This document shows positions 1-64,000 of a stretch of DNA of 64,000 nucleotides, piece after piece. Below the pieces are notes generated by a model. That model was not told where the DNA came from, made no database searches, and saw only the letters and a program-made list of their open reading frames with translations. Within the stretch, counting starts at the first letter, position 1. Every line of letters begins with the position of its first letter. The DNA comes from a virus. Taxonomy: Duplodnaviria; Heunggongvirae; Uroviricota; Caudoviricetes. The stretch lies in IMG/VR virus record IMGVR_UViG_2909314774_000001; one strand, written 5' to 3'. The position numbers and the translations under genes are program-made.

Positions 1-12
1 TCATTACGTAAA

Positions 13-3000
13 GTGCAATCAGAGCTAAATGATTTCTCTGATTGGGCGACCTATGCAAGCAAAAGCGCAAGCCGCTTTGGTACGGAGGTCAAAGAAGCCT
101 CTGCGTCCGTGAGTGGCATGAATACGCGCCTTAATACCACGACGAAGCGACTCAGTAATTGGGGTGTCACAACGAGTCAGGCTGCCGAGGGACTGAAAAA
201 GGTTCGTGAGCAGATGGACGAAGTTATCGGACGTCAGCAACTGATTAGCAAGCCGGTACGCGTTCGTACATCTGGAAGTGGCGATGGTGGTAGCGGGCGG
301 CGTAGCGGCGCTTCTGGCCATAGCGGTAAAAGTAACGAAGGAGGTATGTTCTCTGGCCTTCGTGGCAACATTTTCCTGCTTGGCGAGATCGGAGATGCAG
401 CCAGAACGGTTACTGACATCATGTTTGGATGGCAGAAGCCTATTGTTGAAGCTGCGGCCGAAATGGAACGTATGCGGGTGATGCTTCGTGGGTTGAATAA
501 GGAGAAGTCTAACCCTGGCCAGGCTGCCGCCGATGACATGAAGTACATCGTAGACATGGCTCAAAATGCGCCGTTCGCGATGCAGGCGTTAACAGATTCC
601 TTCGTGAAGTTTCGTTCTGCTGGCTTAGATCCAACCGATGGCTCTCTGAAGGCGCTGGTGGACTCCGTTGCTCGTTTTGGTGGTGATAGTGAGCTGTTGA
701 AACGTGCGGCTGTGGCCGTTCAGCAGATGTCCGGTAAGGGCGTCGTGTCAATGGAAGAGCTACGTCAGCAATTAGGTGAAGCCGTTCCTAACGCGATGCA
801 GGCAATGGCAGACGCCGCAGGCATCACTATGGGGGAACTGACTAAAGCCGTTGCCAGCGGTACGGTTGAGGCAAAACAGGCGTTGTCTCTGATGTTTGTT
901 GGTCTGCGTGCGGAGAATGAGAACGCAGCGAAAGACATGATGCAAACCTACACAGGTGCGCTGGCGCAACTTCAGACGTCATTCACGTTATTTGCTGATC
1001 GGGTTGGTCAGGCCGGATATCTGGATTCTCTATCGAAGGGGATGAAAGAACTGGCTTCAATCATGAATAGCGCCGAAGGGATTTCGTTTGCCAATTCTTT
1101 AGGTTCGGGGTTAACAACGGCAATCGATGGGTTGCGTCAGCTTGCTCAATGGTTAGCAAAGAACCAAGAGCTGGTAATTAATCTCGGTAAGGTCGTGGCC
1201 GCGATGGTTGCGTTCAAACTGATGCGAGCAGGGATCATGGGGGTAGTTGGCGCTGGGAGCCAGATGGTTAGCACCTTTGCCACGATGGCGACCGCCATAC
1301 AGACTCCATTTAACCTCGGCGCTACAGCAGTAACTCGATTCAATCGTGCGGCACGTATGGGGCTGGCTCCGATCCCCTCTCTTATTTTCGCCATCCGTGG
1401 GGCGATTACGGGGCTTAAAGGCGCTTTTGCTGGATTAACGGCGTTCATTGCAGCAAACCCTATAGGGGCAGCATTTACAGTTGCCACTGTAGCTGTTGCT
1501 GGCCTAATCACGTACATGACCATGCTCCGCAGCGAAACTTCAAAGGTCGTTGACGAGATTAGGAAAATACCAGAAGCGATGACAGCGGCCAAACGTGCAC
1601 AAATGGCCGACCGCGCAGAAAAGCTCGAAAAGCAGATTCTTGCTGATCAACGAGCATTAAAAACTGGTGAGGGTGTTAATTACGTATCTAACTCTGCCGG
1701 TGTTATTACTCACAAAGAGTCGAAGGCTGACATCGAAGCACGCCTGAAAAAAAATCAGGAGGAGTATCAAAAGATAACCGGCACGATAGCTCTTGGTGAC
1801 GGCGCTGTAGCAAAGCGTTTGGCTAAAGAGGCTGCCGAATCTCAGATTGAGAAAATTCGAGCGGAAAACCAGATTTTCGCGGCAACATTCGTGAAAGCCC
1901 GGCAAGAGGCTCTGGATAAGATCCAGAAAATCAATGATGACGGTTCACTTTCAGATGACGAAAAGAACAAGCTATTGGCACCGTTACGTGAAACGGTAAA
2001 CAAAAGCTATCTGGAGCCTGCGCAAAAACTGGTTGATTCACTTTCTTCTCGTAAGAATGCGACCGAGAAGCAAATTGCGACTCTTAATGATCAGCTTGAA
2101 AAAGCCAAAAAGGATGGAAATACCGAGCAGATCCAGAAACTGCAAGGCAGTATTCGTGGTTATCAGGAGCATTTGGAAGCCGTTGCTCAGGAGCTGACTC
2201 AGGCAGAGTTCGAGAGAGATAACGCGGCCAAAACTGGTAAGGGCGTAATGTCAAACCAGGGGACTGTTCTTGGGTTAGGTACAACTGATAAAGCTGCTCA
2301 GAAGGCGCTGGCGCAATATATGCGAAACCAGATGGATTCTGCGACTTATCAACGTACTTTGCCTGACGGCACTCCGATGATGGACTTCGAAGGTAAGCCG
2401 ATTATTGGGCCTAAACAACTCAAGACGCAGCTTAATTTGCAGAAAGCATCCAGCGCCAGCTCTCTGGAGAAAATGAGCGATGAAGAGCGTGCCGCAGCCA
2501 TTGCTGCACTGACTAAAGCTCGTGAACAGGATGCCGCAGCCGCCGAGAAAGCAGCCCAACGATCAGCTAACGCCTCGCAGCGTGCGGCCAAGAAGGAACA
2601 GGCAGCGCAACAGAAACTGGCAGCCGGATACCAGAAGGCTCTGGACAAAGCCGATCAGCTTATGGGGCAAATGGGTGAAAGCTCTAAGGCTACGGTATCG
2701 TTTGATCAGTCTCTTCGCGATACAACGAAATCGCTGACAGATTTGGCTAATGCGGTTCCTAACGAGTTCATCACTCAAGAGATGATCGACAAGGCGAAAA
2801 AACGTCTTGAAGACCTCAAAAATGCGACACCTGAATATCGCGAGATGTTTAATCGCCGCAATGTTGAGCAGATGATCTCCACCTGGGCACCGGAGGCGGA
2901 TTCCATTATTAGTGCTGGCTATACGCCGTCTCGCGAAGAGAAAGTTGCTGATTTCGAAGACACCTACAACCGCAATCTCAAAGCGTTGATAGAACTTCGT

Positions 3001-4224
3001 GATAAGGCGTCTGATCCTAAAGTTGTGGCGCTTTATACAAAGAAAATCAATCAACTGATTGCTGCTGGCAATACCGCGCTTATTAAAGAGACGGGGATTG
3101 CGACGCAGAAGTTGGCACTGGAATACGAAAACCTGGCAGAGCAGATCGAAAGCACCTGGACTGATTTGTTTAGTGGCTTAACTGATGTCCTGACTGATTT
3201 CGTTATTAACGGGAAGATGAGCTTCTCCAGCCTATCTCAGTCCATTTTGAAAGACATCACCAATATGGTCGTGAAGTCGCAGATCACGCTGCCTCTAATG
3301 AACATGTTGGGGATGGGAACCACCGCAGCTGGTAGTTCACAGAGTGGTAATTTGCTGACCGGGGTTGCTTCCGCCGTTGCCAATCAAGGGGTACGAATGG
3401 GCAACACTGTTAACGGCGACAAGTCGGTAGGAGAAGCCACGAAGGAGACGTCCAGTTCGGTAACTGGATTGGGGCAAACGACACAGCAGACCACCAGCGC
3501 AATTGGCACAGCAACAAATGCGATTGGTAGCTGGGTATCAGGGCTATTTGATAGCACCGAAGCCAAAGATGCTGAGACAAAAGCAGTGAAGGATTCCATC
3601 TTCTCGATGCAGAACCTCAGCTCTGTTACCGGTGCTCTGTCTGCCGCGTTTGCAATGCTTGGAGCTAATGCTTCCGGCTCTGGTAATAAGTGGTTGAATT
3701 TCGGCGCGACAGTTGCATCTGGGTTGGTTTCAGTATGGGCTGGTGGTGGATTCGATGGATTGATGTCCGGTTCTTCTGGCTCAACTTCCGGGTTCAACAA
3801 TCTGACCAGTTCTGCTGCCGATGGCACGAATGGTATTCCTGCAATTCCGAAGTTTGCAAATGGTGGCATATTCGGAAAAGACGGCGTGATCCCGCTCCGG
3901 GCATACCAGAAAGGCGGTATCGCCAACTCACCTCAATTGGCGTTGTTTGGGGAAGGCGATATGAATGAGGCGTATGTTCCATTGCCTGATGGTCGAACAA
4001 TCCCTGTAACGCTCAGTACCGATGGTATGAGTGGAGGAGGAAATGTTCTTTCTCCGGTATCAATTGAGATCAACGTCCATAGTGACGGTAGCACAACTGA
4101 ATCCGGCGATACAGAAAGCATATGGAACAATGCCGCTCAACGGATGAAAGCAATCGCGCTTGAGACTATCGCTCAAGAGAAACGCCCTGGCGGATCACTC
4201 AACCCAAACACTCAACGTAACTAA
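13..4224 (+). CDS. tail tape measure protein (lambda gpH-like)
   Basis: 1403-aa ORF directly upstream of M/L/K/I/J homologues; long alpha-helical Ala/Gln/Lys-rich body, internal hydrophobic segments, Gly-rich C-terminal region. In-frame TAA at 10-12 means the gene starts inside the window; exact start (GTG at 13 or a later ATG) uncertain. Confidence 0.8.
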   Translation: MQSELNDFSDWATYASKSASRFGTEVKEASASVSGMNTRLNTTTKRLSNWGVTTSQAAEGLKKVREQMDEVIGRQQLISKPVRVRTSGSGDGGSGRRSGASGHSGKSNEGGMFSGLRGNIFLLGEIGDAARTVTDIMFGWQKPIVEAAAEMERMRVMLRGLNKEKSNPGQAAADDMKYIVDMAQNAPFAMQALTDSFVKFRSAGLDPTDGSLKALVDSVARFGGDSELLKRAAVAVQQMSGKGVVSMEELRQQLGEAVPNAMQAMADAAGITMGELTKAVASGTVEAKQALSLMFVGLRAENENAAKDMMQTYTGALAQLQTSFTLFADRVGQAGYLDSLSKGMKELASIMNSAEGISFANSLGSGLTTAIDGLRQLAQWLAKNQELVINLGKVVAAMVAFKLMRAGIMGVVGAGSQMVSTFATMATAIQTPFNLGATAVTRFNRAARMGLAPIPSLIFAIRGAITGLKGAFAGLTAFIAANPIGAAFTVATVAVAGLITYMTMLRSETSKVVDEIRKIPEAMTAAKRAQMADRAEKLEKQILADQRALKTGEGVNYVSNSAGVITHKESKADIEARLKKNQEEYQKITGTIALGDGAVAKRLAKEAAESQIEKIRAENQIFAATFVKARQEALDKIQKINDDGSLSDDEKNKLLAPLRETVNKSYLEPAQKLVDSLSSRKNATEKQIATLNDQLEKAKKDGNTEQIQKLQGSIRGYQEHLEAVAQELTQAEFERDNAAKTGKGVMSNQGTVLGLGTTDKAAQKALAQYMRNQMDSATYQRTLPDGTPMMDFEGKPIIGPKQLKTQLNLQKASSASSLEKMSDEERAAAIAALTKAREQDAAAAEKAAQRSANASQRAAKKEQAAQQKLAAGYQKALDKADQLMGQMGESSKATVSFDQSLRDTTKSLTDLANAVPNEFITQEMIDKAKKRLEDLKNATPEYREMFNRRNVEQMISTWAPEADSIISAGYTPSREEKVADFEDTYNRNLKALIELRDKASDPKVVALYTKKINQLIAAGNTALIKETGIATQKLALEYENLAEQIESTWTDLFSGLTDVLTDFVINGKMSFSSLSQSILKDITNMVVKSQITLPLMNMLGMGTTAAGSSQSGNLLTGVASAVANQGVRMGNTVNGDKSVGEATKETSSSVTGLGQTTQQTTSAIGTATNAIGSWVSGLFDSTEAKDAETKAVKDSIFSMQNLSSVTGALSAAFAMLGANASGSGNKWLNFGATVASGLVSVWAGGGFDGLMSGSSGSTSGFNNLTSSAADGTNGIPAIPKFANGGIFGKDGVIPLRAYQKGGIANSPQLALFGEGDMNEAYVPLPDGRTIPVTLSTDGMSGGGNVLSPVSIEINVHSDGSTTESGDTESIWNNAAQRMKAIALETIAQEKRPGGSLNPNTQRN

Positions 4225-4266
4225 CTATCGACTGCCCCGACCGGGGCAGTCTCACAAGGATGTGAG

Positions 4267-4602
4267 ATGGAAAGACAAACGTTTAATTGGTATCCAGATT
4301 ACGAATCTGAAAAAAGCGTAAAACCGAATGTAACGATACTTAATTTTGGTGATGACTACGAGCAGCGACAGGCTCAAGGTCTTAATCGTATTAAAGAAGA
4401 ATGGTCGTTAACCTTTACCAGATCATACAACGAAATTAATGCAATCGATGACTTCCTGACTGAGCGAGCAGGCGTTGAGTCGTTCTATTGGGTTAATCCA
4501 AGAGGAAAACGGATTGTAGTTGTATGTGACAGTCATACGGTCAAGCGATATCAGGGGTACTGTGTCTTAACTGCTACATTCAGACAAGTATTTGAGGCTT
4601 AA
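4267..4602 (+). CDS. minor tail protein M (lambda gpM-like)
   Basis: 111 aa, same size and position as lambda gpM; recalled similarity (FGDGY/FGDDYEQR segment, W-containing C-terminal half). Confidence 0.7.
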   Translation: MERQTFNWYPDYESEKSVKPNVTILNFGDDYEQRQAQGLNRIKEEWSLTFTRSYNEINAIDDFLTERAGVESFYWVNPRGKRIVVVCDSHTVKRYQGYCVLTATFRQVFEA

Positions 4603-4684
4603 GTATCTGGATAAGTAAGTACTAATTTACTATCATTGTGGCGCTGACAGGATGTTAGCGCCTACTTATTTCAAGGATGAAACA

Positions 4685-5383
4685 ATGGGAATTAAAGCTG
4701 ATATTCAGAGCTTATCTCCCTCTGCACTCATTGAGTTGTTCGTACTGGATATGTCGAACACAACTTCAGGGGGGAAGCTATTCTTCCACGCCGGAACAAA
4801 CGAACTGATGCAACCGGTCGTCTGGCAAGGAGTGACATACGAGCCGTGGCCAATCAAAGCATCAGGCTTTGACAAAACTGGCCAGGGAACGTTGCCACGT
4901 CCAAAAATTCAGGTATCGAACTTTGCCGGAACTGTCTCTGCGGAAGTTCAGGCAAACGACGATCTTGTTGGCTGCCGCATTATTCGCAAGATGACACTGG
5001 CTCGCTTCCTCGATGCCGTTAATTTTAAAGACGGCAACCCAACAGCAGATCCAAACCAACATTTCCCGGATGAAATGTGGTTTATCGAACAGAAAACTCT
5101 CGAAACTCATCAGGTTGTCGAGTTTGAATTGTCCAGTGTGTTCGATTTGATGGGGGTGCAACTGCCGTATCGTCAGATCATTAAAAACACCTGCCCGTGG
5201 AAATACCGAGGGCCAGAATGCGGCTATACCGGTCCATATTTCGACAAAAATAACCAGCAGACGTCTATGTCTGGTGCGGATTACTGCACAAAACGTTATG
5301 ACGCCTGTAATGCGCGTCGGAATTATTTTGCCGACGGTGTGATCCATTTTGGCGGATTTATTGGAGCTACGCGGTATGGGTAA
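4685..5383 (+). CDS. minor tail protein L (lambda gpL-like)
   Basis: Strong recalled similarity to lambda gpL (WQGxxYxPxPI, ARFLDAVNF, NTCxWxYRGxECGY, FGGF). Start chosen at ATG 4685 (AAGGA RBS 7 nt upstream) rather than ORF-track start 4652. Confidence 0.8.
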   Translation: MGIKADIQSLSPSALIELFVLDMSNTTSGGKLFFHAGTNELMQPVVWQGVTYEPWPIKASGFDKTGQGTLPRPKIQVSNFAGTVSAEVQANDDLVGCRIIRKMTLARFLDAVNFKDGNPTADPNQHFPDEMWFIEQKTLETHQVVEFELSSVFDLMGVQLPYRQIIKNTCPWKYRGPECGYTGPYFDKNNQQTSMSGADYCTKRYDACNARRNYFADGVIHFGGFIGATRYG

Positions 5384-6173
5384 TAAAGCAATCCCTGAGC
5401 TTGGCTCTGACGTTATGCAGCAAATCTATCTCTGCGCCATAAATCGCTACCCTAATGAAGCGTGTGGCTTTCTGGTTAGAACTAATGGCGACAAATATCG
5501 CTTTATGGAAGCGCGGAATGTTTCGGAGAACCCGCAGAACACTTTTGTAATGCACGTTGACGACATTATGGCGGCAGAGGATGCGGGTGATGTTATCGCA
5601 ATCTGGCATTCACATACTGATGAATCAGCAGAAGCATCTGATGCCGATCGTGCAGGCTGCGAAGCGACGGAAGTTCCGTGGATGATTCTGGCTATTCGCA
5701 AGAATGTTGAGGGAGATGCCCCTTTCCATTTTAGCGAGATGAATGTGATCACACCTGATGGTTTCGAAATGCCATACCTGGGCAGACCGTATGTATTTGG
5801 CGTATTCGATTGCTGGATGTTGTGTCGGGACTATTTGAAGCGTGAGTTTAACGTCGAACTAAACCCGAACGCACACCTGCATATTCCATCGTGGTACACC
5901 GGCGATAACGACATTCTCGATCAGAACTACCGTAACGAGGGATTGGTGCGTCTTGCGCCCGGAACAGAGCCTCAACGTGGGGACATCTTCTTTATCCAAT
6001 ACGGGAAAATGCCTGACCACTGCGCGGTTTATATCGGCGATGGAATGATTCTTCATCACCAGATCGACCGCCTTAGTTGTCGTGCTTATTACGGCGGAAT
6101 GTATCAGAAACATACGACGCATCACTTGCGTCACAGAGACTTGCTCAAGGGAGATGAGACGTGTCTGAGTTAG
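5376..6173 (+). CDS. tail assembly protein K (MPN/JAMM plus NlpC/P60 domains, lambda gpK-like)
   Basis: ACGF...HSHT...S.ADR JAMM-like motif followed by FDCWML and HCAVYIGDG.LHH NlpC/P60-like region; first ATG at 5376 overlaps the stop of L. Confidence 0.8.
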   Translation: MGNKAIPELGSDVMQQIYLCAINRYPNEACGFLVRTNGDKYRFMEARNVSENPQNTFVMHVDDIMAAEDAGDVIAIWHSHTDESAEASDADRAGCEATEVPWMILAIRKNVEGDAPFHFSEMNVITPDGFEMPYLGRPYVFGVFDCWMLCRDYLKREFNVELNPNAHLHIPSWYTGDNDILDQNYRNEGLVRLAPGTEPQRGDIFFIQYGKMPDHCAVYIGDGMILHHQIDRLSCRAYYGGMYQKHTTHHLRHRDLLKGDETCLS

Positions 6174-6754
6174 TTCATGTGCAGCTTGGCGGCCCTATGG
6201 CCAAACATTTTGGCCGCCACTGGCATCTAAAGGTGCGCAATACAAAACAGGCTCTGGATTTAATTGAGGCCAACAAGCCTGGGTTTAAAGCATGGATGAA
6301 GCGCAATATCAAAACCTATGACCGTTACCACATCCAGATCACCAATAAACAGGGCCACAAGTGGTCTGTTGACGAAAGTGAATATCAGATGATGGGGCAG
6401 TCTGACAACATTGCCAAAATCCGCATTACACCTGTTCCGCGAGGAAGCGGTGGATCTGCTTTTGGGTGGTTTCAGACGGTAGTAGGGGCCGCTTTGTTGG
6501 TTGTATCGGCGGTAGTGATGCCTGCTTTAGCACCTATCGGTTTGTCACTGATGATGGGCGGCATATCACAAATCATATCGCCGCAAGCCACTAACGAAAG
6601 TGTGAGACAGGCAGATAACTCGAACTCTTATTATTTCGACGGCCCTCAAAATACAGAAAACCAGGGCAACCCAGTACAACTTATCTATGGCGAGGAAATT
6701 CTGGTTGGCTCACAGGTTGTGAGTTCTTCAATCACGATTGACCAGCTAATGTAA
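6161..6754 (+). CDS. tail assembly protein I (lambda gpI-like)
   Basis: 197 aa between K and J homologues, GTG start overlapping K stop, hydrophobic C-terminal half as in lambda gpI. Confidence 0.65.
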   Translation: MSELVHVQLGGPMAKHFGRHWHLKVRNTKQALDLIEANKPGFKAWMKRNIKTYDRYHIQITNKQGHKWSVDESEYQMMGQSDNIAKIRITPVPRGSGGSAFGWFQTVVGAALLVVSAVVMPALAPIGLSLMMGGISQIISPQATNESVRQADNSNSYYFDGPQNTENQGNPVQLIYGEEILVGSQVVSSSITIDQLM

Positions 6755-9700
6755 ACAAGGATTTTTTTGAACATGGAACAGTTCAAGAAGAAAAAGTTAC
6801 CGCTGTTTATTGCAGGTGCGGGTGGTAAAAAAAGCAGCAAAAGCTCTAGCCGTACACCGGTTGAAGCCGACGATACCGTAAATTCTCGTGCAATGGCCGC
6901 TATCCTCGATCTTCTTGGGGAAGGTGTAATTGGCGGCTTGGTAAATGGCGCAAGATCTATTTTTGTCGACGATCTGCCGATTGTAAATGAAGACGGTTCC
7001 TCCAACTTCAGCGGAATCACATGGGATTTTCGCGACGGTTCGCAAGACCAGACTCCAATGTCTGGCTTTGATTTCGTTGAAACGCCTAAATCCGTCAATA
7101 TCCAGTTAAAAAAAACACATTATGTAACGGTTTCAATCGATAACGATGAAGCTGATCGGGTTCGTGTCATCATGAAGTTTCCTTCTTTGCGAAGCATAGA
7201 TAAAAAAACTGGTGACACGAACGGTACAACCGTTGAGTACAAGTTCCAGATAGCAAATGGCGACTCAACATTTGTAGATGTGGTCGCAGAAGGTGAAAAA
7301 AGCGTTGGCATTAAGCTAACAGCAAAGAAGACAGGTGTTTATTACCGTAGCTATGAGCTGAAGCTGCCTAAGCCTGGACGCGCGTACAAGGTTCGTGTAG
7401 TCCGTATTACCGATGATAACAGCAGCCAGTATCTCTATAACGATACATGGGTGGACTCAATAGGTGAGATTGTAGATACACCGATGAACTACCCAAACTC
7501 TGTGCTGGTGGGTCTGAAGGTTAATTCTGAGCAGTTTGGTAGCACCATGCCATCTCGTTCGTATTTGGTACGTGGATTAAAAATTCGCGTGCCGTCAAAC
7601 TACAACGAGGCCAGCAACACTTATGATGGTGTATGGGATGGCACTTTTAAGCTGTTGTCTTCTTCAAACCCCGCGTGGATTCTCTTTGATTTGCTTACCA
7701 ATGCTCGATATGGCCTTGGTCAGTATGTGTCGGAATCTATGATTGACCTCGGCCAGCTATACCAGATCGGTCGATATTGTGACGAAGAGGTTGATGATGG
7801 CTTTGGTGGTAAAGAGAAACGCTTTGCAATCAATACGCAGATCACCAGTCGACAGGACGCATACCGATTAATTCAGGATATTGCCGGTGCATTCCGCGGT
7901 ATGGTGTTTTGGGCTGGTGGCATGGTTAACATCATGCAGGATAGCCCATCAGATCCGGTAATGATGTTTACCAACTCTAACGTCAAAGATGGATTGTTTA
8001 CCTATAAAGGTTCTGCGCGTAAAGATCGCCCATCCGTTGCGCTCGTAACCTACAACAACAAGGAGGACGGTTATAAGCAAAACATCGAGTACGTTGAAGA
8101 TCAGGACGCAATGCGCCGTTATGGTGAGCGTAAGACAGAAGTCGTAGCATTTGGCTGTACAAGCCGAGGGCAGGCTCACCGAGTTGGTTTGTGGCTTTTA
8201 TATACCGCCAGAATGGAGTCGGATGTAATTACATTTACTGCCGGCTTAGACGCGTCATTTCTGATGCCTGGTGAAACCGTTCTGATTCAGAACAAATATC
8301 GCGCAGGCAAACGTAACTCAGGTCGAATTGTGGCGTTTACCAAAAACAGCGTCACACTCGATGCGCCGGTGTCGTTAGCCAAAGGCGGCTGCTTTATTCG
8401 AATACTGAATCAGGAAGGCAAAATCGTTGAACGCGATGTTCTTGAAACTGGCGAAAATATAACAAAAGTTACGTTTTCAAAATCCCTGTCTTCGGCTGAA
8501 ACGCCTGTTTTGAACGGCGTCTGGACTATTACAGAACCAGACCTCGAACCTATGCGCGTTCGCATCGTTAACATCGCGCAGGGGGAAACGCCGGGTAGCT
8601 TTGACATCACCGCTGTTGAGAACAATCCGTCTAAATATGAGGCAATCGACAATGGTGCAACGCTGATCCCGCAGAATACGACGGTATTGGACCCAACTTA
8701 CTCCAAGCCATCTAATCTGCAAATCACTGAAGGGACTTATCTCTCAAGCCCGGGCAACCTGTCAGTAAAACTGACTGCAACATGGGAAGGGAAATCTCCA
8801 GAGTATTGGATCAGTTGGCGACGTTCTGATGAAAACAATGTATCGAACTGGCAATCGGCGCGTGTAACCGAAGAGCAATACGAAATCGTTAATGTCGCGG
8901 AGAATGGACGCTACGACTTCCAACTGTATGCGGTTTCATTCAACGGTAAAAAAACAGAAATTATCAGTACCGTTTATCAGGTGCTGGGCACAATGACACC
9001 GCCGGATGCACCAACGTCATTAACGGCCGTTGGAGACTATCGTAATGTGATACTGAATTGGGTTAATCCAGATTCGGTGGACCTTGATCACATTAATGTT
9101 TACGCATCCCAGACCAACAATCTGGATACGGCGAAACTGATCGCAGAGTCTGCAAGCACCACCTTTACACATGCTGGTCTTGGGGATAGCGAAACGTGGT
9201 ATTACTGGGTTCGAGCATCGAACAAGCGAGGTATGTTAAGTCCTCCGAACTCAAACTTGGGTACAGAGGCGACAACTCGCGATGTACTGTCGTTCCTGAC
9301 TGGCAAAATTACATCTTCCGAGCTTGGTCAGGCTCTGCTTGAGGACATCAACAGCAAAGCCTCTCAAGAAGCAGTTGACGAGTTAAATGAGCATATCAAC
9401 CAGAGCGTCGAATCTTTGGAGGGGGCGGTAAACGACGTTAAGGAAGATATAGCTGAATTAGATAAGCAGTTCAGCGATAACCTCGCGGATTTTGAAATAA
9501 AATTCAACGAGCGTAGCGATGCTTTGGAGAACGCACAAACCGAGCTTAAAGGTGAGGTTTCGGCAACGATTGACAAGGTCAATGAAGCGTTTGAAAAAAT
9601 TGATGCTACTGATGCTGCAATTGTTGAAATCGAAAACACCGTATCTGAACACGATAAAGCTCTCGCTAATACAGTCGAGGCAATAAAGGCTGCAAGAGAT

Positions 9701-10041
9701 GAAGCGGCGGCTCTTATTGCTAAGGAAAGCGAGGCTCGTGTTGAAGGCGATGCTGCAAACGCTAAACAACTGGAAGTGTTGCAGTCAACGGTAGAGGAAA
9801 GCTCCGCTGCCGTTGAAGAAATGAAAAAGACGGTTGCAGAGGTCGATCGTGCCAGTGCAGAACTGACTACGAACATTGAGGCGTTAGCCAAAACAAATAT
9901 TGACCTGGCTCTTCGTCAAGATGAAGACCAGCACAAGCAGATGGTCAATAACGCGAAGATCGCAACAACACAGAAAACCTTTGCTGATGATATGTCTGCA
10001 ATGGCCACGAAGGTTGAGGAAATTCGGGTAATGACTCCAAC

Positions 10042-10545
10042 TTACTGATAGTGTTTTATGTTCAGATAATGCCCGATGACTTTGTCATGCAGCTCCACCG
10101 ATTTTGAGAACGACAGTGACTTCCGTCCCAGCCTTGCCAGATGTTGTCTCAGATTCAGGTTATGTCGCTCAATGCGCTGAGTGTAACGCTTGCTGATTAC
10201 GTGCAGCTTTCCCTTCAGGCGGGATTCATACAGCGGCCAGCCATCCGTCATCCATACCACGACCTCAAAGGCCGACAGCAGGCTCAGAAGACGCTCCAGT
10301 GTGGCCAGAGTGCGTTCACCGAAGACGTGCGCCACAACCGTCCTCCGTATCCTGTCATACGCGTAAAACAGCCAGCGCTGACGTGATTTAGCACCGACGT
10401 AGCCCCACTGTTCGTCCATTTCAGCGCAGACAATCACATCACTGCCCGGCTGTATGCGCGAGGTTACCGACTGCGGCCTGAGTTTTTTAAGTGACGTAAA
10501 ATCGTGTTGAGGCCAACGCCCATAATGCGGGCGGTTGCCCGGCAT
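10042..10545 (-). CDS. insB: IS1 InsB (transposase made as InsAB' by -1 frameshift)
   Basis: 167-aa frame matching IS1 InsB; the A6C slippery motif (TTAAAAAACTC on the coding strand) lies at 10481-10491 in the insA/insB overlap. Confidence 0.9.
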
Positions 10546-10739
10546 CCAACACCATTCATGGCCATATCAATGATTTTCTGGTGTGTACCGGGTTGAGAAG
10601 CGGTGTAAGTGAACTGCAGTTGCCATGTTTTACGGCAGTGAGAGCAGAGATAGCGCTGATGTCCGGCAGTACTTTTACCGTTACGCACCACGCCTTCAGT
10701 AGCTGAGCAGGAGGGACAACTGATGGAGATGGAAGCCAC
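10464..10739 (-). CDS. insA: IS1 InsA transposition regulator
   Basis: 91 aa [40 protein letters not shown]..., near-identical to canonical IS1 InsA as recalled; zinc finger CPSC...CSHC. Confidence 0.93.
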
Positions 10740-10905
10740 GGGAGCACCTCAAAAACACCATCATACACTAAATCAGTAAGTTGGCACCATTACCGAAATT
10801 CGCGTAGAAATTGGCGAAGACATTAAGGCCAGTATTCTGGAAGAGTCCACCGCTCGTGCCGATGGCGATGAAGCGTTGGCAAAGCGTGTCACTCAGCTGC
10901 AATCT

Positions 10906-11796
10906 AAGTTTGAAGGAGATATCAGCGCGGCGATTAGTACAGAGCAGGAGGCTCGTACATCTGCCGATGAAGCTCTGACGACACAGATCACTCAGCTTGA
11001 GTCGAAAGTAAGCAACGATATCGTCGCAGCTATTAAGGAAGAGCAAGAAGCCCGAGCAACGGAAGATTCGGCTCTGGCAAGCCAGATCACCCAACTTCAG
11101 GCAAAGGTTGATGATGATATTTCTGCTGCAATACGTAGTGAGCAGGAGGCTCGAGCAAGCGGGGACTCTGCGTTAGCCAAACAAATAAACCAGCTTCAGT
11201 CAAAGGTTGACGGTGATATATCCGCTGCCATCACTCAGGAGCAGGAGGCCAGGGCAAGTGCTGACCAGGCGCTCTCACGAGAAATTAACAGCCTGCGAGC
11301 ACAAACCGGAACTGATATTGCCGCAGCGGTTGCTGTAGAGACAAAAGCAAGGACTGATGCCGATAGTGCATTGTCTACCCAGATTACGTCTCTTACAGCA
11401 AAAGCTAATGATCTCGAGGCGTCTCTTGCCAGAGAAACAACGGCTCGTGCAGATGGTGATACCGCTTTAACAAAAGAGGTTTCAAGTTTAAAAGCACAGA
11501 CAGCGAAAGATATTAGTGCGGCCGTTGCAGTTGAAACGCAGGCTCGAACTGATGCTGACTCGGCGTTGTCGTCTCAGATCACCAAGCTGACCTCTCAATA
11601 CAAAGAGGATATTAAAGCGGCTGTAGCAACCGAAACGAAAACGCGTACAGAGCAAGATGCTGCATTGGCGACTCAAATCACAAACTTAGAGTCTCAAACG
11701 GCAGCCAACATTTCCGCGGCGGTAACAACTGAAACGACAGCGAGAACGCAGGCAGATAATGCTTTGAGTGGGCGAATCGATACTCTGAAAGCAGAG
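10906..11796 (+). repeat. nine tandem 99-bp (33-codon) coding repeats inside the J fibre gene
   Basis: Translation shows nine consecutive 33-aa units of the type K-V-D-x-D-I-S-A-A-I-x-x-E-Q-E-A-R-x-S-x-D-x-A-L-x-x-Q-I-T-Q-L-Q-(S/A). Confidence 0.85.
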
Positions 11797-12369
11797 GTGG
11801 ATGGAAATACCGCGACAATTCAACAGCAGGCAACAGCTATTGCTGATACCAACAAAAAAGTGTCAACCGCGTGGACGTTGAAAATGGAAACTTCAACGAG
11901 CGGAGGGCAGAAGTATGTTGCTGGTATTGCGCTTGGTATCGACACCACTGGCCTTTCTCAGTTTTTGGTGCAGGCTGACAGGTTTGGTTTGGTCAACTCT
12001 GTTAACGGGAAGATCACAACGCCATTTGTTATCGAAAACAGTATCGCCTATATGAATGGAGCGTATATCAAGGATGGCACAATCACCAATGCAAAAGTAG
12101 GCGATCTGCAATCTACCAATTTTGTTAGCGGTAGATCTGGATGGCGGTTCGGCAAAAATGGAACGCTTGAGATCAACGGTAATAGCGGCGGCAATGGGCG
12201 ATTGGTTATAAATGGTCAGCGGATTGACGTTTATGACGATAACAACGTCTTACGAGTAAGAATTGGCCGTCTGTGATGGTGGAAAAAAAATTTTATATCG
12301 GTAAAAATAGGTAAGTATTTACTTAATGGCGGGCAAGGATAGCCCGCCAAATCAAGGAGCATATTCAAC

Positions 12370-15300
12370 ATGTGGTACAGGGAAGGTACTATCACATTTA
12401 CACAGGGTAGCAATACTCTGGTTGGGGCAGGGACAGCCTGGAACGTAACAGCTAATGGTGTGTTGCCGGGGATGATCGTCATTGGCCCCGACAATAAGCT
12501 GTATGAGATCAAGCGCGTAACCAGTGATACGAACATTGTTCTCTCAGAACCTTATACCGGCGAAACTCAGTCTGAAGTTCCGTGCCGAATCATTACGACC
12601 TATGAAGGCGACTTAACACAGTTTAGCGCGCGCTTTACAGCACTAATGTCGCGTATGTCGGCTGATTCCAAGTCCATGCGCAGTTGGTTGACTGCTCTGG
12701 ATGAGGTGACAATCGAGCGTGAAGACGGTACAGAAGTGACCGTTAAGCCGCTAATGCAGATCGTCAACGAGCACAACGAAAACGTTGAGTGGTATAAAAA
12801 TAACACTGACGCGATTGATGCTGCTGGCGACAAAGCTCGTGAGGCGGCGGCCAGTGCTGCCGCAGCAGCAGAAAGCGCCAATATCGCTGGAGAAAAAGCC
12901 TCTCAAGCGTCTCAAAGTGCATCCGCTGCGGCATCCTCACAAAGTGCCGCAAGTGCGAGTGCAACTGCTGCGAAAAAATCTGAAACGAATGCTGCAGCGT
13001 CACAAAAATCTGCAGCCACTTCTGCATCCACCGCGACCACGAAAGCGTCAGAAGCTGCCACCTCAGCCAGAGATGCGTCGGCTTCAAAAGAGGCGGCAAA
13101 ATCATCAGAAACGAGCGCAGCCTCCTCGGCAACAGCGGCAGGCAATTCCGCGAAGGCGGCAAAAACGTCCGAGACGAACGCCAGGTCTTCTGAAACGGCA
13201 GCGGGACAGAGTGCCTCAGCTGCGGCAGGCTCAAAAACAGCGGCTGCGTCGTCTGCCAGTGCCGCGTCAACAAGTGCCGGGCAGGCCTCATCCAGTGCCA
13301 CCGCCGCCGGAAAATCGGCAGAAAGTGCCGCATCGTCTGCTTCAACAGCCACAACGAAGGCTGGCGAAGCCACTGAACAGGCCAGCGCAGCAGCGAGGTC
13401 TGCTTCCGCAGCGAAGACATCCGAAACGAACGCGAAAGCGTCGGAAACCCGTGCAGAATCCTCAAAAACGGCAGCCGCATCGTCCGCCAGTTCGGCAGCG
13501 TCATCGGCATCATCTGCGTCTGCTTCAAAAGATGAGGCGACCAGACAGGCGTCAGCAGCGAAGGGCAGCGCCACGACGGCATCCACGAAAGCAACAGAGG
13601 CGGCAGGCAGTGCGACGGCAGCATCTCAGAGCAAAACTGCTGCTGAATCCGCTGCGACCCGTGCGGAAGCTGCTGCTGATCGTGCTGAAGAGATTGCCGG
13701 TGCAGTTGCGATGGAAGACGCAAGCCTTACAACTAAAGGTGTTGTGAAACTTAGCAGTGCTGTCGATAGCACCAGCGAATCACTGGCTGCAACTCCAAAG
13801 GCAGTTAAAGCTGCGAATGACAATGCGAATAGCCGATTGGCGAAGAATCAGAATGGCGCTGATATCCCAGACAAGGGCCGCTTCCTGAGTAACATTAATG
13901 TTTACAGCAAAGGTGAAGTGGATAAGAAAAAGGGGATGCGAAAATACACTTTCTCTGCTCCTGCAAATGCAGTAAGCGGTAAGTGGTATCCTGTAGTCTT
14001 TCGCCGAACTGGTGGTGGCACAGATGAATTAGCCTCACGAGTGGTTATCACCACTTATTCCTCAGCTGGCGGATACGCCATGAATAATTGTGAATTTAAT
14101 GGGTTTGTTATGCCTGGCGGTTGGTCTGATCGCGGTTCATATGCGGCTGGTTTTTTCTCAATATATTCTACTGCTGAGCGAGCTATACACTCGATTATCG
14201 CAAGCGTGAAAGATGATGATTTGTGTAGTGTATTTTACGTTGAGACAAGAGCATTCCCTATCCAGATTTTTGCTGAGGAAGGATTAAATGTGATTGTTCC
14301 AACGGCTGATTATGCAGTTGGTCAAACCACTTATAAGTGGGGGGCAACTGATCCTTTATCAGAAAGTACGAATGCACAGATAATTTTGGACTTTAAAAAT
14401 GGACGAGGTTATTACTGTTCACATCCATTTATTTCAAGTCTTTCAGGAAATGCTGCTACAGCCACGAAATTGCAGACGGCAAGATCTATCGGTGGAGTTG
14501 TTTTCGACGGTTCTGCAAATATTAACCTTCCAGGTGTAAACACTACGGGTAATCAGAACACCACTGGTAATGCTGCAACTGCTACAAAACTTCAGACTGC
14601 AAGAAAAATATCCGGTGTTCCATTTGATGGTTCTACTGATATCACTTTAACCGCCGCGCATGTTGCCGCTTTCGCAAGAAGAGCAACAGGGTCATATGCT
14701 GATGCTGATGGCGGCGTGCCGTGGAATGCTGAATCTGGTGCTTATAATGTAACTAGAACGGGCGACAGTTATATTCTTGCCAACTTTTATACTGGTGTAG
14801 GTAGTTGCCGTACGCTTCAAATTAAGGCTAACTATAAAAATGGTGGGTTGTTTTATCGTTCATCTCGCGATGGCTATGGTTTTGAAAGTGGTTGGGAGCA
14901 GGTTTACACGACTGGATTTAGACCTCAGCCGGCTGATATAAACGCACCAACCGCTGCCGACGGATGGTTAAATAGTGGTAACGGAACAGCATTTACGACT
15001 GCTCAGTTTATAACGTGGCTAAATAATCAGGGTGCATTTTCAAACAAATATTGGATTGCACGGTGCTCATGGTATTACGCCAACAATAATTATATAGACG
15101 ACACTGGTTGCGGTAGGATCGATCTATCTGGTTCCGTGATTGAGGTGTTTAGTAATAAGACAACAAGCAATTACACTATTCGTGTTACAACGACAACAAC
15201 ATCGGGTCATGGTGGCGTTAATAATGCGGAATTTATTTATGTGTACAATGGCAGTGATTACTCGCCAGGCTGGCGTCGTTCTTATAATACTAGAAACAAA

Positions 15301-17655
15301 CCAACAGCTTCTGATGTAGGAGCATTATCGCTTTCTGGAGGAGCGTTAACTGGCGGATTAACTGCTGCTGGCGAGATTATTTCAAAATCGGCGAATGGTC
15401 TGCGCATTGCCTACGGAAACTACGGATTCTTTATCCGAAACGATGGTTCAAGCACATACTTCATGTTGACCGATTCGGGTAACAGCCTGGGAACCTATAA
15501 TAGTTTAAGGCCGCTTATCATTAACAATGCCAATGGTGCTGTTAGGATCGGTAATGGACTCAATGTTACTGGCGGCATCAATGGTAGTTTGAACGGTAAT
15601 GCTTCAACAGCTACGAAGTTGCAAACAGCGAGAAACATCAATGGTGTTAAGTTTGATGGTTCAGGCGATATCAATATTAATACATTGGTATCTCGTGGCC
15701 GAGTTACGGCGTTAAGCGGCTCTACTCAAGGCACTGCTGGCATTCAAATGTATGAGGCGTACAACAATAGCTACCCGACCACGTATGGCAACGTATTGCA
15801 CATGAAAGGTGCGAGTGCTGCTGGTGAGGGCGAGTTGCTTATTGGCTGGAGCGGAACGGATGGTGCTCATGCACCGGTTTATGTTCGTTCACGCCGTGAT
15901 ACTTCGACAGCGAATTGGTCTGGTTGGGCGCAGGTCTATACCACTGCTCATAAACCCACAGCGAAAGATGTTGGGGCTGCACAGACGTTTAGCGCGTCAT
16001 ACAGTACTGGGGCTGGCAACTGGACTACCGCTGAATTTATCGCATGGCTGAAGGAGCGTGGTGCTTTCGCCGTACCGTATTGGATGATGAAAGGCTCTTG
16101 GTCATATGCCGACAATAAAATTATCACTGATACAGGTGTCGGCAATATTTGTCTTGCTGGTGCGGTTATCGAGGTTTTAGGTCACGAAGGCGCAATGACC
16201 ATCCGAGTTACTACGCCTACAACGACAACCGGAGGTGGTATTGCCAGTGCTCAGTTCACCTATATTAATCACGGTAGCGCGTATGCCCCTGCCTGGCGCA
16301 GAGATTACAACACGACTCTCAAACCAACTGCGGCTGATGTTGGTGCGTTGCCGAGCGGTGGCGGCACACTTTCCGGCGCACTCACATTATCTATGGTTGC
16401 GCCGAGTGTTCAATTACGAGGGCAAGGTACTGATACCAGGCAGTACATCATGGCTTACAGAACCGATGGTGCTACATCATGGTATGTAGGTAAGGCTAAC
16501 AACGGCTCTGATAGCGCGATGCTCTGGAACTATACGGGGGCAAACGGAGTCGAGTTGGCTGCCGATGGCAATGTGCGCATTAATGCGAAGGGTAAGCAGT
16601 TTACGTTCGCAAACAACGGCAATTTGGGGCTTGTCGCTTCGTTGGATCAAAGTTCTGTTCCACAGGGCATTTACCATCAAGTTGCTATGAACTCTGGAAC
16701 CAGAGGTGCTAAATCCTATCTTCGTAAGTTCAGGGGTGGGAACGCAGATACCGTCTGGCATGAAACCGTTCAAGACGGAAATTACCGACTTGCTACTGGT
16801 GACACTGATTCTCAGGGTGAAATGTACCTTTCGACTTCGGGTTGGGTTCGTTTCCGTGGTGAAGTTGTTTCAGAATCGGCCAATGGTTTGCGAGCCGCAT
16901 TCGGTAACTTCGGTTTCTTTATCCGAAATGATGGAACGAACACTTATTTCCTTTTGACAGCTTCAGGTGACAAGTACGGTTCTTGGAATGGTTTGCGGCC
17001 TCTGACTATCAACAATGTCAGTGGCGCAGTGTCAATGAGCAACGGACTAACTGTTGCTGGTGGACTTAATGTAACGAGCGGAAACCTGAAAATCTCGACG
17101 TCCAGCACATCGTGGATCGACATGAGAGCAGGCGTAGCCCTTTCGAACTCTTCAGCTGTTTCGACGTCATCCGCTTCGGCGATAGTCCGTCAAGAACACG
17201 CCGATCGCCATTTCATTCTTGGCGGTTTGGGTAACTCGCAGTTCGGGATTTACATGATTAACAAATCTCGAACTGCGAACGGCACTGACGCTGCCGCTTA
17301 TCTCCAGAACGACGGCACTTGGGTTTGCGCAGGCAACGGTAGTTTTAATGACGTTTACATCCGTTCCGACCGCCGTAGTAAGCGCAATATTCGCAAAATT
17401 GAGCGGGCGCTCGACAAGCTGGAGCAGATCGAAGGTGTTCTCTACGAGATTCAGGTCTGTGGCCGTTATGAGCAGTCTGGTGGCCTCATCGCTCAGGATG
17501 TCCAGAATGTTCAGCCTGAACTGGTAACGGTCGACCATAACGATCAGTCAGGAGAGCCTCGTCTGCGTCTTAACTACAACGGCGTTATCGGCATGTTGGT
17601 TGAGGCTGTCAAAGAGCTGCGCGAGGAAGTGCGCGAACTGAAGGCAAAAATGTAA
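12370..17655 (+). CDS. side tail fibre protein (lambda Stf-like N-terminus and shaft, C-terminal S74-type intramolecular chaperone)
   Basis: Residues ~160-480 closely resemble the Ala/Ser-rich shaft of lambda Stf (KTSETNAAASQKSAATSASTATTKASEAATSARDA...ATPKAVK). C-terminal ~120 aa (SDRRSKRNIRKIERALDKLEQIEGVLYEIQ...LVEAVKELREEVRELKAKM) looks like the autoproteolytic chaperone domain found in endosialidase-type fibres. RBS CAAGGAG precedes the ATG. Confidence 0.85.
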   Translation: MWYREGTITFTQGSNTLVGAGTAWNVTANGVLPGMIVIGPDNKLYEIKRVTSDTNIVLSEPYTGETQSEVPCRIITTYEGDLTQFSARFTALMSRMSADSKSMRSWLTALDEVTIEREDGTEVTVKPLMQIVNEHNENVEWYKNNTDAIDAAGDKAREAAASAAAAAESANIAGEKASQASQSASAAASSQSAASASATAAKKSETNAAASQKSAATSASTATTKASEAATSARDASASKEAAKSSETSAASSATAAGNSAKAAKTSETNARSSETAAGQSASAAAGSKTAAASSASAASTSAGQASSSATAAGKSAESAASSASTATTKAGEATEQASAAARSASAAKTSETNAKASETRAESSKTAAASSASSAASSASSASASKDEATRQASAAKGSATTASTKATEAAGSATAASQSKTAAESAATRAEAAADRAEEIAGAVAMEDASLTTKGVVKLSSAVDSTSESLAATPKAVKAANDNANSRLAKNQNGADIPDKGRFLSNINVYSKGEVDKKKGMRKYTFSAPANAVSGKWYPVVFRRTGGGTDELASRVVITTYSSAGGYAMNNCEFNGFVMPGGWSDRGSYAAGFFSIYSTAERAIHSIIASVKDDDLCSVFYVETRAFPIQIFAEEGLNVIVPTADYAVGQTTYKWGATDPLSESTNAQIILDFKNGRGYYCSHPFISSLSGNAATATKLQTARSIGGVVFDGSANINLPGVNTTGNQNTTGNAATATKLQTARKISGVPFDGSTDITLTAAHVAAFARRATGSYADADGGVPWNAESGAYNVTRTGDSYILANFYTGVGSCRTLQIKANYKNGGLFYRSSRDGYGFESGWEQVYTTGFRPQPADINAPTAADGWLNSGNGTAFTTAQFITWLNNQGAFSNKYWIARCSWYYANNNYIDDTGCGRIDLSGSVIEVFSNKTTSNYTIRVTTTTTSGHGGVNNAEFIYVYNGSDYSPGWRRSYNTRNKPTASDVGALSLSGGALTGGLTAAGEIISKSANGLRIAYGNYGFFIRNDGSSTYFMLTDSGNSLGTYNSLRPLIINNANGAVRIGNGLNVTGGINGSLNGNASTATKLQTARNINGVKFDGSGDININTLVSRGRVTALSGSTQGTAGIQMYEAYNNSYPTTYGNVLHMKGASAAGEGELLIGWSGTDGAHAPVYVRSRRDTSTANWSGWAQVYTTAHKPTAKDVGAAQTFSASYSTGAGNWTTAEFIAWLKERGAFAVPYWMMKGSWSYADNKIITDTGVGNICLAGAVIEVLGHEGAMTIRVTTPTTTTGGGIASAQFTYINHGSAYAPAWRRDYNTTLKPTAADVGALPSGGGTLSGALTLSMVAPSVQLRGQGTDTRQYIMAYRTDGATSWYVGKANNGSDSAMLWNYTGANGVELAADGNVRINAKGKQFTFANNGNLGLVASLDQSSVPQGIYHQVAMNSGTRGAKSYLRKFRGGNADTVWHETVQDGNYRLATGDTDSQGEMYLSTSGWVRFRGEVVSESANGLRAAFGNFGFFIRNDGTNTYFLLTASGDKYGSWNGLRPLTINNVSGAVSMSNGLTVAGGLNVTSGNLKISTSSTSWIDMRAGVALSNSSAVSTSSASAIVRQEHADRHFILGGLGNSQFGIYMINKSRTANGTDAAAYLQNDGTWVCAGNGSFNDVYIRSDRRSKRNIRKIERALDKLEQIEGVLYEIQVCGRYEQSGGLIAQDVQNVQPELVTVDHNDQSGEPRLRLNYNGVIGMLVEAVKELREEVRELKAKM

Positions 17656-17721
17656 TCAAGGTGAATGGTGAGGGGCCACCCTCACCAATTCAGGATATTC
17701 ACATCAAAAAGGAGATTAGAT

Positions 17722-18504
17722 GTGCCAATTGTCGGTGTTCCCGGTTGGATTGGGTCTTCGGCTGTCAGTGTGACAGGCCAGAGATGGATGAGTGCGGCTC
17801 GAACGGCGGTGCAACTGCCAGCGGCTGGTTCAATGTCTCAAATGGCCGGGCGATCTAAAGAAGTTCAGTACAGCATCGGTGCGAATCATAACTACAACAA
17901 AGACACACTGATCAACTATTTAAAATCCCAGGGGGCGACGCCAGTCGTTGTTACCATTACAGGGGATCTGGTGTCGTCCAGTAGCGGCGTGCCATGTTTA
18001 GATTTCCCGAGTTCACTTACCAACTCTTATATCAGCCTTGTAATCAACGCAGGTGTGACTGTCTATGGACGCGGTGGCAATGGTGGTAGTAACGCTGCCG
18101 GTGCTGCTGGTGGTAACGCAATTAATAATGGCATCGGTACACGCTTGCGTATTACGAATAATGGTGCAATCGCTGGAGGTGGCGGCGGCGGTGGCGGCGG
18201 TAACAGGGGTAAACTAATATTTGGTGGTGGCGGTGGTCGCCCATTCGGTGCTGGTGGGTCTTCCTCTCATATGAGTTCCGGTGCAACTGCTGGTACTATT
18301 TCCGCTCCTGGTAAAGGATCTGTTGGTGAGGGGTCTCTTAGTGCATATACAGGCGGTTCGGGTGGTAATGTCGGTGCTGCTGGAGGAAGATGTAATACTC
18401 AAGGTAACGGTACAGAATATAACGGCGGAGCAGCTGGTAAAGCCGTAACTGGCAACGCGCCTACATGGACTAAAGCTGGGGCAATTTACGGCGCTCATGT
18501 GTAA
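17722..18504 (+). CDS. glycine-rich protein, possible gp38-like tail-fibre adhesin
   Basis: GTG start with AAAGGAG RBS 7 nt upstream; C-terminal half is made of poly-Gly motifs (GGGGGGGGGNRGK, FGGGGGRPFGAGG, GGSGGNVGAAGG) separated by short variable segments; sits immediately 3' of the fibre gene. Confidence 0.45.
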   Translation: MPIVGVPGWIGSSAVSVTGQRWMSAARTAVQLPAAGSMSQMAGRSKEVQYSIGANHNYNKDTLINYLKSQGATPVVVTITGDLVSSSSGVPCLDFPSSLTNSYISLVINAGVTVYGRGGNGGSNAAGAAGGNAINNGIGTRLRITNNGAIAGGGGGGGGGNRGKLIFGGGGGRPFGAGGSSSHMSSGATAGTISAPGKGSVGEGSLSAYTGGSGGNVGAAGGRCNTQGNGTEYNGGAAGKAVTGNAPTWTKAGAIYGAHV

Positions 18505-18578
18505 GTACTTACCTACCAAGTGTGGGCGTTTTATGATATAAAACCGCCATCCCGATTTGACGATTCATGGAGGAAATA

Positions 18579-18902
18579 ATGTCGAACGAGATGGCAGGCG
18601 TAACGCCAGAGCAGGTAGAGCGCATTGCCGCTATCGTTGCGCGTGAAGTTGTCGGCAAATTAGGTAAGGAGTTGCGTGAGGAAATTGGCCAGGAGGTCAA
18701 CGACCAGCTCAAAACCTACTTTGGCGATATGACGCCTTCGCAACACAGCATTCAGCACTCCAACCTGGACAAACTACTTAATCGGCTAGACGCCATCTCC
18801 AGCGGGTTCTTTGGCGGCATTATCTCAAAGATAACGTCGTTCCTGATTACCGCGCTGCTGCTGGGTCTGGCCGCTTATGGCGTGAAGAATGGACTGCAAT
18901 AA
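18579..18902 (+). CDS. small membrane protein, holin candidate
   Basis: GGAGG RBS; hydrophilic N-terminus then a C-terminal hydrophobic helix (FFGGIISKITSFLITALLLGLAAYGV); first gene of the putative lysis cassette. Confidence 0.35.
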   Translation: MSNEMAGVTPEQVERIAAIVAREVVGKLGKELREEIGQEVNDQLKTYFGDMTPSQHSIQHSNLDKLLNRLDAISSGFFGGIISKITSFLITALLLGLAAYGVKNGLQ

Positions 18903-18914
18903 CAGGAGATCAAG

Positions 18915-19608
18915 GATGAAAACTCCGAGAGGCATTCGTAATAACAACCCTGGCAACCTCGACAAAGGTTCGCCGTGGCAGGGGCTAATCGACAACCCTG
19001 CCGAACCGCGCTTTTGCACGTTTAAAGACCCTGTTTGGGGGATTCGTGCGCTGGCGGTGACTCTAATTACCTACCACGATAAACGTCGCGCAAAAGACGG
19101 CACAAGTATCGATACCATTCGTGAAGTTATTGAACGTTGGGCACCGCCGAATGAAAACAACACTGACGCCTACATTAATGAGGTGTCTAAAGCCGTTGGT
19201 GTAACCGCAGACATGATCATCGATCTGCATGATTACGACATTCTTCGACCTTTGGTTGAGGCAATCATTCGCCATGAGAATGGGCGAGGTCCGCTAAAAA
19301 CGCTGAACACCTGGTATGCGGCAGAAGTTATTGAGGAAGGTCTGCGTCGAGCTGGCGTCGTTAAGCCGGTGAAAACCGTGAAGGCTGTTCCTGTAACTAA
19401 AGAAACTGCAGGCGCAACTGTTACAGCAGGTATTGGTCTGGCGCAGCTGGCCGATGTTATGCCGCAGGTTTCCGCTGCTATGGATAAAGCACAAGGTCAT
19501 ATCTCTAGCGGGGATACAGTACGCATCATCTTCGGTATTGCCACTATTGTTGTGGCAGGATTCATTGCCTGGTCGCAGGTAAGAAAACACCAGAAAGGGA
19601 TGGTCTAA
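18915..19608 (+). CDS. lysis-cassette protein with C-terminal membrane anchor (possible cell-wall hydrolase)
   Basis: AGGAG RBS; N-terminal RNNNPGNL...W motif region; C-terminal TM helix IIFGIATIVVAGFIAW; position between holin candidate and spanins. No catalytic motif I can name with certainty. Confidence 0.3.
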
Positions 19609-19609
19609 T

Positions 19610-19861
19610 ATGCTAGGCAGCCTGATGACAAAGCTAAAAGTTGCTTTGATTACGCTGGCTGCCGTTCTTTTCGTTCTTGTCGGCGCTTACACGATGGGCG
19701 GGAATGCGGCGCGACGAGCAATGGAAGAGAAGGCAAAACAGGAAGACAGAAAACGACTTCAAAACACAGTGAAAGTGGTGAATGAGACGAGCAGTAAAAT
19801 ACGTCAGAAAGATGCTTCTGCCGTTCATCGTGAGTTGTATGATAAGTGGGTGCGTCATTAA
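19610..19861 (+). CDS. i-spanin (Rz-like)
   Basis: 83 aa, N-terminal TM helix (LKVALITLAAVLFVLVGAY) followed by charged coiled-coil-like region; overlapped at its 3' end by a lipoprotein ORF in another frame. Confidence 0.6.
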   Translation: MLGSLMTKLKVALITLAAVLFVLVGAYTMGGNAARRAMEEKAKQEDRKRLQNTVKVVNETSSKIRQKDASAVHRELYDKWVRH

Positions 19862-19997
19862 ACCACAAACAGCCAGCGTGTTGTTCTGCGATGGGGCTGA
19901 GCCTATCTATATCAGCAATAATGATGTAATGACTGAAGAAACCGAACGCCAAATCCTTTTTCACAATACGATGGGAGAGAGGGTTTGTGGTTGGTGA
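19812..19997 (+). CDS. o-spanin (Rz1-like outer membrane lipoprotein)
   Basis: Signal peptide MLLPFIVSCMISGC with lipobox ISG-C; overlaps the last ~50 nt of the Rz-like gene out of frame, the classic Rz/Rz1 arrangement. Confidence 0.5.
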   Translation: MLLPFIVSCMISGCVIKPQTASVLFCDGAEPIYISNNDVMTEETERQILFHNTMGERVCGW

Positions 19998-20029
19998 TGT
20001 CGAAGTTCCCCTCAAATGAGGGGAACACA

Positions 20030-20551
20030 TTATTCTTCGAACAATTTTTCGATAGATTTTGTAGGATAGAACAAAGAACGCTCGTTGTTACCAACCAGCT
20101 GGATAAAGCCTAAACTTTTATAAAACGCCTTGGCTTTGTCATTTAACGCCTCAACGAAAAGTCCATGAATGCCTACAGCAAGAGATGCATTGTACACAAC
20201 GCGCATTGCATGTGTTACAAGCATTGAGCCAAATCCTTGACCTTGAAGGGACTTGTCCAAAGCCAGCCTACCCAAAGTAACACTTGGAACATTCCGATAA
20301 GGAACCTTCTTTTGTTTGCTTCTTGAAGGTAAGGACTCCTTTTCAAAACAACTACCTGACAAAGTGTAATATCCTAACACTTTTGGCCTTTCTTCTTGAG
20401 TGCAAAGCACATAAGCACGAAGAATTTTTCCCTCATGCTGCCTTTTTAAGTGGTTGGCTAAAAAGGCGTTTAGTGACTCTTCGCCGCAATCAAAACCGTT
20501 TAGATCATAATCTTTCTCTCCAGAGAAAATCTCTATCGTTGTATTGCTCAC
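20030..20551 (-). CDS. GNAT-family acetyltransferase toxin (TacT/KacT/AtaT-like)
   Basis: 173 aa with GNAT acetyl-CoA binding signature (LALDKSLQGQGFGSMLV); immediately downstream (8-nt gap) of a DUF1778-type RHH antitoxin gene. Confidence 0.75.
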   Translation of the reverse strand: MSNTTIEIFSGEKDYDLNGFDCGEESLNAFLANHLKRQHEGKILRAYVLCTQEERPKVLGYYTLSGSCFEKESLPSRSKQKKVPYRNVPSVTLGRLALDKSLQGQGFGSMLVTHAMRVVYNASLAVGIHGLFVEALNDKAKAFYKSLGFIQLVGNNERSLFYPTKSIEKLFEE

Positions 20552-20558
20552 GAGTAAA

Positions 20559-20828
20559 CTACTCCATGCTTTTCAGACGATCAGCAGCTCGTTTCAGCTT
20601 GTCGTTCGGTGCCGGAGGATTGCTTATAGCGTCCATAACCAGATTCCAGGATTCTTCATTCAGAACTAGTCTACGGTGTTGCTCTATAACTTTCACGGCA
20701 CGTTCAGATGCACTGCTAACCATAAACTGAGTAATGCTCTGGTTAGACATTGCGGCAGCTTCCTCGATGATGCTTTTATCGTCATCGGTTAATCTCAAAT
20801 CGATGCGCTGCTTTTTTAGTGCTGACAT
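20559..20828 (-). CDS. RHH antitoxin (TacA/KacA-like, DUF1778)
   Basis: ~89 aa from MSALKKQRIDLRLTDDDKSIIEEAA (AGGAGG RBS 6 nt upstream); N-terminal ribbon-helix-helix and C-terminal PAPN-type tail typical of antitoxins paired with GNAT toxins. Confidence 0.7.
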   Translation of the reverse strand: MSALKKQRIDLRLTDDDKSIIEEAAAMSNQSITQFMVSSASERAVKVIEQHRRLVLNEESWNLVMDAISNPPAPNDKLKRAADRLKSME

Positions 20829-21146
20829 GTATTCCTCCTGATGGCCGTGATGTAGGAAGGCCATCAATCTCCTCTGTTCAAACTGAGTTTTCGACTCAAA
20901 AATTACTTTAAAAGGCTATAGCCCATTACGTGTGCATTATCAAATTGTGTACGGCATATCACCGTACTTGTAATATAGAGGTCATTGTTACTTTTTTCAA
21001 CAGACAAATACAAGCTATGATTGCCAATTGTTAATCACAACCTACCATTTAACCTTTACACCGCAGCCGTAGGCATTTAGGCTATATCACATATAAGAAA
21101 ACAAGTTGTTTCAGACGATAATTATATACGCAAAGGGAACTCTCCA

Positions 21147-21815
21147 ATGACCAAGATCTTTGTGGTTGGCGGCACAAAGGGCGGGCCTGGCAAATCCACC
21201 GTTGCCCAGCAAATTGCCGTTTGCCTGAAAGTCAAAAAGAAGAAGAAGGTTTATATTACCGATATAGATATTCAGCGCACGACAACGAGCTGGTGTGAAG
21301 ACCGTCGACAGAACGAAGACCTTGAGCTGATTCCTTTTGCATACGTTCAGGATGACATCATTAAGCACCTAAAATCGCTTCAGGGTAGAGCTGAGTTTGT
21401 AGTGGTAGATGCCGGTGGCTTTGACTCCGAAATTCAGCGACAAGCGATGCTGATGGCTGACGTTATCATTATCCCGCTTCGTCCTAAGCGTCGTGATTTG
21501 AAATCTCTGCGTGACATTGATCCTATTATCGACAATGTTCGTAATGTAAACGATAAAGTGAAGGTCCGCGCGGTCATGAACCAGTGCCCGGCTTTGCCAT
21601 CACAAGTGTCTCGCATTCTGGCGGCTAAAGAGATTGTCGAGACGTTTGGCATCGAGTCTGCGCCAGTCAATCTATATAACCGCAACGTCTATGATGATGC
21701 GGAAGAGTCTGGTCGTTCTATCTTTGAAATGACCGGTAGCGAGCGCGACAAAAAGGCGGAAGCCGAGTTTGAAGAATTTGTAGATTATCTGTTGAGTCTG
21801 GAGGAAGAAGAATAA
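21147..21815 (+). CDS. ParA-type partition ATPase (small, deviant Walker A)
   Basis: VVGGTKGGPGKST deviant Walker A (KGGxGKS/T), 222 aa, followed by an overlapping small RHH protein. Confidence 0.8.
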   Translation: MTKIFVVGGTKGGPGKSTVAQQIAVCLKVKKKKKVYITDIDIQRTTTSWCEDRRQNEDLELIPFAYVQDDIIKHLKSLQGRAEFVVVDAGGFDSEIQRQAMLMADVIIIPLRPKRRDLKSLRDIDPIIDNVRNVNDKVKVRAVMNQCPALPSQVSRILAAKEIVETFGIESAPVNLYNRNVYDDAEESGRSIFEMTGSERDKKAEAEFEEFVDYLLSLEEEE

Positions 21816-22174
21816 TGTCCATGAAAATGGGTGACCTAGCAAAGCGCAAAGAGCCTGATGCACCGGCTAAGAACACAACTCCTTTGCGCCAACCAGTCAG
21901 ACCACAGGGACGCCCGACTCGTGGCAAAGAGAAAATTAAAAGCCGCACAATGTCACTGGAGGACGAATACTTCGAACTGCTGGAGATGATGAAGTTCATC
22001 CCTCGCTTCGAGAAATTCACCCGCTCTGATGTGATTCGTGCTGCTATTTTCCATCTTGCGGAGAAGACACCGCAGGAAATCGAGGACATCGTGAAACTTA
22101 ACGAGGCGATCACAGCTGCCGATGTCACGATGCGTACCGATGAAATTAAACGCGAGTTGATGAAGAAAGGGTGA
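21815..22174 (+). CDS. small centromere-binding partition protein (ParG-like RHH)
   Basis: 119 aa, start overlaps ParA stop; unstructured basic N-terminus and C-terminal RHH-like segment (SLEDEYFELLEMM...RSDVIRAAIFHL). Confidence 0.55.
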   Translation: MSMKMGDLAKRKEPDAPAKNTTPLRQPVRPQGRPTRGKEKIKSRTMSLEDEYFELLEMMKFIPRFEKFTRSDVIRAAIFHLAEKTPQEIEDIVKLNEAITAADVTMRTDEIKRELMKKG

Positions 22175-22225
22175 TTATATTGGGCGTTTGTTACGCCCAA
22201 TATATGAGTTGAAGGATAGACACCA

Positions 22226-23932
22226 ATGGAATCGATAGAAGTATTTTTAAAAAATTTTTTGGACTCAGATCATCGGGTTGCTGTCATAAAAGGAAATTGG
22301 GGAGTAGGTAAAACGCATTATTGGAATAGCTTTTATACTAAACATTCTAAAAAATTAGATTTTAATGCATATTCATATGTTTCTTTGTTTGGAATAAATT
22401 CTATTGGAGACATTAAAAAAGCTCTTTATCATTGTGCCACACCAATTAATGAAAAGAAATATAAAGAACTGATTTTATCTGAAACGGATCGAACTATGAT
22501 TCGTTATAGAAATGGGTTTTGGGGATGGTTGAAATACAACTCCTTGTCAAAATTTTTAATACATTTTGGAAAGAACGATTTTTTTGGGTTCAAAACTGAT
22601 AATCTGCTGTCATCTCTTGAGTATAAATTTGTTAATAATTATTTGGTTTGCATTGATGATATTGAACGAAAAGGTAGTGCGCTAGAAATTAAAGAGATTA
22701 TGGGGGTAATTGATGAGTTGGCAAGAAGAAAAAATTGCAAGGTTGTTCTAATATTAAATGAAGATAACTTACATGAAGAAACTGCACAACAACAGTTTTT
22801 AGAGTATAGAGAAAAAATAATTGATGTGGAAATAAAATACGATCCCACGCCTGAGAAAAACTTAAGAAAAGTTTTTTATGAGACTGACCCTGATTTTCTT
22901 TTGTTAAAAAACCTAGTAAATGATTTAAACATCAAAAACATTAGAATATTAAATAAAATAAAATCATCTCTAGTTATATTTAGAGATGTGCTAAAGTTAG
23001 CAGAGGATAAGGTTAGAGAAAGTTTTATTAATAGATTGGTCTTATTTTCAGTGGTTTACTATTTTGGTGTTCCTAGCGTTGATTATGCTTCATTTAAGGA
23101 GTCAATCAAAAATATACATGCATTCGACTATATGTTAGATGATAAAGATGAAAAGGAAGAAGTTAACTCTGTATATTCATTTGTTAATAGCCTTGATGTT
23201 ATTTATGAACGAGCAGAAAGTGCTTTCGATGATGATATAGATTTTTACCTTAAGAACGGTTATGTTTCTTCTGAAAGCAATATTCTAAATATAATAAAAG
23301 AAAAAAATGAACAATATAGAGATAATAGGGTTTTATGTGAGGTTTATAAAATTTGGGATGTTTTTAGAAACTCTTTTAAAGATAATGAATCAGAGTTTAT
23401 TTTTCAAATTGAGCGCGTAATTAACGATAGTCTGTTGCGTATACCAATTGGACAGTTCGTAGGTTTAATAAATGTCCTAATTAAATTGGATAGAGATTGT
23501 AATAATATTATAGAGGCATATGCAGATGCTTTTGTTAATAAAGAAAATGCGTATGCTACATTTAATTCTTTGCGAGTAGAGATCTTCGGAAATGAAGAAT
23601 TAGGTTTCAGAATTGAAAAAAAATTGAAAGATAGAAATCCAGATGACTATAACTTAGATAAAATTATAAAAAAAATAGCTGGTGGAAGATTTAACCATAG
23701 TGATGTGAATATTCTTAACAGTTTTTCTAAAGATGATTACGTAAACTGGATATTATCCTGTGATCAGGATGCTTTGAATTTAGTAGAAGAGACTATGCTC
23801 AAGTTCAAGGGTATGCAACACCCGACAGACGAACAGAAGAGCATCACTGATAAAGCAATAGAAGCTTTGGAGGAAGTTGCTTCAAAATCAACACTTAATA
23901 AGCTGCGTGTTAATAAAATACTCAATCATTAA
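22226..23932 (+). CDS. KAP-family-like P-loop NTPase in low-GC cargo region
   Basis: Walker A GNWGVGKT at residues ~23-30 and Walker B-like LVCIDDIER ~110 aa downstream (KAP NTPases typically hhhhDDLDR); gene is markedly AT-rich, with Asn/Lys/Ile-rich codon usage unlike its neighbours. Confidence 0.55.
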   Translation: MESIEVFLKNFLDSDHRVAVIKGNWGVGKTHYWNSFYTKHSKKLDFNAYSYVSLFGINSIGDIKKALYHCATPINEKKYKELILSETDRTMIRYRNGFWGWLKYNSLSKFLIHFGKNDFFGFKTDNLLSSLEYKFVNNYLVCIDDIERKGSALEIKEIMGVIDELARRKNCKVVLILNEDNLHEETAQQQFLEYREKIIDVEIKYDPTPEKNLRKVFYETDPDFLLLKNLVNDLNIKNIRILNKIKSSLVIFRDVLKLAEDKVRESFINRLVLFSVVYYFGVPSVDYASFKESIKNIHAFDYMLDDKDEKEEVNSVYSFVNSLDVIYERAESAFDDDIDFYLKNGYVSSESNILNIIKEKNEQYRDNRVLCEVYKIWDVFRNSFKDNESEFIFQIERVINDSLLRIPIGQFVGLINVLIKLDRDCNNIIEAYADAFVNKENAYATFNSLRVEIFGNEELGFRIEKKLKDRNPDDYNLDKIIKKIAGGRFNHSDVNILNSFSKDDYVNWILSCDQDALNLVEETMLKFKGMQHPTDEQKSITDKAIEALEEVASKSTLNKLRVNKILNH

Positions 23933-24113
23933 TAGATTATGACCTGCTTCCGTATGTATTTAATAAGTTACTTATTATTTGTATATACAGAAGCAGGTCT
24001 TTTAAAGACACCCACCAGAACAAGTCCCTTCCGTTTCCACTTCCAAAAACTGCCACCAGTCGCTATCATCCGCTCATTGTGATAAGTAAGTAACTACCTA
24101 CCAGGTGAGCCAC

Positions 24114-24854
24114 ATGAGCCAAATCTTTTTCGATACCATCGACAACGACCAGTACGACTTCATGACAGAGTGGAATACCGCTGTTATGGACAAGTGGGTT
24201 GCTGAAAACATTGGTTTGTCGCGCTGCAAAGACGAGGCTGAACTGTTTGAGACGAAGTGGTTTGATTACCGCGATATGCATCCTCTCATGGCCACCTGTC
24301 TGTTTACGGAGGCATACAAACGTCAGTACTCAAATATCATGCTGACGCACGGTCGTGAACACTTTGAAACAGCTCCGTTCACCACCGGGTTAAAACGCTT
24401 GCCTTATCAGGAGTTGTCGACTGCTAATAAAACGTCGCTATGGAAAGCACGCCAGTTTGCGGATCGCTATTGCTGCTCATACGACTACTTTATCTCCACT
24501 GTTCTTTCCGCAGCTGCACGACGTCTGTGGGACAAGCTGCCTCGCCCACAGCATTTGTGGCAGCCAGAACTGATTGAGATATTTGAAGAGAAATTAGCCA
24601 GACGCGCAACAACCCGTCTGGATGACTCTCTGGTTAGCTTTAAGCATATGGGAGACATGCAGTTCAACCCGATTCAGGAAAGCTATTTTGAGTGGATTCT
24701 GGAGCGTTTGCGCACCATCCCTCGCAGCAAGCGCATACGCGCAATTTTCTCCGCTATCTGGCTAATGGAAATCGTTCCAGAGCGCCTTATTTCCGACCAC
24801 TTTCCAGAAGAACTGGAAGAAGCACGGCGGTTTATTGATCCCCTATCTAATTAA
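24114..24854 (+). CDS. hypothetical protein
   Basis: ORF with backbone-like GC, preceded by the conserved intergenic TAAGTA motif; no recognisable domain. Confidence 0.4.
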   Translation: MSQIFFDTIDNDQYDFMTEWNTAVMDKWVAENIGLSRCKDEAELFETKWFDYRDMHPLMATCLFTEAYKRQYSNIMLTHGREHFETAPFTTGLKRLPYQELSTANKTSLWKARQFADRYCCSYDYFISTVLSAAARRLWDKLPRPQHLWQPELIEIFEEKLARRATTRLDDSLVSFKHMGDMQFNPIQESYFEWILERLRTIPRSKRIRAIFSAIWLMEIVPERLISDHFPEELEEARRFIDPLSN

Positions 24855-24897
24855 CTAATACTAGAAAACAATTTGTTTAAAAAACAAAGGAAAGCAC

Positions 24898-26238
24898 ATG
24901 ACCGAACTTTGCCATACAGGACGCGGGCTGTCCGAAGAGTTTGATGAAGATTTCCAGAACAGACTGACGGCATATTTTTGTCGTGATCACGAGTTTCTTA
25001 CTCGTGCGGGAGATCTGGTTGTGCCTAGCCAGTTTGCCAATGCGGCCAATGCCATATTGGTTAATATGGTTTCGGGCTATTACCGTATGTACAAGAGCGC
25101 GCCCTCTTCATCTGCAATTCTGGATATGCTTAAGCGTGCGAAACGCGATAAGACTATCCGTGAGGAACTATTCGCCGATGTTGTTGCTGCGTTTAAGCGC
25201 ATTCTTGCAGAAAAATTGTCCGATACCTCGTACATGGTTGACCAGGTATCAACCTTCGCAAAAAGTGTAGCGTTTGATGATGCTCTGATTAAGGCTGCTG
25301 AACTGAAAGAGAAAGGCGACTTTCAGGGGGCGATGGCAATCATGGCCAAGGTTCAGCAGATTGGATCGAACGAAGCGACCGGAATCTATGACTACTACAC
25401 CTCCGCAAGTGAGCGATTGAAAGCGCGTGAATATGAGGCTTCAGAGGAGTATGTACCAAACAGTATTACAACTGGACTCCCTCTTCTCGATAGGTTGCTG
25501 TACCAAAAAGGCTGGGCAAAGCGCGAAATGGTGCTCTTCATGGGGTTCGCTAAATCCGGTAAATCGACCGCAATGGGTGAGTTTTCCATAAACGCAACGC
25601 TTGCTGGCTACAATGTTCTGTATCTCTCGCTGGAGGTTCACACCACCATTTTATCCGACCGTTTTGATGCAAGATTGTCGGAGACAGAAATGTCCAAGCT
25701 GGTGGAACGGCGCGATGAGGTTCATCGTAAGTTGGCAGAGTTGGGAGCCACGAAGGGGATTGGTAGTTTGTGGGTGGTTGAGCGTCCGTCAGGAAGTATG
25801 TCACCGGCAGATCTGGACCGTATGCTTAACAGCATGAAAGCCAACGGCATGGTACCTGACATGGTTGTTGTCGACTACGCAGATTTGATGCGTGCCAGTT
25901 ATGACCTTCGTGATGATCGCGCCAACATTCGTAGTATCTACACCGATTTACGTGCTCTTTATGACAAGCATAACGTTGCTGGGATCACGGCATCGCAGAC
26001 AAACCGTGAAGGTGGAGCGTCAGAAGTTGCCACAATGATGCACGCTGCCGACAACATCGAAAAAGTACGTATTGCTGACCTGGTAATAACGATCAACAAA
26101 ACCGAAGAAGAAGAAGCGAAAGGAGAGGCTCGTCTCTACTTTGCTGGTTCACGTAACCAGCAGGGAGGGATCAGCATTCGCGTTAAACAAAACCTCGAAC
26201 AAATGCGCTTCATTGAGCGAATCTTAGACGTTACCTAA
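24898..26238 (+). CDS. DnaB-like replicative DNA helicase (RecA-fold)
   Basis: Walker A FMGFAKSGKST followed by SLEV and VVVDYADLM Walker B-like motifs, as in DnaB/T7 gp4 helicase domains; conserved AAAGGAAAGCACATG start context. Confidence 0.7.
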   Translation: MTELCHTGRGLSEEFDEDFQNRLTAYFCRDHEFLTRAGDLVVPSQFANAANAILVNMVSGYYRMYKSAPSSSAILDMLKRAKRDKTIREELFADVVAAFKRILAEKLSDTSYMVDQVSTFAKSVAFDDALIKAAELKEKGDFQGAMAIMAKVQQIGSNEATGIYDYYTSASERLKAREYEASEEYVPNSITTGLPLLDRLLYQKGWAKREMVLFMGFAKSGKSTAMGEFSINATLAGYNVLYLSLEVHTTILSDRFDARLSETEMSKLVERRDEVHRKLAELGATKGIGSLWVVERPSGSMSPADLDRMLNSMKANGMVPDMVVVDYADLMRASYDLRDDRANIRSIYTDLRALYDKHNVAGITASQTNREGGASEVATMMHAADNIEKVRIADLVITINKTEEEEAKGEARLYFAGSRNQQGGISIRVKQNLEQMRFIERILDVT

Positions 26239-26319
26239 AAAATAAGCGTGGAGAACACCTCCACGCTTGATTCATTGGTGAAACAACTTTTCTTTTGCCA
26301 AACCACAAAAGAAAAACAC

Positions 26320-27498
26320 ATGAGCCTTTATGTTATATCAACATTTAGGTTGGTCACAATATTGCCTGTTAAAAGTGGAATTATCGTGAGCGAGCTGAAA
26401 GAGCTAATTACCGAATTAGATTTTGAACAATGGTTGGATACTGAAGGTATCGTTTATCGACGTGGAGGCGTGAGTGCTCGCGGTCGTGAAGTGAATATCA
26501 AGGAATGTCCGGTATGCGGCAGCTCCAACTGGAAGGTATATTTCAATCTGACCAGTGGCGTCGGCAAATGCTTTGCTGGTGATCATCCCGAAGAGATTCA
26601 GTTCAATAAGCTGGTCTTCCTCAAGCACTACAGCGGCAAATCACGACGACAGTTCGAGGAATATGTGCAGAACGCCCTTCTTTCCCAGGGGTGGGCACCA
26701 AAGAAAGAAGAGATAGTGCTTGCAAGCACAGTCGAGTTAGAGGGACCACTTGCACTCCCTCGTCATTACGAACTTCCTATAGATGGCCGTCTTCCAGACT
26801 ATCTGGTTGAACGAAACATATCGCCTGAAATGGCAAAGTATTTTGACCTACGATACTGCGTCGAAGGCAAGCACGCCTATGTAGATCCGTATACAGATCA
26901 GGTTAAAGGACAGATATTCGATATGCGAATACTGATACCGGTTTACGATCTGGATGGGGTAATGAAGACATTTCAGGGACGAGACATTACCGGTACAGCA
27001 GAACGCCGCTACCTCTTTCCTATGCAGCTTCCAGCTTCAGGTAAGTTTCTCTACAACGGCCATAATGCAGTCGGCAAACAGACTGTAGTTGTCTGTGAGG
27101 GGGCGTTCGATGTTATGGGGGTTAAACGAGCTATTTTTGACGAAGAAACATTACGTGATTACGTGGAACCAATAGGAACGTTCGGGATGCATCTATCTGG
27201 TAACACCACTCAGGATGCAGAAGATCAGTTAGGCGCGTTCCTGACGCTCAAGGCGCGTGGGTTACGTAATGTGATCATGATGTGGGATAGTGAAAAGCAA
27301 GCTATACGTAATACGATGGCCGCAGCCAGGCGACTGACCAGTATTGGTCTTAATGTCAAAGTGGCGTGTTTGGGCGAGGAAGGACTCGACCCGGGCGATG
27401 CAACGCCAGAGCAAATCATCAAAGCCTATTATCGGGCAAAACCGTATACCAAGCAGTTGGAGTTACAAAGCAAGGTTTTGGGCATTAAGGCTCTATGA
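26320..27498 (+). CDS. DNA primase (zinc-ribbon plus TOPRIM)
   Basis: CPVCGSS...CFAGDH zinc-binding motif then TOPRIM-like VVVCEGAFDVMGV and MMWDSEKQ; start moved to ATG 26320, which carries the conserved AAGAAAAACACATG context. Confidence 0.65.
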   Translation: MSLYVISTFRLVTILPVKSGIIVSELKELITELDFEQWLDTEGIVYRRGGVSARGREVNIKECPVCGSSNWKVYFNLTSGVGKCFAGDHPEEIQFNKLVFLKHYSGKSRRQFEEYVQNALLSQGWAPKKEEIVLASTVELEGPLALPRHYELPIDGRLPDYLVERNISPEMAKYFDLRYCVEGKHAYVDPYTDQVKGQIFDMRILIPVYDLDGVMKTFQGRDITGTAERRYLFPMQLPASGKFLYNGHNAVGKQTVVVCEGAFDVMGVKRAIFDEETLRDYVEPIGTFGMHLSGNTTQDAEDQLGAFLTLKARGLRNVIMMWDSEKQAIRNTMAAARRLTSIGLNVKVACLGEEGLDPGDATPEQIIKAYYRAKPYTKQLELQSKVLGIKAL

Positions 27499-27576
27499 TA
27501 ACAATCACCTTTAAAATAAGTAGATGATTACTTATCTTTCTGTGAGAATACTTTCATCTGTTAGCTAGGAGTTGGT

Positions 27577-28353
27577 ATGAAAGACGAAATTCAGAAATTA
27601 GCCTGCGACATCATTGATAAAACTGGTTTAGAAATCAGCGAGAGCAATCGGCTAGACATCATTGAAAAAGCCGTAAAAACAGCAATGGATCATATCGCCA
27701 CTCGTTTGGTCGAGATCCCGCTACCAGGGCTACCTTATCTGAAAGTTGAGTTACACGTATGGGGTGAACCTTCTTGTTCACGGCGTTCTGCATTAGTTGT
27801 TTTTATTAGCAAAGAAAACCCGCTCAGTCTTAAAGTGCAGGTTGGTGCATGGATGGATGGAAAAGTGATCTACACAAATACCGTTTTTTGTCTTTCAAAC
27901 GACGAAACTATTGAAGCGGCCATTCAAGAAGCAGTTCTAGCAATGCGCAGCAGCGGTTTGATGAAGAATAACTACGAAGAGTACTTGCGTTCGATAAGTG
28001 GTGAAAAGACATTATCTCTGAAAGCAGATTTCGTTACCCCGAAAAATCTGTTGGAAGTCTTGCTTAATAAAGGGGCTAATGATGCCGTAAATGTAATCAG
28101 AGAGAGTGAGTATGCGTCTCTTTGCGACATGTGCAAAAGCCAGTTGGATCTGGTGCATATCGTTATTGATGCTGGGAAGGCATGTGATGGCGTAATGGCG
28201 GAATTTGCTTGGAAGGTGGTCAGGATTGCTAACGAATTACCGATGATAGAGCAAGAGGCCAAATCATACGCCACCAATCATGTCACAGAGCTTCTTGTCC
28301 CCTATCGCTTAGAAAGCAATCAGCGCAAGATGGTTAGCTGGGGAAGTTGGTAA
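27577..28353 (+). CDS. hypothetical protein
   Basis: 258-aa ORF with AGGAG RBS; no recognisable motif. Confidence 0.35.
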   Translation: MKDEIQKLACDIIDKTGLEISESNRLDIIEKAVKTAMDHIATRLVEIPLPGLPYLKVELHVWGEPSCSRRSALVVFISKENPLSLKVQVGAWMDGKVIYTNTVFCLSNDETIEAAIQEAVLAMRSSGLMKNNYEEYLRSISGEKTLSLKADFVTPKNLLEVLLNKGANDAVNVIRESEYASLCDMCKSQLDLVHIVIDAGKACDGVMAEFAWKVVRIANELPMIEQEAKSYATNHVTELLVPYRLESNQRKMVSWGSW

Positions 28354-28408
28354 TCTCTCCGCGCGTCGTTTTTTACGCAAATAACGATAGGTAAGTACAA
28401 GATTATTT

Positions 28409-28891
28409 ATGGCGGTAGTTGTGAAAGCTGATTTGTCAAAAATCCCTTCTATTTCAGGAAATAACGGTTATTCACTTCGTTGTGAGGAAGTAAAGATAAA
28501 CGGTGAGTCGGCATATTGCAGCTATTCCGTTTGCCAGCACACCATTCTTGCCTTCAAAGAAAACCGTCTTCCTCGAACTTCTTTCCAGTCGTGCGCAACC
28601 GCTATCAAAGAAGGCAAATGCAAGGCGTTAAAAATGATGGTTGAAGAGATTCGTAAAGGAGAATCTCTGTATTTCGAAGATATGACCGCGCTCATTAAGG
28701 AGGTTGAAGAACGGAATAAACAAGCCAGAACTATAAAACGAAAACGTGACAGTGTAACGATTAATAGCATGGTTAAGAAGAGCACCACATCACAAACAGC
28801 GATCACTGACGTGTATGCGGCGTTGCTTGAAGAAACAACAAAAGAAACACATGAGCAAATCGATCAACATATGGAGGCAAAACAACAATGA
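28409..28891 (+). CDS. hypothetical protein (Cys-containing)
   Basis: 160-aa ORF preceded by TAAGTA motif; C..C....C.H cluster near N-terminus. Confidence 0.35.
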   Translation: MAVVVKADLSKIPSISGNNGYSLRCEEVKINGESAYCSYSVCQHTILAFKENRLPRTSFQSCATAIKEGKCKALKMMVEEIRKGESLYFEDMTALIKEVEERNKQARTIKRKRDSVTINSMVKKSTTSQTAITDVYAALLEETTKETHEQIDQHMEAKQQ

Positions 28892-30210
28892 AAAAGTTGA
28901 TCGCACTTAAGCATAAGCTGGACGAAATGAAAGCTATGGGAACCAATGCAAAAAAAGAGGCATTGGCCAACATGGATGACTTCGAGCAAAGCATGGTTTC
29001 ATTGATGCTCAACCCTTTCATCCGTTTTGGGGTAAAGAAATACAAAGTGGCAGAGCCGCTTAGTGAGTCCGTCCCAAGTGACGAAAAAGCCATTGATATA
29101 CTGAATAAGCTGGCCTCTCGCGAGCTGACGGGGAACGCAGCAATAGCTGCTGTTGAGTCTATCGTGGCGTCAATGTGCGCCGATGGGCAGGACGTGTTCC
29201 GTCGTTTCCTCTTAAAAGATCCGAAAGCTGGCGTTGGGATTAGCCTATGCAACAAGGTTTTTGAAAATCCCATTCCGAAATTTGAGGTGCAGCTGGCGTC
29301 ACCGTATAAAGAAAAAGGCGACAAATACCCCTTCAAGCCAAATCCTAAAGCCAAATGGCCGATGATTGGCAGCCTTAAGCTCGATGGTTTGCGAGTAATT
29401 TGTGAGGTTATTGTTGACGAGGAAGAGGTGAACTTCCTTTCTCGTACTGGTAATCCAATCACGTCTCTCGATCACCTAAAGCCAGCCATGCTCGAATTAG
29501 GCAAACTTTCAGGCCACAAACACATCTTCTTCGATGGTGAAGGAACAGCCGGTTCATTTAACCAGTCCGTATCTGCATTGCGCAAAAAGAACGTGCAGGC
29601 AATTGGCGCTATTTATCATGTTTTCGACTTCTTCCTACCGGAATGGCGGGCACAGGCTAAATCCAAAGAGTATGCAAAGACAGGTATGAAGCTGAAAGAG
29701 CGCCTGGCTATTCTCGTGGCGTTGTTCAAAAACGATCGCAGTGAAGACTACGCGCAAGACATTCACCTACATCCGTTCTACATCATCCATAGCCACGAAG
29801 ACTTCATCGAACGCTTCATGAAACGCCTGGACGATAACGAAGAAGGGGAGATGGGCAAAGATCCGAACTCTGTTTACGAGTTTAAACGTACCCGCAGCTG
29901 GTGGAAGTTAAAAGACGAAGATTCAGAAGATGGTGAAATTATCGACTTTGAGCCTGGCGACCCGGACTCTGGTTTTGCCAACACGCTTGGAAAAATTGTT
30001 ATTCGTCTTGAAAACGGCGTCATCGTTCGTGCGAGTGGCATTAAGCATAAATATCTGGACGAGATCTGGAACAACAAAGAGAAGTACCGTGGTCGTATTG
30101 TCGAGGTTCATTGTCACGAGAAAACACCTGATGGCAGCTTACGCCACCCACGACTGAAATGGCCGCGTTGCTTACGCGATACCGAAGATCGAATCGGAGA
30201 TAAAGAATGA
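28888..30210 (+). CDS. ATP-dependent DNA ligase
   Basis: Adenylation motif I K-L-D-G (IGSLKLDGLRV), further nucleotidyltransferase-like motifs (FFDGEG, WWKLK) and C-terminal OB-fold-like region. Confidence 0.75.
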   Translation: MKKLIALKHKLDEMKAMGTNAKKEALANMDDFEQSMVSLMLNPFIRFGVKKYKVAEPLSESVPSDEKAIDILNKLASRELTGNAAIAAVESIVASMCADGQDVFRRFLLKDPKAGVGISLCNKVFENPIPKFEVQLASPYKEKGDKYPFKPNPKAKWPMIGSLKLDGLRVICEVIVDEEEVNFLSRTGNPITSLDHLKPAMLELGKLSGHKHIFFDGEGTAGSFNQSVSALRKKNVQAIGAIYHVFDFFLPEWRAQAKSKEYAKTGMKLKERLAILVALFKNDRSEDYAQDIHLHPFYIIHSHEDFIERFMKRLDDNEEGEMGKDPNSVYEFKRTRSWWKLKDEDSEDGEIIDFEPGDPDSGFANTLGKIVIRLENGVIVRASGIKHKYLDEIWNNKEKYRGRIVEVHCHEKTPDGSLRHPRLKWPRCLRDTEDRIGDKE

Positions 30211-31636
30211 TCGTATTAAGTAAAAGGGAGAAAGAAACGCTTCATGAAATCAGTAAGTGGCCGGAGTTCCCTGAGTACTGGAAGCCTAAAACGCGAGCTA
30301 AGTTAGAGCGTTTAGGGTTGGTTGCAAACGTTTCTGAAACGTGGTGCTCGGCCAACTACCAGTTAACTGATAAAGGGAAAGTATTGCTACAGCAATTAGT
30401 AGAATCAGGAGTGTTAAAATGATTCCATACATCTCATTAGCTTTTATGGGTGGCTTCCTTATCGGCTTCGGCATCTGTCGTGATTTAATTAAGCAGGAAC
30501 TTAAAACCAAAACACTGTGCATCGGAAAGCGTGTGTATCGGGTAGTTCATGAAACAAAGGTTAGAAAATGAGCAATTTAACTTCTTGGGACTGGTGGTTG
30601 GCCACCTATTTCTTAGCGGCCGGAGTCGCATTCGCCTTTTACGTAGGTCAGTTAGTCGTAAAACTGCTGCTGATTAAATTTGCCAGTCATAAACGTATCG
30701 ATGATGGTCTGTGGCGTCTTGGCACCCTGGTGGAAACTCGCTACGGGCAACTTAAGGAGAACGAAACCATTACTATCCAAGCGAAACGGTTCACTGCCAC
30801 CATCACAAGAACACCTAGTCGTAGAGTGGCCTTGATCAAAAAAGTCACAACCGAATAAAAATACAATGATAAGTATTTACTTACTTATCTTTTATGTATA
30901 AGATGACTTTGTTTTCGTTGAGACGCGACTGTTTGAACTTAAATACAAGTGCAAACGAAGAAGTCTATCTGGCAGTAGCCTAATAAGCCAAACACCAGCG
31001 AGGTCAGTTTCCAGCCTCGTTACCGAAATGGGACACACTGAGCGAGTGTGATTGCAGAACGCAGGAGGGAACATTCATGTTCCCTCCGATGAAGTAACAG
31101 AATGGGCGGTTGGTATATTTTCAACTCCATATGACTCCCGGATTCTTAGCCACTGACCGCCCATCCTGTTACGTCATTTTGTTCAATTATGCCGTTTATA
31201 CTGGGTTAAAAAGCGGCGACGTAGCCCGGCTGGTATGGTTAGCCAGCACACAACGTTGAGGCCATTACATTTTTATCAATTCTAAGGTTCTATTCACAGA
31301 GATACCGGCGAGCGTTGATATGTAACATGTTGGGCAAACATTCAATCGGAGTAGTGGCCTCAACGTTGTGAAGACGGGATTGTTGTGTAGGTTTAACCAC
31401 TGTTGCCATTGGTGCCTGTTTTCACAACAAATGATTCCATACATCACATTGTATAAATTACAAAGTAGGTGCTGTCCTCAGAAACATCATCTACTTAAAG
31501 ATTTTGCCTTCTACTATTGAGCGAAGTCGAAAGCGTCTGGCACTAACGAAAAGTGCAAGTAGCGGTGCGTTTCCTGGCAGAAACTAAACCGTCGCGATTG
31601 GCACTGTTGAGTAATAAATACTGGCAGTGCTGAATT

Positions 31637-31711
31637 GATGGTGTAGCTCAGCGGTAGAGCAGTTGGCTGTTAACCAACTGGTCGGTGGTTCGAATCCACC
31701 CACCATCGCCA
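31637..31711 (+). tRNA. tRNA-Asn (GTT)
   Basis: Hand-folded cloverleaf: acceptor GATGGTG/CACCATC, D-arm GCTC-AGCGGTA-GAGC, anticodon arm GTTGG-CTGTTAA-CCAAC, T-arm GGTGG-TTCGAAT-CCACC, encoded CCA. Confidence 0.85.
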
Positions 31712-31716
31712 ATTTA

Positions 31717-31803
31717 GGGGAGTTAGTCCGTAGGGGCAGCGGGGTAGACTGTAAATCTACTGTCATTGCGACTCGGGTGGTTCGACTCCATCACTCCCCA
31801 CCA
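31717..31803 (+). tRNA. tRNA-Tyr (GTA)
   Basis: Acceptor GGGGAGT/ACTCCCC, anticodon arm GTAGA-CTGTAAA-TCTAC, long variable arm, T-loop TTCGACT, encoded CCA; resembles E. coli tRNA-Tyr. Confidence 0.8.
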
Positions 31804-31807
31804 AATT

Positions 31808-31883
31808 GCCGGTTTAGCTCAGTTGGTAGAGCGCCTGCCTTGTAAGCAGGATGTCAGCGGTTCGATCCCGTTAACCGGCACCA
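31808..31883 (+). tRNA. tRNA-Thr (TGT)
   Basis: Acceptor GCCGGTT/AACCGGC, D-arm GCTC-AGTTGGTA-GAGC, anticodon arm CCTGC-CTTGTAA-GCAGG, T-arm AGCGG-TTCGATC-CCGTT, encoded CCA. Confidence 0.8.
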
Positions 31884-32203
31884 ACACAACAGGTAAGAGC
31901 ATTGGGCGAATCGGCGATACTGACCACAAGCCCGTAAATCGATAGAGTCAGACCAGTGCTCTTACCGTTGTGAGGAAGTGCAGCTCTTTGAAGCAACCAG
32001 AAGATAAGCATCTGGCTTCACAACACAACGATAAGATCATTACGGTTAATCGTCGTTCATGTGCACAATGACTGGTCGAAAGGTAGTGATCTTACCGTTG
32101 TGATGAATGCACAGGCTGATGTGCCGCAACTACAGTAGTGCGCGCTTTGCGGGGCTTGCTACAACCCTGTGTCGGAGTTCAGCACCGACCATCACAATAG
32201 CTG

Positions 32204-32290
32204 GAGAGTAGGGAGCATGGTGCTCAAGCGGTCTTGAAATCCGTCCCATTGTGCAAACGATGATGGTTCGATTCCATTACTCTCCGCCAG
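32204..32290 (+). tRNA. divergent tRNA-Ser-like gene (anticodon TGA), possibly degenerate
   Basis: Acceptor GGAGAGT/ACTCTCC, T-arm GATGG-TTCGATT-CCATT and CCA end are good; anticodon loop CTTGAAA as in tRNA-Ser(UGA), but the D-arm and anticodon stem fold poorly. Confidence 0.45.
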
Positions 32291-32443
32291 ACACAGCGTT
32301 GAGCGGTTTGGCCTTTTAATCAACCAGATTAAGACTCCGCTAACATAAACCAGACCGCTCAACGCTGTGATAGACAATTACGGCAGACGTTCTTAACCAT
32401 AGCTTGCTAACATCCTAGCAACACTTTTTTCAGCGCAAAATTC

Positions 32444-32466
32444 AAAGGGGCTTCGGCCCCTTTTTT
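32444..32466. terminator. bidirectional intrinsic terminator
   Basis: AAAGGGGC-TTCG-GCCCCTTTTTT hairpin with A-tract upstream and T-tract downstream, between the tRNA cluster and the 3' end of the minus-strand 420-aa gene. Confidence 0.7.
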
Positions 32467-32481
32467 GTTGAACAGTGCAAT

Positions 32482-33744
32482 TTACTTTGCATAGTCGCCC
32501 AATTTTAATATTTCGCGCTTATATTCATTAACCATGCTACTGGATTCAGTATAAATTCGATTTAAAAGATTATCGTTATCTTTATTTTCATTTATCTTAA
32601 TTAGTGCTAATTTATATTCATAGTCATCAAATGCCACAATTAAATGGTGGCCTGGGATTATATCTTCGTCACTCTTAAAGTATATATCTTCAAGTATGTA
32701 ATCTAGTTGATTAGATTTTCTTTTCTCGATGTAATCTTCAGCCATAGCTATTACATCATTCCTGTCATTTAACCTGTTTTTTTCGGAAGGCACATCTTCG
32801 TAATGTTGCACGATTGAACAACCAATAAGGCGTGGGATGTAAACGTCAAAATGAGTAACTCTATCATTCGCGGTTTTAAGTAGTTCCTCAAAGTAGTTTC
32901 TTACATGTAAAGGCAACTTCTCAAAGTAATCATTAATTATAGGAGAACAAGGAGTTTTATAATTCATAAGAACCGACGGTACGAGCTTTGGGTGTCGAAA
33001 CATCCAGTCCCTTTTAACGTCCGATGGAACATAATAACTTTTAATGATATTATCAAAATAATTTATCATTCGAGATTTGAATATTTTGTTGAATCTAAGG
33101 TTTATGAATGTATCCAGATAAGGCATATTTGAATAAGCATCATCAAAAAATATTTCATCATTGAAAAAATCATATTTATTCAATAAACAACACAGTTTTT
33201 CCGAATTAATATGTTCACAATAATCGATTTTTAATCCAAAGATAGCAATGATCAACTTCATCTGAGGTGGGATTTTAAAAATTAATTGTGACACATACGC
33301 TCTTTTTTCCTTGAGACATTCCCCATCAATATAAAATGAACCATCCACATACTCAAATATATTAATAATATGCTTCACATACTGTATTACCTCATGCTGT
33401 CTTACCAATGGGTAATATAGTCTATGTAACTCATCGCTGTTTAAATTAATTTTGTGTTTATCGATAATTTGTTTTGCAAGAAGACATAACTCATCATGTT
33501 GATTTAATAAGGAATCAAACCATTGTTTAAATGCACTCTTTCGCATTTCGAACAATGATTCAGTTGTTAATTGAAGGGCTGAAAAAGCTGCTTTTGCACT
33601 TTTTCTCGCTTCGTAGGCATTCCATGCTGTTGCTATAAAAGCAAATGCTGTAGCCAATGTTCCAACAGTTTGACCATTTAAAACAACCCAATCCCAAAAA
33701 ATGACGGTGAGCAGTAGTATAATAATGAAAATTAAAAAAGGCAT
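32482..33744 (-). CDS. membrane-anchored protein of unknown function in low-GC cargo region (abortive-infection-like candidate)
   Basis: 420 aa; two N-terminal hydrophobic helices (FLIFIIILLLTVIFWDWVV, GTLATAFAFIATAW) then a large Asn/Tyr/Asp-rich soluble domain; opposite strand to neighbours, AT-rich, own promoter region and terminator. Confidence 0.5.
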   Translation of the reverse strand: MPFLIFIIILLLTVIFWDWVVLNGQTVGTLATAFAFIATAWNAYEARKSAKAAFSALQLTTESLFEMRKSAFKQWFDSLLNQHDELCLLAKQIIDKHKINLNSDELHRLYYPLVRQHEVIQYVKHIINIFEYVDGSFYIDGECLKEKRAYVSQLIFKIPPQMKLIIAIFGLKIDYCEHINSEKLCCLLNKYDFFNDEIFFDDAYSNMPYLDTFINLRFNKIFKSRMINYFDNIIKSYYVPSDVKRDWMFRHPKLVPSVLMNYKTPCSPIINDYFEKLPLHVRNYFEELLKTANDRVTHFDVYIPRLIGCSIVQHYEDVPSEKNRLNDRNDVIAMAEDYIEKRKSNQLDYILEDIYFKSDEDIIPGHHLIVAFDDYEYKLALIKINENKDNDNLLNRIYTESSSMVNEYKREILKLGDYAK

Positions 33745-33918
33745 GTATGTATTTCACTCTACTAACTATAAAATATTAGGCTAATGTTAACCAAACAATG
33801 CCTTAATTAATAGATTGATCGAGGCTTTAATAGCTTTATAATGCAGATTGCAAAGATAAGTATGCACACACCTATCTTCTTTGTAAGTAAAGTTGCATAT
33901 CAATTCTATGAGGTAACA

Positions 33919-34164
33919 ATGACAATCACTATCTACGGACGAGATAACTGCTCATACTGCAAACGTGCGGTCGAGCTGGCGAAGCAACTAAAGGGACATG
34001 GCTACGGTGATTATGAGTACATCGACATCACTACTGCCGGTATCGACAAGGAAAAACTTAGTGAAATTGTTGGTAAACCGGTAGAGACTATCCCCCAAGT
34101 ACTGATCGATGGTCAACCGATTGGCGGATACACAGAACTGGCTGCATACGTCAGCACCCTCTGA
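33919..34164 (+). CDS. glutaredoxin-like protein (NrdH/Grx type)
   Basis: MTITIYGRDNCSYCKRA with CxxC active site and GGY..L C-terminal motif of glutaredoxins; GAGG RBS; followed by hairpin terminator 34169-34194 (AACGGCTC-ACAG-GAGCCGTT + T-run). Confidence 0.75.
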   Translation: MTITIYGRDNCSYCKRAVELAKQLKGHGYGDYEYIDITTAGIDKEKLSEIVGKPVETIPQVLIDGQPIGGYTELAAYVSTL

Positions 34165-34375
34165 TTTTAACGGCTCACAGGAGCCGTTTTTTATTCCCAC
34201 CAAACTCACTCCTGTTTCCCTTAAAATTCAAAAAACAACGTCTAAATGATTCCATACCTACTATGTATGGAATCATTGCTGAAAATGAGTTACTTTTACT
34301 CTTGATCCTATAAGAATCTATGCCTAATATACTGTTTACTTATACAGTGCATCGGCGTAACTCGGTGATTGTCAT

Positions 34376-35479
34376 ATGAAAAATAGCTTTGACAGAGCAC
34401 GCGCTGCGGAGAACACCTCAAAAGAGGCGATAGAGTATCTCGAAAGAGCATCTCAAATGCAGGCCGTTATGATCTCCCAGGTCAGCAATGACATGAGATT
34501 CTCGGACGCATTCATGTTATTCACTCGCTTATCTCTGCTGATAACCAGACGTCGGCCAGAGATCGCTGTTCATTGTATTTTGATACATGTTTTGCCGCAC
34601 ATTGCCGATGTAAAAGTAAGTGACATTAATAGGTTCATGGTGAACCAACTGGTCAACCCACTAATACTGGATGGCAAAATTGTTATGGGCCGCCGCGTTT
34701 TCTCTCTGATGAAGCAGTTCCTTAGCTGGTGCGCCTTCCAGGGGATGATAGACGTGTCACCGTTAAACGATATGTCACTTAACAAAGTTGCCGGTGGCGC
34801 AAAGCCCACACCTCGCGAGCGGAAGCTGACCGACGCAGAGGTATGGGTGTTCTGGAATATATGGGACTACTTCAATGTGTGTGCTGGTACAAAATGGGCG
34901 GCCAGGCTATGTCTTGTATCCGCAAGACGACCTGACGAAGTACTGCGGGCTAAAAAAAGTGAGTTCAATCTTAAGCGTGGGGTTTGGAATCAAGGCAAGA
35001 GGAACAAATCTGCCCGTGAGCATTCTCTGCCTTTAAGCTCATTAATGCGCACTTGTATTGAAGAGTTGTTCGAATATGGTAAAGACAGCCAGTGGCTCGT
35101 GCCTTCGAATAAAAAAATCGGGAAAGACCTTCCTATGTCTAAAGTGGCAATAGCCCAGGCATTACGTCGTATTCTGGAACGACCAGAACTGATGGAGCTT
35201 GAGCCATTTACACCCCGAGATTTGCGCCGTACTGCGCGTAGTTACTTCCCAGCATTAGGCATAAGCCAGGAGGTATCACGTAAAATCATGAACCACAGTC
35301 TTGAGGGGATAGATCGGGTCTACGACCGGCACGATTATATGGACGAGATGCGAGACGCCTTAGAAAGTTTCTCGACGTACATCGCATCAATCGTAGAGCA
35401 ACCGGATTTAGACGAAATTGACCACAAATTTAAGGGAGATCGTCTATCAACAGAGCTTATTCGTGTAAATTTTTCATAG
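34376..35479 (+). CDS. tyrosine site-specific recombinase
   Basis: C-terminal catalytic region with LVSARRPDEVL (box I Arg), PRDLRRTARS (box II) and IMNHSLEGIDRVYDRHDY (HxxxxxxxxY, Tyr nucleophile). N-terminal region unusual, start uncertain. Confidence 0.7.
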   Translation: MKNSFDRARAAENTSKEAIEYLERASQMQAVMISQVSNDMRFSDAFMLFTRLSLLITRRRPEIAVHCILIHVLPHIADVKVSDINRFMVNQLVNPLILDGKIVMGRRVFSLMKQFLSWCAFQGMIDVSPLNDMSLNKVAGGAKPTPRERKLTDAEVWVFWNIWDYFNVCAGTKWAARLCLVSARRPDEVLRAKKSEFNLKRGVWNQGKRNKSAREHSLPLSSLMRTCIEELFEYGKDSQWLVPSNKKIGKDLPMSKVAIAQALRRILERPELMELEPFTPRDLRRTARSYFPALGISQEVSRKIMNHSLEGIDRVYDRHDYMDEMRDALESFSTYIASIVEQPDLDEIDHKFKGDRLSTELIRVNFS

Positions 35480-35860
35480 AGACTTTATGGCCTCAACAAC
35501 CTTTTGTGATGCGCCTTTCTCTTTACCGAATCGCTCGTTATATGCAGCAAGAACCTGTTTTTCGTCCTCGTTAAGAGGAGCAGTGCCTTCTTTGTATAAA
35601 AATGCTGCGAGTTCGGGTTGGCGTTCTTCCAGCACCATCATCATAAGACGACTTGGCTCAATACCCAGTGCCAGCGCCAGCGGACGAACCTTATCGATAG
35701 GCAAAGGAATTTTGCCGCTTTTAATTAAAGAAAGGTTGTTGGCGTTTTTATACCCAATTGTTTTGGCTATCTGGGCCTGGCTCATAGGTGAGGATTCAAT
35801 CAACCCTGCGATAAAAGCAGCGTAGCGACTTTCTATAAATTCAATCTTGTTATCAGACAT
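35474..35860 (-). CDS. XRE-family helix-turn-helix transcriptional regulator
   Basis: 128 aa, convergent with the recombinase; HTH segment SQAQIAKTIGYKNANNLSLIKSG resembles Cro/CI-type DNA-binding domains. Confidence 0.6.
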   Translation of the reverse strand: MSDNKIEFIESRYAAFIAGLIESSPMSQAQIAKTIGYKNANNLSLIKSGKIPLPIDKVRPLALALGIEPSRLMMMVLEERQPELAAFLYKEGTAPLNEDEKQVLAAYNERFGKEKGASQKVVEAIKSL

Positions 35861-36422
35861 GGTTACAACCTTTGCGCGTTCAATTCTCTCTGGTAAGTGC
35901 TTACCGATATTACATCAAAGGTTAGGGTTGTAAAGCTATTATCATTTTTTTCGATAGGCACTTAAAAGACCGGTTAAAGGCCATTGCACGGAGAAAAATT
36001 AGCCCAAAACAGGTAAGAAAATCAACTTGCATATGATATGAATGTATTCAGTATTGATACAAATTTTAGTAGTATTCCTTACCATAATATAAGTTAGAAT
36101 GGATTGATTGAATGAACACCACTATTTCCAGCCTAATCGCTCTTGAGATCGGACACGTACAGAAATTAGCTGATGAGTGTGTAGCTGACATCCTCACCGA
36201 TCTACCGAATGAGCAGATTCAGGTTGGTGTGAATGACACAACTGGATTTATATTCGAACTTAACAACAAACGCTTCACGCTTCTCAATACCGGCTCCGGG
36301 TCTTTAGCCGTCAGAATCTGTTAACCCCTCTTCTCCCTGCGCGAATGGCTTAGTTCCCTGTTCGCGCAGTGCTACATTAAACACACTAGTAAATAATTTG
36401 TTTTCATAACAAAGGATTAGCC

Positions 36423-38531
36423 ATGTCTAAAAAACGTTCCATCAAAGAGGTTCAGGACTTCCGTGACAGTGTAAAACGAGTAGTCGCTCTCCTTTCAGGT
36501 AAAAACATCCCTGTTGCAGAACGAGGGGACGACGCTTATGTACGCTATAACGATGATGGAGAGCCAATTCTCGTAAACATCCCATCAATCCCGGATAACG
36601 CAACACCGGCATTGATGAATGCTGTGCGCGGATTTCTCGATCATGAGGTTGCTCACATTTTGTTTACCGATATTCGTGTGTCCAACAAAATGAGAGAAAA
36701 AGGACGCGTTCCTTCCTGGTCGCTATGGAATGCCTTAGAAGACGTGTTCATCGAGCGAAAAATGGGTCAGGTCTTTAACGGAACAAGACGTAATCTGATG
36801 GCAACTCAGCGCCTTATAATCGAAAAAGTCTTTAAACCAAAGGCTTCAGAGGCTATTGCTTATTGTGGCAAAGATCAGCGCGCGCTTTTTCTAAACTTCT
36901 TTCTCTGTCCGGTTGTAAGAGCCTGGGATGGCCAAGCACCGTTCGTAGATTTCATGGATGAATATTGGCCTGTCATTGAGAAACCAATTTCATTATTAAA
37001 AGAACATGGTATCGATGTGGCCGTGCGTAACATGTCTTGCACCGAGGATTGTGTAAAGGTGGCTGCGACCATAGCTAAGATCCTCAAAGACACTGAAAGT
37101 GAAAGCAAAGGTAAGGAGTCAGCTCCGGGAAAAACTTCCGATCCTTCAGACGCTGACCAGACGGATGCCTCTGGAGAAAACAATGAAGACAACGAAGATC
37201 ATGAGACACCCTCATCGTTAGATAATCACAAATCTATTAAATCAGAGTCACATAGTAAGCACAAACATGATAATAACGACAGTGATGATTCAGATAATCC
37301 TGAATCATCAGAAACAATATTCGATGATACAGAAAATGATAAAGCGGTATCAGATTCTGATGCTTCTGATAACGCGGCGTCAGAATCATTAACCGCTGAC
37401 CACGAAAAAAGAAAAACGACAGAAGACGGCTCTTCAGACATTCCAACTCCGTCAAAAATGAGTCTGGAAGAGGCTTTAGAGGAGTTGGATAGCATGGAAG
37501 ATGAAGTCGGAGGCATGACAGAAGATGCGCTATCCGAAACGATTAAAAGCGAGTTAACAGAAAGCTCGAAAAGCGAATACAGGCCATACAATCGCTCATA
37601 CGACTTCATCGGCTCGATTGATCAGGCAGAAGCCCATATCAAACGGCTTATTAAAACATTCTCCGATATTGATTTAGGTGGATATCCAATCAGCCGTTAT
37701 CGCATCGTTCCTGAAGGCAACCAACTCTTCGACAAATATATTGAAAAGCACCTTTCGTCAGGTGTTTCGTCGACGCTGGCAAAAGACCTGGAACGTGCAA
37801 TAGCAAGCAGAAACAGAGTTCAGTTTATACCTGGCCAGCGTCGGGGGCGCATTCATGGTTCAAGTATCTACAGATTAACAATGAATGATGATCGCGTGTT
37901 TCGTAAAAAAGAAGAATCTAAAGCCGTTAACGCCTGTGTTCAACAAGTGATTGATTTATCGGGTTCAATGAGTGGCGAAACGATAAAACTAGCTCTTGCA
38001 AGTGCATATACCATCGCCGATGCACTTGATCGAATAAATGTTCCCAACATTATCACCGGCTTCACTACATTTGGCAGTCATATGGCAGCAGGAGAACTTA
38101 AGGCTATCAAATATGAGTTCTCTCGCTTTGAATCTTTAATGCTACCTATCATCAAAAATTGGAATGAAAAAGCAAATTCTCGCGAAGTTCGCTCACGTAT
38201 GGGGTGCGTAGGCTACACATTCCCACTTCTTAATAACGTGGATGGTGAAAGCATAGCCAGCCTTGCATCGTTATTTTCCGGTCGCTTGGAGGACAGGAAG
38301 ATCATGCTTGTTCTGAGCGATGGCGCGCCGTGGGCTGTTGGGAGAGGTTTTGACGCCCATTTGCGTTCGGTTACGAAGCAAATTGAAACGCAGACTGACA
38401 TTGATTTGATGGCAATTGGCATCATGACTGATGCACCGGAGAGATTTTACGCAAATCATGCCCTGGTAACTAGTGTTGATAGTCTTGGTTCATCTGTAGT
38501 TACTGAACTATCTCGTATCATTTTGAAGTAA
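36423..38531 (+). CDS. VWA-domain protein (CobT-like) with acidic Ser/Asp-rich linker
   Basis: C-terminal von Willebrand A domain with MIDAS motif D-L-S-G-S-M-S-G; central low-complexity acidic stretch (DNNDSDDSDNPESSE...). Confidence 0.65.
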   Translation: MSKKRSIKEVQDFRDSVKRVVALLSGKNIPVAERGDDAYVRYNDDGEPILVNIPSIPDNATPALMNAVRGFLDHEVAHILFTDIRVSNKMREKGRVPSWSLWNALEDVFIERKMGQVFNGTRRNLMATQRLIIEKVFKPKASEAIAYCGKDQRALFLNFFLCPVVRAWDGQAPFVDFMDEYWPVIEKPISLLKEHGIDVAVRNMSCTEDCVKVAATIAKILKDTESESKGKESAPGKTSDPSDADQTDASGENNEDNEDHETPSSLDNHKSIKSESHSKHKHDNNDSDDSDNPESSETIFDDTENDKAVSDSDASDNAASESLTADHEKRKTTEDGSSDIPTPSKMSLEEALEELDSMEDEVGGMTEDALSETIKSELTESSKSEYRPYNRSYDFIGSIDQAEAHIKRLIKTFSDIDLGGYPISRYRIVPEGNQLFDKYIEKHLSSGVSSTLAKDLERAIASRNRVQFIPGQRRGRIHGSSIYRLTMNDDRVFRKKEESKAVNACVQQVIDLSGSMSGETIKLALASAYTIADALDRINVPNIITGFTTFGSHMAAGELKAIKYEFSRFESLMLPIIKNWNEKANSREVRSRMGCVGYTFPLLNNVDGESIASLASLFSGRLEDRKIMLVLSDGAPWAVGRGFDAHLRSVTKQIETQTDIDLMAIGIMTDAPERFYANHALVTSVDSLGSSVVTELSRIILK

Positions 38532-38626
38532 TTAAAACAGCCTTAATGATAAGTAACTACTTACCATAGTTAATGGTATATTTATATAAGAACTTGAACG
38601 CTCATTAGAGAACAAAGGAAAAGCGC

Positions 38627-39862
38627 ATGACTACTACTGCACTGCAAAATGATAAAAATCCTTCTGATTACCTTGTTTGCAAGTGGTGCGGCAAATCATT
38701 TCACTATTTTAAGTCCCATGTAGCCAATGGTAATTGCGAGGGCATTCCTGAGTCAGTAAAAGATGCCGATCCTGACACCGTACTGAAAATGTACACAACG
38801 CAGTTTCCAGATGAACCAACGCTATCGAAAAAGGCACTTGATGCAATTCAAGCTAAACGTGCCGAGCAAAAAAGCGAAATGGCGAAATCTTCTGGCTTGA
38901 CCAGTAGCCCAGGCTACACAGGCACAGTTGAGTACAAGACAGATCTGGTCGCAGCTCACGAACTGCTAAACGTAACGGTGGAAGAACTCGGAACAAAACG
39001 TGGGACGCCGCTCATGGTTAGCGTCAACGTCAATACGCCGTATCCAGAGTTCGTTCCAGAAGTGAAGAAGGGCTACGTATATGGCGACTTCGAACTGATC
39101 AAAGATATTTTCATGATGCTTGAACTTGGCATACCTGGCTATTTGTGGGGTCATGCAGGAACAGGCAAATCGTCATTGCCTACACAGCTATGTGCTTTGC
39201 TCAATCGTCCGTTGATCCGTGCCCAACATACAGCATCAATGGAAGAGGCACATGTTACGGGGCAAATTCTGGCGCGTGATGGCTCTACGTATTTCGAGCC
39301 TGGCTTGCTTGCGCTCGCAATGAAGCATGGCTGGGTTTACCTCGCGGATGAATACGACTTTGCGTTTCCACAAATTCTTGGCGTGTATCAGCCAGTGCTG
39401 GAAGGTGAGGCGTTGGTCATCAAAGAGGCAACTCCAGAATGGCGTCGCATTACTCCGCATGAACGGTTTGCTTTCATTGGCACTGGCAACACAAACGGTT
39501 CTGGTGATGAAACCGGCTTGTACCAGGGTACAAACATCCAGAACGCCGCGAACTTTTCACGTTTTGGCATCGTTTCGAATGTGAAATACATGAGCAAAGA
39601 GGCAGAGATCAACATGTTGATAAATGCCGGCATCGTGGATGAATACGCTGAAAAGATGGTTAAGTTTGCCGGTATCGTTCGCGATGGATATGAAGAACAC
39701 CTTATCAGCCAGCCAATTGGGCCTCGTGAGCTTTTGTTGTCGGCCAAGATTGGAATGATGCGAGGCGACTTTGTGACAGGTATTGAGCGTTCTTTCATTA
39801 ACAAACTCCCTTCAGCTTCTGCGCAAGCGGCTCGTGAAGTTGTTCAAAAAATATTTGGTTAA
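38627..39862 (+). CDS. AAA+ ATPase (CobS/MoxR-like)
   Basis: Walker A GHAGTGKSS, Walker B-like VYLADEYD, arginine-finger region; immediately downstream of the VWA protein, the usual CobS/CobT or MoxR/VWA pairing. Confidence 0.7.
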   Translation: MTTTALQNDKNPSDYLVCKWCGKSFHYFKSHVANGNCEGIPESVKDADPDTVLKMYTTQFPDEPTLSKKALDAIQAKRAEQKSEMAKSSGLTSSPGYTGTVEYKTDLVAAHELLNVTVEELGTKRGTPLMVSVNVNTPYPEFVPEVKKGYVYGDFELIKDIFMMLELGIPGYLWGHAGTGKSSLPTQLCALLNRPLIRAQHTASMEEAHVTGQILARDGSTYFEPGLLALAMKHGWVYLADEYDFAFPQILGVYQPVLEGEALVIKEATPEWRRITPHERFAFIGTGNTNGSGDETGLYQGTNIQNAANFSRFGIVSNVKYMSKEAEINMLINAGIVDEYAEKMVKFAGIVRDGYEEHLISQPIGPRELLLSAKIGMMRGDFVTGIERSFINKLPSASAQAAREVVQKIFG

Positions 39863-40042
39863 TCGTGCGTAAAGGATGTTTCGGCTCTCTTATCGCTGCT
39901 TCTGAAACTGGCAAGGCTTGTCTGGGGTGTCCAGACAAGCCCGATTGTCACCAATCAGCAAAAGAAGTTGCGATTTCGATGTATGGGAAGTTCGTAGGCT
40001 TCCCCAATGACAAAATCAAAAAAACCAGAAAGGTAAAAACAC

Positions 40043-43000
40043 ATGAAGGCACTGATGGTTCGAACTGACTTCTCACTTGGGGAGTCGGCTCTAAAAGCAG
40101 AAAACGCGGTGAAGATTGCCAGAGAAGCTGGCTACACCGCTGTAATTTCAGCAGATAGCATGAATATTGCAAGTGTTATTCCACTACAACGTGCCGCTGG
40201 TGACGACATGGCGGTTATTTGTGGTGTGAAACTAAACATTGTTGATGATCCCACATACGAGCACCGGGCTAAACTTGCTAAAGAATCTATGAGATGTATG
40301 GAATCATTAGAGCGGGGACGTAACTACTCGTTTACCGCTCTAATTAAAAATGAGCAAGGATATCGCGACATCTGCGAACTAATGACGGCGGCCAACACAC
40401 GAGAACAGTTCTACTTTGTACCGCGTCTCTCGCTCGAACAGTTGGTTTCTACATATGCCAAAGGCAACATCATCCTGCTTACTTCCGACATCGGTAGCGT
40501 GTTCCAACGCAACGATTTTGCAAAAATCATAAGCACACTGATTACAGCGGGTGGAAAAGACAACTTCTATAGTGTGGTTTATCCGCACCCTACCCCATTC
40601 TACGACCAGATTAACGTCCGGGCGATGAAAGTCGCCAGCGCATTGAAAATAGAGCCAGTGGCGTTCTATCCCGCTTATTACGAATCGATCGACGATGCAG
40701 ACATTAAAGACATTGCGCACATGGTTACGAACAACATCAAAATCGACCAGCCGCATCGTCTGCGTATCCCCCACCAGCGAGATAACGCCGTCAATGGTCG
40801 CCGCCATCTCCTTGAGGCGCTTAAAGCCTTCTCCGTTCGCATGGATGTGCCGGTAACAGCTGCAATGGCCTCAACAACGCAGGATACCATTATCGATGCC
40901 TGCACATGGCGCTGGCATGAATTGCCGCCAGCACTGCCAAAGATGGCAGACGACGAGCCTGCAACGCTTATGAAACTGGCTGTTGCAGGGCTGCGTAAAC
41001 GTCTTACCACAAAAGAGTTTGGCTACACACCACCTGCTTCTGAGAACAGGGTTTATGTTGAGCGGCTAAAGTACGAAATGGACACGCTGACTCGCCTGGG
41101 ATTTTGTGGTTACTTCCTGATGGTACGCGATCTGATGAATCATAGTCGTGAAACTGGCATTCCCGTTGGGCCTGGTCGTGGTTCCTCTGCCGGTTCTCTG
41201 GTGGCGTGGTGCATAGGCATAACCAACGTCGACCCAATCCGTCACGGTCTTCTGTTTGAGCGTTTCATCAACCCTGAGCGTCTCGACTTGCCGGATGCGG
41301 ACTTGGACTTCAGCCAGGCACGTCGCCATGAGGTGATCGAGTATCTGAATGAACGCTACGGCGAAGATTACGTTGCGGGTATTCCGAACTTCACCTACCT
41401 GGGCGCAGCCTCTGCACTACGTGATACCGCTCGTATTTATGGTGTGGAGTCCGCAGATATGGCGGTATCAAAAGAACTGAAGAACGCTGAGGATGATAGC
41501 CTTCCATTGGAAGAACTGCGCGAACAACTGGCAAGTCTCGACAAATACGCAACAAAATATCCTGATGCATTCAATGCAGCCTGCAAGTTACAAAGCCTTA
41601 TGCGTGGCTTTGGTAGACATGCGGCAGGGATGATCGTAGCAGGTGTTCCTCTGACAGAACGTACACCGGTTGAGCGCCGTGGTGACGCGCGTTGTATCGC
41701 ATTTGACAAGCGTTACTGCGAGGCTATGGGCCTAATTAAGCTGGACGTGCTTGGCCTGGCAACTCTCGATTTGCTCGATAGTGCAAAACGCTACATAAAA
41801 GAGAACACAGGTGAAGATATCAATCTTGATGCCATTTCTCTTGAAGATCGCAAGGTGCTGGATGGTTTTGCTGCTGGGTACACTCAAGGTGTTTTCCAGC
41901 TTGAATCAGGCCCAATGCGCAAGCTGCTTAAAGATTTAGGTGGTGGAATTGAGCCAATGAGCTTTAAAACGGTCGTCGCTACAACTGCGCTCTTCCGGCC
42001 GGGGCCAATTCAATCAGGCATGTTGGATGACTATGTTTCTGTCGCCAAAGGCTTTATGACGCCGGAATCATTACACCCCGTTCTTGATGAACTTACCGCG
42101 GAAACAAATGGCGTGATTCTCTATCAGGAACAGACGATGAACGCGACTCGATTGCTTGCCGGCTTCACAATGGCTGAAGCTGACGCTGTGCGTTCCGCAA
42201 TCGGTAAGAAGAACATGGAAAAAATGAAGAGCATGGGCGAGAAGTTCATCGTTCAGGCTCAAGCTGGCTGGATAGACGTTGAGCTGGAAGATGGCACTAC
42301 ACAGCGCATTCACCGTGCGGAACATTTTAAATGCGAAGACGGAACTCTGAAAACTGTCGAAGAGGCACTTGAGCACGGCGCAAAACTACCTATAAACGCA
42401 GTACGCGTTACAGCGTCACATCCAGGGCTATCAGAGATGAAAGCGAAGGAGATCTGGACCGCATTTGAGAAAAACGGAGCCTATCAGTTCAATAAATCAC
42501 ACTCCGTTGCTTATTCTTTAATCAGTTATCAGTCTATGTGGCTAAAGACGCACTACCCTGCTGAGTTCTTCGCAGCTGCGCTCACCATTCTGGGCGAGGA
42601 TAAGCATCAGGGGCTGGTGAAGGATGCGCTGACCTATGGCATTCGCGTATTGCCACCAGACGTTAATGTGTCATCTAACCGAATTGAGATCCGCACACTC
42701 GAAGACGGCAGTCAGGCACTGTATGCGCCATTCTCTGCTGTGAAAGGCTGTTCTGAAAATGGTTGTCAGGCAATTATGCGTGCGCGTGAGAAAGTTGGTG
42801 GCAAATTCGAGTCAGTGGCACAATTCGATGAAGCGGTCGAGAAGCGTGCATGTAACAGTCGTGTACGCGAGTCGCTTCATAAAGTAGGGGCTTTTGCGTC
42901 AATTGAGCCAGGCAGTCTTCCAGCAACTGATCCTGAACGACTGCGCGACCAGGCTGAGCTGATGGGCAATCTCATCATTGACGCTGTTAAAGCATCACGT

Positions 43001-43561
43001 CCGTTCGAAATGAATCCTAAGCGTTCTGCCGAAATCAACGTACTCATGACACGTATGGCGGCTGAAATGGGCTTGGGTGAGGAGTTGATACGCCCGACTA
43101 TTGGTATTAAACCCAAAATCATGATCATTCTGGACAATGCGAACGGCAATGACGCTCGTACCGGCTACTTCATGGAGAACGGATACGACGACTTTAAGGC
43201 AAAACTACTGACAGTTGGAGATCTGCGCATGGGCGATCTTTATGTCACGGGTGTTTGTAAGAAGGTTAAGGACAAAGAGAAAGACTATACCAAAGACGAG
43301 ATAGGCCAGTTCACAGACTTTATGCGGGAAGAAATTAATCTTGTACGACCAACCTACATTTTGACGTGTGGTAGTCGTTCAACCGCACTATTTAACAATA
43401 AGAGTAAACCATCAGATCTGATTGGTCGTAAGGAGTACTTCCCAGAGCTTGATGCAACCGTCTTCTACGGATTTAACCCGAATATCCTGTACTTCCGACC
43501 GGAAGAAGGAGAGCGACTGGAGGCCATTCTGGCTGATATCGCGGAGACAATAAATAAGTAA
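40043..43561 (+). CDS. dnaE: DNA polymerase III alpha subunit homologue (DnaE-type, PHP domain)
   Basis: 1172 aa; hallmark Pol III alpha segment GFCGYFLMVRDLMNHSRETGIPVGPGRGSSAGSLVAWCIGITNVDPIRHGLLFERFINPER and downstream catalytic Asp region LPDADLDF; followed by intrinsic terminator 43566-43592 (AAACCCGCC-TGTT-GGCGGGTTT). Confidence 0.85.
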   Translation: MKALMVRTDFSLGESALKAENAVKIAREAGYTAVISADSMNIASVIPLQRAAGDDMAVICGVKLNIVDDPTYEHRAKLAKESMRCMESLERGRNYSFTALIKNEQGYRDICELMTAANTREQFYFVPRLSLEQLVSTYAKGNIILLTSDIGSVFQRNDFAKIISTLITAGGKDNFYSVVYPHPTPFYDQINVRAMKVASALKIEPVAFYPAYYESIDDADIKDIAHMVTNNIKIDQPHRLRIPHQRDNAVNGRRHLLEALKAFSVRMDVPVTAAMASTTQDTIIDACTWRWHELPPALPKMADDEPATLMKLAVAGLRKRLTTKEFGYTPPASENRVYVERLKYEMDTLTRLGFCGYFLMVRDLMNHSRETGIPVGPGRGSSAGSLVAWCIGITNVDPIRHGLLFERFINPERLDLPDADLDFSQARRHEVIEYLNERYGEDYVAGIPNFTYLGAASALRDTARIYGVESADMAVSKELKNAEDDSLPLEELREQLASLDKYATKYPDAFNAACKLQSLMRGFGRHAAGMIVAGVPLTERTPVERRGDARCIAFDKRYCEAMGLIKLDVLGLATLDLLDSAKRYIKENTGEDINLDAISLEDRKVLDGFAAGYTQGVFQLESGPMRKLLKDLGGGIEPMSFKTVVATTALFRPGPIQSGMLDDYVSVAKGFMTPESLHPVLDELTAETNGVILYQEQTMNATRLLAGFTMAEADAVRSAIGKKNMEKMKSMGEKFIVQAQAGWIDVELEDGTTQRIHRAEHFKCEDGTLKTVEEALEHGAKLPINAVRVTASHPGLSEMKAKEIWTAFEKNGAYQFNKSHSVAYSLISYQSMWLKTHYPAEFFAAALTILGEDKHQGLVKDALTYGIRVLPPDVNVSSNRIEIRTLEDGSQALYAPFSAVKGCSENGCQAIMRAREKVGGKFESVAQFDEAVEKRACNSRVRESLHKVGAFASIEPGSLPATDPERLRDQAELMGNLIIDAVKASRPFEMNPKRSAEINVLMTRMAAEMGLGEELIRPTIGIKPKIMIILDNANGNDARTGYFMENGYDDFKAKLLTVGDLRMGDLYVTGVCKKVKDKEKDYTKDEIGQFTDFMREEINLVRPTYILTCGSRSTALFNNKSKPSDLIGRKEYFPELDATVFYGFNPNILYFRPEEGERLEAILADIAETINK

Positions 43562-43864
43562 TAAAGAAAACCCGCCTGTTGGCGGGTTTATAAAGAATTA
43601 TGGCGCTTGTTGAGGAAGTCACTCCTCTTACGCACTTTGTTTTGCCATGCCGGCAGTTAGCTTCTGCCTTTGACTATTCATGCGGCAACCCCGCATTTCG
43701 CCACAATGGGCAATTCACTTTTATGGAATAAACTGGCCGTTGTGTCGATTTAATTAGCATGGCCTTACCATGCTAATTTATTCAACTTGTACAATCCTGC
43801 AAATCTATCCACTCAGGCTTACACCGTCTTCGTTATTGTAGAAATGAGGATCATCAGCGTTGAA

Positions 43865-44080
43865 TCAGCTTAGAGCAATGACATTTGCTGCTGCTGGGCC
43901 TTTAGCCCCATTCTCGATAGAGAATTCGACCTGCTGGCCTTCTTCCAAAGTGCGGAAATTATTACTCTGAATTGCCGAAAAATGTACAAAAACATCTTTA
44001 CTGCCATCAGCAGGAGAAATAAAGCCAAAGCCTTTATCAGAGTTAAACCATTTTACTAAACCAGTCATTTTATTAGACAT
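43865..44080 (-). CDS. cold-shock protein (CspA family)
   Basis: [38 protein letters not shown]: RNP1/RNP2 motifs of CspA-type OB-fold proteins; start placed at the internal ATG (70 aa). Confidence 0.85.
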
Positions 44081-44409
44081 AGATATTACCTTCTTAATTT
44101 TGTGAGCCACATAGTGCGGCGAGAATTTGATCTGTATAGATTGGGACTTACTTAGGCACTTAAGGAGGAGACTCACGAAGAAGGGAAATCAGAAGATAAC
44201 ACTGAACTGAGACTGCTTTACTAAAACTGCTTACATAAGGTCTGTCTTGCAAACCAACGATGCTATTAACGCATACCCCTTCTTTTCATGCAACCTTTAT
44301 TTTTCAAAGATAACTAATTTTTGTCACCATTGGTTTAGTAAACGTTAACGAACCAGACGATGCCAGACACCTTTACAGAGAACAGATGCCCGCCAATTGG
44401 CGGGCATCA

Positions 44410-44973
44410 TTATGCGCATTTCGCAATATCTTTGCGGCGTTTAATCAGTTTCTCCGCAATTTGCTCTATTTCGTTGAAATCTTTCGAGACGCTGTTTCGA
44501 AGCGCCAGATTCCATTTACTCAAAGTTCGGGCATTTTGGACAATTTGATCGCCCTCTTTAAGTCGTCCGTTATTCATGAGCCATTCAGCCACATCAGCCC
44601 AATCCCAGAGAGGAGACTGGCCTTTTATGCGTTGTACAGGGCAAGGGAAGTCGCCGCTTCCGCGCTTACCGTCTTTGAGCAACGCCACTGCCTGGCGAGA
44701 CAGGTCTGTCAGTTCCGCGATATCGCTTAAGCCCACAAGAGCCGAGTCGACGGATTCAACAATTGCACCGATACCGGCTGATTCAATATTGTCGACCGCA
44801 GATGCGATAGCTGCATCAAGTGATTGTGCTTCGCGGTCAAATTCTACATAGACGGAGTTTCCATATGCGCAAATTAGCGCATCGTCACAGCCGTTTTGGT
44901 ACAGCGCGTCTTCCAGTCCTTCCGTCTCATACGATACGCCTGAGAGCGTCAGAGTGAAGTTATAAAGCGCCAT
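44410..44973 (-). CDS. DNA-binding protein with AlpA/MerR-like HTH (second gene of a two-gene operon)
   Basis: 187 aa from MALYNF (start context CAAAGGAAAACTATG); central segment LSRQAVALLKDGKRGSGDFPCPVQRIKGQSPLWDWADVAEWL resembles AlpA-type excisionase/regulator HTH domains. Confidence 0.45.
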   Translation of the reverse strand: MALYNFTLTLSGVSYETEGLEDALYQNGCDDALICAYGNSVYVEFDREAQSLDAAIASAVDNIESAGIGAIVESVDSALVGLSDIAELTDLSRQAVALLKDGKRGSGDFPCPVQRIKGQSPLWDWADVAEWLMNNGRLKEGDQIVQNARTLSKWNLALRNSVSKDFNEIEQIAEKLIKRRKDIAKCA

Positions 44974-45033
44974 AGTTTTCCTTTGAAGATAGTTGGACAG
45001 TTTCTGCAAAAGGCGGCTAATGCCGCCTTGAAA

Positions 45034-45258
45034 TCATTTACAACGATCAACCATTCGTTTGATCTGTTTGGCATGGTTTTCGGGATTACCCGGAGTCGAC
45101 CATACGCTCATTTGGTGAGTTTTGTGTTCACCTTCTGGATTACCGCATCGCAGTCTGCAAAAACAATGTGCAGCACCACCAGCTGCTACCCAGATCCAGC
45201 CTTTACTTAATGCATAGTCAATGGCTGCTTGAATATGCTTATTCGGATGTTGCTTCAT
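45034..45258 (-). CDS. small Cys/His-rich protein (first gene of the operon)
   Basis: 74 aa with GGAGG RBS; HCFCRLRC and H..H cluster suggests metal binding; no family recognised. Confidence 0.4.
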   Translation of the reverse strand: MKQHPNKHIQAAIDYALSKGWIWVAAGGAAHCFCRLRCGNPEGEHKTHQMSVWSTPGNPENHAKQIKRMVDRCK

Positions 45259-45275
45259 TCGCCTCCGATAATAGT

Positions 45276-45304
45276 ATTCTATTCACAGTGTTGACATCTG
45301 TCAA
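45276..45304 (-). promoter_or_regulatory. sigma70-type promoter with overlapping palindromic operator
   Basis: On the minus strand: TTGACA - 17 nt - TAGAAT, about 20 nt upstream of the ATG at 45258; the -35 lies inside the perfect inverted repeat GTTGACATCTGTCAAC (45290-45305). Confidence 0.65.
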
Positions 45305-45512
45305 CGGCGACTGAATTTCATCCGTTCATGCCACACCCCCATCCATCTCATGTATGTGACCTAAAGATGGTCAGCACAGCTTACCAAAATAAGACAACTA
45401 ATTATCTTCGGTGATCTCAATATTTTCCCCTGAACAAAGTTGACATGACGCCATAAACCCGTTCTCTGTTTGATATAATTGATACAGATTTTATAAGTAG
45501 GAACCTATTAGA

Positions 45513-45944
45513 GTGAACACTGATATTTTTTCTAAAATCATGGCCGATCTGGAGTTCGACCGCGACAACCTTGAGGAAGTATGGCGTAAACAGCCACGGC
45601 TTTTAATGGAGTATGGGTCAAAACTAGCGCAGGCAGATCGAGATGTCGCAGAGGCAAAACTTAACCTTGAAGCTGTTGAAGCAAAGCTATACGACACAGA
45701 GCGTAAGAACTTGAGTATGAACGGCATTAAGTTCAACGAGTCTGTACTGGACGCTAAGGTTAAAACAAACCCACAGTATCTGTCTAAACGGCAGAAGTTG
45801 GATGAAGCACGGCACATCGCAGACATATACAAACATGCTGTCGCCGCCTTTTCGCATCGCCGAGACATGATCGTTCAGGCGTCAAAGATGGCCATCGTTG
45901 AATTAGAGCGATTAGGCTCTGAACGCTTTATTACTCCCCGTTGA
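45513..45944 (+). CDS. hypothetical protein
   Basis: 143-aa ORF (GTG start), coiled-coil-like composition; no motif recognised. Confidence 0.35.
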   Translation: MNTDIFSKIMADLEFDRDNLEEVWRKQPRLLMEYGSKLAQADRDVAEAKLNLEAVEAKLYDTERKNLSMNGIKFNESVLDAKVKTNPQYLSKRQKLDEARHIADIYKHAVAAFSHRRDMIVQASKMAIVELERLGSERFITPR

Positions 45945-46061
45945 TTTTTGATAGATAATAAGTAAGTACTGATCTATCATTTAACAGCTCGAAAGAGCCA
46001 CGAATGAACGAAAGCCCAACGCGCATAGCGCCATCGGCCAAATCACAACAAGGAGAAACAC

Positions 46062-47090
46062 ATGTCTAAGACATTACTTGATTTGCTTAACAAAACTCGT
46101 GAAGACATTGCCGCCAAACGTGGCAACAACGTTGATCTGACTCGCTTAAAAGACGGCGTCAACTATATCCGCATCTTCCCGAATAAAGACGACCCAAACG
46201 GTAAGTTCTTCCAGACTTTCGGTATGCACTACGTTAAGTATCAGAACGAGGAAGGTAAAGAAGCAACCAACGCTTATATTTGTGAGCAACATACTCACGG
46301 TCGCGCTTGTCAGCTATGCGAAATGGTTATGGAAGGTCGCGCTCGTCACAAGGGTAACAAAGCAATGGAAGAACGCATCGGTCAAATGCGTGCCACTCCT
46401 CGCTACCTGGTCAACGGCATTCTTTCTGCTCGTGAGGATTTCGCAGATGCTGAGAAATGCCAGTTAATCGAGCTGCCGTCTACTGTATTCGATGATATCT
46501 GCAAAGCAATCACCGAAGACATCGCTGATGATATCGGCAATCCACTGAGCAAAGAGGAAGGCTACGCATTCCTGATTAAACGTACTGGCTCTGGTCGCGA
46601 TACCAAATATGACGTCTCGCCTAAGCGTAAAGTCTACAAAGGCGATATCGAAGATAAATTCTGGAACACCCAGCATGATCTGATCGCATACGCAAATCAG
46701 GCTGATGAAACTCGTCTTCTGTCGACAGTTCGCACTATGGGTCGTCTGATTGGCATCGCTGCACCAACTGCCGCAGCATCTGCACCAGCAATTTCCTCAA
46801 CCGCGAAAACATCGGCTGCGGCACTACCTGGATTTGGCTCTGTCACTGGTCATACGGAGGGTGCGACTGCTGTAGCAACCGCTCACACCCCAGCTTCTGA
46901 ACCAACCAGTCTGGTTGATGAAGAAATCCTCCGTGCCGTTGAAACTGAATTTAAACCAGAAGCAAGTTCCGCTGCCGTTGCCGTATCAGTCAAAGAGTCT
47001 GAAGCAGTCGCAGCGACATCTGTAGCAGCCGCATCTGCGACGGAAGACGAAGGTCTGGATGACCTACTGAGAGAGCTGGACTCTCTGTAA
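46062..47090 (+). CDS. single-stranded DNA-binding protein (T4 gp32-like)
   Basis: gp32-like segments (IRIFPNKDDPNGKFF; zinc-binding H/C cluster CEQHTHGRACQLCE) and acidic C-terminal tail (EDEGLDDLLRELDSL); followed by intrinsic terminator 47108-47135. Confidence 0.6.
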   Translation: MSKTLLDLLNKTREDIAAKRGNNVDLTRLKDGVNYIRIFPNKDDPNGKFFQTFGMHYVKYQNEEGKEATNAYICEQHTHGRACQLCEMVMEGRARHKGNKAMEERIGQMRATPRYLVNGILSAREDFADAEKCQLIELPSTVFDDICKAITEDIADDIGNPLSKEEGYAFLIKRTGSGRDTKYDVSPKRKVYKGDIEDKFWNTQHDLIAYANQADETRLLSTVRTMGRLIGIAAPTAAASAPAISSTAKTSAAALPGFGSVTGHTEGATAVATAHTPASEPTSLVDEEILRAVETEFKPEASSAAVAVSVKESEAVAATSVAAASATEDEGLDDLLRELDSL

Positions 47091-47150
47091 TCCCATTACG
47101 TGACCAGTAAGGCGTCTACGGACGCCTTACTTTTTGGAAGGAATGTACCG

Positions 47151-48095
47151 GTGAATTATCTCTTCGTAGATGGCAATAGCCTGGGTTATTACCACCAACA
47201 ATCTGACAAATTGCACAACGGCGAAATGGAAGTACAGGCTGCTTTCGGCTTTGTTAAGAACGTCCGTCGTTATGCCTCCATCCTCCATGCCCGACCTATG
47301 ATTCTTTGGGATGGATTTAGTGACAAGCGTCGCGACTTTTACCCGGACTACAAAGCAAATCGCGACGACGATCCTGATATGAAAAAGATGAAGGAAGGCT
47401 TTGCTATCCAGAAGCCATACATCCTCAAAATGATGACCGCGCTTGGAGTTACCCAACTCATTGCAAAAGATGCAGAAGCGGATGATCTGGCCGGGCTGCT
47501 GGTATCCCGCATGGCACCGCAGCCAACCGTTGAACACATCTATCTGTTAACAGGCGATAGCGACTGGCTTCAGTTAGTTCGTGAAAACGTAAGCTGGGTA
47601 AGCCTGCGTGAAGACGCCAAAAACAAGCAGGTTAATTTTGAGCAATTTGCGGAGCTGACAGGATTCGCCACGCCTCGCGCATTTTTGGAAGCAAAAGCAT
47701 TACAAGGCGATAACTCGGACAACATTAGCGGTGTTGGTGGCATTGGTGCTGGCGGTGCGAAAGAGCTGCTGCATGAATGGGGAAGTGTCGCAACGATGGT
47801 ACGCGGCATCAACGACGGCTCAATCGTGGTTAATAAAGGGCGTCATAAGACCGCCTTCAACAAACTAGCGAAGAATGCCTTCAACGAGAAAACAGGCTGT
47901 CGAATGCTCGAAGCGTTCAAGAGAAACATCACGCTAATGAACCTGATTGAGACGAAGTTTCCGCCTACCGAAATCGAAACAATCAAAGGCAATCGTGACG
48001 TGAAAGCATTCGAGCAACTGTGCTACGAGCTGAATTTCCGTTCGTTCCTTGAAGACCTTGAAGTGTTTGTTCTTCCATTCGAAAGGTATTGCTAA
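47151..48095 (+). CDS. 5'-3' exonuclease / flap endonuclease (FEN family)
   Basis: N-terminal LFVDGNSLGYY (PIN-like nuclease motif), acidic catalytic residues and Gly-rich H3TH-like region GVGGIGAGGAKELL; GTG start after terminator, GGAAGG RBS. Confidence 0.75.
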   Translation: MNYLFVDGNSLGYYHQQSDKLHNGEMEVQAAFGFVKNVRRYASILHARPMILWDGFSDKRRDFYPDYKANRDDDPDMKKMKEGFAIQKPYILKMMTALGVTQLIAKDAEADDLAGLLVSRMAPQPTVEHIYLLTGDSDWLQLVRENVSWVSLREDAKNKQVNFEQFAELTGFATPRAFLEAKALQGDNSDNISGVGGIGAGGAKELLHEWGSVATMVRGINDGSIVVNKGRHKTAFNKLAKNAFNEKTGCRMLEAFKRNITLMNLIETKFPPTEIETIKGNRDVKAFEQLCYELNFRSFLEDLEVFVLPFERYC

Positions 48096-48363
48096 TGCTT
48101 AAATCGATTATCAATGGCGCTACAACCACCCCTGCCCAACTGGCAAAAGAGATTGTCTTTTATCACGGTGAGTACGCTGTCATCGCACTGCCGTCAATTC
48201 TAGGCGCTGCCGGAATGAAAGCGACAGATCGCGAGTTTGGATTAGTCAGCGAGCAGGTCGTAAAAATCCTCGCTCGTGTATCCAGACTCCTTAACCACGA
48301 TGCGATTGTATTCGATGAATCCGCCGCTTTAAAACGAATCAACGAAACAAAAGGAGCCTGATC

Positions 48364-49437
48364 ATGGCAAAAGGAAAATCCGCACTGGCACTTGCTCTGA
48401 AAAAGAAAATCGGTAGCAACGACGAAATTCAGAAAGTAACTCATTGGATTGATACAGGCTTTCCACCGTTAAACAAAGCTATTTCTGGTCGTTACGATGG
48501 CGGCTTCCCATGTGGTCGTATCGTCGAAGTATTCGGTCCTCCAAGTGCAGGGAAAACGTTCCTTGCAACAGCAGCGATGATCTCCGCTCAAAAACAAGAT
48601 GGTCTGGCGGTATTCCTCGATCATGAAAACAGTTTTGACGTTGGCCTGGCTGTAGCCAATGGCCTGAACGCAGATGAGGATGACGGTCAGTGGGTATACA
48701 AGCAGCCAGATACCTTCGAAGACTCTGTAGAGTTGATCGGCACAATACTTAAATTGGTTCGTGATGAAGAGCTTATCCCCGAATCAGCACCTATCTGTAT
48801 CGTGGCTGACTCTCTTGCGTCTATGGTTCCGAACTCCAAAGCCGAGAAGTTCGAAAAGATGGCTGAAGGCACTGCCAAAGACAAAGATCAGCTAAACATG
48901 AACGACAATACGGCACTGGCTCGTGCGACGAGTGCGAACTTCCCTACTCTGGCTTTGTGGGCACGCAAATACAACGCCTGCATCATCTTCTTGAATCAGG
49001 TTCGCACAAAAATCGGTGTAATGTTTGGCGACCCTACTACGTCGCCAGGTGGAGATTCACCGAAGTTCTACGCTTCTGTACGTATCCGTCTTGGTGCATC
49101 GGTGATGAAGGATGGTAAAGAGAAGATCGGCCAGGACGTAGGCGCAGAATGCATCAAAAACAAAGTTGCACCACCGTATGGCAAATGCACCTGGAAATTC
49201 TACTTCGATCCTACTCGTGGCCTCGACGTTATCGAATCGCTCGTCGAGTACATGCTGGAAGAAGGATACCTGCCAAAGAACGCCAGCGGGCGAGTTGAAA
49301 TTGGTGACAAGAAATACACCAAATCGCAGATCGTTGAGATGTATCGGGAGAAGCCACTGGCTGAAATCATTGCGGCTTTGCAGGCAATCGACGACCGAAG
49401 AGCAAAAGACAACCCCACCGAGTCAGTAGAAGAGTAA
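48364..49437 (+). CDS. RecA/UvsX-like recombinase
   Basis: Walker A GPPSAGKT and RecA-fold core (VFLDHENSFD, IIFLNQVR); 357 aa; followed by intrinsic terminator 49441-49468. Confidence 0.7.
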   Translation: MAKGKSALALALKKKIGSNDEIQKVTHWIDTGFPPLNKAISGRYDGGFPCGRIVEVFGPPSAGKTFLATAAMISAQKQDGLAVFLDHENSFDVGLAVANGLNADEDDGQWVYKQPDTFEDSVELIGTILKLVRDEELIPESAPICIVADSLASMVPNSKAEKFEKMAEGTAKDKDQLNMNDNTALARATSANFPTLALWARKYNACIIFLNQVRTKIGVMFGDPTTSPGGDSPKFYASVRIRLGASVMKDGKEKIGQDVGAECIKNKVAPPYGKCTWKFYFDPTRGLDVIESLVEYMLEEGYLPKNASGRVEIGDKKYTKSQIVEMYREKPLAEIIAALQAIDDRRAKDNPTESVEE

Positions 49438-49529
49438 ACACAAGGCGTCCACAGGACGCCTTGTTTATCTCTTGAAAATATATAAGTACTTACTTATTAT
49501 TTTCGCATAACAACCACATAGGAAAACAC

Positions 49530-49730
49530 ATGATCAAAATCTATCTATTGGCAGTAGCCACAGGCCTTTCAGTGGCTCTCATCTACGGTTTACTGGTTCC
49601 GTCGCTGATTTCTACCAAGAGTGATTTAGCCGTCATGTTTGGAGTTATCGTTGGTTTTGGTGCTCCTGTAATCGGTCTTATTGCTGGTCGTAAGTTTATC
49701 AACTCATTAATCAAAGCAAAGGGGAAATAA
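49530..49730 (+). CDS. small two-helix membrane protein
   Basis: 66 aa, two hydrophobic helices; ends 4 nt before the SPFH lipoprotein gene. Confidence 0.4.
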   Translation: MIKIYLLAVATGLSVALIYGLLVPSLISTKSDLAVMFGVIVGFGAPVIGLIAGRKFINSLIKAKGK

Positions 49731-49733
49731 GTA

Positions 49734-50564
49734 ATGAAGAAAGGTTTACTTGCAGTTGCTCTGGCGGCTATTTGCACAATGGGTCTTACTGGCTGCGATC
49801 GCGTGGAGCCTGGATACGTTGGCATCAAAGTAAACAAATTAGGTGAAGACAAAGGGATTGGTGAAGTGGTTGGCGTTGGTCGCCAATGGACAGGTCTTAA
49901 CACCGAACTTTACGTATTCCCGACCTTCAAACAAATGAAGACCTACGACGAGCCGTTCACATTCCAGATGAGTGACGGTACTGCTATTGGTCACAAAATT
50001 GGCGTTGCGTATCTGGTTAATCGTGACAAGGTAACGACGGTGTTCCAGACCTATCGCAAAGGCGTAGACGATATCACCGAATCAGATCTGCGTCAGAAAA
50101 TTGCCGACTCTCTAAACCGTTTGGCCAGCCGTATGACCACTGACTCATTTATCGACGGTGGTAAGGCACAATTGCTGGACAACGCACTGAAAGATATTCA
50201 GAAAGAGATGTCTCCGGTTGGTATTGAGGTACTGAGCCTGTCATGGGTTGGAAAGCCTGATTACCCAAAAACTGTCATTGAATCTATTAACGCCAAAGTA
50301 ACGGCTAACCAGCGTACTCTGCAACGTCAGCAGGAAGTTGAACAACGTAAAGCTGAGGCGAATATGCTACGTGAACAGGCTAATGGTGAAGCTGATGCTA
50401 TCCGTGCTCGTGCGCAAGCAGAAGCAGACGCCATTCGTCTACGCGGTGAAGCTCTGCGTCAAAACCCGAACGTTATGGAACTGGAAGCCATCAATAAATG
50501 GAATGGCCAGTTACCGCAGTACATGACTCAAGGGGCTAACACTCCTTTCATTACAGTGAAATAA
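49734..50564 (+). CDS. SPFH/band-7 domain lipoprotein (prohibitin/HflC-like)
   Basis: Signal peptide with lipobox LTG-C; SPFH-like core and C-terminal Ala/Glu/Arg-rich coiled coil (EADAIRARAQAEADAIRLRGEALRQ); followed by terminator 50581-50607. Confidence 0.6.
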   Translation: MKKGLLAVALAAICTMGLTGCDRVEPGYVGIKVNKLGEDKGIGEVVGVGRQWTGLNTELYVFPTFKQMKTYDEPFTFQMSDGTAIGHKIGVAYLVNRDKVTTVFQTYRKGVDDITESDLRQKIADSLNRLASRMTTDSFIDGGKAQLLDNALKDIQKEMSPVGIEVLSLSWVGKPDYPKTVIESINAKVTANQRTLQRQQEVEQRKAEANMLREQANGEADAIRARAQAEADAIRLRGEALRQNPNVMELEAINKWNGQLPQYMTQGANTPFITVK

Positions 50565-52230
50565 CTCCCCTAAAAAGTTCAGGCGTCCAGTTGGACGCCT
50601 TTTTTATCGCAATTATCTTATTAAGAAAACAATTTGTTTAAAAGGATAAGAAAACATGACAACTATTAAGAAACTCTACGATGCCGCAAACGTGGCTCTG
50701 GATGTTATTGATGATGAAGTAGCAAAAGGCTTTCCTGAACCTGATTGGGCGCATCAGCTACGAAACGCTATCGCAGAAATGACCCCACCAGATCCAACCC
50801 CCGACGAGACAGACTGGCAGCGATTCATCCGTATGTACGCTCAGGAAATAGGTCCAACGCCAACGGCAGAGCAGGCAATGCTGCTGAAATACTTCAAAGA
50901 GGCGGGAGAGGATTTACCAATTGATGACTCAGCATATTGGTTCCACTGCGCATGGCGTAAGTATGACGTGATATTCACACAAGGCATGGGAAGCAAAGAT
51001 ATGGTTGTGTGGCATCTACTCCATATAGACACAGCCGTTGACAGAGTTATTGAACAGTTTTTCCCTAAACAAGAAGATTGATCGCCTATTCATAACTAAC
51101 AAAATAAGTAAACACTAACCACAAAAGGAAAAACACATGAGAGTTTTAGTTCGAATCGTTACCAGCACTGTCTATGACGTGTTTCCGCTTTTTATGGTCA
51201 AAGCCGATGGCCTTAACGACGAAGAAACTGACGCGCTGATCCAGCGTATTCTCGTTGAATATACAGGTCATGACGCTGATTCAGTGATGGTTGATGATGA
51301 TGGTGTTTGTTGGCATAACGGCAACTGTTGGTACGTAGAAGAGACTCAACAAATCAGTGATGAAGATGCCGAACATCTTGAGCGTATTTTAAGCATCAGC
51401 ACTTTTGAGTGAGTTTACAGTAAAATTTATATAAGTTAGTATCTACCTATCATGAAGATTTTTATTGAATACTTGTTACTCATCGTTTCAATAGCTTTTG
51501 TCATCGACTGCATTTTCACTGGTGTCATTCGTAAAGTCTTTTCCCCGGTGCACGACGTAGTCATAAACGCTTTGGCTATCGTGCTCGTATTTAATTCAGC
51601 ATTTGATGTAATCAAAGAGGTGGCAGCATGAAGGCCATCCCATTCGCGCTGTTGTTCCTTTCTTCGATCGTTGTGGCCGACACCACTGTTTATCAGTGTG
51701 AAATGTCTGTAGCCGACGTTAAGAATGGCGCTCTTACCGACGTCATAAAAGCACCATATGGAGCGATGGTCGTAGACAGCGGCGACCAGTTCTATGTTGT
51801 GCGTGACGATCGAGTGTTGTCATCCCCATATCTCACAAATCGTAATGGCAAATTAACCGGCGTCGGAGAAGACCACTTCGTATACAACAAATACAAGGGC
51901 TTCTATGGCGTTCACGCTTCTCAGCAAAGCTACCTTTTCGATGACTGCAAGGAGGTTGGATAATGGCATTAACACTGGCAGGTCTGGAAATCGAGAAAAC
52001 AAGCGGCTACTGGCGTGCTAAGGGTTTCAAGCAGCCTGGCATTCTTGAGCGTCTGGAACGTGAAGATGGGTATATCGTCCACCAGCGGCGTGAATGGCGT
52101 ATGTACGATCCAGAAACAGGAAAACTGACTACAAAAGCCGGAACACTTTGGGGTCTGTTGAAGAAAATTCACTGATAACACCAACCACTGCGGTGAGTAG
52201 TCTGCTCACCGCATTCGTATCCAGCTCATT

Positions 52231-52662
52231 ATCCACTGTAGTCAGTAACAAAACCTTCCTACATATCTGCTAACCACTGTAGCGAGTAGACAGCCTTTCA
52301 TTCGCATCAAACAACCACTATGGTGAGTATTGGAGTGAGATGTCCAGCGGGTATCCACTATGGTGAGTAAGCCTTTGCTGTTTTCAGTGGATATCCACTC
52401 GCCACAGTGGATACGCTCAAAGATGAGGGCGACAACAACCACTATAGACAGTAAATTTTCCAAGATACCCAGTGACCACTAACCTCGCAGCCCTTGTTTC
52501 ATCAGTGTTAGTGATCACTAACATTTAATTCAGTATTTGCATTCTACTGCCTACAGTGGTTATCAACAGATAACGATACTCACTATAGTGGATAGCGAAT
52601 TACAGATATAAGTAAGGCTCACTACAGTGGATAGTGAGCCTTACTACTAACTACAGTGGTTG
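52231..52662. repeat. iteron array downstream of repA (incA-like), both orientations
   Basis: About nine copies of a ~19-bp unit with core CCACTRTAG / CTAYAGTGG (e.g. ccactgtagtcagtaac, ccactatggtgagta, cactatagtggatag, ctacagtggatag) plus palindrome GTGGATATCCAC at 52387-52398. Confidence 0.8.
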
Positions 52663-52664
52663 GG

Positions 52665-53720
52665 CTATTTGCGAGTCTTTGCCTTGCGCAACTCTTCGAG
52701 AAGCGCCAGTTCTTCTTTACTCAACATGACCATTTTGCCTTCTTTTTCGTCAGGCACAACGTCGATAATGTCATCTTGATTCTCATCTGGGAGGCTATAT
52801 TCCGTCTCATCATTATCGATTTTTGTTGATATTTGTGCCTGGCGTAACTTTGGCCGCCTATAGTGGATGACGAAGTAGACCGAGTTTCCGCGCTTAACTT
52901 CCGTGTAATCGAGATATCCTATCTCTCGCAGCTGTTCCATAGCCTTTCTTACCGTCGCATTCTGAGTAATAGTGCGACTTGTCAGATTAAGTCTGGCGCG
53001 TAAACGGGCTAGTGATATTGGTGCCGGATCAGGCGGCAAACTTTCAATAAAAGTATAAAGCGCCTGAGCGGATTCTTTTCTTGAGAGTTCGTTTATAGCC
53101 CGGAGTTGCAGAAGAACCTTTTTGTCGAACTGGTAGAGTTCGAAAATCTTGGGATCTGCTTTCAGTTCGACCGTATCGTGCTTGACACTATATTTTGCCG
53201 TTTGCACAAGATGCGTTACGTAAAACTCATCAGAGCCTTTGCTACGGAACGAGATGGTATTTGTGGCAATACGGCTTAGCGAACTGTCCAGGCGTTTGCG
53301 TAACTTCGCTGATGACCTGGCGGTCGGAATGCCACACAGCCTTACAAACTCAACGAACGGCAATGTGACAGTATCGCCAACGACCTTGTGTTTGGCAAAC
53401 GCGTGGATTATTCCCACCCACGTTTTAAAGTCGTTATCCATATCAAGCCGAAGGCCAGAGATCCTTATGTCTTCGTACCCTTCGGCTTTTGCCAGAGACA
53501 GCTGTTTGAGTTCAGCAGAGGCATCCATAGAGACCATTTGCCCCTTTCTTCCTCTGGATGTCGATTTCAGCGTCGGAACGAAGAGGCCCAGACGCATCAA
53601 AGCAACAGGCTGAACAGTGTTATTAGTGTTAGGAACCAACGTAACAACTTCGCCTGTCTTTTTATCTGTTTCTGAAAATGCTTCAACGATCGCTATGTTT
53701 TTATTGCCGTTTTCGCTCAT
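52665..53720 (-). CDS. repA: iteron-binding replication initiator (RepA-like)
   Basis: 351-aa ORF flanked on both sides by arrays of its likely binding sites and adjacent to DnaA boxes and an AT-rich stretch; call is from context, I cannot verify the family by sequence. Confidence 0.6.
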
Positions 53721-53764
53721 TCCAAATGTCTCTTGTTATTCGACGGCTTTGGTGGCCTTTGCTG

Positions 53765-53888
53765 ATTACAGTGGATAGTAGCACTCATCACAGCGGTTAT
53801 CCTACCGTCTATAGTGGTTTTTCTCCTCTCTATAGTGGTTGCTTTGCTCCCTATAGTGGATTATTCGCTCTCTATAGTGGATATCGAT
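53765..53888. repeat. origin iterons immediately upstream of repA
   Basis: Five to six direct repeats spaced ~21 bp with core CTATAGTGG (gtctatagtggttt, ctctatagtggttg, ccctatagtggatt, ctctatagtggata). Confidence 0.8.
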
Positions 53889-53995
53889 CATGTCTGAAGG
53901 CAGATGGCACAACGGTTTGAGGTTGGCGGGGATCTTATTGGGTCTTTATGGGTCTCTTTGGTTCTCTTTGTGATCTGAATTACTGGATCGGGCCT

Positions 53996-54051
53996 GTGGA
54001 TAAAAATCAGAGGATTTCAAGAACAGGTAACTCTACTCTTCTGTGGATATT
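53996..54051. promoter_or_regulatory. DnaA boxes in AT-rich origin region
   Basis: TGTGGATAA (53996-54004, perfect DnaA box on opposite strand) and TGTGGATAT (54043-54051) between two iteron arrays; a third iteron array (CTCTACAGTGG-like, 5 copies) lies at 54161-54270. Confidence 0.6.
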
Positions 54052-54462
54052 TAAGGACATAAGAATCATGACTAAGAGTAGAGTTGAGATATATCTATGT
54101 ATATCAGTATGTTAATGAAGAATTAAGTCATTAAGTTATCCATAAAAGACAATGTGCTCTACTCTCTACAGTGGATATATACAGCTCTCCAGAGTGGTTG
54201 TTTTACTCTTCATAGCGGTTATTCAGCTCTCTACAGAGGTTTCTTTGCTCTCCATAGTGGATGGCAACACCCTTTCAGACCAGTAACCGCAACGGCTAGA
54301 GGCGATCGGGGATCTCTTTGGATCTTCTATTTGATCTTACTTGGGATCTCTTATTTGGATCTATCCAGTGGATAACTGGGATAAGTAAAACAGGCAAATG
54401 CAGATTAAGGTATGCCTAATGAGTTATCGTAGCATCGGCCAATAACTACTGAAAAAACGATT

Positions 54463-55107
54463 ATGGATCTAAAACGCACGCGCTGGGTTCGTCGTCTTGA
54501 GGACGGCTCCTACACTATCGAATCAAATTCCAACCTGAATAAGCAGAAGTTACTTTGTGATATCTGCGGTATAGCGGCGAAGTGCCCGATCTACGAAACC
54601 AGAATTAAACTTGATAAGGCTGGTGTGAACTTTCATTTGAATAGTTGTATCAGGTACGTTCCATTGCTCGCATTTCGTAAACCGATCATCGGATTGGATG
54701 CGCCCTACTTCAACACACTCCGTTCAGGAGTAACGTGGCGAGATCGTTTATCACCAGACAAACTGATTTGCCTTGTATCCGCAGATACAGGAAAAATCAT
54801 TCGTTTTGGGAAAGTAGACAAGGTTTACTCAGGCCCAGTTGACGAGATGTTGCGGAAACACAGCCGGTTTAATCACCTCTGCATGGGTGGTGAGAAAATC
54901 GAGAAGGTTGAAGAAGTGATCCGCAAATCCTACGGACACTTCCTGACCAAAGATAGCCTGCTCACTGCAATCTACATCAGACATGTAAAACGTGAGTTCG
55001 ACCTTGAATACCATAGCGAAGAAGAACTGAACCTTGTCGATCCACGTCCTAAAGCTGGCGTCATAAGCATAAATGCAGCGCGTAAAAAGCCCACTGACGC
55101 GCTGTAA
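54463..55107 (+). CDS. hypothetical protein
   Basis: 214-aa ORF next to the replicon; Cys cluster CDICG...C near N-terminus. Confidence 0.35.
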   Translation: MDLKRTRWVRRLEDGSYTIESNSNLNKQKLLCDICGIAAKCPIYETRIKLDKAGVNFHLNSCIRYVPLLAFRKPIIGLDAPYFNTLRSGVTWRDRLSPDKLICLVSADTGKIIRFGKVDKVYSGPVDEMLRKHSRFNHLCMGGEKIEKVEEVIRKSYGHFLTKDSLLTAIYIRHVKREFDLEYHSEEELNLVDPRPKAGVISINAARKKPTDAL

Positions 55108-55362
55108 CCCTCCAGATCGTATATTGGCGTAGATAGAATCTACGCCCCCTCAAAATAGCTCTCATAGCGTTCTACAGTGATCCTGTCTTATTTTTAGTCA
55201 TACAGACAAGCAAAGTTGCGCCACGATAAATAGGTATATACTTACTTATAAATTTTTGTATATTAAGGCGCTCGTTTCATTCCTAACATACCGTTATGCA
55301 TAGTTGTTTACCTCCTCATTGCTCTTAGAATTTGTATCAAAATAACCACAAAGGAAAAACAC

Positions 55363-56448
55363 ATGACTTTGCCATACGGCGTCATTTCTGACTGCCACTA
55401 CCATAAATGGGATGCGTTCTCCACGACGAACGCTGAGGGGCTTAACTCCAGACTTGAAATACAGTTGGAAGCAACGAAAGAAGCAGCCATCGCCATGAAG
55501 AAGGCCGGTTGTAAGTACATGTTGGTTGCCGGTGATACATTTCACGTCCGAGGAACTGTGTCCCCTTCTGTTTTGCATTACGTAACTGAAACGTACAAGT
55601 GGATTATCAACGAGCTTGATCTGACAGTAGTAATGCTGGCCGGTAATCACGATCTTGAAACCAACGATTCAGTATATAGCGCCAACGCAGCAGCATCGCT
55701 GAGTTCTATCGGCGTGGTAATCGTATGTGGCAAGCGCCCACACTCAATAAAAATTGGTGATGTGACTGTCCACCTGATTAGCTGGCGTAACAATCATGCG
55801 GAGCTTATCAGCGATCTGAAAGCATTACGTAAGAGCGTAGAAGGTGATAATCATGACGTTGTTATCCATACATCCATTAACAAAGCCATTCCAACAATGC
55901 CTGACGTCGGTATCGATGCGCAGGAGTTAAAGGATATCGGCTTTCGTCTCGTGCTTAGTGGGCATTACCACAACCACAAAGAGGTCATTCCTGGAGTTAT
56001 CAGTGTCGGTGCACTGACTCATCAAAATTGGGGAGATGTTGGATCTCTGGCTGGCTACATGATCGTAAACCCGGACGGCAGTTTCAGTCACTACGAAACC
56101 AGTGCGCCTAAATTCATTAACCTGGAAGATGATGTTGCTGATGACCAAATTCGCGGCAACTACGTGCGTTTCCGCGCCGTAATTGAGAACGATGAAGAAG
56201 GCATTAAGTACCAGAACATCCTCAAAACAATGGGTGCAAAAGGTGTCGTGTGCAACTTCATCCGTAAGTCATCAATGATGGAAGGTACAGCCAGCACAAC
56301 TGAAACCAGCAAAATCGATAGCCTGGGAGAGTCGGTATCTGCTTATTGCAAGATTGTCCACGATACTGACGGCGGATTTGATCTGAGCAAATTGGATATT
56401 TTGTGTCAGGAAATCCTCACCGAAGCGGAGAGTTCGGAGGCTGTGTGA
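55363..56448 (+). CDS. SbcD/Mre11-like nuclease (calcineurin-like phosphoesterase)
   Basis: Phosphoesterase motifs LVAGDTFH, MLAGNHD, LSGHYHN; conserved AAAGGAAAAACACATG start context; followed by the SbcC-like gene. Confidence 0.75.
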   Translation: MTLPYGVISDCHYHKWDAFSTTNAEGLNSRLEIQLEATKEAAIAMKKAGCKYMLVAGDTFHVRGTVSPSVLHYVTETYKWIINELDLTVVMLAGNHDLETNDSVYSANAAASLSSIGVVIVCGKRPHSIKIGDVTVHLISWRNNHAELISDLKALRKSVEGDNHDVVIHTSINKAIPTMPDVGIDAQELKDIGFRLVLSGHYHNHKEVIPGVISVGALTHQNWGDVGSLAGYMIVNPDGSFSHYETSAPKFINLEDDVADDQIRGNYVRFRAVIENDEEGIKYQNILKTMGAKGVVCNFIRKSSMMEGTASTTETSKIDSLGESVSAYCKIVHDTDGGFDLSKLDILCQEILTEAESSEAV

Positions 56449-56677
56449 AGCAAAGTCGTTATGGGAGCTTTCGAGACTTTGCCATCACGATGAAAAGACT
56501 TGAACGAGGCCAGACGGTGATGTTTCACAAGCCCTACCCGCCACAAGGAAATCCCGTAGCGTTTTATCTTGGAAGGTTAACAAGAAAAGGCGTATTGAGG
56601 CGCAGATCCTTCCCGGCGCATACGGAGTTCAGATTGAAAGAAGGCCAAAAGCTAACACACGGTATCAGAGGTGTTAT

Positions 56678-58594
56678 ATGAAGTTTTTAAAGCTCCAGGT
56701 TGAGAATTTTATGGCTATCGCCAGCGCGGAGGTCGAGTTAGATCAGCGTGGTTTAGTGCTTATTCAGGGTGTTAATAGTGATGATAGTTCCGCATCAAGT
56801 AATGGCTCTGGAAAGTCAACTCTAATGAATAGCCTGATGTGGTGTCTTTATGGCGAAACAGCTCATGGTGTGAAGGGTGACGATGTGTTGTCTACCGACC
56901 ATGAAAAGAACTGTCGTGTTGCAGTAACCATCGAGGATGAAGGCAAGAGATACGCAATCATTCGTCACCGTAAACACAAAGAGTTCAAAAATCGTCTTAT
57001 CGTTCGTGGTGAAGATGGCGATATGACGAAAGGCAAAGATGCGCTGACGCAGGAGTTCGTCGAGCGTCTGATCGGTGCATCTAAAGAGGTTTTCATGGCT
57101 TCCATCTATGCGAGCCAAGAAGCTATGCCAGATTTACCTGGAATGTCCGACAAAAACCTCAAAACCATCGTAGAAGAAGCCGCTGGCGTTGACAGACTGA
57201 CACGCGCCTACGCTATTGCTCGTGAGCGAGCTAATGCAGCTGCCGCACGTATGGATGTGGTTAAAACCAAATTGGAGTCGACAATCTCGACCATTGAGGC
57301 AACACAGTCAGAAATTGAGTCAGCGAAAGCCTCCTCTGAATCATGGGAGCAAGAGCGTTCTAAACGTTATGACGATGCCCTGGCTGGGCTGGCCAGTGCC
57401 GAAGTTGAGTTAACGGAAGTTGAACTTGAGATCCGCACTCTTCCCGAACAGATACGTGATACCGAGAAGGCAATCGAAAGTGAGCGCAAAAAGTTAGCCT
57501 CAAAAGAAGAACATGACGCCAAGTTGCTCAAAGTTCGTGGTGCGATAACTGATATTCGGGCAAGCATCAAAGCTACAGAAAATAGTCAGGCTGATGCAAT
57601 GAGCCGCGCGCGTAATTTTAAGACCAAAGCAGAAGAGGTTGGTACTAAAGTGGGATCACCATGCCCTACTTGTGGCAAAGCCTACTGCGAAGAAGATCTA
57701 TCAACGGTGAAGGAGAATTTCATTGAACAAGCACGTCAGGAAATTGGTCAGGCGAAGACACTTGCAGAGGCAATGGCTAAACACAAAACGAATCTTGAGA
57801 AAGCGTTAAGCATTGAGTCTGCCCTTGTTAAAACGACACCTGATGTAACGGCTATCATTGCCCGGATTGAAGAGCTTACGAAACAACTCTCATCTTTGCG
57901 TCATCGTGAGAAGGAGGTTGTTGCTATTGAGTCTCTTGTGACTCGTGCTCGTACTGAGGTCGATCGTATATCAAAAGAGATTAATCCGTTTATTGCTCTT
58001 ATCGCCAGACACGAAGATAACCTGGTATCCAGTAAGTCTACCTTCAAGTCCTTAAAAGATGAGTTGAAGGCTATTCAGGAACAAACGTTGCTATTGGAAA
58101 AAGCTCGTCAGGTCTACTCTCCTGCCGGGGTGCGTTCTCATATTTTGACGTCTGTTACGCCTTTCCTGAATACACGCACTGCCGAGTATCTCAATACGTT
58201 GTCTGACGGGAATATTACTGCTGAGTGGTCGACGATGGATGTCACTAAAAAAGGTGAGTATCGCGACAAATTCAACATTAGTGTGCAGAAGAAAGGTTCA
58301 AGTAAGTCGTTCCAGACCCTCTCTGGTGGTGAGAAGCGGAAGGTTCGCATTGCGTGTTCTTTGGCATTGCAGGATCTGGTTAGTAACCGGGCGAGTAAAA
58401 ACATCGATTTGTTTATCGGCGACGAAATTGACGATGCACTCGATACAGCCGGTCTTGAACGCCTCATGGGTATTCTGGAGTCCAAAGCTCGCGAGCGAGG
58501 TACTGTGCTGATTATCTCCCATAAAGAGATGAAGTCATGGTTCCGGGAAACTATTACGCTGGAAGTTAAAGAGGGGCGCAGCTATGTCGTTTAA
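56678..58594 (+). CDS. SbcC/Rad50-like ATPase
   Basis: N-terminal Walker A GSGKST, long central coiled coil with CPTCG zinc-hook-like motif, C-terminal signature and Walker B (LSGGEKRK, LFIGDEIDDALD). Confidence 0.75.
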   Translation: MKFLKLQVENFMAIASAEVELDQRGLVLIQGVNSDDSSASSNGSGKSTLMNSLMWCLYGETAHGVKGDDVLSTDHEKNCRVAVTIEDEGKRYAIIRHRKHKEFKNRLIVRGEDGDMTKGKDALTQEFVERLIGASKEVFMASIYASQEAMPDLPGMSDKNLKTIVEEAAGVDRLTRAYAIARERANAAAARMDVVKTKLESTISTIEATQSEIESAKASSESWEQERSKRYDDALAGLASAEVELTEVELEIRTLPEQIRDTEKAIESERKKLASKEEHDAKLLKVRGAITDIRASIKATENSQADAMSRARNFKTKAEEVGTKVGSPCPTCGKAYCEEDLSTVKENFIEQARQEIGQAKTLAEAMAKHKTNLEKALSIESALVKTTPDVTAIIARIEELTKQLSSLRHREKEVVAIESLVTRARTEVDRISKEINPFIALIARHEDNLVSSKSTFKSLKDELKAIQEQTLLLEKARQVYSPAGVRSHILTSVTPFLNTRTAEYLNTLSDGNITAEWSTMDVTKKGEYRDKFNISVQKKGSSKSFQTLSGGEKRKVRIACSLALQDLVSNRASKNIDLFIGDEIDDALDTAGLERLMGILESKARERGTVLIISHKEMKSWFRETITLEVKEGRSYVV

Positions 58595-59327
58595 ATTAAG
58601 CCGCTCGCAGTTTTTGCAGGTATTTGCAGTGATGCAGTCGATAAAACTGATCAATGGGCATACTTCCAATGGTGCGGCTCCACGTATTCTGTGGGGCAGC
58701 AACAATATTGACGGAGTACAATTCGCCGCGTTGCTTGGTCTAATATCCGAGACGCCATTGATGCAAAGTTTGAAATCACTACCACCTGGATGTATTGCGC
58801 CGATCCTGATTAATCCTTTTGTTGAGGGGGGATATCTTCCCAACGTCGGGCCTGGGTTTATTGCATCCCATGAAACTGAAGATCTTAACATTAATAGCGA
58901 AGGGTTCTTTGGGGGAATGGGTGCGCATCACTGTATGGCTTTCACGAACCTTATTCGACTTGCCAATAAGCGGGTGGATAGTTTGGCATCGCCAGGTGAT
59001 GCTTTTACTGGTTTCCTTATCCAAAGGAGGGATAAAAAGTACAGTGCGGACAAACTACAGTTTGTTGGTAAGTATGGAGAAATGGTAGAAATCGAACTTC
59101 AGCTCCCTCATGTTTTAGCAAACGATAGTGCAGACAGTCGGAGGCTATTGGGCATCATGCGTCATTTCATAGCAAGTGGTGTTAAACATGCCGCAGATAA
59201 ACGTGTCACGCAGGAAAATGAGTATTCAGACTTTGCAAACTATCCCCAACCAACGTTGCAAACGGCAATAGTAGCCAATTCGTTGGAGGCGAGATTATTG
59301 GAAAACCCTATATGGGGAACATGGTAA
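58584..59327 (+). CDS. hypothetical protein
   Basis: 247-aa ORF between the SbcC-like and RuvC-like genes; no motif recognised. Confidence 0.35.
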   Translation: MSFKLSRSQFLQVFAVMQSIKLINGHTSNGAAPRILWGSNNIDGVQFAALLGLISETPLMQSLKSLPPGCIAPILINPFVEGGYLPNVGPGFIASHETEDLNINSEGFFGGMGAHHCMAFTNLIRLANKRVDSLASPGDAFTGFLIQRRDKKYSADKLQFVGKYGEMVEIELQLPHVLANDSADSRRLLGIMRHFIASGVKHAADKRVTQENEYSDFANYPQPTLQTAIVANSLEARLLENPIWGTW

Positions 59328-59336
59328 GGAGACTAT

Positions 59337-59906
59337 ATGAGTAAAAAAATCAGCGTAGTTGGTGTTGATCCCTCAATGAGCAACTTTGGGCTTGCTGTGG
59401 GCACTTTAGACCTTGAGACGGACGAACTTGAGATTCACGGCCTTACTCTTGTTGAGACTAAAGCGGGGAGTAACAAAAAGACCGTTCGTGTGAACAGTGA
59501 CGATCTGCGCCGCGCCAGTGAAATATGGCGTGTTGCGAAGCCAATCATTGATAAGGCAAATATGGTTTTTTGTGAGCTACCGGTTGGGAGCCAAAACTCT
59601 CGTTCGCAGACGTCTTACGGTATTTGTATCGGTGTACTTGCGTGTGTGGATAAGCCATTGATCCAGGTTACTCCAAACGAAATCAAGCATTTTGTCGGCA
59701 ATAAACTTACTACATCGAAAGAAGAGATTATCCAGTGGGCTACGAAAAAACACCCTAAAGCACCGTGGCTGCGTCGTAAGCAATCTGGACAGGATGTTCT
59801 CGTGAACAAAAACGAACATTTGGCTGATGCGGTGGCTGCCATCCATACCGGTATGCAAACAGATCAGTTCCGCCAGGTGCGCGATGTTCTTAAGTCTCTC
59901 ATTTGA
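59337..59906 (+). CDS. RuvC-like Holliday junction resolvase
   Basis: N-terminal ISVVGVDPSMSNFGLAV (RuvC-type first catalytic Asp in a beta-strand) and C-terminal acidic catalytic region; 189 aa. Confidence 0.55.
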   Translation: MSKKISVVGVDPSMSNFGLAVGTLDLETDELEIHGLTLVETKAGSNKKTVRVNSDDLRRASEIWRVAKPIIDKANMVFCELPVGSQNSRSQTSYGICIGVLACVDKPLIQVTPNEIKHFVGNKLTTSKEEIIQWATKKHPKAPWLRRKQSGQDVLVNKNEHLADAVAAIHTGMQTDQFRQVRDVLKSLI

Positions 59907-59979
59907 TTTCATTGATAGGTAAGTGCTTATCTATTAACATGGGCCACTATATTTAGTGGCCCTCTTTATTTGGTGATAC

Positions 59980-62295
59980 ATGATAAGCATCGTAAAACGT
60001 AACGGCCAAACAGAGCCGTTATCCGAAGAAAAATACAACCGCGTCGTAATGTATGGCGTAGAAGGCATTCGTGGTGTAAGCGCATCCGCTGTAGCAATGG
60101 GAGCTGCGGCCAGCATTTTTGATGGGATTACCACCAGCCAGTTGCATGAGGCTTTGGTTAAATCTGCCGCTGATTTGATCTCACCAGAAGCACCAAATTA
60201 CTCACAGGTGGCTGCCCGCCTGAACATTTTTAAAATCCGCAAAGATGCCTTCGGTCGTTACGACTATCCGAACTTCTACCAACACATTGTCAAGAACGTT
60301 AACAAGGGCGTTTATGACAAGGATTTGCTGACACATTATTCGTTTGAAGAGATCGAAGAACTCGGCAATTACATTAAGCCGAAACGTGACGATCTTTTTG
60401 GCTATGCAGCTACGGTGCAGTTGCAAAGCAAATACCTCGTTCAAAACCGTGTTACTGGTGAGATTCATGAGGGGCCGCAACATATCTATATGCTGGTAGG
60501 CATGTGTCTGTTCCAGAATTGGGAAGACGACTGCGCTGGCAAAACACGTATGGAGATGGTCAAAGGTTTCTATGACGTTACAAGTACGTTCAAACTGTCT
60601 CTGCCCACACCAATCATGGCCGGCGTCCGTACTCCAACCCGTCAGTTCTCCAGTTGTGTGCTGATTGAGTCTGGCGATAGTCTGAAAGGGATTAGTGCAG
60701 CTTCAGCCGCAATTATCGACTACGTTTCACGTCGTGCTGGAATTGGTATTGGTTTTGGCCGTATCCGTGCGCTGGGCAGCGAGATCCGCAATGGTGAAGC
60801 CACCCATACCGGAGTTATTCCATTCCTGAAGCATTTCCAGACTGCTGTTAAATCTTGCTCGCAAGGTGGTGTCCGTGGTGGCGCAGCAACAGCGTTTTAC
60901 CCGATCTGGCATCTTGAAGTTGAAAGTCTGCTGGTGGTGAAAAATAACCGTGGTATCGATGAAAACCGCGTTCGCCATCTTGATTACGGCGTCATGAGTA
61001 ACCGTCTGATGTACCGTCGACTCGTCAGAAGCGAGAACATCACTCTGTTCAGCCCGCATGATGTGCCTGATATGTACGAAGCCTTCTTCACAGATCAGGA
61101 TCTGTTTGAAAAGCTGTACCATAAATACGAAGCCGATGATTCAATTCGCAAGAAGTCAGTACCTGCCATTGAGCTGTTCTCATCTCTGATGCAGGAACGA
61201 GCGTCCACGGGCCGAATTTATATTGCGAACGTCGATCATATTAACGAGCATGGCGCTTTCATTCCTGCTCTTGCACCTGTTCGCCAGTCAAACCTGTGCA
61301 TGGAGATCACTCTACCCACCCGTCCACTGGCATTTACCGACGACCCGAACGGTGAGATCGCGCTATGCACTTTATCCGCTTTTAACCTCGGAGCCATCCG
61401 TTCACTGGAGTCTCTTAAAGAGGTGGCGTTCTATGCCGTTGCTGCACTGGATTCGTTACTGGATTATCAAGACTATCCGATGGAGGCAGCCGAAGTGCCT
61501 GCCAAAGCTCGTCGTAGCTTGGGAATTGGTGTAACCAACTTTGCTTATTACCTGGCAAAGAATGGCGTTCGTTATTCTGATACCGCTGGCAATAAACTGG
61601 TGCATGAAACGTTCGAAGCTATCCAGTATTACCTTCTTGATGCCAGCTGCCGACTTGCTGAAGCAAAAGGTGAGTGTGACTGGTTTGAGCAGACCAAGTA
61701 CGCAATTGGTCAGTTGCCGATCGACCATTACCGTTCTTCATTAGACGAAAGTGGCGAAACCAACTTTGAGTTAAAGATGCCGTGGGAAGAACTGCGTGAA
61801 CGTATTGCAAAATACGGCCTTCGCAACTCCACACTGACGGCACAAATGCCATGCGAGACTTCCAGCCAGATCACTAATTCCACCAACGGCATCGAACCGC
61901 CTCGTGGCCCGGTGTCGGTGAAATCTTCTAAGGACGGCATCGTTAAGATGGTCGTGCCTGAGTTTGAAAAACTGAAGGAACAGTATGAATACCTGTGGGA
62001 TATGCCGGACAACCGCGGCTATCTGACAAAGGTGGCGATCATCCAGAAGTTCTTTGACCAGGCTATTTCAGCCAATACCAACTATGACCCTTCTCGCTTT
62101 GAAGGCGATAAAGTCCCAATGATGACGCTACTGTCAGATTTGCTTCTCGCCTACAAGATGGGAGTTAAAACGCTTTACTACCACAACACCAGAGATGGGG
62201 CAGGAAAGCGTGATGACGACGAACCGCAGAATCCACTGACGCAAGCTGTAGCCGTCGAGCCAGAAGATGAGTGCGACGGGGCCTGCAAAATCTGA
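59980..62295 (+). CDS. nrdA: ribonucleotide reductase large subunit (class Ia NrdA-like)
   Basis: N-terminal ATP-cone-like VKRNGQTEP...E.Y, catalytic Cys/Asn/Glu region (SNLCMEI, PCETSS) and C-terminal Cys pair (ECDGAC); 771 aa. Confidence 0.85.
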   Translation: MISIVKRNGQTEPLSEEKYNRVVMYGVEGIRGVSASAVAMGAAASIFDGITTSQLHEALVKSAADLISPEAPNYSQVAARLNIFKIRKDAFGRYDYPNFYQHIVKNVNKGVYDKDLLTHYSFEEIEELGNYIKPKRDDLFGYAATVQLQSKYLVQNRVTGEIHEGPQHIYMLVGMCLFQNWEDDCAGKTRMEMVKGFYDVTSTFKLSLPTPIMAGVRTPTRQFSSCVLIESGDSLKGISAASAAIIDYVSRRAGIGIGFGRIRALGSEIRNGEATHTGVIPFLKHFQTAVKSCSQGGVRGGAATAFYPIWHLEVESLLVVKNNRGIDENRVRHLDYGVMSNRLMYRRLVRSENITLFSPHDVPDMYEAFFTDQDLFEKLYHKYEADDSIRKKSVPAIELFSSLMQERASTGRIYIANVDHINEHGAFIPALAPVRQSNLCMEITLPTRPLAFTDDPNGEIALCTLSAFNLGAIRSLESLKEVAFYAVAALDSLLDYQDYPMEAAEVPAKARRSLGIGVTNFAYYLAKNGVRYSDTAGNKLVHETFEAIQYYLLDASCRLAEAKGECDWFEQTKYAIGQLPIDHYRSSLDESGETNFELKMPWEELRERIAKYGLRNSTLTAQMPCETSSQITNSTNGIEPPRGPVSVKSSKDGIVKMVVPEFEKLKEQYEYLWDMPDNRGYLTKVAIIQKFFDQAISANTNYDPSRFEGDKVPMMTLLSDLLLAYKMGVKTLYYHNTRDGAGKRDDDEPQNPLTQAVAVEPEDECDGACKI

Positions 62296-62400
62296 CATAT
62301 GGTGGGGTATAACCCCACCTTCTCTTTGATTTGTAAGCCTTGTTTAAACAAATAAGATAACAACTTGTTTAAACACATCAAAAAGCAAAAGGAAAAACAC

Positions 62401-63543
62401 ATGTCATATTCAACGTTCCGTTTGGGTGCTAATGATGCAACCAAAGAGCCTATGTTCCTCGGACAATCTGTCAACGTGGCACGTTACGATCAGCAAAAAT
62501 ACCGTGATTTTGAAAAGTTGATTGAACGTCAATTGTCTTTCTTCTGGCGGCCGGAAGAAGTTGATATTTCGAGCGATCGTATCGACTTCAACACGAAGCT
62601 GCGGGACCACGAACGTCACATTTTTCTGAGCAATCTCCGTTATCAAACGTTACTCGATTCAGTTCAGGGACGTAGCCCAAATGCAACGCTGCTGCCGCTT
62701 ATCTCTATTCCTGAACTGGAAACGTGGGTTGAAACATGGTCTTTCTCTGAGACTATCCATAGCCGCAGCTACACCCACATTATTCGTGGCATGGTGGACG
62801 ATCCGAGCATTGTTTTTGACGGTATTGTTACGGATGAAGAAATCATCAACCGAGCGATCAGTATCTCTGCTGAATATGACAGGCTTTATGGGATGACCTG
62901 CGAGCGCCAGTCGTTAGGTGAGAAGGAGTTTGAACGTCTGTACGTAAATGAATATGGCTGGGAGCCATACCCTTTGCACCGTCAGCTTTTCCGCACGTTG
63001 GTGTCCATTAATGCGCTTGAGGCGATCCGTTTCTATGTAAGTTTTGCATGTACGTTTGCCTTTGGCGAACGGAAGTTGCTTGAGGGTAACACCAAAATTA
63101 TGCGCTTTATTGCCCGTGATGAAGCTCTGCATTGCGAAGGAACTGAACGCATGATCCGCTTCATGCGTACCGGTCGCGAAGGTTTATTGTGGAAAGAGAT
63201 TGCTGCTGATGAAGAAAACGTCATTTACGACACCATGAAATCAGTAGCCGAACAAGAAATGAACTGGGCAGACTATCTCTTCAAAGACGGTTCGATGATT
63301 GGTTTAAACGCGGACATTCTCAAAACCTATGTAAAATACCGCACCAATCTGGCTATGAATCGTCTTGGCCTGAAGGCTTTATTTCCAGAAGTTACCACTG
63401 ATCCGCTGGTCTGGATGAACAAGTGGTTGTTAACCGACACACTGCAAATTGCACCACAAGAGGCAGAGCAAAGTACATATCTGGTAGGTCAGATCGATTC
63501 TACCGTGGATAAGGCTTCTCTAAGCCAGTTTGCTGACCTGTAA
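62401..63543 (+). CDS. nrdB: ribonucleotide reductase small subunit (NrdB-like, di-iron tyrosyl radical)
   Basis: Iron-ligand and radical-site motifs ([22 protein letters not shown]), C-terminal tail for R1 binding; start at ATG 62401 with AAAGGAAAAACACATG context. Confidence 0.85.
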
Positions 63544-63620
63544 ACCGATACAAAGCATTATGTGGCCTGGCAACGCTGGGCCACAATGGATCACAAGAAT
63601 TAAGAAGGAACAAAACTAGC

Positions 63621-64000
63621 ATGAACTTTACCAAACTGACTGACCACCTGAAACTTGCCACCGATCGACTCATTGGATTTAAGCCAGAACCATATGAGTT
63701 GCATGAAGGTCATGGTGTAGCTACTGAAAGTATTTACAAGATGGTCGATCAGTTTCATGAACTATTCCAGCATCCGAGACGCGTTATGCCGACACCAGAG
63801 CTGCTTCGTCTCCGTGCAAGCCTGATTCATGAAGAAGCTGTAGTGGAAGGTATTCCAGCCGCAATGAATGGGGATATTGAGCAACTGCTGGATGCAATGG
63901 CCGACTTTTTATACGTTGGTGTTGGTACGATGGTCGCCATCAAAGGTGGTATTTCTACCGGCATGACCTATTACACGCAGGAACAGAGCATTGATCGCTT
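63621..64000 (+). CDS. partial ORF, possibly MazG-like all-alpha NTP pyrophosphohydrolase (runs off window end)
   Basis: ELHEGHGVATESIYK ... LIHEEAVVE ... LLDAMADFLYVG, reminiscent of MazG/dUTPase-type all-alpha NTP-PPases; 3' end truncated by the window. Confidence 0.35.
   Translation, partial: MNFTKLTDHLKLATDRLIGFKPEPYELHEGHGVATESIYKMVDQFHELFQHPRRVMPTPELLRLRASLIHEEAVVEGIPAAMNGDIEQLLDAMADFLYVGVGTMVAIKGGISTGMTYYTQEQSIDR

Follow-up and report, generated by a model that had tools for sequence, protein, structure and literature searches.

The 64,000-nt stretch of viral DNA analyzed here, referred to as the window, carries lambda-type tail genes together with a plasmid replicon, and this raises the questions of what kind of element it comes from and whether this copy may still travel as a virus. 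Phage-plasmids are temperate phages that live in the cell as low-copy plasmids. An earlier note had listed lambda-type tail-tip genes, DnaE, NrdAB, ligase, a gp32-like SSB, SbcCD, tRNAs, an iteron replicon, ParA, a toxin-antitoxin pair, IS1 and low-GC genes, and had proposed an SSU5/pHCM2-like phage-plasmid; each of these features was located again in our analysis (Table 1).

Table 1. Features of the 64-kb window, in order of position (aa, amino acid)
Feature	Position	Strand	Evidence or remark
Tail tape measure	1..4224	+	Pfam TMP_3, Tape_meas_lam_C; 89% aa identity to SSU5_015
M-like tail-tip gene	4267-4602	+	Pfam Phage_min_tail; intact
L tail-tip gene	4685-5383	+	Pfam Phage_tail_L; intact
K tail-tip gene	5376-6173	+	Pfam JAB+NlpC/P60; intact
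I tail-tip gene	6161-6754	+	phrog_32 tail assembly protein; intact
Gene J (TipJ / host-specificity protein), 5' part	6773..10048	+	Pfam Phage-tail_3, FNIII-A_GpJ
IS1 (768 bp)	10027..10794	-	Sequence read; uninterrupted site in NZ_CP104844.1; IS1 family transposase matches
IS1 insB frame	10042-10545	-	InsB-size ORF
IS1 insA	10464-10739	-	InsA-size ORF
Gene J, 3' remnant: C-terminal tail-tip (receptor-binding) domain, without own start	10803..12276	+	Pfam Phage_Tail_Tip
Side tail fibre	12370-17655	+	Pfam Gp34_trimer, gp37_trimer, Peptidase_S74
Gp38-type adhesin	17665-18504	+	Pfam GP38, Gp38_N
Lysis cassette (holin-like, endolysin, spanin-like)	18579..19861	+	SSU5_026-028 homologues; phrog_873 endolysin
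GNAT acetyltransferase toxin	20030-20551	-	Pfam GNAT families
TacA antitoxin	20562-20828	-	Pfam TacA1, E 8.6e-26
ParF-like ParA (222 aa)	21147-21815	+	Pfam MipZ/AAA_31/CbiA
ParA partner, abutting (117-119 aa)	21821-22174	+	SSU5_034 homologue
KAP-family P-loop NTPase, low-GC cargo gene	22226..23932	+	Windowed GC 0.31; Pfam KAP_NTPase
Replication block	24114..30210	+	Pfam; 87-93% aa identity to SSU5_039/040/044
Conserved 246-aa protein, first in replication block		+	
DnaB-like helicase	24898-26238	+	Pfam
Primase	26380-27498	+	Pfam
ATP-dependent DNA ligase	28888-30210	+	Pfam
tRNA array Asn(GTT), Tyr(GTA), Thr(TGT), Ser(TGA)	31637..32289	+	ARAGORN; Rfam tRNA
Low-GC gene (420 aa)	32482..33744	-	Windowed GC 0.36; phrog_18168 (PHROG without assigned function)
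Tyrosine recombinase	34376-35479	+	Pfam Phage_integrase; phrog_1/phrog_8 for recombinase-HTH module
Divergent HTH protein overlapping recombinase	35474-35860	-	Pfam HTH_19
CobT-like VWA protein, AAA_5 ATPase, Pol III alpha	36423..43561	+	Pfam
Pol III alpha (DnaE)	40043-43561	+	Pfam; 93% aa identity to SSU5_052
cspA-type 5'-UTR thermoregulator	43840..44258	-	Rfam RF01766, 183 bits
Cold-shock protein gene	43868-44080	-	Pfam CSD
Recombination block (gp32-family SSB, 5'-3' exonuclease, small ORF, RecA)	46062..49437	+	Pfam gp32, 5_3_exonuc_N, RecA
gp32-family SSB	46062-47090	+	Pfam gp32
Plasmid replicon	52231..54373	.	repA, flanking iterons, DnaA box
Iterons, about 10	52231-52661	both	Motif matches
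Rep3-type RepA (repA)	52668-53720	-	Pfam Rep3_N/Rep3_C; 91% aa identity to SSU5_069
Iteron inside repA	52856		One copy
Iterons, four	53807-53882		21-bp spacing
DnaA box	53995-54003		
Single iteron	54036		
Iterons, five more	54164-54373		
SbcD-like nuclease gene	55363-56448	+	Pfam Metallophos
SbcC/Rad50-like nuclease gene	56678-58594	+	Pfam AAA_23, SMC_N, SbcC_Walker_B
RuvC-like protein	59337-59906	+	Weak RuvC match
Class Ia ribonucleotide reductase NrdA	59980-62295	+	Pfam
Class Ia ribonucleotide reductase NrdB	62401-63543	+	Pfam

Family membership of the window

In a protein comparison, Salmonella phage SSU5 was colinear with the window: 42 of 49 genes matched with their order kept (41-98% amino acid identity), the matches covering SSU5 from 10978 to 71403, and the nucleotide identity was approximately 80-81% over 56-62% of the query. 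The nucleotide search that the earlier note had called for placed circular plasmids of E. coli, E. albertii and Shigella, together with Cyrano and SSU5, on top. More than 100 such plasmid records, 106-113 kb in size, were 97-99.7% identical to the window, all near-full-length matches were plasmid records of 106-120 kb, and the matches in the phage collection were Escherichia phage Cyrano (pLF82; 97% identity), CMS-2020a, PhiR41_1 and SSU5 itself. The one relative checked in PLSDB, NZ_CP104844.1 (99.7% identical), is a circular plasmid of IncFIB type, classed as non-mobilizable. Its genes for terminase, portal and major capsid proteins lie beyond the window's range; terminase, portal and capsid genes are present in SSU5 too, and the 64-kb window spans the tail genes and contains no contig ends. 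Alignment to a relative revealed that every reference CDS other than J is full length in the window. These comparisons bear out the SSU5/pHCM2-like assignment, and we consider it very probable, judging from sequence, that the window is part of an SSU5-type phage-plasmid, roughly 60% of one member of the SSU5 supergroup from the E. coli/Shigella lineage. Its relatives are pLF82 (phage Cyrano) and the pECOH89-like and pSLy3-like plasmids; the family is already known, and the window is ordinary apart from its IS1-split gene J.

The SSU5 supercommunity was described as IncFIB and siphoviral (PMC7969092), phage-plasmids of these types were, up to now, found only outside the chromosome (PMC9600943), and their sizes range from 85 to 134 kb for pSLy3 and from 94 to 126 kb for SSU5_pHCM2 (PMC12977533). 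In the literature, the E. coli/Shigella elements are assigned to clades J-K, where J is the pSLy3 subgroup and K comprises pWPMR2-like elements. For Cyrano, the phage-plasmid state was shown by experiment: the element is present at 5.5 copies per cell, shows a 39-fold induction by ciprofloxacin and inducibly produces infectious siphovirus virions (PMC9928086).

The gene of the Phage_integrase family, located approximately 2 kb from the four tRNA genes, could also be read as the tyrosine integrase of a chromosomally integrated prophage lying beside a tRNA array. However, the replicon block was found in 246 of 5,426 complete E. coli genomes, at 386 places, all of them plasmid and none chromosomal; moreover, the near-full-length matches are exclusively plasmids, the tRNAs are the element's own (they hold the same position in relatives and in SSU5) and there is no host flank within the 64 kb, which makes a chromosomal origin highly improbable. 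An integrated lambdoid prophage was rejected on the plasmid-only replicon block and the window's lack of host flank. The best matches were neither the chromosomal prophage nor the unrelated phage that the earlier note had named as counter-evidence. The interleaving of phage and plasmid genes and the presence of IS1 might, in turn, point to two elements joined by misassembly or by recent cointegration, a reading that we rejected and to which we assign practically no weight: the identical interleaved order is shared by SSU5 virion DNA and over 100 plasmids that were closed independently, and the IS1, with a simple target duplication, lies within one gene (which heals cleanly) and not at a phage/plasmid boundary.

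Replicon, partition and accessory genes

RepA is 100% identical to that of the IncFIB-typed NZ_CP104844.1. The iteron motif CTMTAYAGTGGWT has 27 matches in the window against 5.6 expected, 21 of which cluster around repA. The presence of iterons upstream and of a second set downstream of the gene points to initiation combined with copy control by handcuffing, of the kind known from P1 and F.

ParA is 91% identical to SSU5_033 (ParA-like partition protein), and together with its partner shows 91-92% amino acid identity to SSU5_033/034. Its best PDB match is ParF (4dzz, E 1.2e-10), and the match to NCBIfam ParA_partition (E 1.9e-33) is below the family cutoff. The pair had been described earlier as ParA/RHH partition genes, of which the ParA part stands, but for the partner no RHH family scored above threshold: it gave no PDB sequence match, no Pfam match at E<=1, and a sub-threshold match (E 2.3e-4) to the aCcr1 family, which we take to be an RHH protein. 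A single-sequence AlphaFold model of the partner, of low confidence (pLDDT 64), has a disordered N-terminal tail with helices after it. Type Ib (ParF/ParG-like) systems pair a small Walker-type ParA that lacks an N-terminal HTH with an RHH protein binding the centromere. Since a repeat search near parA gave only short two-copy repeats and palindromes, we claim no centromere there.

The TacA antitoxin gene lies directly upstream of the GNAT toxin gene on the same strand, and the two form a putative TacAT-type type II pair, whose counterpart in Cyrano was named KacT toxin and putative antitoxin CYRAN_27 (PMC9928086). Homologues of the Cyrano genes labelled HicA/HicB are also found (44413-45009 and 45037-45258, minus strand); as they lack Pfam and NCBIfam support, a second toxin-antitoxin pair is not counted.

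The KAP NTPase matches PADLOC PDC-S49 (E 1.6e-21) and is a candidate defence gene; NZ_CP104844.1 holds another gene in this slot. The 420-aa gene gave no match in Pfam, NCBIfam, PADLOC or SSU5, and its PHROG was the only hit. Because the low-GC genes are missing from SSU5 and replaced in relatives, they are accessory, and because IS1 interrupts J it marks decay; in both respects our results agree with the earlier reading of these parts as accessory or decaying. The HTH protein beside the recombinase is a homologue of the 'putative repressor' CYRAN_45 of the Cyrano annotation, and expression of the Cyrano recombinase/HTH module in the lysogen was reported (PMC9928086). An Rfam scan of the window revealed nothing beyond the tRNAs and the cspA thermoregulator.

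Phage genes and the IS1 insertion in gene J

The recombination block shows 88-95% amino acid identity to SSU5_057-060, NrdA/NrdB 86-87% to SSU5_078/079, and the lysis genes 98%, 94% and 76% to SSU5_026-028 (putative holin, endolysin and Rz-like spanin, respectively). Two genes of unassigned product are listed between primase and ligase in the replication block. The SbcD/SbcC-like block (55363..59906), whose naming also draws on RefSeq in a relative, includes one further gene without an assigned product. The 'T4/T7-like' label given earlier to the replication genes holds for gp32 and, by function, for NrdAB, which are T4-like, but is loose, since the polymerase belongs to the bacterial Pol III alpha type.

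The lambda-type tape measure and M/L/K/I/J genes span positions 1-12276. The tape measure, whose 5' end is off the window, aligned to residues 117-1525 of a relative's 1525-aa protein, and the M-like/L/K/I block (4267..6754) follows the lambda order with 86-96% amino acid identity to SSU5_016-019. Downstream of J, the fibre and adhesin block (12370..18504) is the region most divergent from the nearest plasmid; by a relative's annotation, the side tail fibre would start at 12754.

Gene J is split by an IS1. Its 5' part ends after 1091 codons, the final few of which, with the stop, are supplied by IS1; J's own sequence is broken off after residue 1086, and 484-489 C-terminal residues are lost. 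The element has the features of its family, namely a length of 768 bp, terminal inverted repeats (GGTAATGACTCCAACTTACTGAT and an imperfect inverse of GGTAATGACTCCAACTTACTGAT), insA/insB frames and a short target duplication (the 8-bp GAAATTCG at 10019-10026 and 10795-10802), and is 96-99.7% identical to annotated IS1 copies. When IS1 was taken out in silico, a J of 1575 aa was restored, identical at 1571 of 1575 positions to the intact J of a relative. The insertion is recent and, since no record among the complete E. coli genomes or in PLSDB covers the exact IS1-J junction, private to the window's copy.

In lambda, tail assembly begins with J, whose C-terminus binds the receptor. Hence, the phage route of the window's element is predicted to be blocked or impaired, and by this analogy infectivity has likely been lost in this copy. 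Given that all genes but J are intact, the copy is probably still a stable plasmid, but one whose particles would be non-infectious or tip-defective. An unlikely alternative is that the element has remained fully functional and transmissible, either because the truncated J suffices and the gp38-tipped side fibres adsorb, for which a complete fibre and adhesin module is available downstream, or because IS1-free copies are mixed in, as a recent insertion could vary among several plasmid copies per cell (compare the Cyrano copy number). The intactness of every gene but J fits this view; however, the lost residues include the Phage_Tail_Tip domain, whose receptor-binding role in lambda is established, IS1 may be polar on the downstream fibre genes, and the assembled sequence has the interrupted J allele only. 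The activity of such an element cannot be read from sequence alone, since one E. coli SSU5-like element was non-inducible even without a known lesion (PMC9600943). Altogether, an SSU5-supergroup phage-plasmid in lysogeny whose phage route is predicted to be impaired by IS1 in J is, with high probability, the best explanation of the window.

Proposed lifestyle and comparison with known systems

We propose that in lysogeny the element would be kept as a low-copy circular plasmid, with RepA binding the iterons on either side of its gene, at an origin containing a DnaA box as well, the ParF-like ParA and its small partner segregating the plasmid copies, and the putative TacA/GNAT pair killing plasmid-free segregants; multimer resolution is the most likely role of the tyrosine recombinase. 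Upon DNA damage, the element would turn to the phage replisome that it encodes (DnaB-like helicase, primase, Pol III alpha, gp32 SSB and ligase), with RecA, the 5'-3' exonuclease and the SbcCD-like nuclease serving recombination and NrdAB and glutaredoxin supplying dNTPs, and would then build a lambda-type siphovirus tail and lyse the cell. Such a lytic switch was shown for Cyrano and is presumed for the window's element. With J cut after residue 1086 and its tail-tip domain gone, the phage route would be blocked or badly impaired, whereas plasmid maintenance would be untouched.

We lean, with moderate confidence, toward the view that the window's copy is a phage-plasmid turning into a mere plasmid via one very recent IS1 in J. 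If so, viral horizontal transfer would be lost while replication, partition, addiction and cargo, including the KAP-NTPase candidate defence gene, would be kept, which would represent the first step of a phage-plasmid to plasmid conversion in the SSU5 supergroup; conversion of this kind was described for P1-like elements (PMC10879196). For the epidemiologist, a copy with a broken J should spread vertically as a plasmid, not by infection. Knowledge of the family is unchanged by this copy, and the main value lies in correct annotation, as such elements are frequently catalogued under 'cryptic IncFIB plasmids' or prophages. SSU5-type elements are common, as the frequency of the replicon block indicates, and carry resistance genes: the nearest relative, NZ_CP104844.1, has ISEcp1-blaCTX-M-55, plus dfrA51 further on.

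Among known systems, Cyrano (pLF82 of E. coli LF82, OV696614) and the NZ_CP104844.1-like plasmids have a backbone with 97-99.7% nucleotide identity to the window's; they agree with it in gene order and tRNA site and also possess its int/HTH module, TacA-GNAT pair and RepA replicon. In contrast to these, the window has its private IS1 in J, another distal tail fibre with a Gp38 adhesin, a cargo slot occupied by a KAP NTPase, four tRNAs (three in Cyrano) and a short RecA (the Cyrano CDS has 2340 nt), and the ISEcp1-blaCTX-M-55 site of NZ_CP104844.1 is empty. SSU5 (JQ965645 / NC_018843), the type member of the supergroup, likewise has the lambda-type tail, lysis cassette, ParA and partner, helicase/primase/ligase, CobT/AAA, DnaE, gp32/exonuclease/RecA, RepA, SbcCD-like genes and NrdAB. 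Unlike the window, it has one tRNA and, in the protein comparison, no counterpart of the TacAT pair, KAP NTPase, 420-aa gene, glutaredoxin, integrase or HTH protein (HTH128); the J C-terminus shows 61% amino acid identity, and the fibre and adhesin are divergent. pHCM2 of S. Typhi is placed in the same group as SSU5 by the literature.

P1, the classic phage-plasmid, persists as a low-copy plasmid in the prophage state and enters lytic growth through an SOS-linked switch. Like the window's element, it combines an iteron-flanked repA, ParA-type partition, an addiction module and a site-specific recombinase, but the sequences are not meaningfully related (a single Punavirus record appeared among weak matches), and P1 differs in being a myovirus and in having type Ia ParA/ParB and Phd/Doc, whereas the window's element has siphovirus genes, a ParF-like ParA of putative type Ib and the TacAT pair. 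The lambda tail tip (M, L, K, I, J, Stf/Tfa) corresponds to that of the window in gene order and in the Pfam families of M, L, K, J and the tape-measure C-terminus, while elsewhere the genome is not related to lambda; the window's J has 1575 aa when intact, and its side fibre carries T-even Gp34/gp37 domains and an S74 chaperone domain, with a T2-type Gp38 adhesin in place of Tfa.

Gene content and family membership

Profile searches with translations of the window, nearly all of which is coding and on the plus strand, recovered every gene class that the earlier note had named from sequence alone. Its description of the replication genes as T4/T7-like did not hold for the set as a whole, since the polymerase is a bacterial-type DnaE, although the genes themselves were found. 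Of the proposed ParA/ribbon-helix-helix partition genes, ParA was confirmed (best PDB match 4dzz, ParF-like) and is abutted by a partner gene of 117-119 aa, but a ribbon-helix-helix fold could not be demonstrated for the protein encoded after parA by PDB, Pfam and NCBIfam comparison and modelling.

Searched against plasmids, the opening 25 kb, the central part and the final 24 kb of the window aligned at 97-99.7% nucleotide identity to circular plasmids from E. coli, E. albertii and Shigella, 106-120 kb in size. In the phage collection the matches were Escherichia phage Cyrano (97%), CMS-2020a and PhiR41_1, with SSU5 of Salmonella aligning at about 80-81% identity over 56-62% of the query. SSU5 protein matches were obtained for 42 of 49 window genes, in conserved order (SSU5 10978 to 71403) and at 41-98% amino acid identity (mean near 82%). 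Both lines agree with the SSU5-like phage-plasmid proposed previously, and the window shares with the SSU5 group this colinear homology, an IncFIB-type replicon, ParA and the tail module. We consider the assignment to the SSU5-type family, with a phage-plasmid lifestyle, highly likely. The family is well described, and the literature places its E. coli and Shigella elements in clades J (pSLy3 subgroup) and K (pWPMR2-like); most of the SSU5 supercommunity is IncFIB, with a siphoviral morphology predicted (PMC7969092). Among the records examined in full, the nearest is NZ_CP104844.1, a non-mobilizable, circular E. coli plasmid of IncFIB type (112,215 bp), whose other 48 kb carry terminase, portal, major capsid, thymidylate synthase, dfrA51 and more phage genes.

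Features of the window
Feature	Coordinates	Strand	Remarks
Tape measure, lambda-type C-terminal domain			tail; profile search
Tape-measure segment	1611-1803
M, L, K (JAB+NlpC/P60), I, J			tail tip, lambda order; profile search
IS1, 768 bp	10027-10794	-	inside J; 8-bp duplication GAAATTCG
Long side tail fibre and adhesin	12370-18504		tail; T-even Gp34/gp37 trimer domains, C-terminal S74 intramolecular-chaperone domain, T2-type Gp38 adhesin; profile search
Glycine-codon repeat	18178-18200		Gp38 adhesin gene
KAP-family P-loop NTPase	22180-23935		GC 0.31; between par genes and helicase block
DnaB-like helicase, primase, ATP-dependent ligase, Pol III alpha, gp32-family SSB			replication and repair; profile search
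5'-3' exonuclease, RecA, SbcD/SbcC-like proteins, NrdA/NrdB			replication and repair; profile search
Empty site	about 30944-30948		near tRNA array
tRNA genes (4)	31637-32289
420-aa gene	32482-33744	-	GC 0.36 region; between tRNA array and glutaredoxin, antisense to neighbours
cspA-type 5'-UTR thermoregulator	43840-44258	-	full length; Rfam RF01766, 183 bits
Gene pair	44413-45258	-	homologues annotated in Cyrano
Rep3-type RepA, small ParA, TacA/GNAT pair, tyrosine recombinase			plasmid functions; profile search
Iterons, about ten	52231-52661		both orientations; downstream of repA
repA	52668-53720	-	iterons on both flanks
Iterons, 4 copies	53807-53882		exact 21-bp spacing; just upstream of repA
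DnaA box, perfect	53995-54003
Second iteron array	54164-54373

Seven genes have no counterpart in SSU5, and all of them are accessory: the two genes of the TacAT toxin-antitoxin system, the KAP NTPase, the low-GC gene of 420 aa, glutaredoxin, the integrase and an adjoining HTH protein. Two low-GC pockets were seen, at 22-24 kb (GC 0.31) and 32-34 kb (GC 0.36). For the KAP NTPase, PADLOC gave a match to its candidate defence family PDC-S49 (E 1.6e-21) and PHROGs one to phrog_4740; since NZ_CP104844.1 and SSU5 have unrelated genes at this position, the par-helicase interval is a variable cargo slot. NZ_CP104844.1 carries the 420-aa gene at 100% identity, and SSU5 lacks it; the gene had no match in Pfam, NCBIfam or PADLOC, its sole match being phrog_18168 (unknown function). 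Just upstream of the tRNA array NZ_CP104844.1 carries ISEcp1-blaCTX-M-55, annotated as frameshifted, with a WbuC fragment (30854-33822 in its record, L001), whereas the window has the empty site.

Directly after dnaE, a 71-aa cold-shock protein gene lies downstream of the thermoregulator, so that the element carries a temperature-sensing, host-like gene. In Cyrano the homologues of the gene pair at 44 kb are annotated as a HicB antitoxin and a HicA toxin. Pfam and NCBIfam both gave no support for this identity in the window proteins, and PHROGs labels the larger gene 'excisionase and transcriptional regulator'. The RecA CDS of Cyrano (L006, the phage record, 22851-25190) is 2340 nt long, and that of the window 1074 nt. 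LAGLIDADG or Hint-domain ORFs are among the features listed for the dnaE-to-nrdB stretch in several relatives (H60-H63 and H66 among those listed); no such ORF occurs in the window. The long RecA and these ORFs probably reflect inteins or homing endonucleases gained and lost within the family.

Plasmid state and replicon

An 8.7-kb query spanning repA, the iterons and the sbcCD-like genes had matches in 246 of the 5,426 complete E. coli genomes searched; each of the 386 matching places is on a plasmid and none is chromosomal. Since the replicon is exclusively plasmid-borne in this set, the alternative raised in the earlier note, an integrated prophage, is rejected, and the absence of chromosomal copies also argues against an integrase role for the tyrosine recombinase. 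To date, SSU5-type elements have been found only outside the chromosome (PMC9600943).

The iteron core around repA is CTMTAYAGTGGWT, which matched 27 times in the window (chance expectation 5.6 for the whole window; none of 100 shuffled sequences reached 27), with 21 of these matches inside the 2.1-kb repA stretch. By sequence, the iteron replicon is complete. In the P1 and F replicons iterons likewise lie on both sides of repA, and by analogy the flanking arrays may serve copy control. Among the matches to window 50600-59300 at 76% coverage (e.g., NZ_CP019013.1) are many plasmids whose backbone is 97-98% identical and in which a 'RepB family plasmid replication initiator' takes the place of the Rep3-type RepA and its iterons; the replicon has been swapped on a single phage backbone.

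IS1 in J and tail variation

The only noteworthy feature of the window copy is a fresh IS1 knockout of the tail-tip gene J. The uninterrupted target site is present in NZ_CP104844.1, and taking out IS1 and one duplicate yields a J of 1575 aa (1571/1575 identical to that of the plasmid); as found, the J reading frame ends after 1091 codons and the Phage_Tail_Tip domain is lost from it. J excepted, all CDSs of NZ_CP104844.1 are full length in the window. Because the IS1-J junction is absent from all 5,426 E. coli genomes and every PLSDB record, the insertion is a recent, private event. By analogy with lambda, the truncated J would block or cripple tail-tip formation and receptor binding, and the element would therefore now depend on vertical inheritance. 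Loss of infectivity in this copy is thus likely, and the copy plausibly stands at an early point in the conversion of a phage-plasmid to a plain plasmid.

It is in the distal fibre block (about 13.8-18.5 kb) that the window departs most from the nearest plasmid. The side fibre is a mosaic: its N-terminal part shows about 84% nucleotide identity to lambdoid side-tail-fibre genes, and the T-even trimer domains and the S74 domain come after it, with the adhesin gene next in line. In the tape measure, one short, locally variable segment has no megablast-level alignment to the nearest plasmid between flanks aligning at 97-98%.

Proposed lifestyle and known systems

RepA and the iterons would initiate replication, possibly under handcuffing control, ParA would drive segregation, the GNAT toxin may mediate post-segregational killing and the tyrosine recombinase may resolve multimers. 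Lytic replication would use the element's own helicase, primase, DnaE, gp32 and ligase, with dNTPs presumably supplied by NrdAB. The close relative Cyrano has been shown to live as a low-copy plasmid, at 5.5 copies per cell, and to undergo SOS-type induction, which is 39-fold with ciprofloxacin and yields siphovirus particles with the expected tail length (PMC9928086). The element belongs with SSU5, Cyrano/pLF82 and the pSLy3-like E. coli plasmids; it resembles P1 in its way of working, although the two are unrelated in sequence.

Follow-up and report, generated by a model that had tools for sequence, protein, structure and literature searches.

Which factor reads a palindrome that recurs between the genes of a phage-plasmid, and to what effect? 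The sequence analysed here (the window, a stretch of 64,000 nucleotides) belongs to an SSU5-like phage-plasmid of the SSU5/pHCM2 type, with ∼97% identity to Escherichia phage Cyrano. A first-pass annotation had listed 14 intergenic copies of TAAGTA-N(2-4)-TACTTA and offered two readings of them, an operator for a dimeric phage regulator or a phage-specific promoter class.

A 22-bp palindrome of constant length

The recurrence of the palindrome is confirmed. The window contains 12 strong and 4–5 weaker copies (∼16), each intergenic (Table 1), and there are 25–30 copies per genome. The consensus joins the half-sites RATARGTAAGT and ACTTACYTATY at a constant length of 22 bp. In an alignment of 62 sites mirror symmetry of the column frequencies extends to ±13, with no further conserved element within ±70 of the motif and no directional element at a constant distance in its flanks. 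Scored with a 26-column PWM, 13 of the 14 sites first listed fall into this one family, at 16–29 bits; the remaining one, at 23961–23981, is excluded at 7 bits, its sequence forming the loop of a long, perfect hairpin. The sites listed at 27.5 kb and 59.9 kb are genuine members, but their coordinates had been placed ∼10 bp off, and copies at 33855–33876, 35888–35909 and 51103–51124, plus a marginal one at 33775–33796, were absent from the list. The N(2-4) spacer has to be abandoned, as the spacing is constant and its apparent variation is an artefact of the register of the TAAGTAAGTA tetranucleotide, while the GATAG...CTATC in which copies were said to be embedded is present, but as the outer arms of the same palindrome. 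First described as lying usually 20–60 bp before start codons, the cores are 1–113 nt from the next start codon (median ∼41 nt). The reported absence of the motif before cargo genes was borne out for the toxin-antitoxin pair (TacT/TacA-type) and the ParA-KAP NTPase operon, and extends to the csp gene and repA, none of which has an upstream site of at least 14 bits.

Table 1. Putative operator copies (22-bp cores, strand not assigned) and the candidate binder in the window. Promoters are predictions.
Position	Strand	Feature	Score or basis	Promoter context	Conservation
4610–4631		copy GATAAGTAAGTACTAATTTACT between tail genes M and L	22.2 bits	overlapping TGGATA-17-TATCAT	orthologous sites in Cyrano, SSU5, Klebsiella pJN2-26
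12306–12327		copy upstream of tail fibre gene (1761 aa)	24.8 bits		orthologous sites in Cyrano and SSU5
18496–18517		copy upstream of holin/lysis genes	22.7 bits		orthologues at SSU5 27483 and Klebsiella 69451
24081–24102		copy 11 nt before start of gene preceding helicase-primase genes	25.3 bits	TATSAT hexamer 12 nt upstream of core	hexamer conserved
27515–27536		copy after primase gene	21.7 bits		
28386–28407		weak copy, left half good, right half degenerate	16.3 bits		
30868–30889		copy upstream of tRNA cluster	26.5 bits	TTTACT-17-TAAGAT, -35 within right half	arrangement kept in SSU5 and Klebsiella
33775–33796		marginal copy	PWM		
33855–33876		copy directly downstream of near-consensus promoter	17.9 bits	TTGATC-16-TATAAT at 33815–33842, matches 10/12	
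35474–35860	-	candidate binder, putative XRE-type helix-turn-helix regulator of 128 aa	PHROG 8, Pfam, AlphaFold2		
35888–35909		core-only copy GGTAAGTGCTTACC on XRE regulator gene promoter	16.2 bits		
38548–38569		copy upstream of cobS-like gene	21.2 bits		
45957–45978		copy upstream of gp32-like SSB gene	25.9 bits	inside spacer of TAGATA-17-TATCAT	orthologous sites in SSU5 and Klebsiella
49477–49498		copy in spacer of near-consensus promoter	26.2 bits	TTGAAA-17-TATTAT at 49472–49500, matches 10/12	
51103–51124		weak copy	16.2 bits		
51430–51451		copy abutting start codon, 59-aa membrane protein gene	24.4 bits	TTTACA-17-TAGTAT, -10 at palindrome centre	conserved in three lineages
55229–55250		copy upstream of sbcD-like gene	24.4 bits		
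59914–59935		highest-scoring window copy, upstream of nrdA	28.6 bits	TTGATA-17-TAACAT at 59912–59940; terminator hairpin begins one base past -10	promoter kept in SSU5 and Klebsiella

Exact TAAGTA-N2-4-TACTTA occurs four times against 0.01 expected. The shuffled control that the first-pass annotation had named as a possible refutation left the motif standing: the window has 12 PWM sites scoring 20 bits or more, against none in 20 dinucleotide shuffles of it, and 200 shuffles restricted to the AT-rich intergenic DNA gave none either. A seed search without prior bias, taken over every intergenic 22-mer, returned the same motif in the top 15 ranks. SSU5 and Klebsiella pJN2-26, both outside the PWM training, have 20 and 19 sites, respectively, against none in shuffles. 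At a threshold of 18 bits each genome has 19–22 sites, 76–95% of them intergenic, reaching into the head, tail and lysis genes, and in three genomes whose DNA is ∼8% intergenic, 18/19, 18/22 and 16/21 site centres fall between genes (p≤1e-13). Counts of exact 5- to 6-mer dyads in the window barely exceed those in shuffles (4 vs 3–5), so a degenerate model is needed to see the signal.

SSU5, Klebsiella pJN2-26, pMT1-type and Kluyvera elements share the motif at orthologous positions; in the relatives from Morganella, Acinetobacter, Massilia and Paraburkholderia the motif has drifted in sequence. It varies by lineage even among lineages with common Enterobacterales hosts, which points to a phage-encoded reader over a host-encoded one.

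Overlap with predicted promoters

Promoters were predicted by consensus, as sigma-70-like hexamers. In the enteric genomes their scores at the motif are higher in the gene direction than in the mirror direction (means 6.5 vs 4.8 bits, Wilcoxon p=7e-5), and the same holds for the Acinetobacter, Massilia and Paraburkholderia relatives (8.4 vs 6.2 bits, p=0.005), in which predicted TTGACA promoters score 14–16 bits. Measured from the motif centre, the -35 hexamer starts at -37, -27, -23, -16, -13 or +2, placing that centre at ∼+1 to -38 relative to the predicted start. Two sites lie further downstream: the promoter at 33815–33842 puts the 33855 core at ∼+6 to +27, and the TATSAT hexamer would put the 24081 core in the same interval of a putative transcript, the centre being at ∼+16 in both. 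Overall, motif centres range from ∼-44 to +16 of predicted starts, but orthologous sites in the three enteric genomes share one register. At the TerL/portal site the Massilia copy lies within the spacer of a predicted TTGACA-18-TACTAT and the Paraburkholderia copy abuts a predicted TTGACA-17-AATACT.

Several of the overlapped predicted promoters are near consensus and would need no activator, and the genes behind near-consensus promoters are absent from the set expressed in the Cyrano lysogen (PMC9928086). The combination of variable register and near-consensus promoters fits a repressor operator and neither an activator box of fixed geometry nor a new class of promoter. Between the two readings first offered, the phage-specific promoter class is left unsupported, since no directional element lies at a fixed distance, the centre wanders over the range given above and ordinary -35/-10 hexamers are present; nor is a phage RNA polymerase gene annotated in Cyrano or SSU5. 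The operator for a dimeric regulator is favoured by the symmetry, by the independent decay of the half-sites (see below) and by the variable-register overlap with sigma-70-like promoters, with further support from the copy on the regulator's own predicted promoter. Some conserved sites are without a convincing promoter, for example in the enteric TerL/portal gap and between the capsid gene stop codon and a terminator, the latter site being kept in every lineage, and for these occlusion alone is an insufficient explanation.

A candidate repressor and competing readings

The most likely candidate repressor, as judged from sequence, is the 128-aa XRE-type protein, which the first-pass annotation had likewise singled out as a possible binder. 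It matches PHROG 8 ('transcriptional regulator') at 1e-11 and Pfam HTH_19 at 19.7 bits, under the cut-off of 30.2; its AlphaFold2 model is all-helical, with a mean pLDDT of 77, and a sequence search found no PDB relative. A continuous palindrome of 20–22 bp is long for a small helix-turn-helix dimer, an observation that counts against a repressor. The XRE gene travels with the phage backbone: homologues were found in 864 plasmids, and their numbers per genus parallel those of the portal protein (XRE/portal: Klebsiella 348/341, Yersinia 63/62, Salmonella 49/49). The gene has a predicted minus-strand promoter, TTTACA-16-TAATAT (35934→35907), with the motif core immediately after the -10, and this promoter is conserved together with the GGTAAGTRCTTACC block in the E. 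coli, Klebsiella and pHCM2 lineages. In the Acinetobacter relative a lineage-specific version of the palindrome is present three times in the region separating the XRE homologue from the divergent gene next to it; one copy lies in the spacer of a predicted promoter directed towards XRE. Counting against the repressor reading, the immunity region of the E. coli type has a single copy of modest score, and no copy lies over its presumed rightward promoter. The XRE gene is expressed in the Cyrano lysogen (PMC9928086), and among the lysogeny-expressed Cyrano genes it alone matched a DNA-binding or regulator family, 10 of the 13 others having been scanned against PHROGs and three toxin-antitoxin-type genes left out of that scan. 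SSU5 is without the XRE/integrase module yet has its 20 strong sites. The flank of the missing module is 94% identical to pHCM2, so the loss of XRE can be explained as a recent deletion; sites without XRE would fit equally well a different binder that SSU5 still encodes.

We give somewhat better than an even chance to the motif being the distributed operator of a phage-encoded dimeric repressor in a plasmid-prophage, likely the XRE protein. Each copy would then overlap sequence contacted by RNA polymerase at an ordinary sigma-70 promoter of a lytic block, the blocks under control being those for tail, lysis, replication, recombination and nucleotide metabolism, along with the head genes outside the window. 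In the plasmid state repressor dimers on these sites would directly shut off every lytic transcription unit, the core copy on the repressor's own promoter would provide negative autoregulation, and the plasmid-state genes (toxin-antitoxin, partition, replication initiator and cargo), having no site, would stay expressed. If this is true, a single small phage repressor silences the entire virus during its plasmid life.

It is unlikely, in our judgement, that the motif instead serves an activator at a dedicated class of lytic or late promoters comparable to the Lpa-bound late promoters of P1; a phage protein made after induction would then bind the palindrome and recruit host RNA polymerase. The P1 '-22 box' (ATGTGACTT, AAGTTACTT, TAGTCATTT, with the -10 following 4–9 nt later) does resemble the motif centre, AAGT followed by ACTT, but no homologue of Lpa was found by tblastn in Cyrano, SSU5 or pJN2-26 (best E=1.0). 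Many enteric sites are without a good -35, and the motif's right arm and flank spell TATYAT at +8 to +13; this hexamer is however mirrored on the left side, and so belongs to the palindrome and is not a directional -10. While in 4–5 sites of the GC-rich relatives the centre is near -42, the classic class II position, these bear perfect TTGACA boxes partly made by the motif arm, so that a bound protein would mask the -35. The motif also precedes late structural operons, which are under positive control in well-studied phages (PMC10695390), and an 88-aa protein annotated as DNA-binding, encoded just upstream of the small terminase gene and conserved in all lineages, is a candidate activator. Against this stand the range of centres relative to the -10 and -35, some of which lie on the start or downstream of it, where activators cannot act, and the copy over the start region of the candidate repressor gene's predicted promoter. 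Slightly less likely again is another phage DNA-binding protein, present in every lineage including SSU5 and serving as a global regulator, roadblock or DNA organiser, a role that would more easily account for the promoterless sites. The same 88-aa protein and tandem ParB-N-domain proteins (KorB-like, as on RK2) are candidates; together with ATPases, the ParB-like pair and the 88-aa protein form a conserved, syntenic set in lineages from E. coli to Massilia and Paraburkholderia, the range spanned by the motif, and SSU5 retains the ParB-like and 88-aa genes along with the motif in the absence of the XRE gene. The Cyrano genes expressed in the plasmid state (PMC9928086) do not, however, include these, which are themselves preceded by a weak motif copy (Cyrano 105103), and in the ParB-like proteins Pfam detects the ParB N-terminal domain only, with no helix-turn-helix. 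In addition, the motif clusters in the Acinetobacter XRE immunity region and overlaps the XRE promoter in two lineages, which ties it to the immunity switch.

The two halves of the palindrome vary independently, with 475 complementary positions against 480±7 after partner shuffling and Fisher tests of left against right half at variable positions giving p=0.56–1.0, suggesting a protein-dimer site on duplex DNA and not an RNA hairpin. Action in RNA, whether through RNase III processing, through termination or transcript stabilisation, or through binding of an FljA-like translational repressor, is disfavoured, and we regard it as very improbable. A perfect copy could form a hairpin of ∼10 bp, some copies lie 1–13 nt from a start codon, and these elements encode an FljA-family protein (Pfam Flag1_repress, 1e-80), the Salmonella prototype of which acts on fliC mRNA. 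Conservation is however of sequence and not of pairing, with no covariation and many A·C mismatches at ±7, the distance to the start codon spans 1–113 nt, and GC-rich hairpins adjoining the motif are no commoner downstream (5/62) than upstream (3/62). Rfam 15 covariance models found in the window only a cspA thermoregulator and three tRNAs, none on a motif site.

Comparison with known regulons

The C1 operators of P1 and the stoperators of L5 may be regarded as analogues of the present putative regulon. P1 is likewise a plasmid prophage in which one repressor has many operators across a genome of ∼100 kb, and in the P1 record these overlap sigma-70 promoters at the -35, at the -10 or downstream, some of them on the repressor's promoter; the dispersed sites described here likewise lie over predicted promoters in varying register, including that of the candidate repressor. 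While the C1 operator is an asymmetric 17-mer (ATTGCTCTAATAAATTT), the present motif is a symmetric 22-mer; the window has no match to ATTGCTCTAATAAATTT with up to three mismatches, and tblastn found no C1 homologue in Cyrano, SSU5 or pJN2-26 (best E=6.1). P1 late genes are under Lpa and not directly under C1, whereas here one palindrome precedes early-type and late-type genes alike, and the timing of late genes is not accounted for by a repressor. The P1 late promoters share with the present sites an inverted repeat with an AAGT..ACTT core near a -10-like hexamer, placed before many operons. Their box, of 9 bp, stands in for the -35 and keeps a constant short spacing to the -10, in contrast to the 22 bp, variable register and -35 boxes (TTGACA/TTGAAA) seen here, where an Lpa homologue was not found.

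The stoperators bound by gp71 of L5 and other Cluster A phages are intergenic copies along co-directional early and late operons, some in gaps without promoters; they are asymmetric 13-mers with one working orientation that block elongation. The ∼25–30 present copies also occupy short intergenic gaps along early and late operons, some without a recognisable promoter, but are symmetric 22-mers that mostly lie over predicted promoters. KorB of plasmid RK2 has 12 palindromic operators dispersed over the plasmid, some beside a -35. The plasmid-wide palindromic operators of the IncP RK2 KorB/KorA system, through which many operons are silenced, are similar to the arrangement here, and these phage-plasmids encode ParB-family proteins, namely two with a ParB N-terminal domain (Pfam); unlike KorB, these are candidate binders at most, and the genes reported as expressed in the plasmid state do not include theirs. 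The Cro/CI (XRE) repressors also offer parallels to the small candidate helix-turn-helix protein divergent from a small gene, to the palindrome over the predicted promoter of that candidate and to the clustering of lineage-specific copies within the immunity region. While lambdoid repressors have few, clustered operators, most copies here are distant from the immunity region, with one before nearly every lytic transcription unit.

Structure, position and lineage variation of the palindrome

The first-pass annotation had listed 14 intergenic copies of an inverted repeat, TAAGTA-N(2-4)-TACTTA; the sequences it quoted are present in the window, where the strict pattern occurs four times against 0.01 expected. 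A motif-blind seed search, in which every fourth 22-mer of crudely defined intergenic regions took its score from its 12 strongest matches elsewhere, returned versions of a single palindrome as all of its top 15 seeds, and EM refinement (intergenic background, local maxima only) gave a 26-column model of ~19 bits with the consensus AATGATAAGTAAGTACTTACCTATTA. EM with a whole-window background converged on an AT-rich non-motif and was rejected. A scan of both strands located 12 window sites of at least 20 bits and four or five others at 14–18 bits, all intergenic once one crude ORF start had been corrected. Thirteen of the 14 listed sites are members of the motif; the remaining one, 23961-23981, scores 7 bits and is not, and three or four additional sites were absent from the list. 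The excluded mini-palindrome lies in the loop of a long, near-perfect hairpin (Table), and comparable hairpins occur in Cyrano at ~31175 and ~78095.

Chance origin of the motif is excluded. The shuffled control proposed with the original list gave no site of at least 20 bits, whether the window was dinucleotide-shuffled or the AT-rich intergenic DNA was pooled and shuffled 200 times. Counting exact dyads was uninformative in the window (four, against three to five in shuffles). The window had served to train the model, so other genomes offer the stronger test: the full genomes of Escherichia phage Cyrano, Salmonella phage SSU5 and the Klebsiella phage-plasmid pJN2-26 contain 16, 20 and 19 sites of at least 20 bits, with none in the shuffles of each. 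Site centres are intergenic in 18 of 19, 18 of 22 and 16 of 21 cases, respectively, where 8% of the DNA is intergenic. A training-free count of exact dyads in an Acinetobacter relative found 11 copies of the form that the palindrome takes there, compared with at most two for any unrelated dyad. The motif is therefore real and strongly non-random.

Alignment of the 62 sites of the three enteric genomes on the palindrome midpoint yields a palindrome of fixed length, RATARGTAAGT/ACTTACYTATY (slash, midpoint), whose base frequencies are mirrored column by column to about ±13. Between −70 and +70 the only other conservation is an A-rich left and a T-rich right flank, also mirrored. The spacing is fixed, and the N(2-4) spacer of the original description was an illusion created by the TAAGTAAGTA repeat; the GATAG...CTATC sequences in which the element was said to be embedded are present, but as the outer arm of the one palindrome and not as a separate feature. 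Complementary half-site positions number 475, compared with 480 ± 7 after random reassignment of right halves between sites, and across the 62 enteric sites no association between halves was found at the variable positions ±7 and ±11. The halves degenerate independently, so selection is on sequence and not on pairing; this is the hallmark of a protein dimer recognising duplex DNA, and not of an RNA or cruciform hairpin. A TATYAT at +8 to +13 was rejected as a directional −10 since it is mirrored on the opposite side, and a composite element of motif and downstream hairpin was dropped, hairpins lying downstream of 5/62 sites and upstream of 3/62.

In Cyrano, SSU5 and pJN2-26 the sites stand at orthologous places despite divergence of the adjoining intergenic DNA: in the TerL/portal gap, at the portal gene's 3' end, between capsid gene and terminator, and before the genes for tail tube, tail L, tail fibre and holin; also before the helicase block, tRNAs, SSB, nrdA, thyX, dam and others. 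When loci were retrieved by portal protein, the same sites were seen in genome contigs of Kluyvera and Yersinia pestis, and also in a contig assembled from a metagenome and labelled Bacillota. In distant relatives the position of the element is kept and its sequence altered, with different inner bases in the L014 and Morganella types: locus L014 has GATAGGTGGTT/AACTACCTATC, Morganella ATAGGTATTT/AAATACCTAT, Massilia GATAAGTCAnn/nnTGACTTATC and Paraburkholderia GATAGTCAAAACTGACTATC, while an Acinetobacter baumannii phage-plasmid has ~28 copies of AATCAGTCAGT/ACTGACTGATT (the Acinetobacter variant is also given as AATCAGTCAGTACTGACTGATT). That the recognition sequence varies with phage lineage, also among Enterobacterales elements, points to a phage-encoded reader.

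The window itself is 97% identical to Cyrano (OV696614), the pLF82 phage-plasmid of E. coli LF82, over a 12-kb stretch that is ~80% identical to SSU5 and Klebsiella phage-plasmids. Nearly all its genes lie on the plus strand, in the order tail, lysis, toxin-antitoxin pair, parA, helicase/primase/ligase, tRNAs, integrase/XRE module, cobT/cobS-like, DNA polymerase III alpha, recombination, repA, and sbcCD with nrdAB. With its J-like gene interrupted, functional tails are probably beyond the reach of this copy. The fibre module is unlike Cyrano's, and the cold-shock gene is cargo on the opposite strand that carries no copy of the motif. Cyrano's FljA-family protein, encoded outside the window, has a weak Hfq-like signal at its C-terminus; in the Acinetobacter relative a 179-aa protein annotated as Hfq is encoded immediately behind a motif copy.

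Table. Features of the window and its relatives (window positions unless another genome is named)
Feature	Position	Strand	Details
Motif copy between major capsid stop codon and strong intrinsic terminator	Cyrano 5441-5497; SSU5 5469-5510; L017 13569; L018 13562; Acinetobacter plasmid 79724		every lineage examined; no recognisable promoter
Tail host-specificity (J-like) gene	6767-12276		broken by IS1 ORF into 1093-aa and 466-aa pieces
IS1 transposase ORF	10042-10545	minus	Pfam DDE_Tnp_IS1, 1e-74
Gp38 tail-fibre adhesin, T-even-type	17665-18504		Pfam GP38, 5e-70; after 1761-aa fibre gene
Hairpin with T-run	23940-24004		GACCTGCTTC...GAAGCAGGTC-TTTT; after KAP NTPase gene
Predicted promoter TTTACT-17-TAAGAT	30868 site		−35 in right arm of motif
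Predicted promoter TTGATC-16-TATAAT	33815-33842		motif just downstream (core 33855-33876); likewise downstream at 24081 site
Inverted arms, perfect, 12 bp	34246-34276		ATGATTCCATAC-N7-GTATGGAATCAT; upstream of integrase promoter
Predicted integrase promoter TTGATC-17-TAATAT	34302-34348		feature includes LexA box
LexA box, canonical	34330-34348		TACTGTTTACTTATACAGT; overlaps −10
Integrase gene	34376-35479		
XRE-type gene	35474-35860	minus	
Cold-shock protein gene with full-length cspA thermoregulator 5' UTR	43840-44258	minus	Rfam RF01766, 183 bits
Predicted promoter TTGAAA-17-TATSAT	49472-49500; portal-internal site		motif fills spacer
Predicted promoter TTTACA-17-TAGTAT	51414-51442		−10 at motif centre
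Predicted promoter TTGATA-17-TAACAT (nrdA)	59912-59940		motif spans −35 to −10
FljA family member ('repressor of phase-1 flagellin'), full-length	Cyrano 100780-101301 (L003 1780-2301)	minus	Pfam PF03614, 1e-80

Promoters and the immunity region

Promoters were predicted by consensus scan with a simple −35/spacer/−10 model, the mirror direction of the symmetric motif serving as internal control. Near the 62 enteric sites the best sigma-70-type promoter averages 6.5 bits in the gene direction and 4.8 in the opposite one (p=7e-5), and 50 sites of three distant relatives give 8.4 and 6.2 bits (p=0.005), both p-values being generous as orthologous sites are not independent. The higher score in the gene direction argues that real promoters accompany the sites, in more than a single register (Table), and the three enteric genomes keep each arrangement at their orthologous sites. 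Predicted promoters of GC-rich relatives reach 14–16 bits and are equally variable in register: a perfect TTGACA is in some cases built partly from a motif arm (centre ~−42), while in others the motif occupies the spacer (~−20) or covers the start (+1 to +8), and the orthologous TerL/portal site adopts different registers in Massilia and Paraburkholderia. A protein that contacts polymerase from a defined position would be unworkable across all these registers; a competitor of polymerase could work. Of the two functions originally proposed, the new promoter class is left unsupported by this lack of a fixed register relative to predicted promoters, whereas the operator is supported, as it fits a symmetric site with independent halves and variable overlap with predicted sigma-70-type promoters. 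The near-consensus promoters would be constitutively active unless repressed, and the genes behind them are absent from the set expressed in the Cyrano lysogen (PMC9928086).

The XRE-type gene, encoding a 128-aa candidate repressor, diverges from a 70-aa gene, and the intergenic region aligns between the window, pJN2-26 and pHCM2 as one long conserved block. On the XRE strand this reads TTTACA-16-TAATAT followed immediately by GGTAAGYACTTACC, the motif core, so the motif binder would also cover the XRE promoter start. The Acinetobacter element has three copies of its lineage-specific palindrome between the XRE homologue and the divergent neighbour, one of them within the spacer of a predicted promoter that faces the XRE gene. 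The protein matches PHROG 8 at 1e-11 and HTH_19 below threshold, and its AlphaFold2 model is all-helical with an N-terminal part of five helices. Its recognition-helix region is NANNLSLIKSGK in E. coli and pHCM2 types, NPNILSLIKKGR in Klebsiella and RPNVLSMIKSGE in Acinetobacter, differences that would be compatible with the shift in operator sequence. A diverged homologue, P0055, was set aside for covariation, as its source is a Klebsiella-type element that is full of frameshifts and carries the usual motif.

Homologues of the XRE protein are found on 864 PLSDB plasmids, nearly always adjoining the integrase, and XRE and portal counts run in parallel (Klebsiella 348/341, Enterobacter 92/91, Yersinia 63/62, Salmonella 49/49, Citrobacter 25/25), Acinetobacter being the only genus with most elements under the XRE search threshold. 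SSU5 (NC_018843), compared with the pHCM2 locus (L019), lacks at ~42600-42760 the integrase, XRE and 70-aa genes that pHCM2 and ~860 plasmids have there, homology restarting 88 bp ahead of the cobT-like gene. SSU5 looks like a recent repressor-less derivative of a pHCM2-type phage-plasmid, a reading that fits its isolation as a plaque-forming phage.

The LexA box and promoter just upstream of the integrase gene are conserved in pJN2-26 and pHCM2. The integrase and XRE genes are convergent, with a 6-bp overlap at the 3' end of the latter, so SOS-induced head-on transcription could lower the repressor level; ciprofloxacin induces Cyrano 39-fold (PMC9928086). The inverted arms further upstream, conserved in three enteric lineages, look like a tyrosine recombinase core site for dimer resolution or attachment.

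A proposed distributed operator and its rivals

On balance we lean towards the motif being a distributed operator, through which a dimeric repressor, most probably XRE, silences nearly all lytic promoters in the plasmid state. That the motif exists, is symmetric, keeps its places, is conserved and drifts between lineages is shown directly; its overlap with promoters comes from consensus scans, and we infer that a protein binds and represses there, and which protein it is. The repressor would occupy ~25–30 palindromes and block host polymerase at nearly every lytic promoter, limiting its own synthesis from its own promoter, while the site-free genes (toxin-antitoxin pair, parA and the KAP NTPase gene, csp, repA) would remain on. 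Several observations fit poorly. Some conserved copies have no credible promoter, most clearly that between capsid stop codon and terminator in every lineage; our guess is that such copies act as roadblocks, or as anchors that help binding to be cooperative. In the immunity region of the E. coli type a single copy of modest score is present, the presumed rightward promoter having none; early-type and late-type genes stand behind the same operator, so that the model gives no account of late timing; and SSU5 keeps excellent sites with no XRE gene. A more ambitious version for SSU5, pHCM2, pMT1 and pKpn is tentative and, taken jointly, rather doubtful: one XRE repressor would directly gate all lytic units, including head, tail and lysis, via a co-evolving 22-bp 'operator code'; unmodified host RNA polymerase would otherwise read the lytic operons with no dedicated late activator or antiterminator; promoter-less copies such as the capsid-terminator one would be roadblocks or looping anchors; and induction would come from the conserved LexA-controlled integrase promoter firing head-on into the repressor gene. 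If true, this would be an exception to the rule of positive control for phage late genes.

An activator box of the kind used by Lpa, the P1 late-promoter activator, is unlikely: the motif centre AAGT/ACTT does resemble the P1 −22 box AAGTnACTT, but the register is variable, −35 boxes are present, and tblastn found no Lpa homologue in Cyrano, SSU5 or pJN2-26. Lower still we place another conserved phage protein as the reader, either the tandem ParB-N proteins, acting in the manner of KorB, or an 88-aa protein encoded upstream of the small terminase gene; these are conserved wherever the motif is, but we see no tie between them and the immunity region, and the lysogen is not reported to express them. 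Ten more Cyrano proteins, of which seven belong to the set expressed in lysogeny, were scanned against PHROGs and returned only 'unknown function' or no match. That the motif acts as an RNA hairpin is very improbable, since covariation is absent, and Rfam gives no match at the motif positions.

Significance and relation to known systems

SSU5-like phage-plasmids are common, as ~965 PLSDB plasmids carry the portal gene, and include Salmonella Typhi pHCM2, Yersinia pestis pMT1, the Klebsiella pKpn group and an Acinetobacter group. The searchable literature yielded no description of SSU5-family regulation or of the motif string, though earlier mention elsewhere is possible and priority uncertain. 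Together, a defined operator, a repressor candidate and the mapping of ~25 regulated promoters would provide a testable regulatory model for the family, one that would account for the genes left on while the element is a plasmid, allow immunity groups to be predicted from operator variants, and give handles to cure or induce these plasmids. It would be the first regulatory map for a large, clinically widespread phage-plasmid family, if conceptually unsurprising: P1 and L5 already provide examples of a prophage repressor acting through many scattered operators. In function the present motif resembles the C1 regulon of P1 and the stoperators of L5, sites of gp71. Neither a C1 homologue nor a C1 operator sequence was found for this element, and stoperators are asymmetric, unlike the symmetric sites described here. 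The description that suits the system best is that of a putative Cro/CI-type repressor-operator pair, deployed genome-wide in an unusually dispersed way.

Follow-up and report, generated by a model that had tools for sequence, protein, structure and literature searches.

For lambda J and T5 pb5, the central-fibre tip remains indispensable to irreversible binding and DNA ejection in phages that also bear side fibres, and a C-terminal domain is commonly required for the folding of trimeric fibres. The phage-plasmid Cyrano (pLF82), which encodes a J protein, makes siphovirus virions (PMC9928086). Some SSU5-group phage-plasmids have been described whose sole differences are insertion sequences (IS) gained or lost, as have IS-borne cargo insertions (bioRxiv 10.1101/2025.09.12.675607). 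In the latter report, ISEc9-blaCTX-M-15 insertions avoid the structural-gene region, whereas in the element analysed here a cargo-free IS lies inside a structural gene. The sequence very probably records a hop of IS1 into codon 1085 of the 1575-codon J-like gene of an SSU5/Cyrano-type phage-plasmid, which would leave the tail-tip protein truncated and the particles defective.

The analysed window (64,000 nucleotides in all) covers 64 kb of a ~110-kb replicon. Most of its genes encode proteins 93–100% identical to those of Cyrano, in conserved order, the lowest full-length matches being to a small membrane protein (73%) and CYRAN_34 (88%). Over part of J, SSU5 itself shows 79% identity. Genes for ParA, holin, endolysin, Rz and the tail are found on one replicon with a Rep3 initiator. 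Judged from this gene content, the replicon is an SSU5/Cyrano-group E. coli phage-plasmid, in agreement with the preliminary description, which had suggested a phage-plasmid. Genes for Phage_tail_L and JAB+NlpC/P60 (K) lie upstream of the interrupted gene, with TMP and Phage_min_tail on L002. The order TMP-M-L-K-I-J, with J last, agrees with the Cyrano annotation and is shared by E. coli D4 plasmid A. In both relatives J is annotated as an intact 4728-nt CDS, while here it is interrupted by IS1 at codon 1085. The downstream side fibre differs as well, being P1-S-like in Cyrano and having a gp37/gp38-type distal module here. This separate gp37/gp38-type side fibre probably contributes to host recognition; it is independent of J, and some adsorption could survive through it. 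J aside, all Cyrano genes that recur in the window align full-length and without stops. Long-term decay was rejected, as no other lesion was present in the Cyrano-shared genes of the window.

The ORF upstream of the insertion had been called a clear lambda J homologue, and domain searches bear this out. In Pfam it scored 105.6 bits for FNIII-A_GpJ, 123.8 for Phage-tail_3 and 27.0 for fn3 (gathering cut-offs of 27, 23 and 25, respectively), and the lambda J structure 8iyk_J matched its hub with E=6.7e-124. The F2-pyocin fibre matched the J-like protein with E=5.8e-154. Residues 3–837 of lambda J (PDB 8iyk, 8xcj) align to hub residues 19–861, and residues 839–971 align to the Phage_Tail_Tip domain; between these two regions the present protein, unlike lambda J, has an inserted coiled-coil shaft of ~560 residues. 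The alignments stop at residue 971. Residues 972–1132 of lambda J, the LamB-binding end, have no counterpart in the present protein, which ends just past the Phage_Tail_Tip domain and carries no lambda-type C-terminal receptor-binding domain. Its C-terminus, "...RVRIGRL", matches the ends of 9l9p_S (...RVQIGRL) and 9ze4_N (...RVHIGNL), while the alignment with the F2-pyocin fibre extends only up to the residues that precede this motif. On these alignments, the likeness of the interrupted gene to J covers the hub and fibre base, and not lambda's receptor-binding domain.

The inserted DNA is a complete IS1 (Table 1), whose length, exact boundaries and open minus-strand insA and insB frames are those proposed in the preliminary description. 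It has the hallmarks of the family: ~768 bp, imperfect inverted repeats of ~23 bp that begin with GGT(A/G)ATG and match each other at 20 of 23 positions, and an 8-bp target duplication (the family range is 8–9 bp). The A6C motif, earlier located within 10481–10491, was found there, and a conceptual −1 shift at this motif fuses insA to insB' to give a 232-aa InsAB' transposase. Both the IS1 copy and its transposase are, as far as sequence tells, intact. The 8-bp direct repeat previously noted at the two ends was recovered; a 9-bp duplication is excluded by the flanking bases. A single inverted-repeat pair is present in the whole 64 kb, with no second IS1, and a composite transposon was rejected on this ground. 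No matching inverted-repeat pair was ever found in shuffles, and 163 plasmid records, along with phages Cyrano and CMS-2020a, carry the empty site as a single gap-free match; the IS1 insertion in the J-like gene is therefore confirmed as real and not a chance resemblance. Apart from the AT-rich core of GAAATTCG, nothing pointed to an AT-rich target preference, local GC content being 46–50% compared to 47% for the gene.

Table 1. Coordinates of the J-like gene, the IS1 element and other features discussed in the text (positions are those of the window).
Feature	Position	Strand	Remarks
J-like tail-tip/central-fibre gene, 5' part	6773..10026	+	codons 1-1084 and 2 nt of codon 1085
J ORF as present, 1091 aa	6773..10048	+	residues 1-1086 identical in register to intact J, then MTPTY and stop
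Target-site duplication GAAATTCG, 8 bp, left copy	10019..10026		single-copy in empty-site relatives
Complete IS1 element, 768 bp	10027..10794	-	intact insA, insB', A6C motif and both inverted repeats
IS1 right inverted repeat (IRR), GGTAATGACTCCAACTTACTGAT	10027..10049		
insB' reading frame	10042..10545	-	frame open, overlaps insA
insA, 91 aa, GTG start	10464..10739	-	frame open
A6C (AAAAAAC) programmed -1 frameshift motif of IS1	10482..10488	-	
Promoter-like site partly within IRL, pointing into insA	10760..10787	-	consensus match only
IS1 left inverted repeat (IRL), GGTAATGGTGCCAACTTACTGAT on minus strand	10772..10794		
Target-site duplication GAAATTCG, 8 bp, right copy	10795..10802		
J-like gene, 3' remnant	10803..12276	+	last nt of codon 1085 through codon 1575 and stop
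Phage_Tail_Tip domain (PF09327, formerly DUF1983) in remnant	11815..12219	+	aligns to lambda J residues 839-971
Side-fibre gene (1761 aa, gp34/gp37-like) and gp38-type adhesin gene	12370..18504	+	downstream of J, same strand
Lysis cassette	18579-19994		after gp38-type adhesin gene
Rep3 initiator	52665-53720		

Removal of IS1 with one repeat copy (10027–10802, 776 bp) joins the flanks seamlessly onto intact 1575-aa homologues and yields a single ORF (6773..12276) of 1575 codons. The continuous gene and the single J homologue expected in the preliminary description were thus obtained, while its ~1.8-kb-codon count was ~15% high. The restored protein has 3 differences in 1575 residues from WP_072652154.1, the "phage tail protein" of E. 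coli D4 plasmid A, and is 99.5% identical to protein J of Cyrano (CYRAN_20). As present, the two pieces of J are in different frames (776 mod 3 = 2) and share one only once the element is removed; it is in this sense alone that the frame "resumes" after IS1, as had been stated, although the downstream piece does reach the J C-terminal region and its Phage_Tail_Tip domain.

Translation of the interrupted gene now enters the right end of IS1 for 7 codons, the final MTPTY and the stop being read from IS1. The resulting product keeps what the 5' part encodes, i.e., the FNIII-A_GpJ, Phage-tail_3 and fn3 hub domains together with ~220 residues at the start of the coiled-coil shaft, and loses the distal ~490 residues, which comprise coiled-coil repeats of ~33 residues and the C-terminal Phage_Tail_Tip domain encoded by the 3' remnant. 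The tip protein is, as suggested earlier, truncated, but the description of the missing part as its receptor-binding end is interpretive, because this part aligns to lambda J 839–971 and not to the LamB-binding C-terminus. All domains with a match in the lambda J hub are retained, and tails might still assemble.

The favoured explanation runs as follows. Very probably, an ordinary IS1 transposed into codon 1085, duplicating 8 bp of its target, and translation of J has since then terminated within IS1, leaving a 1091-aa protein made of the hub and the proximal coiled coil. Upon induction, particles without a complete central fibre would be tail-defective, or incapable of irreversible binding and DNA ejection. 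Loss of infectivity is thus plausible from the gene structure, and virion production by the present element is predicted to be impaired. IS1 may also exert polarity on the same-strand genes at 12370–19994, lowering the expression of side-fibre, gp38-adhesin and lysis functions; this suggestion follows from general IS1 behaviour and from the lack of consensus promoters in the intergenic regions downstream of J. The replicon would persist by its Rep3, ParA and toxin-antitoxin plasmid functions, and the element probably survives as a plasmid only. The event looks recent, since the J flanks are 99.5–99.9% identical to intact alleles, IS1 and its duplication are both perfect, and the remaining shared genes in the window are undamaged.

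It is improbable, though arguable, that truncated J is sufficient, such that tails assemble on the intact hub, the gp37/gp38-type side fibres recognise the host, and the element is infective, perhaps with an altered host range. All hub domains are encoded upstream of the break, a complete side fibre with a gp38 adhesin follows immediately downstream, and the distal half of J is a variable module among related plasmids, and so exchangeable. However, the gene is kept full-length in 164 related plasmids, and 1575-aa members dominate the 90%-identity protein cluster, which argues for selection on the whole J protein. Going by lambda J and T5 pb5, the tip of the central fibre would be needed despite the side fibres; the dependence of trimeric fibres on C-terminal domains for folding points the same way, and polarity of IS1 could cut side-fibre expression too. 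There is only a minute chance that the split gene works as two pieces, with the remnant expressed from a hybrid promoter at the IS1 end and an internal start, and its product joining the truncated N-terminal part. A consensus scan revealed no outward promoter from IS1, even though IS1 ends reportedly give rise to hybrid promoters in certain settings (Prentki et al. 1986). From 10780 onwards the remnant frame is open, but no in-frame start backed by a Shine–Dalgarno (SD) sequence was found in it: the first possible one, TTG at 10876, has a negligible SD of −2.1 kcal/mol (−5 to −9 kcal/mol at 4 of the 6 reference gene starts scored in the window), and the first in-frame ATG is 130 codons before the end. 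No natural two-gene version of J was seen among the sampled relatives. Given that neither a credible start codon nor an SD sequence is present, the 3' remnant is probably untranslated. Its independent expression was rejected, with neither an SD-backed start nor an outward promoter-like site in evidence. Rescue via recombination of the coiled-coil repeats around IS1 was likewise rejected, as the DNA repeats flanking the element are short and imperfect (≤27 nt, 66–89% identity) and form no tandem DNA array.

Could the insertion have been created during assembly, by misplacing in the plasmid an IS1 that resides at another genomic locus? E. coli genomes carry many IS1 copies (a median of 11 each), and neither PLSDB nor the 5426 complete RefSeq E. 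coli genomes searched contained the exact J–IS1 junction. Yet misassembly would not produce a precise full-length IS1 between perfect 8-bp copies of a sequence that relatives have only once at this site. An identical 1091-aa product is encoded on 3–4 public short-read contigs, and the contig in GCA_022406745.1, an independent short-read assembly, carries the J–IS1 left junction and ends 57 nt inside IS1. Since short-read contigs encode the truncated product too, and the contig that was examined breaks off within the element, an artefact of assembly is unlikely, and we give it hardly any credence. Quite doubtful, too, is the more far-reaching proposal that the insertion was a selected "taming" step of early phage-to-plasmid conversion and not neutral decay. 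If it were true, one IS1 hop would have removed the central-fibre tip and, by polarity, damped the side-fibre, gp38 and lysis cassette, confining an SSU5-type phage-plasmid that is otherwise intact to existence as a plasmid only. Other truncated alleles, such as the 1199-aa WP_436798118.1, a member of the same protein cluster that is encoded on a 110.9-kb contig, would then reflect recurrent inactivation of J.

With a simple IS1 knock-out as the preferred reading, region 6773–12276 should be annotated as one IS1-disrupted J-like tail-tip fibre pseudogene and not as two separate "tail protein" genes, and predictions of spread by infection should treat the element as a probably defective phage-plasmid. 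It adds one more data point to the IS gain and loss by which SSU5-group phage-plasmids are known to vary. The event is an ordinary IS knock-out and raises no new question; it would have wider import only if a population survey found tail-tip genes to be hit above chance expectation.

The IS1 copy is itself of a common type. From its ends, which seemed to depart slightly from canonical IS1, it had been suspected to be an isoform. This is correct in the trivial sense that it is a common non-IS1A variant, but its ends are not unusual: all 768 bp are matched at 100% identity by many records annotated "IS1 family transposase" in E. coli chromosomes and plasmids, and an unusual isoform was rejected, identical copies being widespread. 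In length, inverted repeats, insA (91 aa), insB', A6C shift, 232-aa InsAB' and 8-bp duplication it shows no substantive difference from known IS1. Partial matches to copies annotated IS1A were 91.7% identical, and those to copies annotated IS1X2 were 94.6% and 98.2% identical.

A 768-bp IS1 element was located at positions 10027-10794 by direct reading of positions 9900-10950, followed by a script check. Its terminal repeats had identical bases at 20 of 23 positions and formed the single such pair across the 64-kb window; in a shuffled-sequence control, none of the sequences gave two inverted-repeat matches. The sole promoter-like match of the IS1 region lay partly within the left inverted repeat and was directed into insA. 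A 9-bp target repeat was ruled out by the adjoining bases. Many copies on E. coli chromosomes and plasmids were 100% identical to this one across all 768 bp, and the best IS1 copy was at least 99% identical in 749 records. Over partial matches, identity was 91.7% to copies annotated as IS1A, and 94.6% in one search and 98.2% in another to copies annotated as IS1X2. The preliminary description had considered the ends atypical and possibly those of an isoform; differences do exist, but since fully identical copies are widespread, they are those of a common isoform.

The element interrupts a J-like tail-tip gene (positions 6773-12276). The open reading frame starting at ATG 6773 terminates within IS1 (stop at 10046-10048), giving a 1091-aa product in which residues 1-1086, as in intact homologues, are followed by MTPTY. 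The 3' open frame spans 10780 to 12276. When positions 10027-10802 were removed in silico, a single reading frame of 4728 nt was obtained; at 1575 codons, it is shorter than the ca. 1800 codons counted earlier. The J frame had also been said to resume after the element; this holds once the 776 bp are removed, but with the element in place the frame changes between the two pieces (776 mod 3 = 2). Only three residues set the restored protein apart from WP_072652154.1, which is encoded on E. coli D4 plasmid A by a CDS of 4728 nt with the annotation “phage tail protein”. The two pieces were 99.5% and 99.6% identical to CYRAN_20, the “tail host specificity protein J” of Cyrano (pLF82), an SSU5-group phage-plasmid.

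IS1 entered at codon 1085, ~220 residues into the coiled-coil shaft, severing ~490 distal residues from J. No plausible in-frame restart was found in the 3' remnant (10803-12276), where the earliest candidate, TTG 10876, has a negligible Shine-Dalgarno sequence, and the earliest in-frame ATG lies 130 codons before the end. Continuity of J translation is lost, and the product is truncated to 1086+5 residues.

Features of the IS1 element, the J protein, and downstream genes
Feature	Position or size	Strand	Details
IS1 left end		plus	begins GGTAATGACTCCAACTTACTGAT
IS1 right end		read on minus	begins GGTAATGGTGCCAACTTACTGAT
Direct repeat GAAATTCG	10019-10026 and 10795-10802		flanks IS1 on both sides
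insA	10464-10739	minus	open, 91 aa, GTG start
insB' frame	10042-10545	minus	overlaps insA
AAAAAAC slippery motif	10482-10488	minus	conceptual -1 shift gives 232-aa InsAB'
J hub	~860 aa
J coiled-coil shaft	~560 aa		~33-residue repeats
J Phage_Tail_Tip domain			extends to conserved “...RVRIGRL” end
gp34/gp37-like fibre	12370-17655	same as J	1761 aa, Peptidase_S74 chaperone domain
gp38-type adhesin	17665-18504	same as J
Lysis cassette	18579-19994	same as J

The gene closes the TMP-M-L-K-I block. The N-terminal piece matched the Pfam families FNIII-A_GpJ, Phage-tail_3, and fn3, and the C-terminal piece matched Phage_Tail_Tip (PF09327, formerly DUF1983), each exceeding its gathering score. Residues 19-861 aligned to residues 3-837 of lambda J (8iyk, E=6.7e-124), while a search of solved structures gave a stronger match to the F2-pyocin fibre (E=5.8e-154). 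The C-terminal piece aligned distally in 9l9p_S and in the F2-pyocin fibre; in lambda J it matched only residues 839-971, and the LamB-binding residues 972-1132 have no counterpart here. Together, these alignments define an architecture of hub, shaft, and Phage_Tail_Tip domain. In related plasmids (Yersinia pestis pMT1 and phage-plasmids of Klebsiella and Enterobacter), conservation at 75-78% nucleotide identity was confined to the 5' ~2600-3300 nt of J, the distal shaft and tip being replaced. Such variability is indirect evidence of a modular distal fibre with a role in specificity. The J match in Shigella sonnei plasmid CP022461.1 was just 84%, in two pieces.

A 1200-nt query joining both J flanks aligned as one ungapped piece, at 99.7-99.9% identity, to plasmids and phages; at least 80% of it was covered in 163 plasmid records and in phages Cyrano and CMS-2020a, so the flanks belong to a single J homologue. 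The site GGTTGAGGAAATTCGCGTAGAAATTGG occurs once in the D4 plasmid. Ungapped empty sites and a single-copy target are the classic proof of a simple transposition. The exact J-IS1 junction was found neither in PLSDB nor in 5426 complete RefSeq E. coli genomes. The identical 1091-aa product was present on three to four contigs in NCBI and Logan assemblies, and contig JAJPFX010000047.1 (GCA_022406745.1) carries the same junction and ends 57 nt inside IS1, as short-read assemblies break at repeats. The 90%-identity J cluster (E. coli, Shigella sonnei, and E. albertii) has 1980 members, mostly of 1575 aa; intact J is clearly the norm. Other shortened alleles in the cluster include WP_436798118.1 (1199 aa, on a 110.9-kb contig) and alleles of 919 and 1463 aa that some records mark as partial. 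J disruption may recur in other plasmids.

An assembly artefact is contradicted by the independent recovery of a perfect IS1 whose single-copy target site is perfectly duplicated, and by the ungapped empty site in relatives. Truncated J might suffice if the host were recognised by side fibres; this is possible but disfavoured, as full-length J is conserved among relatives. A J working as two pieces would lack expression signals, and recombinational rescue through the shaft repeats is unlikely, the DNA repeats being only short and imperfect. The IS1 hit is most simply a loss-of-function mutation. IS anatomy, the 8-bp duplication, the restored frame, and intact homologues agree in confirming a J-like gene split by IS1, and the original interpretation is essentially correct, with minor corrections of numbers and wording.

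Lambda J and T5 pb5 are needed for irreversible adsorption and DNA ejection. The truncated J trimer may misfold, or yield tails lacking the distal fibre; by analogy, both steps would then fail, and the element would be maintained via plasmid functions. IS1 insertions can exert polarity on downstream genes. Since no consensus σ70 promoter was found in the intergenic gaps, polarity on the immediately downstream side-fibre, gp38, and lysis genes is conceivable. A G+C-rich hairpin (GGCGGGC-AAGGATA-GCCCGCC, ~12326-12346) between the J stop and the side-fibre start has no T-run and is therefore not a canonical intrinsic terminator. The side-fibre module (12370-18504) is mosaic: 97% identity to the Cyrano P1-S-like fibre covers the first ~501 aa only, after which the protein switches to a gp34/gp37-like shaft with the Peptidase_S74 domain. 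Cyrano lacks the T2-type gp38 adhesin gene that follows here; it is unusual for an S74 intramolecular chaperone to be paired with a separate gp38 adhesin.

The window belongs to an SSU5/Cyrano-type phage-plasmid and carries genes for tail, side fibre, holin, endolysin, Rz/Rz1, toxin-antitoxin pairs, ParA, Rep3 initiator, helicase, primase, ligase, DnaE, integrase, and repressor. Most were 93-100% identical to Cyrano proteins; the lowest full-length matches were a small membrane protein (73%) and CYRAN_34 (88%). All Cyrano genes with a counterpart aligned full-length and stop-free, J being the sole broken gene. A recent event is indicated by flanks near-identical to intact alleles and by the lack of further lesions. 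IS knock-out of prophage genes is routine, and no component is new: the IS1 copy is a common one, the J-like gene is well represented, and the phage-plasmid group has been characterised. The chief value lies in annotating J as a pseudogene and the element as a probably defective phage-plasmid. Cyrano, with J intact, makes siphovirus particles (PMC9928086), so the lineage is otherwise competent. In a survey of SSU5-group phage-plasmids, some members differed solely by IS gain or loss, and cargo-bearing insertions avoided the structural region (bioRxiv 10.1101/2025.09.12.675607); the present IS1 is cargo-free and lies inside that region.

RecA (48364-49437) is 357 aa in the window versus 779 aa in Cyrano, whose residues ~77-486 have no counterpart here, suggesting that an intein or homing element is inserted in Cyrano and that the window has the empty allele. 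Two accessory hot spots differ from Cyrano: a 568-aa KAP/STAND-like P-loop NTPase (22226-23932) replaces CYRAN_30, and a 420-aa ORF without a match in Pfam (32482-33744, minus strand) replaces the CYRAN_41/43 region; these may be defence genes or morons. A tRNA cluster at 31637-32289 holds four genes (Asn, Tyr, Thr, and Ser), whereas Cyrano is annotated with Asn, Thr, and Ser only at the equivalent place.

Follow-up and report, generated by a model that had tools for sequence, protein, structure and literature searches.

The window, a stretch of 64,000 nucleotides, carries the tail genes of a siphovirus, one of which is split by an insertion sequence. By homology, the split gene is a J-like central tail-fibre or tail tip protein of an SSU5/Cyrano-type siphovirus kept as a plasmid in E. 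coli. Removal in silico of the insertion sequence and of one copy of its target-site duplication gives a single 1577-amino-acid open frame (6767-10026 joined to 10803-12276); residues are numbered here from the TTG at 6767, the ATG at 6773 being residue 3. The features of the locus are the following.

4652-6754: open reading frames matching M/L/K/I-type neighbours of J
6773-10026, plus strand: N-terminal part of J up to IS1, with the hub and FNIII domains, together with the initial 226 residues of the helical shaft
9350-10026, plus strand: proximal non-repeat helical shaft (J 862-1087; helix in AlphaFold2), which includes the orphan unit
9695-9793, plus strand: orphan repeat unit upstream of IS1 (J 977-1009), weaker than the array units (13 bits against the unit HMM)
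10019-10026, no strand: left target-site duplication, 8 bp, GAAATTCG, read from the sequence
10027-10794, minus strand: IS1, 768 bp (NCBIfam transpos_IS1, NF033558, on both open reading frames)
10045-10545, minus strand: IS1 insB-like open reading frame (NF033558)
10467-10739, minus strand: IS1 insA-like open reading frame (NF033558)
10795-10802, no strand: right target-site duplication, 8 bp, GAAATTCG, read from the sequence
10803-12276, plus strand: C-terminal part of J (residues 1087-1577 and stop codon), severed from its start by IS1
10813-10911, 10912-11010, 11011-11109, 11110-11208 and 11209-11307, plus strand: repeat units 1-5, 33 codons each (52-58 bits each with the unit HMM)
11308-11406, 11407-11502, 11503-11601, 11602-11700 and 11701-11799, plus strand: repeat units 6-10, 164 residues in all (unit HMM)
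11800-12273, plus strand: distal beta-rich C-terminal domain (J 1420-1577; Pfam, AlphaFold2, homology)
11815-12219, plus strand: Phage_Tail_Tip, formerly DUF1983, PF09327 (J 1425-1559; Pfam E 1.4e-41)
12370-17655, plus strand: side tail-fibre gene, 1761 amino acids (Pfam: Gp34_trimer three times, gp37_trimer, Peptidase_S74)

Pfam places FNIII-A_GpJ at residues 104-238 of J, Phage-tail_3 at 360-523 (E 1.5e-29 and 7e-34) and fn3 at 747-826, so that Phage_Tail_Tip lies distal to the FNIII domains, the order that marks the TipJ family. The N-terminal part matches the NCBIfam lambda_TipJ model at E 1e-147, under the exact-equivalog cut-off of 1950 bits of that model, and its matches in the PDB include the F2-pyocin fibre (25vf_A, E 1e-131) and lambda J (8iyk_J, E 2e-115, residues 19-861). 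The annotation of the collinear Cyrano, PhiR41_1 and SSU5 loci puts J after the tape measure and the M, L, K and I homologues, the same place as in lambda. The N-terminal 860 residues, with hub and FNIII domains, are homologous to lambda gpJ (PDB 8IYK): lambda J 3-837 aligns to residues 19-861 and lambda 839-971 to residues 1420-1549. Between lambda 837 and 839, that is between FNIII and Phage_Tail_Tip, fall about 560 extra residues that include the repeat array and form the shaft that lambda lacks, which bears out the original prediction of an extension absent from lambda J. Lambda gpJ continues past residue 971 into a LamB-binding C-terminal domain, whereas the protein described here ends with Phage_Tail_Tip and gave no Pfam match to PF12421 (DUF3672, the lambda-type receptor-binding domain). 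This missing match and the end of the lambda alignment at residue 971 are the reasons why we assign J, as a lambda-J/TipJ family member, to a non-lambda (T1/F-pyocin) subtype.

All of the 183 places matched in E. coli genomes sit on plasmids of about 95-120 kb, and the intact gene is present in about 160 E. coli plasmids and in phage Cyrano. At the gene region, Cyrano and CMS-2020a are 99.3-99.9% identical to the window. Judged by these plasmid matches and by the collinear siphovirus tail module, the element is an SSU5-group phage-plasmid, a group of plasmids of ~100-120 kb. Cyrano itself has been characterised as SSU5-like and yields virions (PMC9928086). For annotation, the message is that of an ordinary central-fibre gene in a common E. 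coli phage-plasmid.

In the insertion sequence, NF033558 matches the two open reading frames at E 4e-43 and 8e-26, the terminal inverted repeats are identical at 23 positions out of 30, and the segment has matches in thousands of E. coli records. The intact Cyrano allele has a single GAAATTCG copy, and excision of IS1 in silico regenerates the exact Cyrano junction. None of the 5426 complete E. coli genomes carries IS1 in J, the window alone having it there, and CP053388.1 holds an intact allele with which the 490 amino acids after IS1 agree at 100% identity. The insertion is recent. Since it splits J, no functional fibre is expected from the window copy and, J being inactivated, this copy of the phage-plasmid is probably unable to make infectious particles. 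Any function of the array therefore applies to the intact allele.

Ten tandem units, nine of 33 codons and one of 32, make up the array at 10813-11799 (J 1091-1419), the first of them starting about 10 nt after the IS1 target-site duplication. The original prediction had placed the repeats correctly in the part of J that follows IS1, and the 33-codon tandem periodicity is found where it was claimed, far beyond chance: amino-acid identity at lag 33 is 0.49, against 0.100 +/- 0.018 and a maximum of 0.166 in 1000 shuffles. The claimed count of nine consecutive 99-bp repeats has to be revised to ten, as it corresponds to units 2-10, in a register 6 nt upstream, and missed unit 1 (10813-10911). A length of nine times 99 bp is also inexact for that interval, because unit 7, the most divergent, has only 32 codons. 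Likewise, the consensus first derived, KVDxDISAAIxxEQEARxSxDxALxxQITQLQS, describes units 2-5 (an 'EQEAR' subtype) and not units 6-10, which form an 'ETxART' subtype. At the nucleotide level, Tandem Repeats Finder detected no tandem repeat in 9000-14000, and the DNA-level repeat families of the region are short and weak. Two units are on average 52% and at most 63% identical, the longest exact word that any two have in common is 14 nt, and codons are scrambled even where residues are invariant: Arg15 is written CGT, CGA, AGG or AGA, and only 33% of unit pairs have the same codon at invariant columns. The repeats are real at the protein level only and are not DNA repeats; the units are ancient and diverged. 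No Pfam or NCBIfam model covers the array, where these libraries gave only sub-threshold coiled-coil noise (Mitofilin, SMC).

AlphaFold2, run on the monomer, predicts one continuous helix at J 833-1085 and another at J 1093-1408; pLDDT is highest where the shaft has no repeats (90-98), lower across the proximal units (75-87) and lowest at the final ones (54-60). The array is thus modelled as one continuous alpha-helix, in line with the coiled coil that had been anticipated; this model is purely helical, and a monomer prediction has no bearing on a trimeric beta-prism. The first claim of a heptad-like unit does not hold, as the core consists of nine positions per 33 residues (3.67 per position, in a 7+11+15 pattern). 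Heptad, collagen-like and beta-helix readings of the unit were each ruled out by core spacing, AlphaFold2 and homology. The invariant E11, R15 and D19 can be read as a salt-bridge ladder. Hydropathy was analysed with a column-permutation test rather than with a hydrophobic-moment test against residue shuffles, which is unfair for a periodic sequence; this choice weakened the 3.67 signal and kept another at 2.06. The 3.67 harmonic is not significant alone (p = 0.22), because charged residues sit at core positions, and the strongest harmonic of the unit is beta-like (33/16 = 2.06, p = 0.014), whereas the upstream shaft shows only a helical peak at 3.56. Chou-Fasman propensities for helix and strand were uninformative, being nearly the same in the array as in the shaft upstream of it.

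Beyond the array, AlphaFold2 models the C-terminal domain as beta strands with pLDDT 80-93, except in its first ~35 residues (<50). This domain is homologous to T1 gp33, the F2-pyocin fibre, lambda J 839-971 and DEV gp56. Short strands are predicted at J 1415-1441, and the segment DGNTATIQQQATAIADTNKKVSTAWTLKMET aligns to residues 1061-1090 of F2 pyocin. We propose that these first strands, predicted at pLDDT <50, correspond to the non-switching 'seed' strands of F-pyocin fibres.

The closest known counterpart is the central fibre of F-type pyocins (PA0641 family; F2, 25vf/25vj/26ci; F7, PMC12874032), which has the same order of hub, FNIII domains, long trimeric helical shaft and beta-rich Phage_Tail_Tip-type end, the same pairs of SxSxxMxxLxS motifs, and side fibres encoded just downstream, as in the window. 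The F2-pyocin fibre is homologous over units 6-10 and the C-terminal domain (E 5.7e-25 by sequence, E 2.7e-70 by profile); query residues 155-462 align to F2 pyocin 882-1193 (25vf_A), and E1039, R1043, L1050 and I1054 of F2 fall on columns 11, 15, 22 and 26 of unit 10. In its solved structure, the F2-pyocin shaft is a coiled coil of three strands, with side fibres attached to it (PMC13455828; bioRxiv 10.64898/2026.02.24.707460). This homology, together with the continuous helix of the AlphaFold2 model, upholds the earlier claim of a long coiled-coil extension. The two systems differ in scale and context. The pyocin shaft has about 165-180 residues, a degenerate periodicity and 7 full motif matches, as compared with 330 residues in ten regular units and 26 matches for the repeat part alone in the window, where ~230 residues of non-repeat helix precede it. 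In addition, the window is a phage-plasmid and not a tailocin, and small PyoF11/F12-like genes are absent between J and the fibre gene.

Similar repeats occur in other fibres. T1 gp33 (PDB 9L9P; PMC11945409), which represents the J-like proteins of T1-like phages (Drexlerviridae), is the top sequence match in the PDB (E 8e-31) and also has 33-residue repeats (e.g. ...DQLKAQIGDDIQASLTDIREVIATETEALSREI...), followed by the same C-terminal domain ending in ...RVQIGRL; it differs in its length of 1172 amino acids, in having only about 3 units and in coming from a lytic 49-kb phage. The C-terminal 350 residues of gp33 were too flexible to be resolved and are represented by a modelled fibre of about 37 nm (PMC11945409). 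The strongest profile match (E 2e-83) is gp56 of Pseudomonas phage DEV (PDB 9ZE4), in which the same repeats precede the same C-terminal domain, although in a 429-amino-acid stand-alone fibre of an N4-like podovirus that lacks the J hub domains. It has been described as a coiled-coil fibre whose end binds receptor-binding proteins (PMC12892993). Within the SSU5 group, SSU5_020, Cyrano CYRAN_20, the J of PhiR41_1 and the pMT1/pHCM2-type alleles are the same gene as the window J, and all these alleles have in common the orphan unit, an 81-residue gap before the array and a 158-residue C-terminal end; the Cyrano allele, 99.3% identical in DNA, also has 10 units. A repeat-built shaft is a common feature of this central-fibre protein family.

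A switch that turns a coiled coil into a beta-prism has been shown for 163 residues of F7 pyocin and also predicted in 21 of 24 phage fibres, in a study that defined the SxSxxMxxLxS motif, reported non-switching 'spine' segments, gave frequencies of 68, 11, 7 and 8% for Ala, Ser, Thr and Val at S positions and paired Glu1039, at an M position of F2 pyocin, with Arg1043 (He et al. 2026, PMC12874032). Each unit of the array carries this motif twice, in reverse at columns 6-16 and forward at columns 21-31, with D/G-rich turns between, and an Asp or Glu at M is paired with an Arg at i+/-4. The array holds 26 full matches, 20 in alternating reverse and forward orientation and 6 extra, against 4.9 +/- 2.2 (maximum 15) in 2000 shuffles. 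In 120 distinct units of relatives, gathered with an HMM built from the window array, which inflates apparent conservation, E11 and R15 are 100% conserved, S positions hold Ala (72%), Ser (11%), Thr (11%) and Val (3%), and residue frequencies at S, L and M positions agree with the published ones. The motif is short and Ala-rich, and its register was picked after seeing the sequence; these concerns are mitigated by the alternating orientation and by a positive control in which the same scanner found E1039 of F2 pyocin at the M of a reverse motif, in agreement with the published Glu1039, and I1054 at the M of a forward one.

From the two opposed motif copies per unit, we propose that the array, the distal 330 residues of the helical shaft of the central fibre, is a metastable fold-switching spring; this, with a probable further role as a dock for side fibres, is the explanation that we consider the best overall and hold with moderate confidence. 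The last ~400 residues of J show the homology to an F-pyocin central fibre expected of such a spring, scored against F2 while the switch was shown for F7, and the long helical, coiled-coil-prone segment (AlphaFold2 monomer, core positions) lies directly upstream of the beta-rich C-terminal domain. In the virion, three chains would pack the units into a nearly straight trimeric coiled coil, in which each unit spans about 4.9 nm and the ten units together about 49 nm. Upon receptor binding, each unit would become one beta-hairpin as the array refolds onto the C-terminal seed strands; the length would thereby drop from about 49 nm to some 10 nm, the tail tip would open and the tape-measure protein would be set free. 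The shaft is probably also a docking platform for the 1761-amino-acid side fibre, a link drawn from one match at E = 0.007, in which residues 2-107 of the side fibre weakly resemble residues 3-104 of the F2-pyocin side fibre 25ve_A. Two further considerations count against the spring. First, the array is twice the length of the sole experimentally shown switch, and the five proximal units may stay helical, given the 'spine' segments of He et al. Second, to our knowledge, neither lambda nor T5 has such a fold switch.

The main alternative treats the array as a static spacer, in which a rigid coiled coil of three chains sets the distance from the tail tip to the receptor-binding end and docks the side fibres, its reach being tuned by unit number and no refolding taking place. 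Several observations suit this reading: AlphaFold2 predicts only helix, the F2-pyocin shaft is a coiled coil bearing side fibres (PMC13455828), the N-terminus of the side fibre has the weak similarity just described, and unit number differs between lineages with different side fibres. A spacer would nevertheless leave unexplained the small residues kept invariant where a coiled coil exposes them to solvent (A6, A14, A21; columns 16, 23, 31), the strict alternation of the opposed motifs, the beta-like 2.06 harmonic that is absent from the upstream shaft, and the homology to a fibre segment that switches in experiment, with the same reservation about F2 and F7. We hence regard a static spacer as a serious candidate but a rather doubtful one. 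The tuning of fibre reach, as originally suggested, fits the evidence less well than a metastable fold-switching shaft that possibly docks side fibres.

The variation in unit number has a bearing on a second alternative. Repeats were present in related genomes, as the original prediction had proposed to check, and their number varies: 5 units in SSU5, 6 in Salmonella and Yersinia pestis alleles, 9 in PhiR41_1, 10 in the window and Cyrano, and up to 21 in distant homologues (full-length counts drawn from phage records and a representative library). Differences among relatives always amount to about one 32/33-residue unit. Among E. coli alleles more than 97% identical, we found at least three independent in-register 99-bp deletions with different crossover points: a hybrid of units 4 and 5 (L003), a loss of unit 4 (L004 and P0001) and a hybrid of units 2 and 3 (P0006). 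These losses would suit a contingency locus, in which tandem repeats give frequent and reversible length changes by slippage or recombination and hence fibres of heterogeneous length within populations. Against this stand the low nucleotide identity between units, their short common words, the scrambled codons at conserved residues and the failure of Tandem Repeats Finder to detect them, as well as the near fixation of the 10-unit length, found in almost all 163 fully covered E. coli plasmids, with only 2 of about 55 sampled full-length rows being shorter. A contingency locus is thus very unlikely. The earlier claim of length variation by recombination stands for the variation itself and for the in-register losses, but the DNA copies are too diverged for recombination to be frequent; unit number would rather shift through rare recombination events in register, the terminal units being conserved while internal ones are duplicated. 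Finally, the interruption by IS1 might point to a decaying pseudogene without selected structure, or the repeat count to a collapse or expansion in assembly, but both readings are refuted for practical purposes, given the same 1477-bp length in dozens of independently assembled complete plasmids and in Cyrano, units too unlike one another to collapse, the identity to an intact allele downstream of IS1 and the virions that Cyrano makes (PMC9928086).

Returning to the fold-switching spring, we advance more tentatively, and as an idea somewhat short of probable, that the 32/33-residue unit is the modular quantum of a metamorphic fibre, forming three hendecad-like coiled-coil turns before infection and, afterwards, one hairpin in a triangular beta-prism. 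On this view, arrays from 5 units to more than 20 would form a range of springs that differ in stroke and in stored energy, built and resized by duplication or deletion of whole units because only these keep both registers. For the 10-unit E. coli allele, the contraction would come to about 40 nm, a stroke roughly twice that of F7 pyocin with its 163 residues. The papers searched on F-pyocins (PMC13455828, PMC12874032, 10.64898/2026.02.24.707460) and on T1 (PMC11945409) do not describe the switch region as a 33-residue tandem repeat, and no account of tandem repeats in the coiled coils of central fibres came up in our literature search.

Where non-contractile phage tails draw the energy to breach the cell envelope is a question taken up only recently, for F-type pyocins. 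Should the array prove to be a fold-switching spring, the natural alleles of 5, 6, 9 and 10 units are a ready-made series, and SSU5, Cyrano and PhiR41_1, which are culturable or produce virions, the last growing on K-12, could be used to relate shaft length to stroke, adsorption and host range. The same series could also show how one sequence encodes two folds, and engineered tailocins could be designed with these highly regular units as a template.

The repeats lie in J, the gene for a J-like central tail-fibre (tail tip) protein of an SSU5/Cyrano-type E. coli phage-plasmid, whose residues are numbered here from the TTG at 6767. In the window, J is inactivated by an IS1 element, both ORFs of which match NCBIfam transpos_IS1. 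The features discussed are the following:

10019-10026 and 10795-10802, 8-bp target duplication GAAATTCG flanking IS1
10027-10794, IS1, 768 bp
10813-11799 (+), repeat array of ten tandem units, nine of 33 codons and unit 7 of 32 codons
11407-11502 (+), unit 7, 32 codons
12370-17655 (+), side tail-fibre gene, 1761 aa
restored J 104-238, FNIII-A_GpJ (Pfam)
restored J 360-523, Phage-tail_3 (Pfam)
restored J 747-826, fn3 (Pfam)
restored J 1425-1559, Phage_Tail_Tip (Pfam)

When IS1 is deleted with one duplication copy, 6767-10026 and 10803-12276 form a single 1577-aa frame, and the sequence at the junction is exactly that of phage Cyrano, whose J gene shares 99.3% DNA identity. The gene is uninterrupted in Escherichia phage Cyrano, PhiR41_1 and Salmonella phage SSU5, where it is placed after homologues of tape-measure, M, L, K and I. 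Its C-terminal part occurs in 179 of 5426 complete E. coli genomes, always on plasmids of about 95-120 kb, and the IS1-interrupted form is present in none of the 5426. This absence, together with the 100% identity of the 490 residues after IS1 to an intact allele, shows the insertion to be recent, and it probably makes this copy of the phage-plasmid defective for adsorption. Cyrano makes virions (PMC9928086), thus the ten-unit allele is that of a working phage. In a related E. coli plasmid (NZ_CP029421.1), an IS3-family ISEc52 sits within the same tail-tip gene, a second case, independent of the first, of J inactivated by an IS among these plasmids. The phage-plasmid of the window also carries a four-tRNA cluster (31637-32289, +; Asn-GTT, Tyr-GTA, Thr-TGT, Ser-TGA) and a sequence that matches the Rfam cspA thermoregulator over its full length (43840-44258, -; RF01766, 183 bits), implying that it has a cold-shock protein gene with a 5' UTR thermosensor.

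The translation of the ORF at 10876-12276 (+) is visibly periodic, and the original prediction had placed nine 33-codon repeats at 10906-11796. A unit-profile HMM identified ten units back to back (J 1091-1419, 46-58 bits apiece) and a weak orphan unit upstream (J 977-1009); the nine repeats correspond to units 2-10, with boundaries set 6 nt further upstream, and overlook unit 1 as well as the 32-codon unit. The tandem 33-codon periodicity itself stands: lag-33 amino-acid identity is 0.49 in the array vs 0.100 +/- 0.018 in shuffles (maximum 0.166), thus it is real and far beyond chance. At the DNA level, the array is not what is usually meant by a repeat. No tandem repeat was reported over it by Tandem Repeats Finder (9000-14000), two units are on average 52% identical in nucleotides (maximum 63%), and the longest exact word common to two units is 14 nt. 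At the seven columns (positions within the unit) with an invariant amino acid, synonymous codons are scrambled, the same codon being found in just 33% of unit pairs. The units are old duplicates whose likeness is kept by selection at the protein level.

The array is a feature of a large and already known family, the J-like central fibre proteins. Across it, 3300 cluster representatives have matches at E <= 1e-3, and units are preferentially spaced 32-33 residues apart; 1795 records of the phage collection match, 246 of them with >= 80% query coverage. The best-scoring representative homologue (P0121, 2138 aa) has an uninterrupted run of 21 units of 32/33 residues, roughly double the window array, and other representatives have up to 26, split over several blocks. 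Comparison of repeat number among relatives, suggested with the original prediction, gave 5, 6, 9 and 10 units.

Unit counts by unit HMM (P numbers are representative homologous proteins)
5 units: SSU5; one E. coli group (P0010-16)
6 units: Salmonella (P0007), Y. pestis (P0017-20), Photorhabdus (P0029)
9 units: PhiR41_1, P0001-6, P0009
10 units: window J, Cyrano

All these alleles have the orphan unit, an 81-residue pre-array gap and a 158-residue C-terminal end; the gap, which lies between orphan unit and array, is a conserved linker (with TNIDLALRQDEDQHKQ) found in all SSU5-type alleles. Best-match mapping revealed that terminal units are conserved and internal ones duplicated, window units 2-4 mapping to SSU5 unit 2 and units 6, 8 and 9 to SSU5 unit 4. 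The proposal that such repeats allow length variation by recombination is supported by near-identical E. coli alleles, in which 99 bp were lost in register on at least three independent occasions: unit 4 is cleanly lost in L004 and P0001, units 4 and 5 form a hybrid with a mid-unit crossover in L003, and units 2 and 3 form a hybrid in P0006. Recombination is nonetheless infrequent and shortened variants are rare, the length being 1477 bp in nearly all of 163 full-coverage plasmids and shorter in 2 of about 55 sampled rows.

Lambda J 3-837 and 839-971 align to window J 19-861 and 1420-1549, respectively, so that about 560 residues (J 862-1419) are an insertion relative to lambda J, in agreement with the extension having been described as absent from it. 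Conversely, window J is without the LamB-binding C-terminal domain of lambda J. Among solved structures, the C-terminal part of J best matches T1 gp33 (9L9P, E 8e-31), itself a protein with 33-residue repeats, the central fibre of F2 pyocin (25vf; E 6e-25, by profile 3e-70) and DEV gp56 (9ZE4, profile E 2e-83). In F-type pyocins, side fibres dock on the corresponding region, a shaft formed as a three-stranded coiled coil (PMC13455828; 10.64898/2026.02.24.707460).

The AlphaFold2 monomer has one continuous helix at J 833-1085 (pLDDT 90-98) and another at J 1093-1408 (pLDDT 75-87, dropping to 54-60 over the final two units), with pLDDT < 50 where the array meets the C-terminal beta domain. This helix and the homology to the pyocin shaft bear out the predicted coiled-coil extension, and in the central fibre the array is very probably the trimeric helical shaft. 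The unit consensus is GEDISAAIATETEARADADSALAKQITQLQSKV, with A6, E11, R15, D19, A21, L22 and L29 invariant. Its nine core-type positions (columns 4, 8, 11, 15, 18/19, 22, 26, 29, 33) follow a 7+11+15 pattern of 3.67 residues per position; the unit is therefore not heptad-like, contrary to the original prediction, and a nearly straight coiled coil is predicted, with a buried E-R-D charge ladder. The proximal ~230 shaft residues (9350-10026 + 10803-10812; J 862-1090) are non-repetitive, with a 3.56 helical hydrophobic periodicity peak only and a high pLDDT, so that the shaft has two parts of different character.

Unit 7 is the sole 32-residue unit in the array and also the most divergent; PhiR41_1 has a similarly divergent 32-residue unit in the same place, fourth from the array end, and the 5- and 6-unit alleles have none. 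At this unit the register of the shaft is shifted by one residue, and a kink or a docking site for the side fibre may lie here. The side fibre contains three trimerisation domains of the T4 gp34 type, a gp37 trimer region and, at its C terminus, a Peptidase_S74 intramolecular chaperone, and its residues 2-107 weakly match F2-pyocin side fibre 3-104 (25ve_A, E 0.007). It is longer than that of Cyrano (1341 aa), and SSU5 has a 1260-aa side fibre and a separate adhesin; the fibre module has thus been exchanged between close relatives.

In the central fibre of F7 pyocin, the coiled coil (163 residues) becomes a triangular beta-prism on cell contact. This change opens the tip and expels the tape-measure protein, and prism-blocking mutations abolish killing (He et al., PMC12874032). 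Each strand follows the pattern SxSxxMxxLxS (S, M and L being residue classes), whose orientation tracks strand direction, and Asp/Glu at M pairs with Arg at i+/-4, as in Glu1039-Arg1043 (PMC12874032). F2-pyocin E1039, R1043, L1050 and I1054 align to columns 11, 15, 22 and 26 of unit 10. Scanned with the published classes, all ten units have, once each, a motif in reverse orientation at columns 6-16 (M = E11) and another in forward orientation at columns 21-31 (M = I/V26); full matches number 26 in the array, and 4.9 +/- 2.2 in shuffles (maximum 15 in 2000). As a positive control, the scanner found the published M E1039 in the F2-pyocin sequence, then a forward motif centred on I1054. In 120 distinct units of relatives, Ala accounts for 72% of S positions, Ser for 11%, Thr for 11% and Val for 3%; the corresponding published values are 68, 11, 7 and 8 (PMC12874032). 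Between motifs the sequence is rich in D and G (D-A/G-D and K-V-D-G-D), as turns would be. The strongest hydropathy harmonic of the unit is beta-like (33/16 = 2.06, p = 0.014, column permutation), and the 3.67 harmonic is not significant in the same test (p = 0.22) because charged residues occupy the core. We found no description of the array's regularity and length, or of hairpin-sized modules, in the F-pyocin, T1 and central-fibre literature searched. The motif pairs, the turns and the 2.06 harmonic suggest that each unit would form three hendecad-like turns of coiled coil able to become one beta-hairpin, and we give about even chances to the array being a fold-switching shaft.
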